Shown here in pieces: positions 1 to 64,000 of a stretch of DNA of 64,000 nucleotides. Under the pieces are notes generated by a model. That model saw nothing but the letters and a program-made list of their open reading frames with translations. It did no database searches and was not told where the DNA came from. The position numbers and the translations under genes are program-made. Position 1 is the stretch's first letter, and each line of letters opens with the position of its first letter. Source of the stretch: Mobula hypostoma (Eukaryota); the NCBI RefSeq assembly GCF_963921235.1, contig NC_086097.1:1116001-1180000 (forward strand), in the 5' to 3' direction.

Positions 1-663
1 TTCCTGAAAGTTGCCTCACAGGTAGATAGGGTAGTTAAGAAAGCTTATGAGGTGTTAGCTTTCATAAGTTGAGGGATAGAATTTAAGAGTCGCGAGGTAA
101 TGATGCAGCTCTATAAAACTCTGGTTAGGCCACACTTGGAGTACTGTGTCCAGTTCTGGTCGCCTCACTATGGGAAGGATGTGGAAGCATTGGAAAAGGT
201 ACAGAGGAGATTTACCAGGATGCTGCCTGGTTTAGAGAATATGGATTATGATCAGAGATTAAGGGAGCTGGGGCTTTACTCTTTAGAGAGAAGGAGGATG
301 AGAGGAGACATGATAGAGGTATACAAGATATTAAGAGGAATAGATAGAGTGGATAGCCAGCGCCTCTTCCCCAGGGCACCACTGCCCAATACTAGAGGAC
401 ATGGCTTTAAGGTAAGGGGTGGGAAGTTCAAGGGGGATATTAGAGGAAGGTTTTTCACTCAGAGAGTGGTTGGTGCGTGGAATGCACTGCCTGAGTCAGT
501 GGTGGAGGCAGATACACTAGTGAAGTTTAAGAGACTACTAGACAGGTATATAGAGGAATCTAAAGTGGGGGCTTATATGGGAGGCAGGGTTTGAGGGTCG
601 GCACAACATTGTGGGCCGAAGGGCCTGTACTGTGCTGTACTATTCTATGTTCTATGTTCTATG
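1..663 (+). mobile_element. CR1 LINE 3' end (young family A)
   Basis: ORF 100-594 has the CR1 ORF2 C-terminus (LVRPHLEYCVQFWSP...TRGH). Short 3' UTR and (TTCTATG)n tail. Confidence 0.93.
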
Positions 664-664
664 T

Positions 665-2390
665 AAACATTTGATGGTCTGTACTCACTGGAATTCTGAA
701 GGATGAGGAGGGATCTCACTGAAACATTTCAAATGTTGAAAGGCCTTGACAGAGTAGATGTGGAAAGGATATTTCCCATGGTGGGGGAATCAAGGACAAG
801 AGGGCACAGTTTCAGATAGAGGGGTGCCTCTTAAAAACAGAGATGCGGAGAAATTTCTTCAGGCAAAGTGTAGTGAATTTGTGGAGTTTGTTGCCACGTG
901 CAGCTGTGGAGACTAGGTTGTCGGGTGTATTTAAGGCAGAGATTGAGAGGTTCTTGATTGGACATGGCATCAAAGGTTATGGCAAGAAAGCCAGGAACTG
1001 GGTTTGAAGGAGAAAAAAAGGATTAGCCATGATTGAATGGCGCAGCAGACTCGATGGGCCAGATGGTCTAATTCTGCTCCTATGTGCTACGGTCTATGGA
1101 ATTCAGAAGAATGAGGGGTGACCTCATTGAAACCTATGGAATGGTGGAAGCCCTTCATAGTGTGGATAGAGAGGATGTTTTCTATGGTGGGAAATTCTAA
1201 GACCAGAGGACACAACTTTGGAATAGAGGGGTGTCCTTTTAGAATGCAGATGAGGAGGAATTTCTTTAGCCAGGCAGTGGTGTATCTGTGGAATTCTGTG
1301 CCAGGAAGCTGTCCAGGGCAAGTCTTTAGAAATGGTGACATAGGGTCAGAGAATGTTGAATCTTTGTGGGTGGAGTTAAGAAACTGCAAGAGTGAAAAAA
1401 ACATTATGGGAATCATATATAGGCCTGGACGTAGTAGCCAAGATGTGGGTTTGAGATTGCAAAGGGAGCTGGAAAAGGCATGTAATAAGGGTAGTGTCAC
1501 AATTGTAATGGGGGACTTCAGTAGTCAAGGGGATTGGGAAAATCAGGTTGGTAATGGATCAGAAGAGAGAGAATCGGTTGAATGCCTACAAGCTGGCTTT
1601 TTAGAGCAGCTCGTGCTTGAGCCTACTCAGGGAAAGGCTCTCTTAGATTGGGTGTTGTGTAATAACCCAGATCTTAATAGGGAGCTTAATGTAAAGGAAC
1701 CCTTGGGAGGCAGTGATCATAATATGATTAAATTCATATTGCATTTTGAGAGGGGGAAGCATAAGTCACATGTTTCAGTATCGCAATGGAATTAAGGGGA
1801 ACTACAGAGGCATGAGAGAGGAGCCCAGGTGGATTGGAGGAGGATACTGGTGGGGATGATGGCAGAACAGAGATGGCTGGTCTCTGAAAACAGTTCACAA
1901 GGTGAAGGATAGATATGTCCCACAGAGGAATAAGTTTTCAAATGGTAAGGGTAGGCAACCATGGCTAACAAATGAAGTTAAGGACTGCATAAAAACCAAG
2001 GAAAGGGCATGTAAGGTAGCAAAAGTGAGTGGGAAGTTGGATGATTGGGAAGCTTTTAAAATCCAACAAAAGGCTACTAAAAAGCTATAAGAAGGGAAAA
2101 GATGAAATATGAGGGCAGACTAGCCAATAATATAAAGAAGGATACAAAAAGTTTTTTCAGTTCTATAAAGAGTAATAGGGAGGTGAGAGTTGATATTGGA
2201 CCACTGGAAATGATGCTGGTGAGGTAGTAATGATGGACAAAGAAATGGCAGATGAACTTAATGGATACTTTGCATCTGTCCTCACTGTGGAAGACACTCA
2301 CAGTGTGCCAGAGGTCCATGAGTGTCAGAGAGCAGGAGTGAGTGCCATTGTTATTACAAAGGAAAAAGTGCTAGGCAACTCAAAGGTCTT
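665..2390 (+). mobile_element. Stacked CR1 fragments (two 3' ends plus an APE/mid-ORF2 piece)
   Basis: TRGH and RRNFFSQ motifs. ORF 1118-1795 fuses a 3' fragment to endonuclease motifs (VESLWVEL, IYRP, MGDFS, SDHN). Confidence 0.85.
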
Positions 2391-3190
2391 ACACAAGTGA
2401 AAATCTGCAGATGCTGAAAATCCAAGCAACACAAACAAAAGGCTGGATGATCTCAGCAGGCCAGCCAGCATCTATGGAAAAAAGTACGGTTGGCGTTTTG
2501 GGCTGAGACCCTTCGGCAAGATTGGAGAAGAAAAGCTGAGGAGTAGATTTAAAAGGTGGGGGGAGGGGAGAGAGAAACACAAGGTGATAGGTCAAACTGG
2601 GAGGAGGAATGAAGAAAGAGCTGGGAAGTTGATTGGTGAAAGAGACACAATGCTGGAGAAGGTAGAGTCTGAAAGAAGAGAACAAAAGGTCATGGAAGAA
2701 AAAAAGGGGGAGGAGCACCAGAGGGAGGCGATAAGCAGGCAAATAGATAAGGTGAGAGAGGGAAAAAGCAATGGGGAATGGTAAAGGAGAGGTGGGGGTG
2801 GGGGTGATTACCGTAAATTCAAGAATCAATGTTCATGCCATCAGATTAGATGCTGCCCAGCTAGAATATAAGGTGTTGTTCCTCCAAACTGAGTGTGACC
2901 TCATCGCGACAGTAGAGGAGGCCACGGATTGACATATTGGAATGGGAATGGGAAGTGGAATTAAAATGGGTGGCCACTGGGAGATCCTGTTTCTTCTGGC
3001 GGACAGATCGTAATTGCTCGGTGAAATAGACTCCCAATCTATGTTGGGGTCTCACCGATATACAGGAAGTCACACCGGGGGCACCGAACACAGTATATAA
3101 CTGCAACAGACTCATAGGTGAAGTGTCAACTCACCTGGAAGGACTGTATGGGGCCTTGAATGAGGGAGGAGGTTTAGGGGCAGGTGTAGC
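2391..3190 (-). mobile_element. Penelope-like element fragment (GIY-YIG end plus pseudo-LTR)
   Basis: ORF 2861-3115 contains DLPVATHFNSTSHS...LEEQHLIF. Degenerate hammerhead near 2485-2522. Confidence 0.88.
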
Positions 3191-3776
3191 ACTCTCTTTC
3201 CTGGCACTTACCCTTGAAAGCGGAACAAGTGCCATACAATTGACAGATCCTTTCTGATACCCTCAAAATTGACATCTCCTTAATTTAGAATCTCAGCCCC
3301 AAGGAACAGACATATCTCCTTCTCCATAATCACCTTGAAACTAATTGGACAGATACATGGATGGGAGGTGTATGGAGGTATATGGTCCGTGTGCAGGTCA
3401 GCGGGACTAGGCAGAAAATGGTTCGGCACAGCCAAGAAGGGCCAAAAGGCCTGTTTCTGTGCTGTAGTTTCTATGGTTCTAATGTCATTATGATCACTGA
3501 ATGCAAAGTGTTCCCCTACACAAACATCTGTCACCTGGCCTGTTCCATTCCCTGACAGGAAACCCAGTATTTCACTCTCAGTTGGATGAAGGAAACTTTC
3601 CTGAACACATTTGCTGAACTCAATCCCATCCAGCCCTTTTACAGTATAGGAGTCCCAGTTATTATGCGGAAAGTTAGGATCACCTATTATCACAAGCTTA
3701 TGATTCTTGCAACAGTTTGCAACCTATCTACAGATTTGCTGTTTTAAATCCTGCTGTCCACTGGGTGGTCTATATA

Positions 3777-3998
3777 CAGTGGTCCCCAACCTCCAGGCCG
3801 TGGATCGATACATTGCCGCGAAGAATGCAGTGGTGCAGCGGTGGCCAGAATGCACCCAGCACACCTTTAAGAAAAAAGCCGAAATAAACAAGCTAATTAA
3901 TTAGGTGCCGCTCGGCACGTAAATTTCGGCCCAGATCAAAGGGTGCGCATTCTTCACGGCAATGTATTGGTCCGCGGCCCGGAGATTGGGGACCACTG
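3777..3998. mobile_element. hAT-type MITE (222 bp) inserted in a CR1
   Basis: TIRs CAGTGGTCCCCAACCTCC / GGAGATTGGGGACCACTG, extended internal inverted symmetry, and a degenerate ~8-bp TSD (GTCTATATA / GTTTATAA). Confidence 0.85.
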
Positions 3999-4771
3999 GT
4001 TTATAATATAATCTCACTCATGTAATTATCCCTTTCTTTCTCTTCAATTCCATCCATATAGCCTCGCTCGGCGAGTTCTCCAGTCTGTCCTTTCAGAGTA
4101 CCACTGTGACTTACTTTCCTGAGTGGTAATGCCACCCCTCGTCCTTTAATCCCTCCTGCTTTATCATGTCTAAAACAAGGGAACCCCTTGTTAAGCAGCC
4201 TCATGTGTGGCACCTTGTCAAAGGTCTTGTGAAAATCCAAGTACACAACATCCATCGATTCTCCTTTGTCTATCCTGCTTGTTACCTCTGCAAAGAATTC
4301 CAACAGATTTGTCAGGCACGATTTTCCAATGAGGAAACCATGCTGACTAAGGCCTATTTTATCATGTGCCTCCAAGTACCTGGAGACCACATCCTTAATA
4401 ATCAACTCTAATATCTTCACAACCACTGAGGTCACACTAACCTATAGTTTCCTTTCTTCTGTCTCTCTCCCTTCTTAGAGTGAGATTTACAATTTTAAAG
4501 TCTTCCAAAATCATTCCAGAATCTAGTGATTCTTGAAAGGTCATTTATGATGCCTCCACTATCTTTTCAGCCATCTCTTTCAGAACTCTGGGATCTATCT
4601 GGTCCAGGTGACTTATCTACCTTCAGACCTTTCAGTTTCCCAAGAATCTTCTGCCTAGTTATGGTAACTTCACACACTTCATCCCTCTGACACCTAGAAC
4701 TTCCACCATACTGCTAGTGTCTTCCATAGTGAAGAATAATGAAAAATACTTATTCGGTTCATCCACCATTT

Positions 4772-5449
4772 CATTGTATATACTGCGTCCGGTGCTCCCG
4801 ATGTGGCCTTTTATATATTGGCGAGATCCGACACAGACTGGGAGACCGCTTTGCTGAACATCTACGCTCTGTCCGCCAGAGAAAGCAGGATCTCCCAGTG
4901 GCCACACATTTTAATTCCACATCCCATTCCCATTCTGACATGTCTATCCACGGCCTCCTCTACTGTAAAGATGAAGCCACACTCAGGTTGGAGGAACAAC
5001 ACCTTATATTCTGTCTGGGTAGCCTCCAACCTGATGGCATGAACATTGACTTCTCTAACTTCCGCTAATGCCCCACCTCCCCCTCGTACCCCATCTGTTA
5101 CTTATTTTTATACACACATTCTTTCTCTCACTCTCCTTTTTGTCCCTCTGAATATACCCCTTGCCCATCCTCTGGGTCCCCCCCCTCCTTGTCTTTCTTC
5201 CCGGACCTCCTGTCCCATGATCCTCTCGTATCTCTTTTGCCTATCACCTGTCCAGCTCTTGGCTCCATCCCTCCCCCTCCTGTCTTCTCCTATCATTTTG
5301 GATCTCCCCCTCCCCCTCCAACTTTCAAATCCCTTACTCACTCTTCCTTCAGTTAGTCCTGATGAAGGGTCTCGGCCTGAAACGTCGACTGCACCTCTTC
5401 CTAGAGATGCTGCCTGGCCTGCTGTGTTCACCAGCAACTTTTATGTGTA
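4772..5449 (+). mobile_element. Penelope-like element 3' part: GIY-YIG endonuclease, pseudo-LTR and hammerhead
   Basis: ORF 4739-5068 reads IYCVRCSRCGLLYIGE...HFN...GMNIDFSNFR, followed by a pyrimidine-rich pLTR. Confidence 0.92.
5355..5390 (+). ncRNA. Minimal hammerhead ribozyme motif (core intact)
   Basis: AGTC-CTGATGA-A-GGGT CTCG GCCT-GAAAC-GTC^GACT. Stem I AGTC/GACT; predicted cleavage after 5386. Confidence 0.8.
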
Positions 5450-6529
5450 CTACTTCTCCAACGTTGTTTTCCAGTGGTCCAATATCCACTCTCACCTCTA
5501 TTTTACACATTATGTATCTGAACAAAACTGTTGCTATCCTCTTTAATGTTATTGGCTAGCTTACTTTCCTATTCCACCTTTGCCTTCTTAGTGACTTTTT
5601 TAGTTGCCTTCTGTTGGTTTTTAAAAGCTTCCCAATCCTCTAACTTCCCACAAATTTTTGCTCAATTATATGCCCTCCGTTTGGCTTTTATGTTGGCTTT
5701 GACTTCTCTAATTAGCCATGGCTGTGTCATCTTTCCTTTAGAATACTTCTCTAGATATTCCCCCTCCTTTAATCCCACACCAATCTGATTTTCCCAATCT
5801 GCCTGCATATTGAAGTCCCCATGATGATGGTAACATTGCCTTTTCTGTCTCCCATTGTAATTTGCAGACCATATCCCTACTACTGTTTTGAGATCTGTAC
5901 ACAACTCCCACCAGGATCTTCTTACCCTTGCAGTTCCTTAGTTCTATCCACAAAGATTCAACAACTTCTGACCCTATTTCACCTCTATCTAATGATTTGA
6001 TTTCAATTTTCACCAACAGTACAATGCCATCCCCTCTACCTTCCTGCTTATCCTTTCGATACAATGTGTATCCTTAGACATTAAGCTCCCAGGTATCAGC
6101 CATAGTTCAGTGGTGCCTACAACATCTTACCTGCCAATCTGCATCTGTGCCACAAGTTCATCTACCTTATTCCATATACTGCACCCATTCAGATACAACA
6201 CCTTCAGTCCTGTATTCATCTGTTTTGATTTTGTTGCACCATGCTTAACCTTTTGATTCCTAACTCTGTTTGAGGTCTTACCAACATTTGCCTCCACAAC
6301 CTCTCCACTAACTGTTCTCATCCTGCTGCAACTCTAGTGTAAACCCCAATTTGCAGATTAATAAACCTTCCCGCTAGGATATTAGTCTCCGTCCAGTTGA
6401 GGTGCACACTGTCCCTTCTGTATTGGTCCAACTTTCTATGGAAGAGAGGCCAGTGATCCAAAAATCTTATGCCCTCCCTCCTACACCAACTCCTCAACCA
6501 TGTATTAAACTGTATCATCTTCCTGGCAT

Positions 6530-7032
6530 TACTGGAAGTTTGGGAAATCAATGTTCATGATATCAGGTTGGAGGCTACCCAAACGGAACATGAGGTGTTA
6601 TTCCTCCAATCTCAGTGCTAGCTTCCAACCTGATGGCATGAACATCAATACCTCAAATTTCCAGTAATGTCTCCCCAACAGCCCATCTCTTCTCCATTTC
6701 CCATGCGCTTTTCCCTCTCTCACCTTATCTCCTTGCTCGCCCATCGTCTCCCTCTGTGCTCCTTCCCCATTTTTCTTTCTTCCATGGCCTTCTGACTCTT
6801 TCACCAACCAACTTCCCAGCTCTTTACTTCATCCCTCCCCCTCCAGGTTTCACCTATCACCTGGTGGTCTCTCTCCCCTCCCTTCACCTTTTAGATCTAC
6901 TCCTCAGCTTTTTCTTCTCCAGTTCTGCTGCAAGGTTTCGGCCCGAAACGTCAACTGCTTGACCTGTTGAGTTCCTCCAGCATTTTGTTTGTCGCTTGGA
7001 TTTCCAGTATCTGCAGATATTCTCTTGTTTGT
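6530..7032. mobile_element. Old Penelope-like fragment with an inverted 5' piece
   Basis: A minus-strand piece (~6530-6615) is followed by the plus-strand PLE end. Degenerate hammerhead ...GGCCCGAAACGTCAACT near 6920-6957. Confidence 0.75.
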
Positions 7033-7819
7033 CCATTGTGATTGGTTAATTTAGAAACTGCAGCTGCTTTTCCCATTGGGAAGGTATGCTCTGCATGCAC
7101 TTTTAATTAAGTATGTTTGTTGAGTGTACATATGTTCGTTGAGTACTGTACACAGCTTTGTAGTGTCTGTAACTTGGAGAACATGAATCTTTGATCAAAT
7201 TTTTAGTTGTAAATAAATTATTAATATACCTGTTCGAATTTAGTGCATTTCCCATCTCACCTGCCAAACCCATGAACCCCATTCAACATTACAGTAGGTT
7301 AATTGGTCATCATAAATTGTCCTGTGATTAGGCTAGGGTTAAATAGGTGAGTTGATGGGTGGCATGGCTCTGTGGGTCAGAAGGGCCTGTTCTGCAATGT
7401 ATCTCTAAATAAATAATAAATAAAACAATGGGTGGCAATAATTGGTCTAATTTTGGATTCTGATCATGCCTTGGGATCGGTGCTAGGGCCTGAGCTATTC
7501 ATAACCTCTATCAATGACTTAAATGAGGGAATGAGAGGGTAAATATGTTGTCACAAGAGATTCTGTTGATGCTGAAATACCCTTTTGTGTCTGTTAATAT
7601 GTCACGTCTACTGCTTACGTAAAGCTGGGTGGGCAATGTGCACTGAGGAGGAGGCAGAACAAGGAATATAGATAGGATATGTACAGGCAACGACCCAGCA
7701 GATGGAATTTAATATGGGATACTATGAGGTCATCAACCCTGGAAGTAAAAAAGGATATTTTTTGTTCGATGGTGAGAAGTTGAAAGGTGCTGGTCTGCAG
7801 AGGGAGAGTCGTAAAATTA

Positions 7820-8222
7820 ATCAGCTCCGTCTCCATCTCTGTAGTATCCAAGATATCTTCAAGGAGTGGTACCTCAGGAAGGCAGAGTCGATCATTAAGG
7901 ACCCCCATCCCTAGCACATGCCCTCTTCTCACTGTAACCATCAGGTAGGAGGTACAGAAGCCTGAAGGCACACACTCAGCGATTCAGGGACAGCTTCTTC
8001 CCCTCTGCCATCCGATTCATAAATGGACATTGAACCCATGAAAACTACCTCACTTTTTAAAATTTATTTCTGTTTCTGCACTACTATTCTTAATTTAACC
8101 ACTCAATATATAGTACATGTACATACTCACTGTAATTCCTTTATTTTTCTGTTTGTCATTTATTGCTGCTGCTAAATTAACAAATCTCACAACAGATCCA
8201 ATTATATTAACATTGATTCTGA
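7820..8222 (+). mobile_element. Rex1/Babar-type LINE 3' end inside an old CR1
   Basis: SIIKDPHP motif and downstream SFFPSAIR-like coding remnant, then an AT-rich 3' UTR ending in TGATTCTGA. Confidence 0.7.
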
Positions 8223-8855
8223 AAGCTAAAATACGGATACAGCGAACCATTAGGAAAGCAAGCTGTATGTAGTCTTTATGGAAAGAGCAGAATGATCATC
8301 GTGTTGTACAGAGCCACTGTGAGATTGCATCTGGCCATTGTATATAGGTATGGTCTCCTTATTTATAAAAAGAGACACTTGGCAAAGGTTCACCAGATTG
8401 ATTTTGGCATGGTGGGCTTGTTGTATAAACTGTTCTCTCATTTCTCAGTGAAACGCGTGACCTGGGAGGTATGAAGTTGACATTTCTTGTGGCTAAAATG
8501 CCTGGAATCAGAGTCACATCTCAGAAGGGGCAGCCATTCCAGACAGAGAAAATACATTTCACCCAGAGGACAATGGATTTTTACATTTCTCCCCAGGCTG
8601 TGGAGGCCCAGACAACAGGAAGAAAATTATGGATTTTGTTGTATTGAGGATATGGGGTCAATGTAGGAGTGGTGCTGAGGAAAATAGCTAGCCATGGTGT
8701 AAGATGTCAGATACATTTCTACATGTGATGACTCGACATGTAAGAGTTTTAAATAGATCAATTTTCATTATTTTCTGTTTTAATTTCAGATTTTGCCTCC
8801 TGTCACTTCGAATTTGGACTGCCCTTGCAGATGGGGCGACTGGGAAGATCGGCTG

Positions 8856-8981
8856 TTCTGTCTGTCTGTATCTTGTTTTACGGCCGTTGGCATCCAGCTT
8901 AATGGTGCATTACCGCCACCCTCTGCTCCAGAATGTGCACTAGACATACATTCTAAATCCCTTCACCCAATCTCTCTCTCT

Positions 8982-9019
<38 letters not shown>

Positions 9020-9152
9020 CACAAACCTACACTTTACCCTCCCATCTTTGACCATCCTAGTATCCTATTCCTGTTTATTCGTCATATTCTATATAAAACC
9101 CCTGTACCCCTTAAAAACGCTAAAAAAATACCCGGCCTTGTGCTTTCTCACC
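8856..9152 (-). mobile_element. Truncated non-LTR retroelement (family not identified) just upstream of the promoter
   Basis: 11-bp TSD AAGATCGGCTG at 8845-8855 and 9153-9163. (TCTG)n at the left end would be a (CAGA)n tail on the minus strand. Internal (CT)(CA)(TA) microsatellite. Confidence 0.75.
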
Positions 9153-9199
9153 AAGATCGGCTGCTCGTCACGAGAAGACGCTTTTATCAGTGGGTAAGA

Positions 9200-9400
9200 G
9201 GAACGTCAATCAAGGAGAACACACCCATGACATACTATTAACCAATCAGAGCCAGCGCGTTGCGCGGCCGTGCCGGTTTCCTGTGTCGGTGAAGGTGGGG
9301 TGATCGACAGGTGAATTGGGAGAGAGTGAGTGCAGGAGCTGGGATGCACCGGTGGGGCGGGAGGCAGCTCGCTTGCTGTCCGATTCCTCACCGTGGATGG
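9200..9400 (+). promoter_or_regulatory. ERG28: Putative ERG28 promoter / non-coding first exon
   Basis: Local CpG cluster. CCAAT box in AACCAATCAG (CCAAT 9242-9246), SRE-1 GTGGGGTGAT (9295-9304), reverse CCAAT ATTGG (9315-9319), GC box GGGGCGGGAG (9354-9363). Candidate donors CAG|GTGAAT (9311) and GTGAGT (9326). Confidence 0.7.
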
Positions 9401-9559
9401 AGGGACAGGCGGTGTGTGGGGTGGAGGAAGAGACACGCTGTGGGGGGAGGGCGGTAGCGAGGGAGCGAGGGAGCGAGGGAGGGAGGGAGGGACACGCTAT
9501 AGGGTGTCGACGGTACCGGGAGCGGTACCGAGGGAGAAATGTCCTCGGTCTGTGTTGGG

Positions 9560-11090
9560 TGGTGGTGCCGACAGAGGGATGACCTGTGGGGTGAAGGGGT
9601 GGTGCCGAGAGAGGGGTGCCCTGTGGGGTGAGGCGGTGGTGGTGCCGAGAGAGGGATGACCTTTGGGGTGAGGGGGTGGTGCCGAGAGAGGGTGATCTGC
9701 GGGGTGGTGCCGAGAGAGGGATGACCTGTGGGGGGGGGGTGGTGCCGAGGGAGGGTGACCCGTGAGGGGGGGTGGTGGTGCTGAGAGAGGGTGACCTGTT
9801 GGGGGGGTGGTGCCGAGAGAGGGTGACCTGTGGGGTGGTGCCGAGAGAGGGTGACCTGTGGAGTGGTGTGAGGGGGTGGTGCTGAGAGAGGGATGCCCTG
9901 TGGGGTGGTGTGAGGGGGTTGTGCCGAGAGAGGGATACCCTGTGGGGTGGGGGGGGTGCAACGGTACTGAGGGAGACTCTGTGTTGTCAAGGTAGGAACA
10001 GCTGTAGCGGGGGGGTGCTACTGAGGGAGGGACACGCTGTGGGTGGGGACGGTCCCAAGGCAGGGGTACGCCATGTAGGGTGGGGGTGGCAATACCAAGG
10101 CAGGGACACACTGTGGGGATGTCACTACTGAGGGAGGTTCACGCTGTTTGGGGGGGGGGGCCGCGACCGAAGAAGGGATGCCTGTGTTGTGGGGGTGGTA
10201 TTGAAGGAGGGACGATCTGAGGTGTGGGGTGGATAGAGACACCCTGCAGGATTTGGGATGTGTGGGTTGGATGGGTGCACTTCAGAGGAGGGAAATCCCG
10301 GGAGGAGTTAGCGCTACCAAGGCAGGGACACACTGGGGGGGGGGGCGTTAGGGATATGCTGTGGGGAGGGCATGGTGCCAAGGGAGGATCACGCTTTCCG
10401 GGGGTTGTTCCACCGAGGGAGAGACACGCTGGGGGGGGGGTTTGGACATGCTTAGGGGGGGAATGCGCCAAGTTGTGCAGGCGGTTGTGCTACTGACAGA
10501 GGGGACATACTTGTTGGGGGGGTGTATGGAGGGAGGGACACCCTGTGTGGGGGTTCGCTACCATAGGAGCGACATGCTGTGGGGGGGGGGCTTACACTTC
10601 CAACGAAAGGACTCGCTGTGTGGGTGGTTGCACTACCGAAGGAGGGACACGCTAGTTGTGGGGGATGCTACCGGGGGGGGGTCATGCTTTAGGGGTGCAT
10701 GGGGGGATATATTACTGATAGTGGGATGCGCTGTGGGGGAGAGTGCAACTGAGGGAGGGACGCACTGTGTTGGGGGAGTGGGAGAGAGCAGTACTGAGTT
10801 AGGAACACACAGTAGGGAAGGGACGGCCTGTGGGAGGACTCGGGCGGTACTGAGGGAGAGACGTGGTACAAGGAGAGGGTCACGCCCTGTGGGGGGATGG
10901 TGCTAATGCAGGAACAAGCTGTGGGGGGTGTCGGATCCCTGATGGGGACCCACTGTGGAGGGGGTGGGGGTTCCGAGGGAGGAACGTGCTGTGGGGAGCA
11001 GATCCGAGACAGGGATCTGCTGTGGGAGATGCCGCCAAATGAATGCTGATGTGGGGTAGGTCTCGCTGTTCAGAATTGAAGGAGCACCCA
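9560..11090. repeat. G-rich minisatellite in ERG28 intron 1
   Basis: Repeated unit GGTGGTGCCGAGAGAGGG(A)TGACCTGTGGGG (~30-45 bp), homogeneous at 9560-9950 and decaying downstream. Confidence 0.9.
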
Positions 11091-11409
11091 ACTGGAGTTG
11101 ACTCAGGATGTACTCGGAATTATCAGTGAAATGTTTACTGAGGCGGTAGTACCTATGTTATAGGCTTCAGAAAGATGGGTAGCACTGGGAGAGGTATGAC
11201 ACGCAGGCAGACAGTGCAGCCACCTTTTGTGTCCATTCTCCTTGACTACTTTATTCCTGCTGCGGAGGCATGACCTGTCAGGGCAGCAGCAGCCAGGTCA
11301 ATAGTGCAGTGGCTGGCTCTGAGGTTCAGCAGGGAATAGTAACGTCAAGCCCCACTCTTCTTACATTCTCTCTGTCTCCCTACTTGTCTACAGTACTCTC
11401 CTCCTCTGT

Positions 11410-11703
11410 GACTATAAGATATCGGAGCAGAGTTCGGCCATACGGCCTATCGAGACTGCTCTGCCATTCCATCATGGCTGATTTATTAACCCCATTCTCT
11501 TGCATTCATGCCCCTATAAAGAATCTATTAACCTCCAATTTAAATACAGTATACCTAATGTTTTGGCCTCCTCAGCTGCCTGTGGCATTGAAACCCTCTG
11601 ACTGCTGAAATTCCTTCTCACCTCTGTTCTGATAGGGACATTCTATTTTGACGCAGTGCCCTCTGGTTCTAAACTCTCCCGCTATAGGAAACATCCTCTC
11701 AAC
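11410..11703 (-). mobile_element. CR1 3' fragment abutting the ERG28 start codon
   Basis: Minus-strand translation VERMFPIAGEFRTRGH; CR1 3' UTR/tail at the left end. Confidence 0.85.
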
Positions 11704-11707
11704 CAGG

Positions 11708-11840
11708 ATGAGCCGATTCCTCAATGTTCTCCGCAGCTGGCTGGTGATGGTCGCTGTCATTGCTGCTGGCAATACGATTCAGAGCTTCAGGGATCACAGC
11801 TTCTTGTCGGAGAAACTCTACACGGGAAAACCGGCGCTCG
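11708..11840 (+). CDS. ERG28: ERG28 coding exon 1 (133 nt): MSRFLNVLRSWLVMVAVIAAGNTIQSFRDHSFLSEKLYTGKPAL
   Basis: Translation matches the vertebrate ERG28/C14orf1 N-terminus as recalled (MSRFLNVLRSWLVMV...). ATG at 11708; donor G|GTAAGG at 11840/11841, phase 1. Confidence 0.97.
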
Positions 11841-12327
11841 GTAAGGAAAGTTTGCAGGTGATGGGACTCGATGTTGGGATAGTGGTGTGGTTGTGGGGTA
11901 CTGGACTGATTGAGAAATGGGGGTTGCCTGAGGGTGTCACACGGTGGGAAGAGGGATGGTTGTACCATTGATGAGACCATAAGACCTTTAGACATAGGAG
12001 CAGAATTAGGCCATCTGGCCCATTGAGTCCGCTCCACCATTCAATCATAGCTGATCCTTTTTTTTCCTCCTCCTCAACCCCAGTTCCTGGCCTTCTCCCT
12101 GTAACCTTTGATGCCATGTCCAATCAAGAACCTATTAATCTCTGCCTTAAATACACCCAACGACCTGGCCTCCACAGCTGCATGTGGCAACAAATTCCAC
12201 AAATTCGTCACCCTTTGGCTAAAGAAATCTCTTTGCATCTCTGTTTTGAAAGGGTGCCCTTCTATCCTGAGGTTGTGCCCTCTTGTCCTGGACTCTCCCA
12301 CCCTGGGAAACATCCTTTCCACATCTA

Positions 12328-12364
12328 AGCCTGCTGCATTCACCAGCAACTTTGATGTGTGTTG
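12328..12364 (+). mobile_element. 37-bp PLE terminal remnant
   Basis: GCCTGCTGCATTCACCAGCAACTTTGATGTGTGTTG matches PLE ends elsewhere in the window. 13-bp TSD CTTTCCACATCTA (12315-12327 / 12365-12377). Confidence 0.85.
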
Positions 12365-13335
12365 CTTTCCACATCTATCCTATCTAGGCCTTTCAACATT
12401 GGAAAGGTTTCAATGAGATCCCACTCATCCTTCTAAATTCCAGTGAGTACAGACCCAGAACTATCAAACATTCCTTGGAAGTTAACCCTTTCATTCCTGG
12501 AATCATCCTTGTGAAACTCCTCTGAACCCTCTCCAATGCCAACACATCATTTCTAAGATGAGGGGCCCAAAACTGTTCACATTACTCAAGGTGGGGCCTC
12601 ACCAGTGCCTTATAAAGTCTCAGCTCTTATATTCTAGACCTCTTGAAATGAATACTAACATGGCATTTGTCTTCCTCACCACCAGCTTGACCTGCAAGTT
12701 AACCTTGAGGGTGTACTGCACAAGGACTCCCAAGTCCCTTTGGATCTCAGATTTTTGGATTTCCTCCCTGTTTAGAAAATTGACTGCACATTTACAAACT
12801 TTGTATTTATACTACCAAAGTACATGACCATGCATTTTTCCAACATTGTATTTCATTTGTCACTTTCTTGCCCATTACCCTAATCTGTCCAAGTCCTTCT
12901 GCGTCCTACCTGTCTCCTCAACACTACCTGCCCCTCCCCAATCTTTCTATCATCTGCAAACTTGGCAACAAAGCCATCTATTCCATTATCTAAATCATTT
13001 ATATACAGCATAAGAAGTCATCCCAACACAAGCCCCTGAGGAATACCAGTAGTCACTGGCAGCCAACCCCAAAAGGATCATTTTATTCCCACTCGCTGCC
13101 TCCTACCAATCAGCCAATGCTCTAACCACGTTAGTAACTTTCGTATAGTACCATGGGTTTTTAACTTGGTAAGCAGCCTCGTGTGGCACCTTGTCAAAGG
13201 CCTTCTTTAAGTCCAAATATACAACATCCACTACATCCCCTATATCTATCCTACTTGTAATCTCCTCAAAGAAGAATTCCAACAGGTTTGGCAGGCAGGA
13301 TTATCCCTGAAGGAAGCCATGCTGACTTTGTCCTA

Positions 13336-14005
13336 TCATGCAAGTACAGCAGGCAGTGAAGAAAGCTAATGGCATGCTGGCCTTCATAACAAGGGGAATT
13401 GAGTATAAGAGCAAAGAGATCCTTCTGCAGCTGTACAGGGCCCTGGTGAGACCACACCTGGAGTACTGTGTGCAGTTTTGGTCTCCAAATTTGAGGAAGG
13501 ACATTCTTGCTATTGAGGGAGTGCAGCGTAGGTTCACAAGGTTAATTCCCGGGATGGCAGAACTGTCATATGTCGAAAGATTGGAGCGATTGGGCTTGTA
13601 TACTCTGGAATTTAGAAGGCTGAGAGGGGATCTTATTGAAACATATAAGATTATTAAGGGATTGCACACGCTGCAGGCAGGAAGCATGTTCCTGCTGATG
13701 GGTGAGTCCAGAACCAGAGGCCACAGTTTAAGAATTAGGGGTAGGCCATTTAGAATAGAGTTGAGGAAAAACTTTTTCACCCAGAGAATGGTGGATATAT
13801 GGAATGCTCTGCCCAGAAGGCTGTGGAGGCCAAGTCTCTGGATGCTTTCAAGAAAGAGATGGGTAGAGCTCTTAAAGATAGCGGAATCAAAGATTATGGG
13901 GATAAGGCAGGAACTGGATACTGATAGTAGATGATCAGCCATGATCACAGTGAATGGCGGTGCTGGCTCGAAAGGCCGAATGGCCTACTCCTGCACCTAT
14001 TGTCT
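13336..14005 (+). mobile_element. CR1 3' end nested in a CR1
   Basis: ORF 13338-13934, (CTATTGT)n tail, TTGTCCT repeated at both junctions. Confidence 0.9.
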
Positions 14006-14390
14006 ATTGTCCTGTGTCACCAAGTATTCCATAACATCATCCTTAAAAATTGATTCCAACATCTTCCCTACCACTGAGGTCAGGGTAACTGGTCGATAAA
14101 TTCCTTTCTGCTGCCTTCCTGCTTTCTTAAAGAGTGTAGTGACATTTGCAATTTTCCTGTCCTCTGGCACCATGCCAGAGTCCAATAATTTTTGAAGTAT
14201 CATTTCTAATGCCACCACAATCTCTAACACTATCTCTTTCAGGACCCTCGGGTGCAGTTCATCTGGTCCAGGTGACTTGTGTACCTTTAGGTCTTTTAGC
14301 TTTTTGAGAACCCTCTCTCGTTACTGCACCTACTTTTCTTCCGTCACACACTACACCATCAGACATACTGCTAGTGTCTTCCGCAGTGAA

Positions 14391-14703
14391 GTTTTCCCCC
14401 CTTTGTCTATACCCCTTGCCCATCCTCTGGGTTCCCCCCCGCCCTTTGTCTTTCTCCCTGGGCCTCCTGTCCCATGATCTTCTCATATCCCCTTTGCCAA
14501 TCACCTGTCCAGCTCTTGGCTCCATCCCTCCCCCTCCTGTCTTCTCCTATCATTTTGGATCTCCCCCTCCCCCTCTCAAATCTCTTACTAACTCTTCCTT
14601 CAGTTAGTCCTGACGAAGGGTCTCGGCCCGAAACGTTGACTGTGCCTCTTCCAAGAGATGCTGCCTGGCCTGCTGCGTTCACCAGCAACTTTGATGTGTG
14701 TTG
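14391..14703 (+). mobile_element. PLE pseudo-LTR in ERG28 intron
   Basis: Near-identical to 5150-5449; contains a hammerhead motif. Confidence 0.88.
14606..14641 (+). ncRNA. Minimal hammerhead motif with GUU cleavage triplet, sense to the ERG28 pre-mRNA
   Basis: AGTC-CTGACGA-A-GGGT CTCG GCCC-GAAAC-GTT^GACT. Confidence 0.75.
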
Positions 14704-15257
14704 ATTGATGCAAAATACTCATTTAGTTCATTAGCCATCTCCTTGTCCCCTGTTATTATTTCTCCTGTCTCATTTTCTAGCGGTCCTATGTCCACTCTCG
14801 TTTCTCTTTTATTTTTAACATACTTGAAAAACTTTTACTATCCATTTTGATATTATTTGCTAGCTTGTTTTCACATTTCATCTTTTTCCTTCTAATGATT
14901 TTTTTGTTCTCTGTACATTTTTTAAAACTTCCCAATCATCAAACTTCCCACTAAATTTTGCTTTGTTGTACGCCCTTTCTTTTGCTTTTACAATGGCTTT
15001 GACTTCCCTGGTCAGCCAGGGTGCATCAAAGGGTCTGGGGTGAGGATGAGCAAGACAGTTCCGTGTTGAGTGAACAGAGACTCAGTGTGTGTCAGGATTT
15101 CTGCGGTGCTGAGTGTGAGTAGACCATGGTCTTCTGGTGAGTGTAAACAGGGGAGTCTGTGTATCAGGAATGCTCTGGGGGTGTGAGCATGGATCAGAGT
15201 TTTGGTTATGGGGAGAGATTGGACAGGCTGGGGTTGTTTCTCCTGGAGAACACGCTG

Positions 15258-15920
15258 ACTATGGTTCTTTATGGGAATGGGACCTGCTTTCGGGGTTTCA
15301 TAACTGGCCGTTGTTCGGCACGCCAGGGGCTCGGCCTAACAGTCCAGCTTGAATTTGGAGGCATAGGACCTTGGGGCTCTGGAGACGGGTGGATTGAAGA
15401 TCGGTGTCATGGCAGGAGACCCGTGTGTCGTCGGGGGAGTCAGAATATCGATGGTTGTGTACCCGGATCTTTGGGCGCAGAACTCAAAAAAAAAAAGCAA
15501 CGTAATGGACTTTTAACATAAACGAGTGGGTTGTTTGTTATGTCTCCCTGCTCGCTGTGAAAATGGAGACTCTCCTCTTTCTCCCTTATTCGGGAGAGAG
15601 CGAGCCTGTGGTATGTCGAATACTGGGTGAAACGCGAAGTCTTTGGAGTCTGTGTCTTTGCTGTTGCTTTGCTCACGCTTGAGTGCTTGCTGTTGGATGC
15701 TGATGCTTATTTTTGCTGTGGGGGGAGGAGGGATTGTTGCTTACTGCCGCTTATATGCAGAGGGAGGGGGAGCTGGGAGGGACTTTGGGGTTCTAACATT
15801 TAACTGTCATTCATTCTTTGGGGCACCCCTCTGTTCTCATGGATGGTTGCAAGGAAAAAGCATTTTGGGATGTATATTGTATGCATTTCTCTGATATTAA
15901 ATGTACCTCTGAAACCTTTG
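15258..15920 (+). repeat. Unclassified interspersed repeat inserted in a CR1 remnant
   Basis: Interrupts CR1-like sequence (...LERLGLF-type coding) and ends in an ATTAAA followed by a short tail. Family not recognised. Confidence 0.45.
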
Positions 15921-16412
15921 CGTGAAAGAGATTGGGGGTGGTCCGAGAGGTGTATAAAATGATAAAGTGGGAGATGGTCAGACTCCTTTACCTGTGGTAG
16001 GTGCATTACAGATATGAGCGTTTGAGTTTGGGCTCAGAGGAAAGAGATTAAAGAGAATCAGAGGGGCAAAGATTTTTTTTTAACACAATAAGTGGAATGC
16101 GATACCAGAGGATTTGATGGAGGCAGATACAACTCACTACTTTTGAGAGGCATTTTGAACTTGGCAAGGTATAGAAGCATGTGGATAAAAGGGATGAATA
16201 TATCTGTGTATACAGGTTAGTATTGACATGTTGGGCCAAAGGGCCTGTGCCGTACAACTCTAATATTGTGTTGGGAGGGGTAAGGGCTTCTGTGGTGTGT
16301 AGGGTGTCTGAGCAGGAAGAGGGGTGTTCACAGCTGTTCTCAGCCATAGGGAGTGCACTAATGGTCTGGTGTGGGATTGCACAGTGGGCTACCAACTGCC
16401 TCCAGTTCATTT

Positions 16413-16593
16413 GTGTCTCTTGCACATAGATCTGATGCAGGATGCGCCATCCACCTCAGCTAGCTCTGGTGTTCTCGGTACACGTCTCTGACATATAGAT
16501 CTGATGCAGGGCACGCCATCCACCTCAACTACCTCCGGTGGGCTCGGTACATGTCTCTTGCACGTGGATCTGACGCAGGGTGCCCCATCCACT
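16413..16593. repeat. ~69-bp tandem repeat (about 2.6 units) just upstream of coding exon 2
   Basis: GATCTGA(T/C)GCAGG...CCATCCAC recurs three times. Confidence 0.85.
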
Positions 16594-16651
16594 ACATCCC
16601 CTTTGTTGCTGCTGGAATATTTGATTTTTTACAACTGTTGATTTTGTGCAG

Positions 16652-16742
16652 TGAACGATCTGCAGGCAAGAACGTTTGGGATCTGGACTCTGCTCTCCTC
16701 CATCATCCGGTGCACTTGTGCAGTGGACATTCAAAACCGAAC
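16652..16742 (+). CDS. ERG28: ERG28 coding exon 2 (91 nt): (V)[29 protein letters not shown](T)
   Basis: Acceptor TTTTGTGCAG| and donor AC|GTAGGT. Phase matches the previous exon. Contains the conserved ERG28 [10 protein letters not shown] motif. Confidence 0.97.
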
Positions 16743-17140
16743 GTAGGTACCTATGGCATTTTCACCGTCTGTTCTGAGGGTCTGACCAGCTTCTCATTTA
16801 CCTTTAGTGCTAAGTCTAACCTAATTAGGTGTTTTTTTAATCTCCTAACCTTATTTCTTTGCCTTTTACACCTTGCCCCCATGTCTTTTAAAGATAAAGA
16901 TCAGCTTTATTTGTCACATGTACATTGAAACATACAGTGAAATACGTCATTTGTTTCGTGACTGATGCAGTCTGAGGATATACCGTGGACAGCCGGCAAA
17001 TGTCGCCAACATAGCATGCCCGCCACCCAACCCTAACCTGTACATCTTTACATAAGAACATAAGAAATAGGAGTGGGAATAGGCCATCTGGCCCATCGAG
17101 CCTGCCCCACCATTCACTAAGATCGTGGCCGATCATCTCC

Positions 17141-17631
17141 AACTACTATAGGAAGGATGTGGAAGCATTGGAAAGGGTACAGAGGAGATTTACCAGGATG
17201 CTGCCTGGTTTAGAGAGTATGCATTATGATCAGAGATTAAGGGAGCTAGGGGCTTTACTCTTTGGAGAGAAGGAGGATGAGAGGAGACATGATAGAGGTG
17301 TACAAGATAATAAGAGGAATAGATAGAGTGGATAGCCAGCGCCTCTTCCCCAGGGCACCACTGCTCAATACAAGAGGACATGGCTTTAAGGTAAGGGGTG
17401 GGAAGTTCAAGGGGGATATTAGAGGAAGGTTTTTTACTCAGAGAGGGGTTGGTGCGTGGAATGCACTGCCTGAGTCAGTGGTGGAGGCAGATATACTAGT
17501 GAAGTTTAAGAGACTACTAGATAGGTATATGGAAGAATTTAAGGTGGGGGGTTATATGGGAGGCAGGGTTTGAGGGTTGGCACAACATTGTGGGCCGAAG
17601 GGCCTGTAATGTGCTGTACTATTCTATGTTA
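17141..17631 (+). mobile_element. CR1 3' end (family A) splitting another CR1 tail
   Basis: Near-identical to 170-660; ORF 17262-17573. Confidence 0.9.
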
Positions 17632-17834
17632 TACCTGCCTTTTCCCCATAACCCTTAATTCCCCTACTACGCAAAAATAATTGTGATTTTAGAATGTGGG
17701 AGGATACCTGTGCTGCCATGGAGAGAACGTATAGATGCCTTACAACAGTGACGTTGAGCTCCAGTCACTGGCGATGTAATAGCATTATGCTACCTTTCCA
17801 TTATGTGTATTTATCTAGTAAGTTTATCCATGGT

Positions 17835-17914
17835 CAGGTGTTTCCAACCCGGGGACTACACACCCCTCAGTTAATAGTAGGGGTCCATGGCAGAAGAAAA
17901 TTTGGGAACCGCTG
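17835..17914. mobile_element. ~80-bp hAT-like MITE
   Basis: Imperfect TIRs CAGGTGTTTCCAACC / TTTGGGAACCGCTG. Confidence 0.6.
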
Positions 17915-18549
17915 ATGAAGCCTCCAGCAGGTGCCTCCTTTCCAGGGTGGTCTCAAAACAAACAGGGGCAGGCAGTTAGCAAGAGCAGACTCCACTACGC
18001 TCTGCTGTCTGACACTGTGAAGGTCCCCAGGGGTGGAGGTGTCCGGTCTGTCCCACCTTTCTTCAGGAGACCACTGGCACAAAGACCCCATCTTTGTTCA
18101 GGGCCAGACCCACTCCCACTTGGTCCTCTGCATTTGAGAGGCTGCAGCAATGGAAGGTTTTCAGTGGAGCTGTTCTGCTGGGGATAGTTTTAGCCTGCCT
18201 GTTTGCTATTACAATGACAGTGTGCCTATGCAGGTACAGTGTGTCCCACCACTGGATAAGGTGCATTGGCAGTGAGCGCCAGTATCTAAACTAGCACCCT
18301 TAATGAAACTGGAGGGAACTTCAGAGCATGGAGCAGCGATTGGAATTGGTTTATTATTGTCATGTGTAGCAAGATACAGTAAAAAAAACACTTGTCAGGC
18401 ATGCATTTCTTACGAATCAAGTCATCACACATTGTTTTTACCCTGTTCTACCTCAATGCACTAAGTACAGTATGAAGCGTAACAGCTACAGAGAAAGTGC
18501 AGTACAGATAAATAGTAAGGTGCGAGGTCAGAAGCATAAATTAGAAACA

Positions 18550-20652
18550 GATGTTCTCAGGGAAACATATGGAGGAAATGTGGCAAATGTTCAGCGGATA
18601 TTTGCGTGGGGTTCTGCATAGGTACGTTCCAATGAGACGGAAAGGATGGTAAGTTACAGGAACTGTGGTGTACAAAGGCTGTTGTAACTCTAGTCAAGAA
18701 GAAAAGAAGAGCTTAAGAAAGGTTCAAAAAACTAGGTAATGATAGAGATCTAGAAGTTTATAAGGCTAGCAGGAAAGAGCTTAAGAATGAAATTAGGAGA
18801 GCCAGAACAGGCCATGAGAAGGCCTTGGCGGACAGGATTCAGTAAGACCCCAAGGCATTCTACAAGTATGTGAAGAGTAACAGGATGAGACGTGAGAGAA
18901 TAGGACCAATTAAGTGTGACAGTGGAAAAGTGTGTATGGAACTGGAGGAGATAGCAGAGGTACTTAATGAATACTTGGCTTCAGTATTCACTACAGAAAA
19001 GGATCTTAACAATTGTAGGGATGACTTACAGCAGACTGAAAAGCTTGAGCATGTAGATATGTGCTGGAGCTTTTGGAAAGCATCAGGTTGGATAAGTCAC
19101 TGGGACCGGACAAGATGTACCCCAAGCTACTGTGGGAAGTGAGGGAGGAGATTGCTGAGCCTCTGGCAATGATCTTTGCATCATCAACGAGGACAGAAGA
19201 GGTTCCAGAGAATTGAGGGTTGCAGATATTGTTCCCTTATTCAAAAAAGGGATTAGAGATATCCCAGGAATTATAGACCAGTGAGTTTTATTTCAGTGGT
19301 TGGTAAGTTGTTGGAGAAGATCCTGACAGGCAGGATTTATGAACATTTGGAGAGGTATAATATGATTAGGAATAGTCAGCATAGCTTTGTGAAAGGCTGG
19401 TGTGCCTTACGAGGCTGATTGAATTTTTTGAGGATGTGACTAGGCACATTGATGAATGAAGAGCAGTAGATGTAGTGTACATGGATTTCAGCAAGGCATT
19501 TGACAAGGTACCCCATGCAAGGCTTGTTGAGAAAATAAGGAGGCATGGGATCCAAGGGGACATTGCTTTGTGGATCCAGAACTGGCTTGCCCACAGAATG
19601 CAAAGGGTGGTTGTATACGGGTCATATTTTGCATTGAGTTTGGTCACCAGTGGTATGCCTCAGGGATCTGTTCTGGGACCCCTACTCTTCACGAATTTTA
19701 TAAATGACCTGGATGAAGAAGTGGAGGGATGGGTTAGTAAATTTGCTGATGACACGAAGGTTGGGGTTGTTTTGGATAGTGTGGAGGGCTGACAGAGGTT
19801 ACTGCAGGACATTGATAGGATGCAAAACTGGGCTGAGAAGTGGCAGATGGAGTTCAACCCAGATAAGTGTGAGGTGGTTCATTTTGGTAGGTCAAATATG
19901 ATGGCAGAATATAATATTAATGGTAAAACTCTTGGCAGTGTGGAGGAACAGAGGGATCTTGGGGTCTGAGTCCATAGGACACTCAAAGCTGCTGCACAGG
20001 TTGACTCTGTGGTTAAGAAGGAATACAGTGTAATGGCCTTCATCAACTGTGGGATTGAGTTTAGGAGCCAAGAGGTAATGTCACAGCTATATAGGATGCT
20101 GATCAGACCCCACTTGGAGTACTGTGCTCAGTTCTGGTTGCCTCACTACAGGAAGGTTGTGGAAACCATAGAAAGGGTGCAGAGGAGATTTACAAGGATG
20201 TTCCCTGGATTGGGGAGCATGCCTTATGAGAATAGGTTGCGTGAACTCGGCTTTTTCTCCTTGGAGCGACGAAGGATGAGAGGCGACTTGATAGAGGTGT
20301 ACAAGATGATGAGAGGAATTGATCATGTGGATAGTCAGAGGCTTTTTCCCAGGGCTGAATTGGCTAGCACGAGAGGGCACAGTTTTAAGGTGCTTGGAAG
20401 TAGGTACAGAGGAGATGTCAGGGGTAAGTTTTTTCCGCAGAGAGGTGAGTGTGTGGACTGGACTGCCGGTGATGCTGGTGGGGGGTGGATAAAATAGGGT
20501 ATTTTAAGAGACTCTTAAATAGGCACGTGGAGCTTAGAAAAATAAAGAGGTGTGCAGTAGGGTAATTCTAAGCAGTTTCTGAAGTAGGTTACATAGTCGG
20601 CATAACATTGTGGGCTGAAGGGCCTGTAATGTGCTGTAGATTTTTGTGTTCT
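18550..20652 (+). mobile_element. CR1 ORF2 3' two-thirds (family B), disrupted
   Basis: Fragments with [27 protein letters not shown] and the C-terminal TRGH motif; multiple stops and frameshifts. Confidence 0.92.
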
Positions 20653-20963
20653 GTGAAGTAGGAGCAGAATTAGGCAGTTTGGCCAATCCAGTCTACTCTG
20701 CCATCTTATCATGGCTGATACAATTTTCCTTTTAGCCCCAACCTTCTGCCTACGTCCCCCCCCCACTACCACTCCGTATCCTTTCATGCCTTGACTACTC
20801 AAGAATTTATCAACCTCTGCCTTAAATATACATAAAGACTTGTCCGCCACTGATGCCTGTGGCTACAAATTCCTTAGGTTCACCACTCTTTGGCTAAAGA
20901 AATTCCTCCATCTCTGTTCTAAAAGGACACCTCTCTGTTTTGAGGCTATGTCCTCTTGTCTTA

Positions 20964-21916
20964 GGCTACATCCACACTAGACCGGATAAATTTGTAACTG
21001 AAGCTTTTTCTCTTCGTTTTGACCCTCTGTCCACACTGAAATGGCGTTTTCCTCCCCTGAAAATGGAGCTTTTCTAAAACGCCCTCCGGAGTGTGTAAAT
21101 TTGAAAATGCCGATTGTGCAGAGCAGTGTGGACGGGGTAACCAGAGATTTCTAAAAATGCTGTCATGACGTGCTGGAACAGATGGTGGCGGCAGCGCGGC
21201 ATTTCATAGTTTTCTTAAACGCAAGTCCCCACACAACCTAACGATTTCAGAACAGACAGCAACTATACCGAAGCCAAAAGAGTTAGAAATGTACTTACCA
21301 AATACTTTGACCCATAACTTACTGAATAAATAAGTATACTCACTTTGCCCTGTTTTCTGTCCTTGCTTGTATGAAGGTGGTTTACCTATTTATGCAAGTA
21401 CTTCTCTGACAATAGATGCGTAACAGCCTAATGTAACATTGTATGGAAATACAAGATAACACTGATGCAGACATGTTTTATACATTTAACGAGGTGCTTT
21501 ATTAATGCAACAGAGTTAATCAGTTTTTCAATGTTCGTTGTCAGCCGGGTCATACTGTCTGTGAACTCCCTGTCGGTTGCCTCCATACTTGTTTGTTTGT
21601 TTGCCTCCATATTTGTTGTTTTTAATTTTAAGTCCTCCTGTGCGAGAACCAACAGCTGTCCCTTGTTTGGCAATTTCCTTTTAAGTTTTTCTAGTCTGTA
21701 ACTGCACAAACGTGCACTTCCACAGCAAGATTCGACACCAAACATGTCGCTTGTTTTCTGTAGATGTGTCCTGCCCATGCCCAGTAGGAGGAGATTCACC
21801 CAAGTACCCGTTTTAATGTGGACGGAGGTATTTTCAAAAGTGCTTGGTGTGGACCCCTTTCGTTTTTACGCGAAACCGGCGTTTTCAAAATTATCCGGTC
21901 TAGTGTGGACGTAGCC
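20964..21916 (-). mobile_element. Non-autonomous PIF/Harbinger DNA transposon (953 bp)
   Basis: TIRs GGCTACATCCACACTAGACCGGATAA / TTATCCGGTCTAGTGTGGACGTAGCC; TTA TSD at 20961-20963 and 21917-21919. Residual coiled-coil-like ORF at 21428-21799. Confidence 0.9.
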
Positions 21917-22060
21917 TTAGACTCTCCCACCATAGGAAGCATCCTCTCCACCTGCACTCTATCAAGCCCTTTCATCATTTGATAGGTTTCAATGAGGTCA
22001 CCACTCATTCTTCTGAATTCCAGTGGATACGGGTCCAGAGCCATCAAACGCTCTTCATAT

Positions 22061-22648
22061 TGTAAGACTCGCAGCATCTAGTGACATGATCTCGGGGGTG
22101 GCGTCCCCCTCCCTAGCCAAACTTTAGCATTCTTGTTTGGGTGGATGCTGCGTGGTGTGTCCCTTGTATAACATCAGTACCCTGAAATAACATTCAGTCC
22201 ACAATGTGCGGTTAAACGATTAAAATTTTATATTTAAGTATGGGGTTAGTGGAGAAACAAAAGAAAAGGAAAACAAGTAAAAGACACCAATAATCTCATA
22301 AACATCTCCAGTGCACAAACGTTGGAGCTCACGGATTCCCTTTCGCTGATCCTCCTTTGCTAGTTGACCCCTGGGCTCCTGCCCCGAGCCCAGGCCCAGC
22401 GGGTCCGGCCACCGTCTCCTCAAGCCACCTCTTCTCTCTTCATCCTCTTCGCGCCTTCTCCCTCAAGCCCACACAGACAGAAAGAATAACATCTATCCCA
22501 ATTGCTTAGCAAATGAATACAAGTCCCGTTAGCGCTAATTATAACCCAAGCACGCTGCTACAGAGAACATTGCCTCATCAGTTAACACTACAGAGAAGCC
22601 ATTTCATTATTAGCCTTAGCAAGTAACATGAAAGAAGAAACCCTTACA
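22061..22648. mobile_element. Solo LTR (588 bp), Gypsy-like
   Basis: TGTAAG...CTTACA termini and a 4-bp TSD ATAT (22057-22060 / 22649-22652). Confidence 0.85.
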
Positions 22649-22762
22649 ATATGACAAGCCATTCAATACTGGAATCATTTTTGCGAACCTACTTTGAACC
22701 CTTTCGGGTTTCAGCACATCTTTTCTCAGATAAAGGGCCCAAAACTGATCATGTTACTCCAA

Positions 22763-23697
22763 CATACAACAGGAATTCTGCAGATGCTGGAAATTCAAGC
22801 AACACACATCAAAGTAGCTGGTGAACGCAGCAGGCCAGGCAGCATCTCTAGGAAAAGGTACAGTCGGCGTTTCAGGCCGAGACCCTTCGTCAGGACTAAC
22901 TGAAGGAAGAGATAGTAAGAGATTTGAGAGAGGGAGGAGGAGATCCAAAATGATAGGAGAAGACAGGAGGGGGAGGGATGGAGCCAAGAGCTGGACAGGT
23001 GATAGACAAAAGGGACATGAGAGGATCATGGGACAGGAGGTCCGGGGAGAAAGACAAGTGGGGGGGAACCCAGAGGATGGGCAAGGGGTATAGTGAGAGG
23101 GACAGAGGGAGAAGAAGGAGAGTGAGAGAAAGAATGTGTGTATAAAAATAAATAACGGATGGGGTACGAGGGGGAGGTGGGGCACTAGCGGAAGTTAGAG
23201 AAGTGGATGTTCATGCCATCAGGTTGGAGGCCTACCCAGACGGAATATAAGGTGTTGTTCCTCCAACCTGAGTGTGGCTTCATCTTTACAGTAGAGGAGG
23301 CCGTGGATAGACATGTCAGAATGGGAATGGGATGTGGAATCAGGTTGGAGGAACAACACCTTATATTCCGTCTGGGTAGCCTGAGAGCATGAACATTGAC
23401 TTCTCTAACTTCCGCTAATGCCCCACCTCCCCCTCGTACCCCATCCGTTATTTATTTTTATACACACATTCTTTCTCTCACTCTCCTTCTCCCTCTGACT
23501 ATACCCCTTGCCCATCCTCTGGGAACCCCCCCTGCCCTTGTCTTTCTCCCTGGACCTCCTGTCCCATGATCCTCTCATATCCCCTTTGCCAATCACCTGT
23601 CCAGCTCTTGGCTCCATCCCTCCCCCTCCTGTCTTCTCCTATCATTTTGGATCTTCCCCTCCCTCTCCCACTTTCAAATCTCTTACTAGCTCTTCCG
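22763..23697. mobile_element. Penelope-like element with inverted pLTR arrangement
   Basis: Minus arm 22763-23340 and plus arm 23341-23697; 13-bp TSD CATGTTACTCCAA (22750-22762 / 23698-23710). Hammerhead at 22862-22897 (minus) has GCC instead of GTC. Confidence 0.9.
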
Positions 23698-23793
23698 CAT
23701 GTTACTCCAAGTGAGGCCTCACCAGTGCTTTATAAAGCCTCAACTTTGCATCCTTACTTTTATATTCTCGTCCTCTTGAAATTATTACCAAAA

Positions 23794-25722
23794 TTAGAGA
23801 TAAAGGTGGGAAGATGTGCCTGGAGGCTGTGGAGGTGAGCGAGGTCCTCAATGAATACTTCTCTTTGGTATTCACCAATGAGAGGGAACTTGATGATGGT
23901 GAGGACAATATGTGTGAGGCTGATGTTCTGGAGCATGTTGATATTAAGGGAGAGGAGGTGTTGGAGTTGTTAAGATACATTAGGACGGAGAAGTCCCCGG
24001 GGCCTGATGGAATATTCCCCAGGTTGCTCCACGAGGCGAGGGAAGAGATCGCTGGGCCTCTGGCTAGGAACTTTATGTCCTCGTTGTCCACAGGAATGGT
24101 ACCGAAGGATTGGAGGGAGGCAAATGTTGTCCCCTTGTTCAAAAAAGGTAGTAGGGATAGTCCGGGTAATTATAGACCTGTAAGCCTTACGTCTGTGGTG
24201 GGAAAGCTGTTGGAAAAGATTCTTAGAGATAGGATCTATGGGCATTTAGAGAATTATGGTCTGATCAGGGACAGTCAGCATGGCTTTGTGAAGGGCAAAT
24301 CGTGTCTAACAAGCCTAGTAGAGTTCTTTGAGGAGGTGACCAGGCATATAGATGAGGGTAGTGCAGTGGATGTGATCTACATGGATTTTTGTAAGGCATT
24401 TGACAAGGCTCCACATGGTAGGCTTATTCAGAAAGTCAGAAGGCATGGGATCCAGGGAAGTTTGGCCAGGTGGATTCAGAATTGGCTTGCCTGCAGAAGG
24501 CAGAGGGTCGTGGTGGAGGGGGTACATTCAGATTGGAGGGTTGTGACTAGTGGTGTCCCACAAGGATCTGTTCTGGGACCTCTACTTTTCATGATTTTCA
24601 TTAACGAACTGGATGTGGGGGTAGAAGGGTGGGTTGGCAAGTTTGCAGACGACACAAAGGTTGGTGGAGGTGTAGATAGTGTAGAGGATTGTCAAAGATT
24701 GCAGAGAGACATTGATAGGATGCAGAAGTGGGCTGAGAAGTGGCAGATGGAGTTCAACCCGGAGAAGTGTGAGGTGGTACACTTTGGAAGGACAAACTCC
24801 AAGGCAGAGTACAAAGTAAATGGCAGGATACTTGGTAGCGTGGAGGAGCAGAGGGATCTGGGGGTACATGTCCACAGATCCCTGAAAGTTGCCTCACCGG
24901 TAGATAGGGTAGTTAAGAAAGCTTATGGGGTGTTAGCTTTCATAAGTCGAGGGATAGAGTTTAAGAGCCGCGATGTAATGATGCAGCTCTATAAAATGCA
25001 ACAACAGGAATTCTGCAGATGCTGGAAATTCAAGCAACACACATCAAAGTTGCTGGTGAACGCAGCAGGCCAGGCAGCATTTCTAGGAAGAGGTACAGTC
25101 GACGTTTCAGACCGAGAGCCTTCGTCCTGACATTGCTGCGTTCACCAGCAACTTTGATATGTGTTGCAGCTCTATAAAACTCTGGTTAGGCCACACTTGG
25201 AGTACTGTGTCCAGTTCTGGTCGCCTCACTATAGGAAGGATGTGGAAGCATTGGAAAGGGTACGGAGGATATTTACCAGGATGCTGCCTGGTTTAGAGAG
25301 TATGCATTATGATCAGAGATTAAGGGAGCTAGGGCTTTACTCTTTGGAGAGAAGGAGGATGAGAGGAGACATGATAGAGGTATACAAGTTATTAAGAGGA
25401 ATAGATAGAGTGGACAGCCAGTGCCTCTTCCCCAGGGCACCACTGCTCAATACAAGAGGACATGGCTTTAAGGTAAGGTGTGGGAAGTTCAAGGGGGATA
25501 TTAGAGGAAGATTTTTTACTCAAGAGAGTGGTTGGTGTGTGGAATGCACTGCCTGAGTCAGTGGTGGAGGCAGATACACTAGTGAAATTTGAGAGACCAC
25601 TAGACAGGTATATGGAGGAATTTAAGGTGGTGGGGTTATATGGGCGGCAGGGTTTAAGGGTTGGCACAGCATTGTGAGCTGAAGGGCCTGTACTGTGCTG
25701 TACTATTCTGTGTTCTATGTTC
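23794..25722 (+). mobile_element. 5'-truncated CR1 (family A) with a long RT ORF, interrupted by a PLE
   Basis: ORF 23814-25130 contains the RT domain (KFADDTK); the C-terminus continues in ORF 25161-25556; TTCTATG tail. Confidence 0.95.
24997..25164. mobile_element. Short inverted PLE insertion
   Basis: TSD TGCAGCTCTATAAAA (24982-24996 / 25165-25179). Minus-strand PLE end followed by a short plus-strand copy. Confidence 0.88.
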
Positions 25723-26406
25723 TAAAATTGCATTTGCTTTCTTCATCACAGACTCAATCTGTAAATTAACCTTTCGGGAATCCAGCACAAGGACTCCCAA
25801 GTCCCATTGCACTTCAGATTTTTGTATTTTCTCCATTTAGAAAATAGTCAACCTTTCATTTCTTCTACCAAAGTGTATGGCCGTACACTTCCCGACACTA
25901 TTCCATCTGCCAACAACTACAACTCTGCCGCAAAGTCATCAATTCCATCATCCAAATCATTGACATATAATGCAAAAAGGATTGGTCCCACACAGACCCC
26001 AGTGGGATGCCACCAACCACCAGCAGCCAACCAGAAAATTCAGACTGACTGGCCTATAGTTTCCTTTATTCTGCCTCTTTCCCTTGAAGAGCACATTTGA
26101 AATTTTCAGCTTCCAGAACCATTCCAGAATCTAGTGATCTTTAAAAGGTCATTAATAATGCCTCCGGCCAGCTGTGTCAGAACCCAGGGGTGTATACTGT
26201 CTGATCCAGGTGACTTGCCTACCTTCAGATCTTTCAGTTTCCCAAATGTCTTCTCCCTAGTAATAGTAACTTCACACAACATGGACCCCTGACACTCTGG
26301 AACTTCCACCATTCTTCTAGTATCTTCCGCAGGGAAGAGTGATGCAAAATACTTTATCAGTTTGTCAGCATTTTCCTTGCCCCCATAACTACGTCTCCAG
26401 CATCAC

Positions 26407-27597
26407 TTCATACTTTATACTTTATTGTCGCCAAACAATTGGTACTAGAACGTACAGTCATCACAGCGATATTTGATTCTGCGCTTCACACTCCCTGGAT
26501 TACAAATATTAAATATTTAAGATATTAAAAATAGTTAAAATTAGTGAACATTAAAAATTTAAATTATAAATCATAAATAGAAAAATGGGAAGTAAGGTAG
26601 TGCAAAAAAACCGAGAGGCAGGTCCGGATATTTGGAGGGTACGGCCCAGATCCTGGTCAGGATCCGTTCAGCAGTCTTATCACAGTTGGAAAGAAGCTGT
26701 TCCCAAATCTGGCTGTACGAATCTTCAAGCACCTGAGCCTTCTCTCAAAGGGAAGAGGGACGAAAAGTGAGTTGGCTGGGTGGGTCGTGTCCTTGATTAT
26801 CCAGGCAGCACTGCTCCAACAGCGTGCGGTGTAAAGTGAGTCCACGGACGGAAGATTGGTTTGTGTGATGTGCTGCGCTGTATTCAGGATCTTCTGCAGC
26901 TTCTTTTGGTCTTGGACAGGACAATTTCCATACCAGGTTGTGATGCACCCTAGAAGAATGCTTTCTACAGTGCATCTATAAAAATTGGTGAGGGTTTTAG
27001 GGGATAGGCCAAATTTCTTTAGTTTTCTCAGGAGGTAAAGGTGCTGGTGGGCCTTCTTGGCATTGAACTCTGCTTGGTTGGACCAAGTCAGGTCATTTGT
27101 GATATTGACCCTGAGGAACTTAAAGCTTTTGACCTGTTCCATTTGCGCACTGCCGATGTAAATTGGGTCGTGCGGTCCGCTACTCCTTCTGAAGTCAACA
27201 ACCAATTCCTTCGTCTTGCTGACGTTGAGGGATAGGTTATTGTCTTTGCACCATGCCACCAGGTTCTTAATTTCCACTCTGTACTCAAACTCATCATTAC
27301 CCGAGATACAGCCTACGATTGTTGTGTCATCAGCAAACTTATTTATTGAGTTTGATGGAAGCTTGGCTACACAATCATGGGTGTACAGTGAGTACAGCAG
27401 GGGGCTGAGTACACAGCCTTGTGGGGCACTGGTGCTCAGAGTGATTGTAGAGGAGAGCTTGTCCCCTATTTTTACAGCCTGGGTCCTGTCTGTGAGGAAG
27501 TTGAAGATCCAGCTGCAGATTTGAGTGCTAAGGCCCAGGTTCCAGAGCTTAGGAATCAGTTTATTTGGAACGATGGTATTGAAGGCAGAGTTGTAGT
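26407..27597 (-). mobile_element. Rex1/Babar-type LINE 3' part nested in a CR1 (host 25724-27850)
   Basis: ORF 26657-27625 has [27 protein letters not shown] and KFADDT; short repeated tail at the left end. Confidence 0.9.
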
Positions 27598-27866
27598 CTA
27601 ATGAACCAGAGAGATCCACTCTCATCTTTCTTTTCCACTTACGTATCTGAGAAACTTTTAGTATCCTCTTTAATATTATTGCCTAGCTTACTTTCGTATT
27701 CCATCTTTACCTTCCTAATGACCTTTTTTAGTTGATTTCTGCTGGTCTTTAAAAGCTTCCCAATCTGTTAACCCTATACTAATTTTGCTGTATCAAATAT
27801 ATACTCTGTTTGGTTTTTATATTGGTTTTGATATATCTTGTTAGCCAATCCTTTCTCTTTGGGATA

Positions 27867-29700
27867 TAGAAACATAGAAAACCTACAGCACAATACAGGC
27901 CCTATGGCCCACAAAGTTGTGTGGAACATGTCACTACCTTAGAAATTACTAGGCTTACCCATTGCCCTCTATTTTTCTAAGCTCCATGTACCTATCCAAA
28001 AGTCTCTTGAAAGACCCTGTCGTATCCGCCTCCACCACCATTGCTGTCAGCCCATTCCACGCACTCACCACTCTGAGTGAAAAAGCTTACCCCCGACATC
28101 TCCTCTGTACTTACTCCCCAGCACCTTAAACCTGTGTCCTCCTGTGGCAACCATTTCAGCCCTGGGAAAAAGCTTCTGACTATCCACACGATCAATGCCT
28201 CTGATCATCTTATACACCTCTATCAGGTCACCTCTCATTTTCTGTCGCTCCAAGGAGAAAAGGCCGAATTCACTCAACCTATTTTCATAAGGCATGCTCC
28301 CCAATCCAGGTAACATCCTTGTAAATCTGCTCTGCACCCTTTCTATGGCTTCCACATCCTTCCTGTAGTGAGGCGACCAGAACTGAGCACAGTACTCCAA
28401 GTGGGATCTGACCAGGGTCCTATATAGGTGCAACATTACCTCTCGGCTCCTAAATTCAGTTCCACGATTGATGAAGGCCAATACACAGTATGGCTTCTTA
28501 ACCACAGAGTCAACCTGTGCAGCTGCTTTGAGTGTCCTATGGACTCAGACCCAGAGATCCCTCTGATCCTCCACACTGCCAAGAGTCTTACCATTAATAC
28601 TATATTCTGCCATCATATTTGACCTACCAAAATGAACCACTTCACACTTATCTGGGTTGAACTCCATCTGCGACTTCTCAGCCCAGTTTTGCATCCTATC
28701 AATGTCCTGCTGTAACCTCTGACAGCCCTCCACACAATGCACAACACCTCCAACCTTTATGTCATCAGCAAACTTACTAACTCATCCTTCCATTTCCTCA
28801 TCCAGGTCATTTATAAAAATCACAAAGAGTAAGGGTCCCAGAACAGATTCCTGCACACCACTGGTCACCGACCTCCATGCAGAATATGACCTGTCTACAA
28901 CCACCCTTTTCCTTCTGTGGGCAAGCCAGATCTGGATCCACAAAGCAATATCCCCTTGGATCCCATGCCTCCTTAATAGGCATTCGTTAGTCTCATGAGA
29001 CCATGGATTTGTGCCTTGTAAGGTTGTATGGAAGACCAGCATTTGCCCATGCTGCAAGTCTCCCCTCTCCACTCCACCGATGTTGTCCAAGGGAAGGGCA
29101 CGAGGGCTGATACAGCTTGGCACTGGTGTTGTCACAAAGCAATGTGTGGTTAAGTGCCTTGCTCAAAGGCACAACACGCTACCTCAGCTGAGGCTCCAAC
29201 TAGCGACCTTCAGATCAGTAGACCAACGCCTTAACCACTTGGCCACGCACCAACACCATTCCTCCTTACTTTCTCGATAAGCCTTGCATGGGGTACCTTA
29301 TCAAATGCTTTGCTGAAATCTATATACACTACATCTACTGCTCTTCCTTCATCAATGTGTTTAGTCACATTCTCAAAAAATTCAATTAGGCTTGTAAGGT
29401 ACAACCAGCTTTTGATAAAGCCATGCTGACTATTCCTAATCATACCTCTCCAAAAGTTCATAAATCCTGCCTCTCGGGATCTTTTTCATCAACTTACCAA
29501 CCACTGAAGTAAGACTCACTGGTCTATAATTTCCGGGCTATCTCTACTCCCTTTCTTGAATAAAGGAACAACATCTGCAATCCTCTGGAACCTCTCCCAT
29601 CCCCATTGATGATTCAACGATCATCGCCAGAGGCTCAGCAATCTCCTCCTCCTCCCCCTCCTCCCACAGTAGCCTGGGGTACATCTCGTCCGGTTCCCGA
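27867..29700 (-). mobile_element. CR1 3' half (family B)
   Basis: ORFs 28065-28505, 28545-28742 and 29231-29461; (CATAGAAA)n tail. Confidence 0.92.
28976..29255 (-). mobile_element. tRNA-derived CORE-type SINE (280 bp)
   Basis: Minus strand shows A box TGGCCAAGTGG, B-box-like AGTTGGAGCC and CORE-like TTTGAGCAAGGCACTTAACC. 13-bp TSD CCAT(G/T)CCTCCTTA (28963-28975 / 29256-29268). Confidence 0.82.
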
Positions 29701-30379
29701 TGAGATGTACCCCAGGCTGACCAGGATCCTATATATGTATGCCTTCTGAATTGCTTCCAGAAATTCTGCTGTTGCTGTTCTTCTGTCATCCATGCCAGTG
29801 TTCTTTTCCAACTCCTCTCTCGTGCCTCTAATTCCCTTTACTCCACTGTAACACTGATACATTGACCTTAGCTTCTTCTCAAATTCAGGGTGAATTTGAT
29901 TACATTATGACCTCTTCCCCTCAGGGTTCTGTTACCTTAAGCTCTAATCAATTCTGGTTGATTGCTCACCACCCAATCCACAATAGTTGATCCCCAGTGG
30001 GCTCAACCATCTCTCACCCTTCAGCCTCCCGAATGATCCAGAGTCCATCCAGTTCCAGCTCCCCAGATGCAAGTTGCTGCACGGAGTTATACTGCACAGA
30101 AATGTGCCCTTCATCCCAATTCATCCATGCCAGCCCCTTTACATCTTTCTATATTAATCCCATTTGCCTGCACTCAGACAATAGCCATCTGCACTTTGCC
30201 TATTCACATAGAGAATAGCACAGAAACAGTCCCTTTCGTGCATTAGTCCATACTGACCTGATCTTCTGCATAGTTTCATCTACCTCCACCCAGACCATCT
30301 CCCTCCATACCTCTCCCATTAATGTACTTATCCAAACTTCTCTTATCGGCTTCAGTGATAATGGGTTGAGGCAACATAA

Positions 30380-31900
30380 GCTACTTGTGAGGAACAGGAA
30401 ATAGGTCTGTGAGGCCGGTGTTCTGTACTGGGTGTCAGATGTGGGATGTCCGTAGAACTCCCAACTTCCCAAACGGCCACATCTGCGCCACATGCTTTGA
30501 CCTGCAGCTCCTTAGGGACCGCGTTAGCGCACTTGAGCTGCAGCTCGATGTCCTTCGTCTGGTCAGGGAGAGTGAGGATGCGACAGAGAGGAGCTATAGG
30601 CAGGTAGTCACAGCGGGTCATCGGGAGACAGATAAGTTAACAGTCAGGAGAGGGAAGGGCAAGAGTCAGGTGCTAGAGAGTACCCCAGTGGCTGTCCCCC
30701 TTAACAATAAGTACTCCTGTTTGAATACTGTTGGTGGGGGGGGGGGGGCGGGGGATGACCTACATGGGGGAAGCAACATGGCAGTGCCTCAGGCAGAGAG
30801 TCTGGCCCTGTAGTTCAGAAGGGTAGGGAAAGAAAGAGGATGGCAGCAGTGACTCTATAGTTAGGGGGTCAGGTAAGCGATTCTGTGGATGCAGGAAAGA
30901 AACACGGATGGTAGTTTGCCTCCCAGGTGCCAGGATCTGGGATGTTTCTGATCGCGTTCACGATGTCCTGAAGTGGGAAGATGAGCAGCCAGAGGTCGTG
31001 GTACATATTGGTTCCAGTGACATTGGTAGGAAAAGGGAGGAGGTCCTGTAAACAGACTACAGAGAGTTAGGAAAGAGTTGAGAAGCAGGACCATGAAGGT
31101 AGTAATCTCGGATTACTGCCTGTGCCATGTGACAGTGAGTATAGGAATAGAGTGAGATGGAAGATAAATGCGGGGCTGAGGGATTGGAGCAGGGGGCAGG
31201 GAGGTTTTTGAATCATTGGGACTTCCTTTGGGGGAGGTGTGACCTGTACAAAAAGGATGGGTTGCACTTGAATCCGAGGGGTCCAATATCTGGTGGGGAG
31301 GTTTGCTAAGGCTATTAGGGAGAGTTTAAACTAGAATTGTTGGGGGTGGGAACTGAACTGAAGTGACAAAGGAAGGAGTGGTTGGCTCAGAGATAGAGAA
31401 AGCTTGTAGACAGTGCGAGAGGGAGGATAGGCAGGTGATAGAGAAGGGATGCGCTCAGACTGATGGTTTGACATGTGTCTATTTTAATGCAAGAAGCACC
31501 ATGAACAAAGCAGATGAGCTTTGGATCAGTACTTGGAGCTATGATGTTGTGGCCATTACAGAGACTTGGGTGGCTCAAGGACAGGAATGGCTACTTCAAG
31601 TGCCAGGCTTTAGATGTTTCAGAAAGGACAGGAAGGGAGGCAAAAGAGGTGGGGGTGTGGTACCGTGTGCCATGACTGTAGAAAAGGAGGAAATCATGGA
31701 GGGATTGTCTACAGAATCTCTGTTGGTGAAATTTAGGAACAGGAAGGGGTCAATAACTACTGGGTGTTTTTTATAGATCTCCCAATAGTAACATGGACAT
31801 TGAGGAGCAGATAGGGAGACAGATTCTGGAAGGGTGTAATAATTTCCCAAATATTGATTGGCATCTTCCTAGAGCAAGGGGTTTAGATGGGGTGGAAAGT
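30380..31900 (+). mobile_element. CR1 5' half (ORF1 Zn-finger/leucine zipper/esterase plus APE start)
   Basis: ORF 30409-30813 has CxxC..CxxC and LRDRVSALELQL; ORF 31363-31776 has YFNARS and ITETW. Confidence 0.88.
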
Positions 31901-32169
31901 GAAACTGAAGACATCAGATCAAAATTGTACCAGAGGGGCATCAGAGAGTGCTGTGTACTTTGCTTCACAGAAACGTGGCTTATCCCTGCTATTTCATATT
32001 CAGCGCTCCAACCTGAAACTTCCAGCATTCTCCCACAAAGATAGGGCAACTGAGTCTTCTAAAGTTAGATGAGGTGGAATATGCTTCATCATTATTGCAA
32101 TGCACAGATATGAATGAGTATCTGTCTTAGTCCTACTCACCCGGCCTCAAACATCTCCCGGTCAATAAC

Positions 32170-35100
32170 CACATAGAACCATATAACAATTACAGCATGG
32201 AAACAGGCCATCTCGGCCTTTCTAGTCCGTGCCGAACTCTTACTCTTACCTAGTCCCACCGACCTGCACTCAGTCCATAACCCTCCATTCCTTTCCTGTC
32301 CATATAGCTGTCCAATTTAACTTTAAATGACAACATCGAACCTGCCTCAACCACTTCTGCTGGAAGCTCGTTCCACACAGCTACCACTCTCTGAGTAAAG
32401 AAGTTCCCCCTTATGTTACCCCTAAACTTTTGCCCTTTAACTCTCAACTCATGTCCTCTTGTTTGAATCTCCCTCACTCTCAATGGAAAAAGCCTATCCG
32501 CGTCAACTCTATCAATCCCCCTCATAATTTTAAATACCTTTATCAAGTCCCCCCTCAACCTTCTACGTTCCAAAGAATAAAGACCCAATTTGTTCAACCT
32601 TTCTCTGTAACTTAGGTGATGAACCCAGGTAACATTCTAGTAAACCTTCTCTGTACTCTCTATATTTTGTTGACATCTTTCCTATATATTCAGGGAGTGG
32701 GAAGTGCAGAATCAAATATCGCTGTGATGATTGTATGTTCCAGTATCAATTGTTTGGCGACAATAAAGTATAAGTATCATTCGGTGCCCAAAACTGTACA
32801 CAATACTCCAAATTTTGCTTCAGCAATGCCTTGTACAATTTCAACATTACATCCCAACTCCTATACTCAATGCTCTGATTTATAAAGGCCAGCATACAAA
32901 AGCTTTCTTCACCACCCTATCCACATGAGATTCCACCTTCAGGGAACTATGCACCATTATTCCTAGATCCCTCTGTTCTATTGCATTCTTCAATGCGCTA
33001 CCATTTACCATGTATGTCCTATTTTGATTAGTCCGACCAAAATGTAGCACCTTACATTCATCAGCATTAAACTCCATCTGCCATCTTTCAGCCCACTTTT
33101 CTAACCGGCCTAAATCTCTCTGCAAGGTTTGAAAACTTACTTCATTATCCACAACTCCACCTATCTTAGTATCATCTGCATACTTACTCATCCAATTTAC
33201 CACCCTATCATCCAGATCATTAGTGTATATGACAAACAACAAACAATTTCCCCCATCTCTTTTGGCTCCACACACATAACTGTCCACTCTAGTTTTCTAA
33301 GGGACCAATTTTATCCCTCACTATCCTTTTGCTGTTAATATAACTGTAGAAACCCTTGGGATTTATTTTCACCTTACTTACCAAAGCAGCCTCATATCTT
33401 TTAGCTTTTCTAATTTCTTTCTTAAGATTCTTTTTACATTCTTTATATTCCTTGAGCACCTCATTTACTGCATGCTGCCTATATTTATTGTAGATATCTC
33501 TCTTTTTCCGAACCAAGTTTCCAATATCCCTTGAAAACCATGGCTCTCTCAAACTTTTAACCTTTCCTTTCAACCTAACAGGAACATAATGATTCTGTAC
33601 CCTCAAAATTTCACCTTTAAATGACCTCCATTTCTCTATTACATTCTTCCCATAAAACAAATTGGCCCAATCCACTCCTAAATCCTTTTGCATCTCCTCA
33701 AAGTTAGCCTTTCTCCAATCAAAGATCTCAACCCTGTGTCCAGACCTATCCTTCTCCATAATTATATTGAATCTAATAGCATTGTGATCACTGGACCCGA
33801 AGTGCTCCCCAACACAAACCTCCGTCACCTGACCTATCTCATTCCCTAGCAGGAGATCCAACACTGCCCCTTCTCTAGTTGGTACCTCTATGTATTTCTG
33901 CATAAAACTATCCTGCACACATTTTACAAACTCCAAACCATCCAGCCCTTTTACAGTATGGACTTCCCAGTCTGTGTGTGGAAAATTAAAGTCTCCCACA
34001 ATCACAACCTTGTGCTTACTACAAATATCTGCTATCTCCTCACAAATTTGCTCCTCCAGTTCTCACTCCCCATTTGGTGGTCTATAATACACCCCCATAA
34101 GTGTTACTACACCTTTCCCATTCCTCAATTCCACCCAAATAGCCTCTCTAGATGAGCCCTCTAATCTATCTTGCCAGAGCACCGCTGTAATATTTTCTTT
34201 GGCAAACAAGCAACACCTCCCCCTCTTGTCCCTCTGATACTATCATACCTGAAACAATTAAATCCAGGAATATTTAGTTGCCAATCACACCCCTCCTGTA
34301 ACCATGTTTCACTAATAGCTATCACATCATTCCTAGCATTAAAATAAATGCATTTAAGAAATTTTCCACCTCTTACTCTCTGTTTATCACCAACGGTGCA
34401 AACAACTTTACTATTTTCTTTTTCTTCCTTCTCCCCTACATCTGTTCCTACACTATGGTTCCCCTTCCCCCTTGTATCTAGTTTAAATCCACCGGAGCCT
34501 CTCTAGCAAACCTACCTGCAAGAATATTTGTGCCCCTCCAGTTTAGATGTAAACCTTCCTGCCGGAACAGGTCCCACCTTCCCTGGAAAACTGCCCAATT
34601 ATCTATAAATCTGAAGCCCTCCCTCCTGCACCATGTCTTCAGCCACGTGTTGATCTGCTCTGTCTTACTATTTCTAAACCCACCTGCACGTGGCTCTGGT
34701 AGCGGTCCTGAGATTGCTATCCTGGAGGTCCTGTCCTTTAACTTGGCGCCTAACTCCCTAAACTCACCTTTCAGGACCTCCTCACTCTTCCTACCAACGT
34801 CATTGGTCCCTACATGGACCACGACATCCGGCTGCTCACTCTCCCTCTTGAGAATACTGAGAACTCGATCCGAGATATCGCGGACCTTGGCTCCAGGGAG
34901 GCAACAGACCATCCGGGATTCTCGATCTCTTCCCCCTAACTATCGAATCCCCTATCACTACTGCTCTCCTCTTTTCCCTCGTTCCCTTCTGAGTTGGTGC
35001 CAGAGGCGCACCCACTGGAACTTGTCCCTGGTAGGTTGTCCCCATCAACAGTATCCAAAACGATGTACTTATTATTGGTGGGAACAGCCACAGGGGTGCT

Positions 35101-35600
35101 CTACTCATTCTGTCTATTCCCCTTCCCTCTCCTGACAGTCACCCAGCTACCTGTCTCCTGACTCTTAGGGGTGACTATCTCCCTGTAACTCCTGTTTATT
35201 TCTGCCTCTGCCTCCCGAATGATCCGAAGTTCATCCAGCTCCAGCTCCAGTTCCCTAACTCGGTTTGTCAAGAGCTGCAGCTGGATGCACCTTTTGCAGG
35301 TGTAGTCATCAGGGACGATTGTGCTCGCCCTGACTTCCCACATCCTGCAATCGGAGCACCCGACTGCCCTAACTGCTGCCTCCATTTCCTAGTCTTAAGG
35401 TAATTAGATTTATCAAAGGAACTTACCCAACCTTACCTCACTTGGAGTGAAGATCTTCCTCAGCCTCTGCTCGCCGAAGCCTCAGGAGCCAAAGCCTTCC
35501 TACTCTGTCTCCCTCTACTCCGTCGCCCACTCTGTTAATCTGCTCTCTTTTAAACACTCCCACTGCCTCACGCTCCGACTTACACGCGCTTGCGCAGTCA
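32170..35600 (-). mobile_element. CR1 with intact 5' end and 3' tail but an internal deletion of the RT N-terminal half
   Basis: ORF1 at 35101-35385 and 34478-34912 (esterase), APE at 33289-34005, then a jump to RT KYADDTK at 32880-33240 and the C-terminus at 32250-32597. Confidence 0.9.
32690..32777 (+). mobile_element. Short Rex1-type 3' tail inserted in a CR1
   Basis: Reverse complement of 26410-26500; ends AATAAAGTATAAGTAT. Confidence 0.75.
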
Positions 35601-35688
35601 TGTCCCGTTCAACTGTCAAGTATTGTCTGTTATTGAATTGAATTGACTGTATTACTTACATTCTTCAAATACATGAGTAAAAATCTTT

Positions 35689-36358
35689 GTGTGATATACT
35701 GCGTCCGGTGCTCCCGGTGCAGCCTTCTTTATATTGGCGAGACCCGATGCAGACTGGGAGACAGTTTCACTGAACACCTACACTCTATCTGCCAGAGGAA
35801 GCAGGATCTCCCAGTGGCCACTCATTTTAATTCCACATCCGCTTCCCATTCTGATATGTCCATCCATGGCCTCCTCTACTGTTGAGGTGAAGCCACACTT
35901 AGGTTGGAGGAACAACTCATATTCTGTCTGGGTAGCCTCCAACCTGATGGCATGAACATTGACTTCTGTTAATGCCCCTCTTCCACTTCTTACCCCATCT
36001 CTTTGTTTATTTATTCCCCTTTCTTTTTCTTTTTTCTCCCTCTGTCCCTCTCACTATATCTTCCTCTGGGCTCCCCTCCCCCTTTTTCCCCCTTGACCTC
36101 CCGTCCCATGTTCCTCTCCCTTCTCCAGCCTTGTATCCCTTTTGCCAATCAACTTTCCAGCTCTTGGCTCCATCCCTCCCCCTGCTGTCTTCTCCTATCA
36201 TTTCGGATCTCCCTCACCCCCTCCCACTTTCAAATCTCTTACTAGCTCTTCTTTCTGATAATCCTGACGAAGGGTCTCGGCCCGAAATGTCGACTGTACC
36301 TCTTTCTAGAGATGCTGCCTGGCCTGCTGTATTCCACCAGCATTTTGTGCGTGTTGCT
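35689..36358 (+). mobile_element. Penelope-like element (GIY-YIG end plus pLTR)
   Basis: VIYCVRCSRCSLLYIGETR motif; 11-bp TSD TAAAAATCTTT (35678-35688 / 36359-36369). Confidence 0.92.
36260..36295 (+). ncRNA. Hammerhead motif variant, sense in ERG28 intron
   Basis: AATC-CTGACGA-A-GGGT CTCG GCCC-GAAAT-GTC-GACT. Core intact, but stem I has a mismatch and ACGT has changed to ATGT. Confidence 0.6.
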
Positions 36359-38836
36359 TAAAAATCTTTACGTTCGGTCTCCATTCAAATGTGAAATTAT
36401 AGTTTTTAATAAATATGTATAACAGGACAGTCAATATAACAAATACATTAGCGTCAGCATGAATTAAGCAGTCTGATGGCCTGGTGGAAGAAGCTGTCCT
36501 GGGGTCTGCTGGTCCTGGCTTTTATGCTGCAGTACCATTTCCCAGATGGCAGCAGCTGGAACAGTTTGTGGTTGGGGTGACTCAGGTCTCCAGTGATCCT
36601 TCGGGCCCTTTTTACACAGCGGTCTTTGTAAAAATCCAGAATAGTGGGAAGTTCACATCTACAGATTCGCTGGGCTGTCTGCACCACTCTTTACGGAGTC
36701 CTGTGATCAAGGGAAGTACAGTTCCCACACCAGGCAGTGATGCAGCCAGTCAGGATGCTCTTAATCATGCCCTTATAGAAAGTTCTAAGAATTTGGGGGG
36801 GCCATACCAGATTTCTTCAACCGTCTGAAGTGAAAGAGGTGCTGTTGTGCCTTTTTCACCCCACAGCCGGTATGTCCGGACCACGTGATATTTATGCTGA
36901 TGAGCTTAAAGCTGTTCAGCCGCTCAAGCCCAGATCCATCGGTGTCAATAGCTGGCATTCCTCCTGTAGTCCACAGCAAACTCCTTGGTTTTTGCGACAT
37001 TGAGGGAGAGGTTTTCTTGACATGACTGTGTCAGGGTGATGACTTTTCTGTAGGCTGCCTCGTTATTATTTGCCATAAGGTCAATAAATAAAGTATCATC
37101 TGCAAATTTAATTAGCAGATTGGAGCTTTGGGTGGCAATACAACCATAGGTCGCCTACCGACACAACCGATCGACAGACGACACAATAGCCACAGCTCTA
37201 CACATTGTCTTTACACACCTGGAGAAGAGGGATGCTTATGTGAGAGTGCTGTTCTTGGACTACAGTTCTGCATTCAACACCATAATTCCCACCAGGCTCA
37301 ACAAGAAGCCCAGAGACCTCAGCCTTCATACTGGCTTGTGTGGCTGGATCCTGGACTTCCTGTCAGATCATTGGGAGGTGGAAGTCATCATCCTCTCTGT
37401 AGGCTGCCTCATTATTATTTGAGATTAGGCTAATCAGTGTAGCAGATTGGAGCTGTGGGTGGTGACATAGCCATGGGTATACAGAGAGTAAAGGAGGGGG
37501 CTTAGTGAGCGGCAGAGGTCCTTTCTTTTTGCATACTTCGGATTCAGAGATGACCAAGCTGCTGGTCGCATCATCTGCAGGTCTCCTCAGGGCTCAGTAT
37601 TGGCGACATTGAATCCAGCTAAAAAAGATCTAGCTTGTCTGGGAGAGAGGCATTGATACTGGAAACTCTACTGCGTTTCGCTTTGAAGTCTGCGATGGTG
37701 TGCAGACCCTGCCATAAGCTGCATGTGTTGTTAGTGGAGAGTTGAGTCTGGATCTTGTCTCTGTTGTTGTTCCACTGCCTTGATGACTTTGCGCAGATCA
37801 TAGCTACATTTCTTGAGCTCTTACTGATTACCGGCAATGTAAGCCCTGTCTCGCTGCTCGTAAGTGCTGCTCGTAAGGAACTGTTAATCCAGGGTTTCTC
37901 ATTCGGGAAGACCCTGACTGATTTTTGGGGGACAACATCCTTGATGCACTTCTGGATGAAACTCGTGATCCTTTCCGTGAACTTGGAGACATCCTCATCA
38001 TGGAAGACATTCCAGTCAACATCATCAAAGCTATTCTGCAGCATGGTTGGACCAACAGTGGACGGTTTTAACTATGGCTGCCTCTTGTTTCAGCTTCTGC
38101 CTGTACTTTGACACCTGAAAAAATGAGGAGTGATCTAATTTTCCAAATGGAGGACGGAGGAGCGCTTTGTAAGCGTTGCAAAAGGGATGTCAAGTAAGCT
38201 ATCTCCCCGTATGCCCACCTGGATGTGTTGGCAAAACTTCGGAGGGACTTCAGTCAGCGATGTTCTGTTAAAGTCACCTGCTTCGGAGGGACTTTAGTCA
38301 GCGAGGCTCTGTTATAGTTTCCACATCCTTGCAGCTTCTGGGGTAGTGGTGTACATTCCACCTCTGGCCAAATTCAGACTGGCACTGGAGAAGCTGAGCA
38401 GTGTAATCAGCATTGTGAGAGATTTCAACCAGTCCAGCTCAAAGTCTCTGAATAACTACCACCAACATCAGACCTGTGGAACCAGAGGAGCCAACACACT
38501 TGACCACTGTTATACCACTATCAAGAACGCTTACTGTATCATCCCATGCCCACACTTTACAAAGTCTGATCACCTGGTTGTTCTTCTACTCCCAGTGTAC
38601 AGGCAGAGACTGAAAACTGCAGCACGAATGGTGAGAACCAGGAAGGTACACACGAGGGAAGAAGAGGAACGCTTACAGGATTGTTTTGAGTTGGTGGACT
38701 GGATTCATCTTCAAATCTGAATGATATGCTGCAGTTATCATTGATTTCATTAAAATGTGTGGCCTCAAGAATATACCACATACCCAAATCAAATGCTGTG
38801 GATGAACCAGGAGATTCGTGGCCTACTGAGGGCTAA

Positions 38837-41800
38837 ACATAGAAAGCCTGCTGCAGAATATAGGCCTTCGGCCCACAATGCTGTGCTGAACATGTACTTT
38901 AGAAATTAATCAGGTTTACCCATAACCCTCTATTTTTCTAAGCATCCAAGAGTCTCTTAAAAGACCCTATTGTATCCACCTCCACCACTGTTGCTGGCAG
39001 CCCATTCCATGCACTCACCACTCTGTGTCAAATAAATAAATAAATTTACTGTTACATAACCGGCAACAATGAATATCAATCAAGACAGGATACATAAAAA
39101 CAACCAAACATTTATTAAACCCGGATAAACAATAAAAAAAACAAATGAAAATCTTAACCGCAAGTTAACTGCTATGGAGCTGTTCAACGAATCGTCACTC
39201 GGCACTCGTTCTTAAAGCGGTAAAGTCAGATATAGTTCTTAAAATGGTAAATTCGAAAGTCCAACAGATTTATACGTTCAATTAGGAAAGACGTCTCTGG
39301 AGAAGAATTTCTTCATAGACGCGACTTTTCTGTTCTGTCCAAAGGATTCACAATGCAGGAAATAAACAGTTTAAAACAATTGACCTCAAATTCTAGAGAG
39401 CACCTTGCATGAACTCTTTGCTCTTTTGGCAAGAGTTATCTTTGATGCAGGTCACCACTCCTGCAACGAAGACTCAATAAGGTCGATCCTTTGCAAAACT
39501 GCGGAACGATACCGACTCCTCTCAATCCTTCGGGTCTTGTACTTCGATAAAGTCTTCACTCTCTCGTACTACTGCTGGAATAAGGTACATTAACACATCC
39601 AGCAAAAAATTCCAGTCCAACACTATTGTACCTTGCAACAGAACATAACACTCCATTTTAAAAATGAAACTGCGTCATAAAAACAAATACGCAACAGAAA
39701 CGGAGACACATCAATGTTCTACCTGGAAAACTAAAAACTAACTGCGTCATCTGAGGTCTTCCCTTATATACCCGTGGTGCACATGTCATCACGTGACCTC
39801 ACATCGGCGGGAAAATTACATCAGGTGACCTCCAAAAGACCATTACATCATTCTCACAAAAAAAATCACAGATCTCCTTGAGGTATGTAACACTTACCCC
39901 TGACATCTCCTCTGTACCTACTCTCCAGCACCTTAAACCTGTGTCCTCTTGTGGCAACTATTTCAGCCCTGGGAAAAAGCTTCTGACTATCCACACGATC
40001 AATGCCTCTCATCATCTTATACACCTCTATCAGGTCACCTCTCATCTTCCGTTGCTCCAAGGAGAAAAGGCCAAGTTCACTCAACCTATTCTCATAAGGC
40101 ATGCTCCCAAATCCAGGCAACATCCTTGTAAGTCTCCTCTGCACCCTTTCTATGGTTTCCACATCTTTCCTGTAGTGAGGCGACCAGAACTGAGCACAGT
40201 ACTCCAAGCGGGGTCTGACCAGAGTCCTGTATAGCTGCAACATTACCTCTCGGCTCCTAAAATCAATTTCACGATTGATGAAGGCCAATACACTGTATGC
40301 CTTCTTAACCACAGAGTCAACCTGCGCAGTTGCTTTGAGCGTCCTATGGACTTGGACCCCAAGATCCCTCTGATCCTCTACACTGCCAAGAGTCTTATCA
40401 TTAATACTATATTCTGCCATCATATTACCAAAATGAACCACTTCACACTTAACCTGGGTTGAACTCCATCTGTCGCCTCTCAGCCCAGTTTTTCATCCTA
40501 TCAATGTCCCGCTGTAACCTCTGACAGCCCTCCACACTATCCACAACACCTCCAACCTTTGTGTCATCAGCAAACTTACTAACCCATCCCTCCACTTCCT
40601 CATCCAGGTCAATTAAAATCACGACGAGAAGGGGTCCCAGACCAGATACCTGAGGCACACCACTGGTGACAGACCTCCATGCAGAATATGACCCGTCTAC
40701 AACCACTCTTTGCCTTTTGTGAGCAAGCCAATTCTGGATCTACAAAACAATGTCCCCTTGGATCCCATGCCTCCTTACTTTCTCAATAAGCCTTGCATGG
40801 GGTCCTTTATCAAATGCCTTGCTGAAATCCATTTACTGCTCTACCTTCATGTTTTGTGTGTAGTTACATCCTCAAAAAATTTAATTGGGCTTGTAAGGCA
40901 TGGCCTGCCTTTGACAAAGCCATACTGACTATTCCTAATCATATTATTCCTCTCCAAATGTTCATATATCCTGCCTCTCAAGATCTTCTCCATCAACTGG
41001 TCTACAATTTCCAGGGCTATCTCTACTCACTTTCTTGAATAAAGAAGCAACATTTACAACCTTCCAGTCCTCCGGAACCTCTCCTGTCCCCATTATTGAT
41101 GCACAGATCATTGCCAGAGGCTCAGCAATCTCCTCCCTCGCCTCCCACAGTAGCCAGGGGTACATCTCATCCGGTCCCAGTGACTTATCCAACTTGATGC
41201 TTTTCAAAAGCTCCAGCACATCTTCTTTCTTAATATCTACATGCTCAAGCTTTTCAATTTGCTGTAAGTCATCCCTACAATCACCCAGGTCGTCTTCTGT
41301 AGCGAATACTGAAGCAAGGTACTCATTAAGTACTTCTGCTGTCTCCTCCGGTTCCCTGCACACTTTTCCACTGTCACACTTGATTGGTCCTATTCTCTCA
41401 CATCTTATCCTTTTGCTGTTCACGTACTTGTAGAATGCCTTGGGGTTTTCCTTAATCCTGCTCACCAAGGCCTGCTCATGGCTCCTTCTGGCTCTCCTTA
41501 TTTTTTTCTTAAGTTTCTTGCTGCTAGCCTTATAATTTTCAAGATCGCTACCTTTGCCTCGGTTTTTGAATCTTCCTTGACTAGATTTTCAACAGGTTTT
41601 GTATACCATGGTTCCTGTACCCTAACATCCTTTCCCTCTCTCATTGGAATGTACCTATGCAGAATGCCACGCAAATATCCCCTGAACATTTGCCACATTT
41701 CTGCCATACATTTCCCTGAGAACATCTCCCAATTTATGCTTCCAGGGTTCCGCCTGATAGCTTCATATCTCCCCTTACTCCAATTAAAAGTTGTCCTAAC

Positions 41801-42190
41801 TTGTCTGCTCTTATCCCTCTCCAATGCTATGGTAAAGGAGATAGAATTGTGATCACTATCTATTGAGAGACCTGACACCTGACCAGGTTAATTTCCCAAT
41901 AGTAGATCAAGTACAGCCTTTCCTCATGTAGGCTTATCTACGTGTTGTGTGAGGAAACCTTCCTGAACACACCTATCTCCACCCCATCTAAACCCCTTGC
42001 TCTAGGGAGATGCCAATCAATATTGGGGAAATTAAAATCTCCACTGACGTCGTGCCTCAATCAAACCACTGAAGAAAAAAATGCTCTCCTTTTAAATTCT
42101 TCCCGCTGATCTAACTCACTGACATCCACATGCCTGCTCAGTTGTGCCTCGATCAAACCACTGAAGAAAAAATGCTCTCCTTTTAAATTC
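38837..42190 (-). mobile_element. CR1 (family B) hosting a solo LTR
   Basis: ORFs 39866-40441, 40449-40706, 40962-41468 and 41498-41878. Confidence 0.9.
39050..39892 (-). mobile_element. Solo LTR (843 bp), BEL/Pao-like
   Basis: TGTTACATA...TATGTAACA termini; 5-bp TSD TTTAC/CTTAC. On the minus strand, TATATAAGGG near 39765 and AATAAA near 39111. Confidence 0.82.
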
Positions 42191-43956
42191 CCTAACCCAG
42201 GTAGATCTGTGGTATTCAAGACTGGTGATCCAGAACTATGTAAGAAGTCCATGTACAAGCTATGGAAGGCTATTTTAAGGGTGGAAAAATAATTCGTACT
42301 GAAGTTTGAAAACTGAATTGGATGCACATCAGCACTGGCAAGGTTTGCAGGCCATTACTTCCTACAAGGCAAAACCTAACATGAATGGTTGTGATGCTTC
42401 ACTCCCAGATGAGCTCAATGACCTTTATGTATGCTTTGATAGGGAGGCTGAAACTACACCTGTGTGAAACTATGCAGCATCTGGTGACCCTGTGATCTGT
42501 GTCTCAGAGGCTGGCATAAGAACATCTTTCAGGAGAGGGAACCCTCAAAAGACATCAGGCCCTGATGGTGTAGCTGAAACGGCTTGTTGCCACGAGCAGC
42601 TGTGGAGGCCAAGTCATTGGGTGTATTTAAGGCAGAGATAGATAGGTTCTTGATTAGCCAGGGCATCAAAGGGTATGGGGTGAAAGCAGGGGAGTGAGGA
42701 TGACTGAATGAAGTGGATCAGCCCATGATTGAATGGCAGAGCAGAATCGATGGGCCAAATGGCCTACTTCTGCTCCTAAATCTTATGGTCTTATGGACAT
42801 TGAAAACCTGTGCTCACCAACTGGTGGGGATGTTCAAGGACATCTTCAATCACTGCTGCAGTCAGAGGTTCTCACCTGTCAGACCGGTGCCTCAGAAGTG
42901 CTGGGTGAGCTGCCCCAACAACTTTCACCCAGTTGCACTATATTTACTGTAATGAAGTATCTTGAGAAGTTGGTCATGGCCAGAATCAACTCCTACCTAA
43001 GTAAGGACCTGGACCTGTTGCAGTTTGCCTACCGCCACAATAGATGCACAGCAGATACAATCTTGCAGGCTCCTCACTTGGCCTTAGATCATCTGGACAA
43101 TAGCAATACCTACGTCAGACTGCTGTTTAGTGATTACAGCTCAGATTTCAGCACTGTCATATCCTCAGTTCTAATCAATAAGCTCCAAAACCTGGGCCCC
43201 TGCTTTCCCCTCTACCCCCCCCCCCCACCCACAACAACTGGATCTTTGACTTCATCATTGAGAGTACAGATTGGAAATAACATCTCATTGACAGTTAACA
43301 CTGGCACACCTCAAGAATGTGTGCTTACCCACTGCTCTACTCTCTCTATACCCTCTCCAAGCACTGCTCACATACGATCTGTAAATGTTCTGGGGAGAGA
43401 TCTGCAGGAGTGAGATATAGATCAGCTGGTTGAGTGGTGTTGCAATAGCAACTTTGCACTCAACATCAGTAAAACCCAAGGAACTGATTGTGGAAGCTCC
43501 TGTGTGTGAACATCTCTGAAGAGCTTTCCCAACATTTTGATGCAATTACAAAGAAGGTACGACAATGCTATATTTTCATTTGGAGTTTGAGGAGAATTGG
43601 TGTGGCACCAAAGACATTGGAACTGGTTGCATCACTATCTGGCATGGAGGTCCACTGCACGGGATCAGAAAAAGCTGCAGAAAGTTGCAAGCACAGGCAG
43701 CTCCATGGCCACTGGCCTCCCCAGCAGCAAGGACATCTTGAAAAGCTGTTACTGTACCTCAAAAAGGTGGCATCTGTCATTAAGGGGCCTGTTACCCAGG
43801 ACATGGCCTCTTCTCATTACTACCATCAGGGAGGAGGTACAAGAGCATGAAGACACACACTCAGTGGTTTAGGAACAGCTTCTTACCCTCCGCTGTCAGA
43901 TTTCTGAATGGACAATGAACCCATGTACAATACCTCAATAATTTTGCATTCTTTTC

Positions 43957-45330
43957 ATAGAAACATAGAAAATAGGTGCAGGAGTAGGCCATTCGGCCCT
44001 TCGAGCCTGCACCGCCATTTATTATGATCATGGCTGATCATCCAACTCAGAACCCAGCCTTCCCTCCATACCCCGTGACCCCTGTAGCCACAAGGGCCAT
44101 ATCTAACTTCCTTTTAAACATAGCTAATGAACTGGCCTCAACAGTTTGCTGTGGCAGAGAATTCCACAGATTCACCACTCTCTGTGTGAAGAAGTTTTTC
44201 CTAACCTCGGTCCTAAAAGGCTTCCCCTCTATCCTCAAACTGTGACCCCTCGTTCTAGACCTCCCCAACATCGGGAACAATCTTCCCGCATCTAGCCTGT
44301 CCAATCCCTTTAGGATCTTATACGTTTCAATCAGATCCCCCCTCAATCTTCTAAATTCCAACGAGTACAAGCCCAGTTCATCCAGTCTTTCTTCATATGA
44401 AAGACCTGCCATCCCAGGAATCAATCTGGTGAACCTTCTTTGTACTCCCTCTATGGCAAGGATGTCTTTCCTCAGATTAGGGGACCAAAACTGCACACAA
44501 TACTCCAGGTGTGGTCTCACCAAGGCCTTGTACAACTGCAGTAGTACCTCCCTGCTCCTGTACTCGAATCCTCTCGCTATAAATGCCAGCATACCGTTCG
44601 CCTTTTTCACCGCCTGCTGTACCTGCATGCCCACTTTCAATGACTGGTGTATAATGACACCCAGGTCTCGTTGCACCTCCCCTTTTCCTAATCGGCCACC
44701 ATTCAGATAATAATCTGTTTTCCTATTTTTGCCACCAAAGTGGATAACTTCACATTTATCCACATTAAATTGCATCTGCCATGAGTTTGCCCACTCACCC
44801 AACCTATCCAAGTCACCCTGCATCCTCTTAGCATCCTCCTCACTGCTAACACTGCCACCCAGCTTCGTGTCATCCGCAAACTTGGAGATGCTGCATTTAA
44901 TTCCCTCATCCAAGTCATTAATATATATTGTAAACAACTGGGGTCCCAGCACTGAGCCTTGCGGTACCCCACTAGTCACCGCCTGCCATTCTGAAAAGGT
45001 CCCGTTTATTCCCACTCTTTGCTTCCTGTCTGCTAACCAATTCTCCACCCACACCAATACCTTACCCCCAATACCATGTGCTTTAAGTTTGCACACTAAT
45101 CTCCTGTGTGGGACCTTGTCAAAAGCCTTTTGAAAATCCAAATATACCACATCCACTGGTTCTCCCCTATCCACTCTACTAGTTACATCCTCAAAAAATT
45201 CTATGAGATTCGTCAGACATGATTTTCCTTTCACAAATCCATGCTGACTTTGTCCGATCATTTCACCGCTTTCCAAATGTGCTGTTATCACATCCTTGAT
45301 AACTGACTCCAGCAGTTTCCCCACCACCGA
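43957..45330 (-). mobile_element. Young 5'-truncated CR1 with an uninterrupted 426-aa RT/C-terminal ORF
   Basis: ORF 44047-45327 has no stops through [27 protein letters not shown] and TRGH; 3' tail present. Confidence 0.96.
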
Positions 45331-45612
45331 CTAATTTATTTTCGTACTAATTTATTTTATATCATGTATTACATTGTACTGCTGTTGCAAAACAACAAAT
45401 TTCATGTGCATGCCAGTGAAGTTAAACTTAATTCTGATTCCGATTTAGTGACTGACCCTGGTACTGTGTGATAGGACAGTGTAGAGGGAACTTTATATCT
45501 GACCCTGGGAGTGTGTGATGGGATGGTGTGAAGGGAGGTTCACACTTGTCCCAGGGTAGGAGAGGGTGCAGTAACCTAGTGGGGTGATAATGGCTTCTTT
45601 TTACTCTCACAG

Positions 45613-45731
45613 ATTGTATCACATCACTCTCTGGACTTTCATTCTGGCTCTCATTCACTTCTTATCCGAGTCGTTCGTTTATCAAACGGCACCCATAACC
45701 ATCGGTGTAATGGCTCCTCTCTTGGTGGCTG
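45613..45731 (+). CDS. ERG28: ERG28 coding exon 3 (119 nt): LYHITLWTFILALIHFLSESFVYQTAPITIGVMAPLLVA(G)
   Basis: Acceptor TTCTTTTTACTCTCACAG| and donor G|GTAAGT. In frame, with the conserved LYHITLWTF...HFLSE motif. Confidence 0.97.
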
Positions 45732-46839
45732 GTAAGTGCGTGTGTGTTTGAGTGCTGGCCAGTATCTCGACAAGGAGCTTTTGTTGGTAGCTTCTAGTGG
45801 GACATAGTCAGGATTTCAGCAGGTAGCGTGTGTTGGTCTGTGGCCCTTTGCGAATGAGGTGTGGGATGGTGCAGAGGCTGTCGAACTGTTGTTCACTTCA
45901 CCCGCACAGCGGCACCAGTCAGCCAATGTGAGTGTGCTCTGAGCAAAGCAGAACGAGACTCTTCAATGGCACAGTGCAGCCCTCCACTTCCCACCTCACA
46001 TTCCCTGATTCCCTTAGTGATTGATCCCATCGGCCATCCACAGCTCTCTTGAATAGAGAAATCCAGTAATTACTTTAATGTTTCTCCCCCCTCAGCCTCT
46101 ATCCTGTGCCCCTGATTCCAGCTTGCCAGCCTCTCAGCAACTGCTCGTCACTCCCAATCGGGAGAGCAGTCAGCTGGGCCTTGTGTCACAGCTGCTGTAT
46201 GAGATGTTGGTGAGAACACACTGGGAACTAGTTCAATAAAGCAACTCATCAGCATGAATGAGTTAGGTTGAAGAGCCCTTTCTGTGATTATAACTATGAT
46301 TAGAGTCATAGAACACTAGATCACAAAATCAAGCCCCCTGGAATATCTAGTCTGTACCAAGCTGTTATTCTGCTGACTTCCATCAACTTCTACCTGGGCC
46401 ATAGCCCTCCATACTCCTCTCATCCATGTACCTATCCAATTTTCTCTTAAATGTTGAAATTCACTGGCAGCTCGTTCCATACTCACCAGCCTCTGAGTGA
46501 AGATGGTCCTCGACATTTCACCTTTCACCCTTAACCCATGACCTTTAGTTCTAGTCTCACCCAACCTCTGGAAAAGGATTAAAGGTTTGCTTGCATTTAC
46601 CCCTATCTATGTACCTCATAATTGACACCCTACAGACTATCACTCTGTGACGATCTTCTTATACTCTTGTACTTCCCTGGCAACGAAGGATGAGCTACCA
46701 TTAGCCTTTCTCTGAACTTGTTTGTTAGTGAAGCTGACTGTCCTCGGCAACTACTAGAATTATCTAGCCTGGTAACAATTGAAAACTCCACCTATCCTGG
46801 GGACATTCTCTCTCCCCCACCTTCCACCACCCTTCCCGT

Positions 46840-47145
46840 CAGCAGTTATCATGCACAGAAACCCACGTAATCAAACACTCCAACCCCCTCCCCCCCCAAA
46901 TCGGTGGTTATCAAGAACAGAAACACATCAAACACTCCAACCCCCCCCCATTGGTAGTTAAATAGCACAGAAACACATGATCAAACACTCCACCCCCACC
47001 AGACATTCTCTCTTCTCTCCCCCCCCAACCCCCAGTGATAGTTAAATAGCACAGAAACACATGATCAAACACTCCACCCCCCTCGGATATTCTCTCTTTC
47101 GTGCCCCCCCAATTCAGTCAGCAGTTATCAAGCACAGGAACAGGC
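46840..47145. repeat. Degenerate tandem repeat in the last ERG28 intron
   Basis: GCACAGAAACACATGATCAAACACTCCA + C-run recurs 4-5 times at ~50-80 bp spacing. Confidence 0.82.
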
Positions 47146-47578
47146 CCTTCGGAACAACCAACTCACCCACGCTGACCAGCATGTCCACCTAAGTTGGTCC
47201 TATTTGCCAGCATTTGACCCTCATCTTTGGACACATTGCACCCATTGTAAATTATTGAGCTATTTTCTGAAATCTAGGGAGTTTTTGCTATTTGCATTTC
47301 CTGCCTCCCATTTACTTGATTGTGACCAAGTTACTTTTTGGAACTTATGACCTTGATTCTTGGAGGATCCCTTATTTCACCAGCCGTTCCCTGTCAGTGG
47401 GTCCGAATTCAGGGACTCCTTTCTCTAGAGGGGCTGCAGTGGCTGTGGAACGTGGTACCCCACCCCCTCTTGAAGTGTGATTACAGCAGGGTGATAAATG
47501 CAGCCCATGACCCAGAACAAAATGCTCTTGTTCGGAGTTCCTTCAGGTCCTTCCACTGACCTTTCTTCTCTCCTGCAG

Positions 47579-47667
47579 GCTTCTCCATCCTGGGAATGCT
47601 GGTGGGTTTTCAGTACATCGAGGATTCCCAGGAAGTGACTTCAGTTCCAGCAAAGAAGAGAATCTGA
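47579..47667 (+). CDS. ERG28: ERG28 last coding exon (89 nt including TGA): FSILGMLVGFQYIEDSQEVTSVPAKKRI*
   Basis: Branch-point-like CACTGAC, a pyrimidine tract, then CTGCAG|. Total CDS is 133+91+119+89=432 nt, giving 143 aa plus stop. C-terminal KKxx motif. Confidence 0.95.
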
Positions 47668-48319
47668 GATGACCGATGAGAATGGTGGTTTGGGGCAGAC
47701 TGAGCCAGGAGACAGCTGTACACGAGCAATTGACCTGTGCACCCTCTCCACCACAGCAGTTAGTAGTGAATGTATTTTTGAAGTAGTTGATGGACAGAAA
47801 GCACCTTAAGGGTGCCTCAGGGTGATGAAGAATGTTCACATGGGTGTTCTCTTTCTATCAGTAAATTCTGGTGCTGGAAACACTTCCTTGCAGTGGTTTC
47901 TGTCTGGACAGCTGAGCCCGCCCTGTGTCCTGTTACAGACTGAGGCTCACGGGGAATGGACTGGGGACAAGATTCCTGGCTGGAGTGTGAATGTCGATGG
48001 AAGCAGCCAGGCTGGTGGAAACTGAAGCTCACGGGGACTGGCTTGAGTGCTAATGTGGGTGGATGCAGCCAGGCTTGGTGGAGAGGGATTTCCAGTGATT
48101 TCTGTCCAGCAGCAAAGTTCCCCTGTGTGCATTGGTGAAGATTGAGGCTCACTGAGAATCAACTGGAGACAAGAGTCCTGGATGGTGTGAGCGTGGGTGG
48201 ACACAGTCAGCCCTGGCAGAGATTAAGGCTGATGGGGAATGGATGGGGGAGAAGAGTACTGGCTGGAGTGCAAGTGTGGGTGGAAACAGCCAGGCTTGGT
48301 GGGGAGGTGTTGCCTCTGA

Positions 48320-51300
48320 GGAAATCAGGGTCCAGGATTTCTCTGACCGGGTGCACGACATCCTGGTACGAGAGGGAAAGCAACCAGAAGTCGTGATACA
48401 TGTTGGCACCAACGACATAGGCAGGAAGAGGGATGAGGTCTTGAAGTGTGAGTTTCAGGAACCAGGCAGAAGGCTGAAGAACAGGACCTCAAGGGTGGCG
48501 TTCTCATGATTGTTGCCAGTGCTATGTGACAGTGATGGTAAGAATTGGAGGAGATGGCAGTTGAATGCGTGGCTGAGGAGTTGGTGCAGGGGGCTGGGTT
48601 TTAGATTTTTGGATCATTGGGATCTCTTCTGGGGAAGGTGGGACCTGTACAGATTGGATGGGTTGCACCTGAACTCGAGGGGGAGCAATATCCTTGCAGG
48701 TAGGTTTGCTAGCAGGGTTCGGGAGGGTTTAAACTAATTTTTAAGGGGGATGGGACCCGGAGTGATAGAGCAGTGAAAGAAGTGCGTGGAGTGAAACCAG
48801 ATCTAACATATAGAGAGGCTTTGAGGAAAGAGAAGCAGAATAAACGGTGTAAAGGTAGTAAGATAAAAGGGCTAAACTGTGTGTACCTCAATGCAAGAAG
48901 CATCAGGAACAAAGGTGATGAACTGAAAGCTTGGATACATACATGGAATTATGATGTCGTGGCCATTACAGAGACTTGGCTGGCACCAGGGCAGGAATGG
49001 ATTCTCAGTATTCCTGGATTTCACTGCTTTAAAGGGGATAGAGAGGGCGGAAAAAGGGGAGGAGGGGTGGCATTACTGGTCAGGGATACTATTACAGCTA
49101 CAGAAAGAGTGGGTAATGTAACAGGATCCTCTTTTGAGTCAGTATGGGTGGAAGTCAGGAACAGGAAGGGAGCAGTTACTCTATTGGGGGTATTCTATAG
49201 GCCCCCTGGTAGCAGCAGAAATACTGAGGAGCAGATTGGGAGGCAGATTTTGGAAAGGTGCAGAAATAACAGGGTTGTTATCATGGGTGACTTTAACTTC
49301 CCTAATATTGATTGGCACCTGATTAGTTCCAATAGTTTGGACGGGGCAGAGTTTGTTAAGTGTGTCCAGGACGGATTCCTGTCACACTATGTTGACAGGT
49401 CGACTAGAGGGAATGCCATACTAGATCTAATATTAGGTAATGAACCAGGTCAGGTCACAGATCTGTCAGTGGGTGAGCGTCTGGGGGACAGTGACCACCG
49501 CTCCCTGGCCTTTAGCATAATCATGGAAAAGGATAGAATCAGAGAGGACAGGAACATTTTTAATTGGGGAAAAGCAAATTATGATGCTATAAGGCTAGAA
49601 CTTGAGGGTGTGAATTGGGACGATATTTTTGCAGGGAAATATATTATGGACATGTGGTCATGTTTAGAGATCTCTTGCAGGATGTTAGGGATAAATTTGT
49701 CCTGGTGAGGAAGATAAAGAATAGTAGGGTGAAGGAACCATGAGTGACAAGTGAGGTGGAAAATCTAGTCAGGTGGAAGAAGGAAGCATACATGAGGTTT
49801 AGGAAGCAAGGATCAGATGGGTCTATTGAGAAATACAGGGTAGCAAGAAAGGAGCTTAAGAAGGGGCTGAGGAGAGCAAGAAGGGGGCATGAAAAGGCCT
49901 TGGCGAGTAGGGTAAAGGAAAACCCCAAGGCATTCTTCAATTATGCTAAGTACAAAAGGATGACAGGAGTGAAGGTAGGGCTGATTAGAGATAAAGGTGG
50001 GAAAATGTGCCTGGAGGCTGTGGAAGTGAGCGAGGTCCTCAATGAATACTTCACTTTGGTATTCACCAGTGAGAGGGAACTTGACGGTGAGGACAATATG
50101 AGTGAGGTTGATGTTCTGGAGCATGTTGATATTAAGGGAGAGGAGGTGTTGGAGTTGTTAAGATACATTAGGACGGATAAGTCCCCGGAGCCTGATGGAA
50201 TGTTCCCCAGGCTGCTCCACGAGGCGAAGGAAGAGATTACTGAGCCTCTGGCTAGGATCTTTATGTCCTCATTGTCTACGGGAATGGTACCAGAGGATTG
50301 GAGGGAGGCGAACGTTGTCCCCTTGTTCAATAAAGGTAGTAGGGATAGTCCGGGTAATTATCGACCAGTGAGCCTTACGTCAGTGGTGGGAAAGCTGTTG
50401 GGAAAGGTTCTTAGAGATAGGATCTATGGGCACTTAGAGAATCATGGTCTGATCAGGGACAGTCAGCATGGCTTTGTGAAGGGCAGATCGTGTCTAACAA
50501 GCCTGATAGAGTTCTTTGAGGAGGTGACCAGGCATATAGATGAGGGTAGTGCAGTGGATGTGATCTATATGGATTTTAGTAAGGCATTTGACAAGGATCC
50601 ACACAGTAGGCTTATTCAGAAAGTCAAAAGGCATGGGATGCAGGGAAGTTTGGCCAGGTGGATTCAGAATTGGCTTTCCTGCAGAAGGCAGAGGTCGTGG
50701 TGGAGGGAGTACATTCGAATTGGAGGGTTGTGACTAGTGGTGTCCCACAAGGATCTGTTCTGGGACCTCTACTTTTCGTGATTTTTATTAACGACCTGGA
50801 TGTGGTGGGTAGAAGGGTGGGTTGGCAAGTTTGCAGACGACACAAAGGTTGGTGGTGTTATAGATAGTGCAGAGGATTGTCGAAGATTGCAGAGAGGCAT
50901 TGATAGGATGCAGAAGTGGGCTGAGAAGTGGCAGATGGAGTTCAACCCGGAGAAGTGTGAGGTGGTACACTTTGGAAGGACAAACTCCAAGGCAGAGTAC
51001 AAAGTAAATGGCAGGATACTTGGTAGTGTGGAAGAGCAGAGAGATCTGGGGGTACGTGTCTACAGATCCCTGAAAGTTGCCTCACAGGTAGATAGGGTAG
51101 TTAAGAAAGCTTATGGGGTGTTGGCTTTCATAAGTTGAGGGATAGAGTTTAAGAGTCGCGATGTAATGATGCAGCTCTATAAAACTCTGGTTAGGCCACA
51201 CTTGGAGTACTGTATCCAGTTCTGGTCGCCTCACTATGGGAAGGATGTGGAAGCATTGGGAAGGGTACAGAGGAGATTTACCAGGATGCTGCCTGGTTTA

Positions 51301-51720
51301 GAGAATATGCATTATGATCAGAGATTAAGGGAGCTAGGGCTTTACTCTTTGGAGAGAAGGAGGATGAGAGGAGACATGATAGAGGTATACAAGATATTAA
51401 GAGGAATAGTTAGAGTGGATAGCCAGCGCCTCTTCCCCAGGGCACCACTGCCCAATACTAGAGGACATGGCTTTAAGGTAAGGTGTGGGAAGTTCAAGGG
51501 GGATATTAGAGGAAGGTTTTTTACTCAGAGAGTGGTTGGTGCGTGGAATGCACTGCCTGAGTCAGTGGTGGAGGCAGATACACTAGTGAAATTTAAGAGA
51601 CTACTAGACAAGTATATGGAGGGATTTAAGGTGGGGGGTTATATGGCAGGCAGGGTTTAAGGGTCGGCACAACATTGTGGGCCGAAGGGCCTGTACTGTG
51701 CTATAATATTCTATGTTCTA
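48320..51720 (+). mobile_element. Near full-length CR1 (family A): esterase, APE, RT and tail
   Basis: ORFs 48243-48737, 48773-49708, 49744-50733, 50800-51138 and 51166-51660, with a few disablements. Confidence 0.95.
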
Positions 51721-51799
51721 AGACATGTCTGGCCAGCAAGAACACAATGGGCTGAATGTCCTTCTCTGCAATGAATATGTGGTTTGCCTTTGTTGAGGG

Positions 51800-52335
51800 A
51801 GGGAGGGTCCTTTAACATCTGTCGGACGATGCTGAGGATGTTCTATGAGTCTGTGGTGGCCAGTGCGATCATGTTTGCTGCTGTGTGCTGGGGCAGCAGG
51901 CTGAAGGTAGCAGACACCAACAGAATCAACAAACTCATTCGTAAGGCCAGTGATGTTGTGGGGATGGAACTGGGCCCTCTGACGGTGGTGTCTGAAAAGA
52001 GGATGCTGTCCAAGTTGCATGCCATCTTGGACAATGTCTCCCATCCACTACATAATGTACTGGTTGGGCACAGGAGTACATTCAGCCAGAGACTCATTGC
52101 ACCGAGATGCAACACAGAGCGTCATAGGAAGTCATTCCTGTCTGTGGCCATCAAACTTTACAACTCCTCCCTTTGAGGGTCAGACACCCTGAGCCAATAG
52201 GCTGGTCCTGGACTTATTTCCTGGCATAATTTACATATTACTATTTAATTATTTATAGTTTTATTACTATTTAATTATTTATGGTGCAACTGTAACGAAA
52301 ACCAATTTCCCCCGGGATCAATAAAGTATGACTAT
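51800..52335 (+). mobile_element. Rex1/Babar-type LINE 3' end
   Basis: FYESVVASAIMFAAVCW...SHPLH...TERHRKSF motif; ends GGGATCAATAAAGTATGACTATG. Confidence 0.82.
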
Positions 52336-53979
52336 GGAGAAGGACTTGATATGAGGGGTGGGAGGTTGGATGATGTCTTGAGAATGGTTTGGTTACTGAC
52401 GATACCAGAATTTCTTTCCCATTGAGCACCAGGGATGAACCATTGAAATGGACCAATGATCTTACATCAATGCAAGGGGAATTATTGGGGGAGATGTGAT
52501 TTTGTGATTTTAAGGTATGAGATTTATGTACATTTGGAAAGACAGAAAATGATTAGTTATAGTCAACATGGTTCTGTGTGGGAGAAACCGTATTTCACTA
52601 ATTTGAGGCGTTTGAGGAAATAACCAAGGAGATTGATGAAATCTGGTAGGGTAGTGAAAAAGTCTTTAGGCACACTGGCCTTCATCGGTCAGGGCACTGA
52701 GTATTGAAGTTGGGATGTTACGTTACAGTTGTACAAGTTGTCAGGGCTTTCTGCTTTGGCTCTTGGTAGGATCACCCACAGGTCAAAAGGTAGAGGACAG
52801 TCTAAGAGTGGTCCACTGATCCTCCAGGTTCAGTGGTTCAGCTCAGGGCTAACAACTCTAACTGGTAAAGTAAAATTATTATGGAAACAGCAATGAAGAA
52901 TCCTTCTATATCGGAGTGCAACGGTATTCCTAAGTCTTCACCGGGACTTGCATGAGTGACTGCACTGAAAATTGAGGAAACTACTGACATAATGATGACA
53001 TATTGAACTTCGCAAGATATCAAGCATATTTTTAAGAGGGTAATCAAGGGGGCAAAGAGGAGTGAGATAGATTTTGCAGGCAAGGTAAAGGAAAATTCCA
53101 AGAGACTTAATAACTATATTCTCGGCAGTTTCCAGAGTAGGTTACATGTTCAGCACAAAATAGTGGGCCGAAGGGGCTGTAATAGAAACATAGAAAACCT
53201 ACAGCACAATACAGGCCCTTTGGCCTACAAAGCTGTGCTGTACATGTCCTTACCTGAGAAATTAACTAGGGTTACCCATAGCCCTCTATTTTACTGAGCT
53301 CTATATACCTGTTCAGGGGTCTCTTAAAAAAAACCCTATTGTGTCCACCTCCAACACCGTTGCTGGGAGCCCATTCCACACACACACCACTCTCTGTGTT
53401 TAAAAAAAGGCAACTTACCCCTGATATCTCTTCTGTACCTACTTCCAAGCACCTTAAAACTGTGCCCTCTCATGCTAGCCATTTCTGCCCTGGGAAAAAG
53501 CCTCTGACTATCGACACGATCAGTGCCTCTCATCATCTTATACATATCTTATCAGATCACCACTCATCCTCTGTCGCTCCAAGGAAAAAAGGCCGAGTTC
53601 ACTCAACCTATTCTCATAAGGCATGCTCCCCAATCCAGGCAAAATTCTTGTAAATCTCCTCTGCACCCTTTCTATGGTTTCCACATCTGTCCTATAGTGA
53701 GGTGATCAGAACTGAGCACAGTACTCCAAGTGGGGTCTGACCAGGGTCCTAGATAGCTGCAACATTACCTCTCAGCTCTTAAACTCAGTCCAACGATTGA
53801 TGAAGGCCAATGCACTGTCTGCCTTCTTAACCACAGAGATAACCTGCACAGCAGCCTTGAATGTCCTATGGAATCAGACCCCAAGATCCCTCTGATCCTC
53901 CACACTGCCAAGAGTCTTAACATTAATACTATATTCTGACATCATATTTGACCTACCAAAATGAACCACCTCACACTTA

Positions 53980-54208
53980 AGCAGCACACACAAAATGCTG
54001 GTGGAACACAGCAGGCCAGGCAGCATCTATAGGAAGATGTACAGTCAACGTTTCGGGCCGTGACCCTTTGTCAGGATTCTGATGAAGGGTCTAGACCCGA
54101 AACGTCAACTGTACTTCTTCCTATAGATGCTGCCTGGCCTGCTGCATTCCACCAGTATTTTGTGTGTGTTGCTTGAATTTCCAGCATCTGCAGATTTTCT
54201 CGTGTTTG
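53980..54208. mobile_element. Palindromic PLE insertion with back-to-back hammerhead motifs
   Basis: 13-bp TSD CACCTCACACTTA (53967-53979 / 54209-54221); inverted arms meet at about 54076. Confidence 0.9.
54075..54110 (+). ncRNA. Hammerhead motif with compensatory stem II (GGGT CTAG ACCC)
   Basis: CTGATGA-A-GGGTCTAGACCC-GAAAC-GTC-AACT. The 5' strand of stem I is disrupted by the inversion junction. Confidence 0.65.
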
Positions 54209-56267
54209 CACCTCACACTTATCTGGGTTGAACTCCATCTGCCACTTCTCAGCCCAGTTTTGCATCCTATCAGTGTCCCACTATAATCTCTGACAGCCCT
54301 CCACACTATCCACAACACCCCCAACCTTTGTGTCGTCGGCAAATTTACTAATCCATCCCTCCACTTCTTCATCCAGGTCATTTATAAAAGTCACAAAGAG
54401 TAGGGGCCCAGAACAGATTCCTGAGGCACACCACTGGTCACTGACCTCAATGCAGAATATGACCCATCTGCAATCACTCTTTGCCTTCTGTGGGCAAGCC
54501 AGTTCTGGATCCACAAAGCAATGTCCCCTTGGATCTCATGTCGCCTTACTTTCTCAATAAGCCTTGCATGAGGTACCTTGTCAAATGCCTTGCTGAAATC
54601 CATATACACTACATCTACTGCTCTACCATCATCAATGTGTTTAGTCACATCCTCAAAAAAATTCAGTCAGGTTCGTAAGGCACGACCTGCCTTTCACAAA
54701 GCCATGCTGACTATTCCTAATCATATTATGCTTCTCCAAATGTTCATAAATCCTGCCTCTCAGGATCTTCTCCATCAACTTACCAACCACTGAAGTAAGA
54801 CTCACTGGTCTATAATTTCCTGGGCTATCTCTACTCCCTTTCCTGAATAATGGAATAACACCTGCAACCCTCCAATCCTCCGGAACCTGTCCCGTCCCCA
54901 TTGATGATGCAAAGTTCATCGCCAGAGGCTCAGCAATCTCCTCCTTCACCTCCCACAGTAGCCTGGGGTACACCTTGTCTGGTCCCAGTGACTTATCCAA
55001 CTTGATGCTTTCCAAAAGCTCCAGTACATCCTCTTTCTAAATATCTACATGCTCAAGCTTTTCAGTCCATTGTAAGTCATCTGAAAATCGCCAAGATCCT
55101 TTTCCTTAGTGAATACTGAAGCAAAGTACCTCTGCTGTCTCCGCCGGTTCCATATACACTTTTCCACTGTCATGCTTGATTGGTCCTATTTCTCACGTCT
55201 CATCCTCTTGCTCTTCACATACTTGTAGAATGCCTTGGGGTTTTTATTAATCCTGTCCGCCAAGGCCTTCTCATGGCCCCTTCTGGTTCTCCTAATTTCT
55301 TTCTTGATCCTTTCTGCTAGCCTTACAATCTTCTAGATCTCTATCATTACCTAGCTTTTTGAACCTTTCTTCTTTTCTTCTTGACTAGATTTACAACAGC
55401 CTTTGTACACCACGGTTCCTGTACCCTACTATCCTTTCCCAGTCTCATTGGAACGTACCTGTGCAGAACTCCATGCAAGTATCCCCTGAACACTTGCCAC
55501 ATTTCTTCCGTACATTTTCCTGAGAACATCTGTTTCCAATTTATGCTTACAATTTGATAGCCTCATATTTCCCCTTACTCTAATTAAACAATTTCCTAAC
55601 TTGTCTGTTCCTATCCCTTTCCAATGTTATGGTAAAGGAGATAGAATTGTGATCGCTATCTCCAAAACGCTGTCCCACTGAGAGATCTGACACCTAACCA
55701 GGTTCATTTCCCAATACCAGATCAAGTACAGCCTCTCCTCTTGTAGGCTTATCTGCATATTGTGTCAAGAAACGTTCTAGAACATACCTAACAAACTCCA
55801 CCCCATCTAAACCCTTGCTCTAGGGACATGCCAATCGATATTTGGGAAATTAAAATCTCCCACCACGACAACACTGTTGTTATTACACCTTTCCAGAATC
55901 TGTCTCCCTATCTGCTCTTCTATTGCCCTGTTACTATTCGGTGGTCTATATATAAAAAAAAACACCCAGTAGAGTTATTGACCTCTTCCTGTTCCTAATT
56001 CCACCCATAGAGACTCTGTAGACAATCCATCCATGTCTTTCTCCTTTTCTACGGCTGTGTCATTCCCTCTGATCAACAGTGCCATGCGCCCACCTCTTTG
56101 TGCTGTAGATTTCTATGTCTATATAGTTGAGGCCACATTTGGAATATGGAGTTCAGCCTTTTGTCACTCTGCTATAGGAAAGATGCTCTTAAACTGGAAG
56201 AGTGCAGAGGAGATTTATGATGGTGTTATTAAGAATTGGGGCTGAGTTCTGAGGAGAGGTTGAGCAA

Positions 56268-56892
56268 GGTAGTTAAAGCTTATGGGGTGTTGGCTTTCAT
56301 AAGTTGAGGGATAGAGTTTAAGAGTCGCGATGTAATGATGCAGCTCTATAAAACTCTGGTTAGGCCACAATTGGAGTACAGTGTCCAGTTCTGGTCGCCT
56401 TTCTATAGGAAGGATGTGGAAGCTTTGGAAAAGGTACAGAGGAGATTTACCAGGATGCTGCCTGGTTTAGAGAGTATGCATTATGATCAGAGATTAAGGG
56501 AGCTAGGGCTTTACTCTTCGGAGAGAAGGAGGATGAGAGGAGACATGATAGAGATGTACAAGATAATAAGAGGAATAGATAGAGTGGATAGCCAGCACCT
56601 CTTCCCCAGGGCACCACTGCTCAATACAAGAGGACCTGGCTTTAAGGTAAGGGGTGGGAAGTTCAAGGGAGATATTAGAGGAAGTTTTTTTTTACTCAGA
56701 GAGTGGTTGGTGCGTGGAATGCACTGCCTGAGTCAGTGGTGGAGGCAGATACATGAGTGAAGTTTAAGAGACTACTAGACAGGTATGTGGAGGAATTTAA
56801 GATGGGGGGTTATATGGGAGGCAGGGTTTGGGGGTCGGCACAACATTGTGGGCCGATGGGCCTGTAATATGCTGTACTGTTCTATGTTCTAT
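56268..56892 (+). mobile_element. CR1 3' end (family A)
   Basis: ORF 56335-56760; near-identical to 30-660. Confidence 0.92.
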
Positions 56893-57778
56893 TAAGGTGG
56901 GACATTATTCATATGGGGTGATGTTGTAGAGGTGCATAAAATCGTGAGGGATGTAGATGAGATTAATGCACACAATCTTTTTTTCCCTGACGATGGGGAA
57001 TCAAGAATTTCCCAATCTTCACCTTGAAGTCAAGTTTGAGGGACTGTAATGTTTGTAATGATACTGTAAAACAGGCAGAGATGTTTAACATACCAACATT
57101 AAGAAAGAGAATGTATCCCAGGTTACTGCAGGAAGTGATTACTTTGCTTTTTACAAAGATCTTTGTGTCCTCACTGGTCACAGGAATAGTATCAAAAAGT
57201 TGAAGACTAGCAAATGTTATTCTTTTGTTCAAGAAAGGGAGTAGGCATGATCTTGGGAGTCATAAACCAGTGAGTCATACTTCAGTGTTGGGCAAATTGT
57301 TGGAGACGATTCCGAGAGACAGGATTTATCACAATTTGCAGAAGCATAGCCTCATTAGGTATAGCAACATGGTTTTGTGTAGAGCAGGTTGTGCCTCATG
57401 AGTCTGATTGGATTTTGAGGATGTTACAAAAATACGTTAATGAAGGTAGAGCAGTGGATTCTGGTGTATACAGATTTTAGTAAGGTGTTTAAGAAAATTC
57501 CCTGTGGTAGGCTTATTCAGAAAGTCAGGAGGTATGGGATCCTGGGATATTTGACTGTGTGGATTCAGAATTGGCTTGCCCATAGAAGGCACAGGGTGAC
57601 TGTGGATGGAGTACATTTTGCCTGGATATCAGTGACCAGTGGTGTTCTGCAGGGATCTATTCAGGAACTTCTGCTCTTGTGATTTTTTATAAATGACTTG
57701 GATGAGGAAGTGGAAGGGTGGGTTAGTACGTTTGCGGGTGACACGAAGGTTCGAGTTGTAGTGGATTGTCACAGGATA

Positions 57779-58969
57779 CCATAAGACCAGAAGACAAAGG
57801 AGCAGAAGTCGGCCATTCGTCCCATCGAGTCTGCTCCGCCATTTTATCATGAGCTGATCCATTCTCCCATTTAGTCCCACTTCCCTGCCTTCTCACCATA
57901 ACCTTTCATGTCCTGGCTACTCAGATACCTATCAATCTCTGCCTTAAATACACCCAGTGACTTGGCCTCCACTGCTGCCCGTGGCAACAAATTCCATAGA
58001 TTCACCATCCTCTGATTAAAAAAATTTCTTCGCATTTCTGTTCTGAATGGGCACCCTTCAATCCTTAAGTCATGCCCTCTTGTACTAGACTCCCCCATCA
58101 TGGGAAACAACTTTGCCACATCCACCCTGTCCATGCCTTTCAACATTTGAAATGTTTCTATGGGGTCTCCCCTCATTCTTCTAAACTCCAAGGAATACAG
58201 TCCAAGAGCGGACAAACATTCCTCATATGTTAACCTTCTCATTCCCGGAATCATTCTAGTGAATCTTCTCTGTATCCTCTCCAACGTCAGCACATCCTTT
58301 CTTAAATAAGGAGACCAAAACTGCCCACAGTACTTTAAATGAGGTCTCACCAGCGCCTCATAGAGCCTCAACATCACATCCCTGCTCCTATACTCTATTC
58401 CTCTAGAAATGAATGCCAACATTGCATTTGCCTTCTTCACTACTGACTCAACCTGGAGGTTAACCTGAAGGGTATCCTGTAAGGGACTCCCAAGTCCTGT
58501 TGCATCTCAGAACTTTGAATTCTTTCCCCATTTAAATAATAGTCTGCCCGTTCATTTCTTCTGCCAAAGTGCATAGCCGTACACTTTCCAGCATTGTACT
58601 TCATTTGCCACTTCTTTGCCCATTCTTCCAATCTATCCAAGTCTGTCTGCAGACTCTCTGTTTCCTCAGCACTACCAGCCCCTCCACCTATCTTCGTATC
58701 ATCAGCAAACTTAGCCACAAAGCCATCTATTCCATAATCATTGATGTACAATGTAAAAAGAAGCAGCCCCAACACAGACCCCTGTGGAACACCACTGGTA
58801 ACCGGCAGCCAACCAGAATAAGATCCCTTTATTCCCACTCTCTGTTTCCTGCCAATCAGCCAATGCTCTATCCACGTATGTAACTTTCCTGTAATTCCAT
58901 GGGCTCTTATCTTGTTAAGTAGCCTCATGTGTGGCACCCTTGTCAAAGGCCTTCTGAAAATCCAATACA
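57779..58969 (-). mobile_element. CR1 3' part nested in an older plus-strand CR1 (~57110-59570)
   Basis: ORFs 57871-58440 and 58440-58970; TSD ACAGGATA (57771-57778 / 58970-58977). Confidence 0.9.
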
Positions 58970-60399
58970 ACAGGATAAGACAAGATGCTGGGCTGAGAAG
59001 AGGCAGATGGAGTTCAATCTGGAAAAAATGTTAAATGATTCACTTTAGGGGATCAAACTTGAAGGCAGAGGACAAGATTAACAGCAGGATTCATTGCAGT
59101 GTGGAAGAATTTGGAGTCCAAGTCCATAGGTCCCTTGAAGTTGCCATGCAGGTTGATAAGGTGGTTAAGAAGGCATGTGGTATGTTGGGAAGCTGAATTT
59201 AAGAGCCAGGAGGTAATGTTGCAGCTCTATAAAACTCTGTTTAGATCACACTTGGAATATTTTGTTCAGTTCTAGTCGACTGATTAGATACGGAATCTTT
59301 AGCGAGGGTGCAAAGGAGATTTACCAAGATGTTTCTGAAGGTGAAACAAGATGGACTTTGTTTTCATAGGAGTGGAGAAGACAGAAGAGGGAACTGATAG
59401 AGATGTGCAAATCTTGTAGGGCATAGATAGACTGATAATGGGGAGTATGCTTGTCTCAGCATGCTTCCAAAACCAGATGACTGGAGTTTAAAGTAAACAT
59501 TTGGAGCATTAGTGGAGAAGAAAATTCTCTCAATTACCGTAAGCGTGGCTACAATCTGGAACACGACCTGAGGGGTGTCATGGAGTAAGATAGCACTGAA
59601 ATGGGCTTTTCAGCCCAACTGGTCCATGATGTAAAATAAAATTCCTGGGGATTTGCTCACCTTAATACGCATCAACTCAGTAAATACCCACTTCCTGGTA
59701 ATATGGATAAGTTTCGAGATGTCACTTCTTAATGTATTACCATCATTTCTTTGGCATCCATGAATTTCTCCTCAGTAAACACCAAGGAGAAAGAGACATT
59801 AAAAATCTCAGCCCTCTTCTGAGGCTCTGAACATAAGGGGTGCTGATCATCTATACAATAGAATAGACTAGAACTTTATTGTCATTGCTGAAGACAATGA
59901 GATTGCGATGCCCCTCCGGTCTGTGCAAAACAAATATCTACAATGCATGTGCTATAGCTTATTTAAAAAAAAATTCCATGTTCGTATGTAACAAGTGAAT
60001 TTGATAGTCCATAACACTCCGTAAGACGTGAGAGAAAAGTTCAAAGTAAATTTCATTATCAGAGTATGTATATGTCACCATATACAACCCTGAGATTTAT
60101 TTTCTTGCAGGTGTACTTAATAAATCCATAATAGAATAATAACTATAAAAGAATCAATGAAAGGCTGCCACAACTTGGGTGTTCAACCAGTGTACAAAAG
60201 ACAGCAAACTGTCCATATACAAAAAGAAAGAAATAATAATAAATAAATAGACAATAAATATCAAGAACAGTGCTCAATTGGGGATCAGGAGCCTAAGAAG
60301 ATGTAGTTCACTGAGGTTTGCTGATTGAGTAGAAAAGACAGTGACTTGTGGCAGTTTGGAACTTTAAGCAGTACCCAACTAGCCTGACAAACAAGTTAA

Positions 60400-61680
60400 A
60401 GTAAGGCAGGGGCGAGCAGGATTGGCATTTGTCGGAGTGGCTATCATTGGACTGGTCAGAGTTAGAGTGGGGTTTTTGAGGCTTTAGCTCTTCAAGGCTT
60501 CAGCAAAGAGAGGCTTGAGTGAGAGAAGGCAAAAAAGCTGTAGGTAAAGTTTTTTTTCTATTTCTACTGTTTGTTGTTTTTCCTTTATAGTTGCTCAGTT
60601 AGGAATAGTTGAGATGCATACAGTTTAGTTGAATGCTTCTCTTGCAGGATGTGGGAAGGCAGGGAGACCTCCAGTGTCCCTGAGGACCACAACCGTCAAA
60701 ATTGCATGCAGCTACAGCTTCTGAGCTGGAACTGGATAAACTCCGGATCATTCAGGAGGCTGAGGGGGTGTTAGTATCACAGCAGAATAAAGGGAATTAC
60801 AGAGGTATGAGAGAGGAGCTTGCCCAGGTGGATTGGAGGAGGATACTGGCAGGGATAATGACAAAGCAGAGATGGCTGAAGTTTCTGGGTATAGTTCACA
60901 AGGCGCAGGATATATATGCTCCACAGAAAATAAGTAGTTCTCAAATGGCAAAGGTAGGCAACCATGGCTGACAGGGAAGTTAAGGACTGCATAAAAACCA
61001 AGGAAAGGTAGCAAAAGTGAATGGGAATTTGGTGGATTGTGAAGCTTTAAAAATCCAACAAAAGGCCACTAAAACAACTACAAGAAGGGAAAAGATGGAA
61101 TATGAGGGCAAACTAGCAAATAATATAAAACAGGATACTAAAAGTATTTTCAGTTATATAAAGAGTAAAAGGAGTGTGCCAGACGTCCGTGAGTGTCAGG
61201 GAGTAGAAGTGAGTGCCATTTCTATTACAAACGAAAAAGTGCTATGCAAATTCAAAAGTCTTAAGGTGGATAAGTCACCTGGACCAGATGGACTACATTT
61301 CAGTCTTGAAAGAGGTTGTTGGAGAGATAATGGATGCATTGATCATGATCTTTCAAGAATCACTTGATTCTGGCATGGTCCCAGAGGACTGGAAAATTGC
61401 AAATGTCACTCCACTCTTTAAAAAGGGAGGAAGGCAAAAGAAAGGAAATTATGGGCCAGTTAGCCTAACCTCAGTGGTTAGGAAAGTGTTGAAGTCTATC
61501 ATTAAGGAAGAGGTTTTAGGGTACTTGGAGACTAATGATAAAATAAGTCAAAATCAGCATGGTTTCTGTAAAGGGAAATTTTGCCTGACAAATCTGGTAG
61601 AGTTCTTCAAGGAAGTAACAAGCAGGGTGGACAAAGGAGAGTCAGTGGGTGTCATTTACCGGATTTTCAGAAGGCAATTG
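60400..61680 (+). mobile_element. Internally deleted CR1 (5' UTR and ORF1 start joined to mid-ORF2)
   Basis: Zn-finger/leucine-zipper remnant jumps at ~60770 to KGNYRGMREEL; RT start in ORF 61213-61782. Confidence 0.8.
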
Positions 61681-61799
61681 ATAATTGAATTGACTTTATT
61701 ACTTGTGTCCTACATGCACACAAGCAGTAAAAATCTTTACGTTACCTTTCCATCTAAATGTGCACTTTATAGTAATTTGTAATAAATAGTTTCAGTCGA

Positions 61800-64000
61800 A
61801 GCAAGCAGCTGAGAAGAAGGGAGTGAAGAAATTGGGTAGAAAAAGTCATTTTTTTTAAACACTGCTCAGGGAGAAGGGTCTGCACTGCGCAGGCGCATGA
61901 CGCAGCGCGCCAAGGTTTAAAAGCAGACCACCATATACAGCGGCCATCATCAGAGTGAACTGAGTCAGAGTGGGATGGCTTTGGCTCAACAGGCTTCGGC
62001 GAGAACAGACAGAGGTCAGGGTAGGTTCCGGCAAGTTTTTTGTTCAGGTTGTTTAGAGAAGAGAGAATGCCAGGCAGGATGTTGGAATACTCCTCTTGCA
62101 GGATGTGGGAAGTCAGGGAGCCCTCCAGTGTCCCTGACAACGACACCTGCAAGAAGTGCATCCAGCTGCAGCTCCTAACAAACCGCATTAGGGAACTGGA
62201 GCAGGAGCTGGATGACCTGCGGATCATTCGGGAGAATGAGGAGATTATAGATCGTAGCTACAGGGAGGTAGTTACGCCAAAGGAGCAGAGAACAGGAAAT
62301 TGGGTCACTGTCAGGCGAGGGAAGAGGAAAGGGCAGGCAGAGCAGGGTTCCCCTGTGGCCATTCCCCTCAACAAGAAGTATACCACATTGGATACTGTTG
62401 GGGGGGGATGACTTAACCTGGGACAAGCTGCAATAGCCGGATCTCTGGCACTGAGTCTGGCTCTGCAGTGCAGAAGGGAGGGTGGAAAAAGAGGAGAGCA
62501 GTAGTGATAGGGGACTCGATAGTTAGAGGTGCAGATAGGAGGTTCTGTGGTCGTGACAGAGAATCCAGGATGGTTTGTTGCCTCCTGGGTGTCAGGGTCA
62601 AGGATGTCTCTGATCGCTTGCATGACATTCTGAAGTAGGAGGGTGATCAGCCAGATGTCATGGTGCACATTGGTACCAATGACATAGCAAGGAAGAGTGA
62701 GGAGGTCCTGGAGAGTGAGTATAGAGAGCTTGGTAGGAAGTTGAAAAGCAGGACCTCAAGGGTGGTGTGCTACGTGCCGGTGAGGGTAAGAATAGGATGC
62801 TCTGGAGGATGAACAAGTGGCTGAGGAACTGGTGTAGGGGGTAGGGTTTCAGATTTCAGGATCATTGGGACCTCTTCTGGGGCAGGTGGGACCTGTACAA
62901 GAGAGACGGGTTACACTTGAACTACAGGGGAACCAATATCCTTTCAGGGAGGTTTGTTAGTGCTATTGAGGAGGCTTTAAACTAGATTTGCAGGGGGATG
63001 GGAACCAGAGTGCCAGAGCTGACAGTGTGGCTGGGGTGAAAATAAATGATGTTAAAAGTTCAAGCAAATCCGCTAATAGGTTGTGAGTGGTGGTAAAAAT
63101 CTTCTGAGGTGTATATATTTCAATGCTATGAGTATTGCGGGGAAGGCGGATGAGTTGAGGGCTTGGATTGACACGTGAAATTATGACGTTATAGCAATTA
63201 GTGAAACTTGGCTACAGGAGGGGCAGGACTGGCAGCTTAATATTCCAGGGTTCCGATGTTTCAGATGTGATCGAGGCAGAGGAATGAAAGGTGGGGGAGT
63301 AGCATTGCTTGTCAGGGAAAATATTACAGCAGTGCTCAGGCAGGACAGATTAGAGGGCTTGTCTACTGAGTCCTTATGGGTGGAGCTGAGAAACAGGAAA
63401 GGTATGGCCACATTAGTGGGATTGTATTACAGACCACCCAATAGTCAACGAGAATTGGAAGAGCAAATCTGCAGAGAGATAGCAGGCAACTGCAGGAAAC
63501 ATAAAGTTGTGGTGGTAGGGGATTTTAATTTTCCATATATTGATTGGGACTCCCATACTGTTAGGGGTCTAGATGGTTTAGAGTTTGTAAAATGTGTTCA
63601 GGAAAGTTTTCTAAATCAATATATAGAGGTACCAACTAGAGGGGATGCAATATTGGATCTCCTGTTTGGAAACGAGTTAGGACAAGCGATGGAAGTCTGT
63701 GTAGGGGAGCACTTTGGTTCCAGTGATCATAACACCATTAGTTTCAATTTGATCATGGACAAGGATAGATCTGGTCCTAGGGTTGAGGTTCTGAACGGGA
63801 AGAAGGCCAAATTTGAAGAAATGAGAAAGGATCTAAAAAGCGTGGATTGGGACAGGTTGTTCTCTGGCAAAGATGTGATCTGTAGGTGGGAAGCCTTCAA
63901 AGGAGAAATTTTGAGAGTGCAGAGTTTGTATGTTCCTGTCAGGATTAAAGGCAAAGTGAATAGGAATAAGGAACCTTGGTTCTCAAGGGATATTGCAAGT
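61800..64000 (+). mobile_element. CR1 5' portion (5' UTR, ORF1 Zn-finger/leucine zipper/esterase, APE) running off the window
   Basis: ORF 62040-62411 (CRMWE...CKKCIQLQLLTNRIRELEQEL), then esterase and APE motifs (ISETW, YYRPP, GDFNF, SDHN). Confidence 0.92.

What the first reader, a model, noticed from the sequence alone, without database searches (positions are those of the whole stretch)
5355..54110. Dispersed family of minimal hammerhead ribozymes carried by Penelope-like element termini
Seen in sequence: a motif AGTC-CTGAYGA-A-GGGT[CTCG]GCCC-GAAAC-GTC-GACT recurs in the PLE pseudo-LTRs. Copies are at 5355(+), 14606(+), 22862(-), ~25097(-, truncated), 36260(+), 54043(-) and 54075(+), with decayed ones near 2490(-) and 6920(+). 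It contains the hammerhead core (CUGANGA, GAAA, GUH), a 4-bp stem II whose U-G pair becomes U-A in the 54075 copy, and stem I (AGUC/GACU). Stem III is reduced to the palindrome ACGU. Established: PLEs are known to carry such minimal type-I hammerheads, which are proposed to act as dimers. Inference: this family seeds self-cleaving RNA motifs densely (about 9 in 64 kb) in this genome. Copies differ at diagnostic positions (GUC at 5384, GUU at 14635, GCC in the 22862 copy), giving a natural active/inactive series.
Basis: partly seen in the sequence, partly recalled or inferred. Interest (0 to 1): 0.8.

Follow-up and report, generated by a model that had tools for sequence, protein, structure and literature searches.

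The report
Hammerhead motifs in ray Penelope elements
Nine copies of a small hammerhead-ribozyme motif sit near the 3' ends of broken copies of a Penelope-like jumping gene in what looks like a ray genome, which is the arrangement already published for this class of element, so the finding is correct but ordinary.

Summary
All nine motif copies are at the stated places. A covariance model built from them finds exactly those nine (49.5-63.9 bits; next hit 9.2 bits). A strict minimal-hammerhead descriptor hits 2 copies in the window and none in 300 shuffles.

The carrier is a Penelope-like element (PLE). In the 4 copies long enough to show it, the motif lies on the coding strand. In copy A it starts 285 nt after the stop codon of a GIY-YIG endonuclease domain. 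Relatives of that domain carry RT + CX5CX2C linker + GIY-YIG.

Insertions show target-site duplications, heavy 5' truncation, head-to-head inverted arms and a ~30-nt extension at one end only. All are published PLE traits. The motif has the published PLE min-HHR features: an extra base after A9, G10.1-C11.1, and a palindromic ACGU in place of stem III.

Corrections:
- All copies are dead 5'-truncated fragments.
- Only 2 of 9 pass the full descriptor and 4 of 9 keep the core.
- The "active/inactive series" is largely CpG decay (10 of 21 changes).
- In-window covariation is not significant.
- Rfam does not recognise the motif.

Cleavage was not tested. This is a new member of a known kind, of low interest.

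The parts
5354..5391 (+). Hammerhead motif copy A. Core intact, with G10.1.U11.1. The predicted cut is between 5386 and 5387.
   Evidence: passes the strict descriptor; 61.8 bits.
4775..5455 (+). PLE fragment A. It holds the GIY-YIG endonuclease coding end (4775-5065, stop 5066-5068), a 285-nt spacer, the hammerhead and a shortened tail. It is inserted in an older LINE-derived repeat.
   Evidence: (PF01541, E 1.2e-3, 19.5 bits, below the 22.6 cut-off).
14605..14642 (+). Hammerhead motif copy E. Core intact, with a GUU triplet.
   Evidence: passes the strict descriptor; 63.9 bits.
14399..14708 (+). PLE fragment E. It holds only spacer, hammerhead and tail. It is inserted about 50 nt from A's site in another copy of the same older repeat.
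22861..22898 (-). Hammerhead motif copy D. U16.1 is changed to C (GCC), which breaks A15.1-U16.1 and the palindrome.
   Evidence: 62.6 bits.
22771..23340 (-). PLE fragment D. It holds the endonuclease C-terminus, spacer, hammerhead and the full tail with the ~30-nt extension.
23340..23708 (+). Inverted 5'-truncated partner arm of D. It is joined head to head at 23340 and stops just before the hammerhead position.
   Evidence: It explains the sub-threshold MIR408 hairpin hit.
36259..36296 (+). Hammerhead motif copy B. Core intact. C15.2 is changed to U (AUGU, wobble palindrome), and helix I has one A.C mismatch.
   Evidence: 62.3 bits.
35689..36359 (+). PLE insertion B, complete as an insertion unit. 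It is flanked by the 10-bp duplication AAAAATCTTT (35679-35688 and 36360-36369). The endonuclease frame carries an internal stop.
53980..54208 (.). One insertion unit made of two head-to-head arms. Arm F runs 54078 to 53980 on the minus strand, with its hammerhead at 54042-54078 and G8 changed to A. Arm G runs 54079-54208 on the plus strand, with its hammerhead from C3 at 54079 to 54111. The unit lies in a LINE and is flanked by a 13-bp duplication (53967-53979 and 54209-54221). Only the G end has the ~30-nt extension.
   Evidence: (three empty sites in other copies of the LINE).
24997..25164 (.). Insertion unit H. The long arm runs 25126 to 24997 on the minus strand, with a hammerhead that lacks C3, U4 and the helix I 5' strand (25096-25126). 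A short inverted tail arm lies at about 25134-25164. The unit is flanked by a 15-bp duplication (24982-24996 and 25165-25179).
2487..2524 (-). Decayed hammerhead copy C, with C3, A6, G12 and U16.1 all changed. It lies in PLE fragment 3209-2393, which reaches furthest into the ORF (the linker plus the endonuclease).
   Evidence: 49.5 bits.
6920..6957 (+). Decayed hammerhead copy I, with A6, A9 and G10.1 changed. It lies in a PLE fragment of about 6619-6990, which has an inverted endonuclease arm at 6625-6525.
   Evidence: 52.1 bits. The inverted arm explains the sub-threshold mir-1304 hit.
12328..12367 (+). A tenth, extremely truncated insertion of the same element. It holds 40 bp of tail only and no hammerhead. 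It is flanked by the 10-bp duplication TCCACATCTA.

Best explanation
These are genomic copies of the minimal type-I hammerhead motif that canonical endonuclease-bearing Penelope-like elements carry in their terminal (pLTR) region. The family here looks like a ray PLE with a Neptune/Nematis-type CX5CX2C linker.

Shown:
- The motif lies on the coding strand. In copy A it starts 285 nt after the GIY-YIG stop codon. It lies about 100 nt before the element's 3' end (102 nt from the cut site in copy G).
- It has CUGAYGA, one extra A, a 4-bp helix II (GGGU/GCCC), GAA, ACGU, C17 and a 4-5-bp helix I.
- All ten in-window insertions are 5'-truncated dead copies with PLE-type structure.

Inferred from published work on relatives:
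- In transcripts of master copies, two motifs pair through the ACGU palindrome to build a shared helix III (a double hammerhead). The two motifs could come from tandem units or from two RNAs.
- Probably helped by the element's own protein, the RNA is then cut after C17 (5386|5387 in copy A), which trims multimeric or read-through PLE RNA.
- The in-window copies are not expected to do anything. Most have lost core bases or helix I.
For: Motif and count:
-, as given in the observation check.

Published PLE min-HHR features, listed in PMC4209133 (parts 1-2 read):
- An extra base between A9 and 10.1 is present in 9 of 9 copies.
- 10.1-11.1 is G-C in 5 copies and G.U in 3, of 9.
- 15.2-16.2 is complementary in 9 of 9 (8 C-G, 1 U.G).
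- Helix I is short.
- Pairs occur on opposite strands.

Carrier is a PLE:
- GIY-YIG domain on the same strand in 4 of 4 copies long enough to show it.
- The best relatives are ray proteins at 94% and 88% identity, with YIDD, a Cys linker and GIY-YIG.
- Relatives of 800-1000 aa carry RVT_1 plus GIY-YIG.

Insertion anatomy, as described for PLEs in PMC8557442 (passages):
- Target-site duplications of 10-15 bp at 4 units.
- Four head-to-head inverted junctions.
- A ~30-nt extension at one end only.

Conservation beyond the window. 9,615-13,927 contigs from three runs of two related organisms lie on the 716-nt copy A.
- Depth is high over the endonuclease end (about 305,000-949,000 in X9) and over hammerhead plus tail (625,000-1,146,000).
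- Depth is 5-10 times lower in most of the spacer (51,000-111,000 in bins 5087-5254).
- Many contigs lose similarity at 5355 (looking upstream) and at 5391 (looking downstream) in all three runs. Those places are the outer edges of helix I.
- Inside 5355-5391 the rows shown list only two variable places (5363, 5378), both CpG transitions.
Against: - Rfam (4227 models) gives no hammerhead match at gathering score, at E up to 10 on the whole window, or on 111 nt around copy E.
- The predicted minimum-energy fold of the monomer is not the hammerhead fold, because G5-G8 pairs with 15.2-C17. The double-hammerhead structure is less stable than two separate monomers (copy E: -17.3 against -23.8 kcal/mol).
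- Fold z-scores are unremarkable (-1.25 and -0.83).
- In-window covariation does not exceed shuffles (85.9% against 85.1% of cells paired; 192 of 500 shuffles reach it).
- The motif is no better conserved than its upstream neighbour among window copies (0.917 against 0.926).
- No RT domain and no tandem unit of this PLE lies in the window.
- The runs are only guessed to be RNA and are contigs, so they show neither transcription nor ends.
- Only part of the variant table was printed (41 rows not shown).
- Published PLE hammerheads cleave poorly in vitro even as dimers (PMC4209133). In the one reconstituted PLE, cleavage needed protein and was not required for insertion (PMC11167929, passages).
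Confidence: 0.82

Rival explanations
1. The block is a conserved PLE RNA signal whose selected role is not self-cleavage. It could be part of the protein-binding or reverse-transcription-initiation region together with the tail, or simply a stable hairpin. On this reading the hammerhead likeness is inherited but catalytically idle in this family.
For: - The tail box AGATGCTGCCTGGCCTGCTG just downstream is at least as conserved as the motif.
- The minimum-energy fold is an extended hairpin, not the hammerhead.
- In the Anolis Poseidon element, ribozyme mutants did not affect insertion in vitro, and no RNA-seq reads ended at the cut site (PMC11167929, passages).
- PMC8557442 (passages) notes that PLE clades without hammerheads proliferate well.
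Against: - The conserved island ends at the outer edges of helix I (5355 and 5391).
- In the two least-decayed copies every catalytic-core base is kept, together with the extra base and G10.1-C11.1. That is more than a hairpin needs.
- The Anolis motif does cleave when protein is added, and C3/G8 mutants abolish cleavage.
Confidence: 0.12
2. The short hammerhead-plus-tail units are members of a non-autonomous hammerhead retroelement (an animal non-LTR retrozyme or SINE-like element) that borrows PLE machinery. They would then not be termini of PLE copies.
For: - Three arms begin within 9 nt of the motif's 5' edge: F at 54078, G at 54079, H at 25126.
- In one search many contigs lose similarity at 5355-5357.
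- A 2026 preprint relates animal retrozymes to PLE pLTRs (10.64898/2026.07.22.740005; abstract and passages).
Against: - There is no tandem array containing the motif. 15 tandem-repeat rows were found, none at a motif copy.
- 5' ends form a graded series from 40 bp to more than 800 bp.
- The longer copies (A-D) run continuously from the endonuclease ORF through the spacer into the motif.
Confidence: 0.04
3. The match is a chance resemblance. The hammerhead boxes are short, and a descriptor can find them in any abundant repeat.
For: - Rfam models do not recognise the motif.
- The copies are related, so nine copies count as one event.
- Cervera and de la Pena themselves note descriptor bias.
Against: - 0 of 300 shuffled windows contain a single strict-descriptor hit.
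- The motif has features not needed for the boxes: the extra base, G10.1-C11.1 and the palindrome.
- It sits where PLEs are known to carry hammerheads, downstream of a GIY-YIG ORF on the same strand.
Confidence: 0.02

Closest known systems
Minimal hammerheads (min-HHR) of metazoan Penelope-like elements, Cervera and De la Pena 2014 (PMC4209133; parts 1-2 read)
   Same: - Type-I topology with a short helix I (4-5 bp).
- An unpaired base between A9 and 10.1.
- A G10.1-C11.1 pair.
- A palindromic 15.2-16.2 with no real helix III.
- Location in the PLE terminal repeat region.
- Mostly single motifs in truncated PLEs, with some pairs on opposite strands 100-700 bp apart.
- Reported in fish PLEs (Xena, Poseidon, Neptune).
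   Different: - Helix II here is only 4 bp with a tetraloop. The paper describes 7-8 bp in Schistosoma and 6 bp in Drosophila virilis.
- The two opposite-strand motifs at 54042-54111 are directly abutting.
- The host appears to be a ray. I found no paper in the held library that describes this family.
Small hammerhead variants of PLEs that cleave as dimers, Lunse, Weinberg and Breaker (RNA Biol). I saw this only as a reference and through its description in the review PMC6765202. The paper itself is not held.
   Same: Stem III is reduced to a short palindrome, so two cores can build a shared stem III. The association with PLEs is the same.
   Different: I could not compare sequences or consensus with that paper. 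Dimer formation here rests only on the ACGU palindrome (6 of 9 copies), and the computed energy does not favour it.
Hammerhead of the Poseidon element PAc of Anolis carolinensis, Frangieh et al. 2024 (PMC11167929; passages)
   Same: - The motif lies between the pLTR and the sequence that forms the 3' 'tail' of genomic insertions.
- Insertions end downstream of the motif, consistent with reverse transcription starting inside the RNA.
- In copies A and G the core box CUGAUGA contains an AUG 25 nt before the cut, as in PAc.
   Different: - In 5 of 9 copies the box reads CUGACGA, which is also the family majority (84% C at 5363 in X9).
- The frame after the motif is not kept open between subfamilies. 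An ORF start inside the motif is therefore not supported here.
- The linker type points to Neptune/Nematis rather than Poseidon.
Animal non-LTR retrozymes, Cervera and de la Pena 2020 (PMC7229834; search listing only) and Li et al. 2026 preprint (abstract and passages)
   Same: Type-I hammerhead with a weak helix III, and a link to PLE pLTRs.
   Different: Retrozymes are tandem arrays. No array with the motif lies in the window.

Membership tests
Hammerhead ribozyme | Conserved core bases C3 U4 G5 A6 N7 G8 A9, G12 A13 A14, A15.1-U16.1 and H17. | tested here: met
   All core bases are present in 4 of 9 copies (A, E, B, G). The other five have one to four core changes or lack C3/U4.
Hammerhead ribozyme | Helices I and II flank the core. 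| tested here: met
   Helix II has 94.4% of cells paired and helix I 77.8%, over 9 copies. This is not above column shuffles (85.9% against 85.1% overall), so it is descriptive only.
Hammerhead ribozyme | A helix III that closes the three-way junction within one molecule. | tested here: not met
   Only ACGU with no loop lies between GAA and C17. It can pair only between two molecules.
Hammerhead ribozyme | A match to a curated Rfam hammerhead covariance model. | tested here: not met
   No hammerhead family matched at gathering score or at E up to 10, on the whole window or on 111 nt around copy E.
Hammerhead ribozyme | Site-specific self-cleavage after position 17. | not testable with these tools
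   Only contigs were available for the runs that hold the element, and contigs cannot show RNA ends.
PLE minimal hammerhead (Cervera and De la Pena 2014) | An unpaired base between A9 and 10.1. | tested here: met
   An A at alignment column 14 is invariant in 9 of 9 copies.
PLE minimal hammerhead (Cervera and De la Pena 2014) | A G10.1-C11.1 pair. | tested here: met
   G-C in 5 copies, G.U in 3 and unpaired in 1, of 9. The G.U forms are CpG transitions.
PLE minimal hammerhead (Cervera and De la Pena 2014) | Palindromic 15.2-16.2, allowing a dimer helix III. | tested here: met
   C-G in 8 copies and U.G in 1, of 9. The full ACGU is present in 6 of 9.
PLE minimal hammerhead (Cervera and De la Pena 2014) | Lies in the terminal repeat region of a PLE, on the ORF strand. 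| tested here: met
   The motif is on the endonuclease ORF strand in 4 of 4 copies that retain coding sequence. In copy A it starts 285 nt after the endonuclease stop.
Penelope-like element, canonical EN+ type | A C-terminal GIY-YIG endonuclease. | tested here: met
   The window copy scores 19.5 bits against PF01541, below the 22.6 cut-off. Full-length relatives score 27.2-27.3 bits, above it. The YIGE-type motif is seen directly.
Penelope-like element, canonical EN+ type | A reverse transcriptase in the same ORF. | tested here: inconclusive
   No PLE RT lies in the window; tblastn finds only endonuclease-end fragments. It is present in the closest database proteins (YIDD). Of three longer relatives scanned, RVT_1 scores 32.6 bits in one, above the 29.6 cut-off, and 27.1 and 23.6 bits in the other two, below it.
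Penelope-like element, canonical EN+ type | Insertion anatomy: 5' truncation, inverted 5' arms, target-site duplications, and an extension at one end. | tested here: met
   - Target-site duplications of 10-15 bp at 4 units.
- Four head-to-head junctions.
- The ~30-nt extension is present at the G end and absent at the F end of one unit.
Penelope-like element, canonical EN+ type | A partial-tandem pLTR-ORF-pLTR arrangement. | tested here: not met
   None is seen in this window. This bears on these copies, not on the family.
Animal non-LTR retrozyme | Head-to-tail tandem array of hammerhead-bearing units. | tested here: not met
   None of the 15 tandem-repeat rows overlaps a motif copy.

The most novel reading that the evidence does not exclude
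The 5' edge of the hammerhead may be a preferred 5' end of this PLE's template RNA, either a start site or a processing site.

Three of about 13 arm ends in the window fall within 9 nt of that edge (54078, 54079, 25126). In one search, many contigs in all three runs lose similarity at 5355-5357. At 5357 the unmatched upstream parts show little mutual agreement.

If true, the 100-170-bp 'hammerhead + tail' units with target-site duplications would be run-off copies made when reverse transcription starts at the tail copy nearest the RNA's 5' end. That would make hammerhead + tail the minimal mobilisable unit, and a direct route from PLE termini to animal retrozymes. The branch-point-like TACTAAC, pyrimidine tract and CAG that end 2 nt before helix I recall the Drosophila virilis Penelope intron, which ends at helix I.
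Probability: 0.15. Interest if true: 0.45.

Novelty: new member of a known kind. Interest (0 to 1): 0.2.

Why it matters
This is a clean, well-bounded example of the published link between Penelope-like elements and minimal hammerheads, in a cartilaginous fish lineage. It comes with precisely delimited insertion units: target-site duplications, inverted arms and a one-sided extension. It adds no new principle.

Its practical value is twofold:
- It supplies a set of natural variants for a cleavage assay. Two copies are intact (A, E), one has a wobble palindrome (B), and two are single-hit core mutants (D with U16.1C, F with G8A).
- It is a caution for annotation. Rfam misses these motifs, and the inverted arms produce false microRNA-like hairpin hits.

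Tried and rejected
- **Rfam.** Gathering threshold, E-value threshold and a 111-nt close-up gave no hammerhead.
- **Whole genome.** None is held for this window, so no genome-wide census was possible.
- **More copies through a hammerhead-independent anchor.** I searched the 19-nt tail box in metagenome contigs (66 loci) and genome contigs (36 loci). 0 of 102 loci have hammerhead boxes upstream; they are chance matches in bacterial DNA.
- **PLE relatives in viral contigs.** 74 pattern matches, none confirmed.
- **Raw DNA reads of another species (X21).** 1 read laid; uninformative.
- **Cleavage ends in RNA.** Not obtainable. The three runs that hold the element are kept as contigs, their RNA status is a guess, and the single read-laying run is spent.
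- **An ORF start inside the motif, as in Anolis PAc.** Rejected for lack of support. The AUG in the core box is present in only 2 of 9 copies, the family majority reads ACG, and the frame after the motif is closed or shifted between subfamilies. The full-length relatives found are at most 49% identical, too distant to compare N-termini.
- **Stem covariation.**
  - Not above shuffles.
  - The apparent C-G to U-A double change in copy G is an artefact. Its four 'helix I' bases 54075-54078 are the reverse complement of arm F's.
- **Thermodynamic support.** None.
- **A and E as duplicates of one composite.** I first read them this way because they share flanks. Rejected: they are separate insertions about 50 nt apart in two copies of an older repeat.
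- **Earlier findings of this scan.** Nothing for this genome or sequence. A word search returned two notes from other genomes; one, on rotifer Athena hammerheads, reached the same kind of verdict.
- **Lunse et al.** The paper could not be read.

Full report
**Observation.**
- The pattern CTGAYGA-N13-GAAAC, with up to one mismatch, occurs 6 times against 0.68 expected. 0 of 100 shuffles reach 6.
- The three weaker copies align over all 40 columns with the others.
- A covariance model built from the nine copies and run over both strands with filters off returns those nine at 49.5-63.9 bits. Nothing else scores above 9.2 bits.
- A strict minimal-hammerhead descriptor that I scripted hits copies A (5359) and E (14610). 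0 of 300 dinucleotide shuffles of the window have any hit.
- Rfam does not recognise the motif at any threshold tried. That is expected for a hammerhead with no intramolecular helix III, but it is still a failed membership test.

**Anatomy of the motif.**
The majority form reads UAGUC / CUGACGA / A / GGGU-CUCG-GCCC / GAA / ACGU / C / GACUG. In hammerhead terms:
- Helix I is 4-5 bp and open-ended, which makes the motif type I.
- The core box carries one extra A before helix II.
- Helix II is 4 bp, including a U.G pair, and is closed by a tetraloop.
- G12-A14 follow, then A15.1-C15.2-G16.2-U16.1 with no loop, then C17.
- The cut is predicted after C17, between 5386 and 5387 in copy A.

Cervera and De la Pena list the features that mark metazoan PLE hammerheads (PMC4209133, parts 1-2 read). 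They are the extra base between 9 and 10.1, the G10.1-C11.1 pair, the palindromic 15.2-16.2 and a short helix I. All are present here:
- Extra base in 9 of 9 copies.
- G-C in 5 copies and G.U in 3, of 9.
- C-G in 8 copies and U.G in 1, of 9.

**The carrier is a Penelope-like element.**
- A self-comparison of the window shows that the motif sits in a repeat of up to about 680 bp.
- The 5' part of that repeat is an open frame reading IYCVRCSRCGLLYIGE...FSNFR-stop. It scores for the GIY-YIG domain at E 1.2e-3 and 19.5 bits, just under Pfam's 22.6 cut-off.
- Its best database relatives are predicted proteins of two rays at 94% and 88% identity. Upstream of the GIY-YIG part they carry an RT motif (RYIDDC) and a CX5CX2C linker.
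- Relatives of 800-1000 aa were found at up to 49% identity. Three were scanned against Pfam. GIY-YIG scores 27.2 and 27.3 bits in two of them, above the cut-off, and 20.8 bits in the third. RVT_1 passes its 29.6-bit cut-off in one (32.6 bits) and falls below it in the other two (27.1 and 23.6 bits).
- A Cys linker between RT and endonuclease is the mark of the Neptune and Nematis clades according to PMC8557442 (passages). I did not build a tree, so the clade is an inference.
- tblastn with four of these proteins finds only endonuclease-end fragments of the PLE in the window. There is no RT. The other RT and AP-endonuclease ORFs in the window belong to LINEs.
- In all 4 copies that retain coding sequence, the motif is on the ORF strand. 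In copy A it starts 285 nt after the stop codon.

**Insertion units.**
Four units can be delimited to the base by target-site duplications:
- B: 35689-36359, 10-bp duplication.
- F/G pair: 53980-54208, 13-bp duplication, with three empty sites in other copies of the host LINE.
- H: 24997-25164, 15-bp duplication.
- A 40-bp tail-only insertion: 12328-12367, 10-bp duplication.

Further structure:
- Four loci (D, I, F/G, H) have a head-to-head inverted partner arm.
- The full 3' end lies about 100 nt after the cut site. Its last ~30 nt are present in D, G, H, C and I, but absent in B and F. Within the F/G unit this extension is therefore at one end only.
- Heavy 5' truncation, inverted 5' arms and a 30-40-bp extension at one end are exactly what PMC8557442 describes for PLEs.
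- An insertion end that lies downstream of the hammerhead fits the internal start of reverse transcription shown for the Anolis Poseidon element (PMC11167929, passages).

**State of the copies.**
All are dead fragments.
- Core bases are intact in 4 of 9 (A, E, B, G).
- D has U16.1C and F has G8A.
- H lacks C3, U4 and the helix I 5' strand.
- C and I have three or four core changes each.
- G starts exactly at C3. The four bases that would serve as its helix I 5' strand are the reverse complement of arm F's. Its apparent C-G to U-A compensation is therefore a junction artefact.
- The ancestral motif holds five CpGs. 10 of the 21 changes in the seven younger copies are CpG transitions, while only 10 of the 37 sites compared are CpG sites. 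These include the T in CUGAUGA, U11.1, the GUU triplet and the AUGU palindrome.

It reflects methylation-driven decay after insertion, not selection.

**Is the motif constrained?**
Within the window, no.
- Pairwise identity of the motif (0.917) equals that of the upstream spacer (0.926) in the four long copies.
- In seven copies it equals that of the tail (0.868 against 0.865).
- Paired cells are 85.9% against 85.1% in column shuffles.

This is what dead copies should show, so it says little either way.

The wider family gives better evidence. Contigs of three runs from two related organisms pile onto copy A in the thousands: 13,927, 9,615 and 9,712 were laid.
- Depth is high over the endonuclease end and over motif plus tail. 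It is 5-10 times lower over most of the spacer. That pattern is not what a simple 5'-truncation gradient would give.
- Many contigs lose similarity at 5355 (upstream side: 160, 122 and 107 contigs) and at 5391 (downstream side: 233, 176 and 141). These are the outer edges of helix I.
- The unmatched downstream parts run into a variant spacer and then the same AGATGCTGCCTG box.
- Inside the motif, the printed rows list only 5363 (C in 84% of depth in X9) and 5378 as variable.

Caveats:
- These are contigs.
- Their RNA status is a guess, so I make no claim of expression.
- 41 variant rows were not printed.
- The similarity threshold favours sequences like copy A.

**Mechanism.**
Shown: the sequence can form helices I and II around a complete core, and it has a self-complementary ACGU where helix III should be.

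Inferred: two copies pair through ACGU and swap helix I strands, giving a double hammerhead with two active sites. This was proposed for such motifs by Forster et al. 1988 and by Cervera and De la Pena 2014, and it is described in the review PMC6765202.

The nearest-neighbour energy model does not favour this state. For copy E the double hammerhead is -17.3 kcal/mol, against -23.8 for two monomers folded into an extended hairpin in which G5-G8 pairs with 15.2-C17. Fold z-scores are ordinary. This agrees with the literature:
- PLE hammerheads cleave weakly in vitro even as dimers.
- The Anolis motif needed the element's protein to cleave.
- The Anolis motif was dispensable for insertion in vitro.

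My best reading is a weak ribozyme, dependent on a dimer or on protein, that trims PLE transcripts in master copies. The alternative, that the block is kept for another RNA role, cannot be excluded here.

**Comparison and novelty.**
Everything matches the published PLE min-HHR kind. The differences are small:
- A 4-bp helix II.
- Two motifs abutting head to head.
- A cartilaginous-fish host.

Three searches of the held library found no description of this particular family. The only chondrichthyan mention is one species in a 2026 retrozyme survey. Repbase and Dfam could not be consulted. The verdict is a new member of a known kind, of low interest.

**Left open.**
Three arm ends cluster within 9 nt of the motif's 5' edge. 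One search shows many contigs whose similarity begins at 5355-5357. A branch-point-like TACTAAC, a pyrimidine tract and CAG end 2 nt before helix I. This could be chance plus subfamily divergence, or it could mark a preferred 5' end of the template RNA. A census of the whole genome would settle it.

Noticed in passing
54075-54079; 25126; and at 5355-5357: Three of about 13 insertion-arm 5' ends fall within 9 nt of the hammerhead's 5' edge. In three runs many contigs lose similarity to copy A exactly there. At 5357 the unmatched upstream parts agree poorly with each other (0.38), as unrelated flanks would. This may be a preferred 5' end of the template RNA or a stop for the reverse transcriptase.
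   Followed up: partly
5328-5352 (copy A); 14579-14603 (copy E): A 3' splice-site-like signal ends 2 nt before helix I: TTACTCAC or TTACTAAC, then a CTCTTCCTT tract, then CAG. Cervera and De la Pena report that the Drosophila virilis Penelope intron ends at the 5' end of helix I. The CAG is kept in A, E and D, lost in B, and I has its own AG. The whole spacer is CT-rich, so this may be compositional.
   Followed up: partly
4690-4780 and 5455-5530; 14347-14398 and 14704-14790; 2325-1959 (-): PLE copies A and E are separate insertions about 50 nt apart in two diverged copies (72-77% identity) of one older LINE-derived, internally deleted repeat. Copy C ends about 70-90 nt from a third, uninterrupted copy of that repeat. 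This may be a target preference for that AT-rich stretch.
   Followed up: partly
5399-5446 and the matching places in all copies: The box AGATGCTGCCTGGCCTGCTG, about 14 nt after helix I, is at least as conserved as the hammerhead, and it has the highest contig depth. It can pair with CAGCATCT in the ~30-nt terminal extension. The predicted fold of the D copy pairs these two regions, but its z-score is only -0.83.
   Followed up: partly
23147-23457 and 6550-6646: Sub-threshold Rfam microRNA hits (MIR408 at 31 bits, mir-1304 at 26 bits) are the head-to-head inverted PLE arms of loci D and I. They are not microRNA genes.
   Followed up: yes
4775-4777 and 35689-35691: Copies A and B are 5'-truncated within about 2 nt of each other, right at the first residues of the GIY-YIG domain. 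With only two cases this may be coincidence, or it may mark a shared truncated source copy.
   Followed up: no
9445-9959: A G-rich minisatellite with a period of about 37 nt and about 11 copies. It gives long spurious ORFs on both strands.
   Followed up: no
34481-34939 (-) and 48156-48506 (+): ORFs with GDSL-lipase/esterase hits lie next to LINE endonuclease and RT ORFs. From recall, this looks like the esterase-type ORF1 of CR1/L2-like LINEs. Most of the window is LINE debris.
   Followed up: no
11636-11968 (+): A short ORF with an Erg28-like match (E 5.4e-6, 27.1 bits, above the cut-off). It may be a host exon.
   Followed up: no
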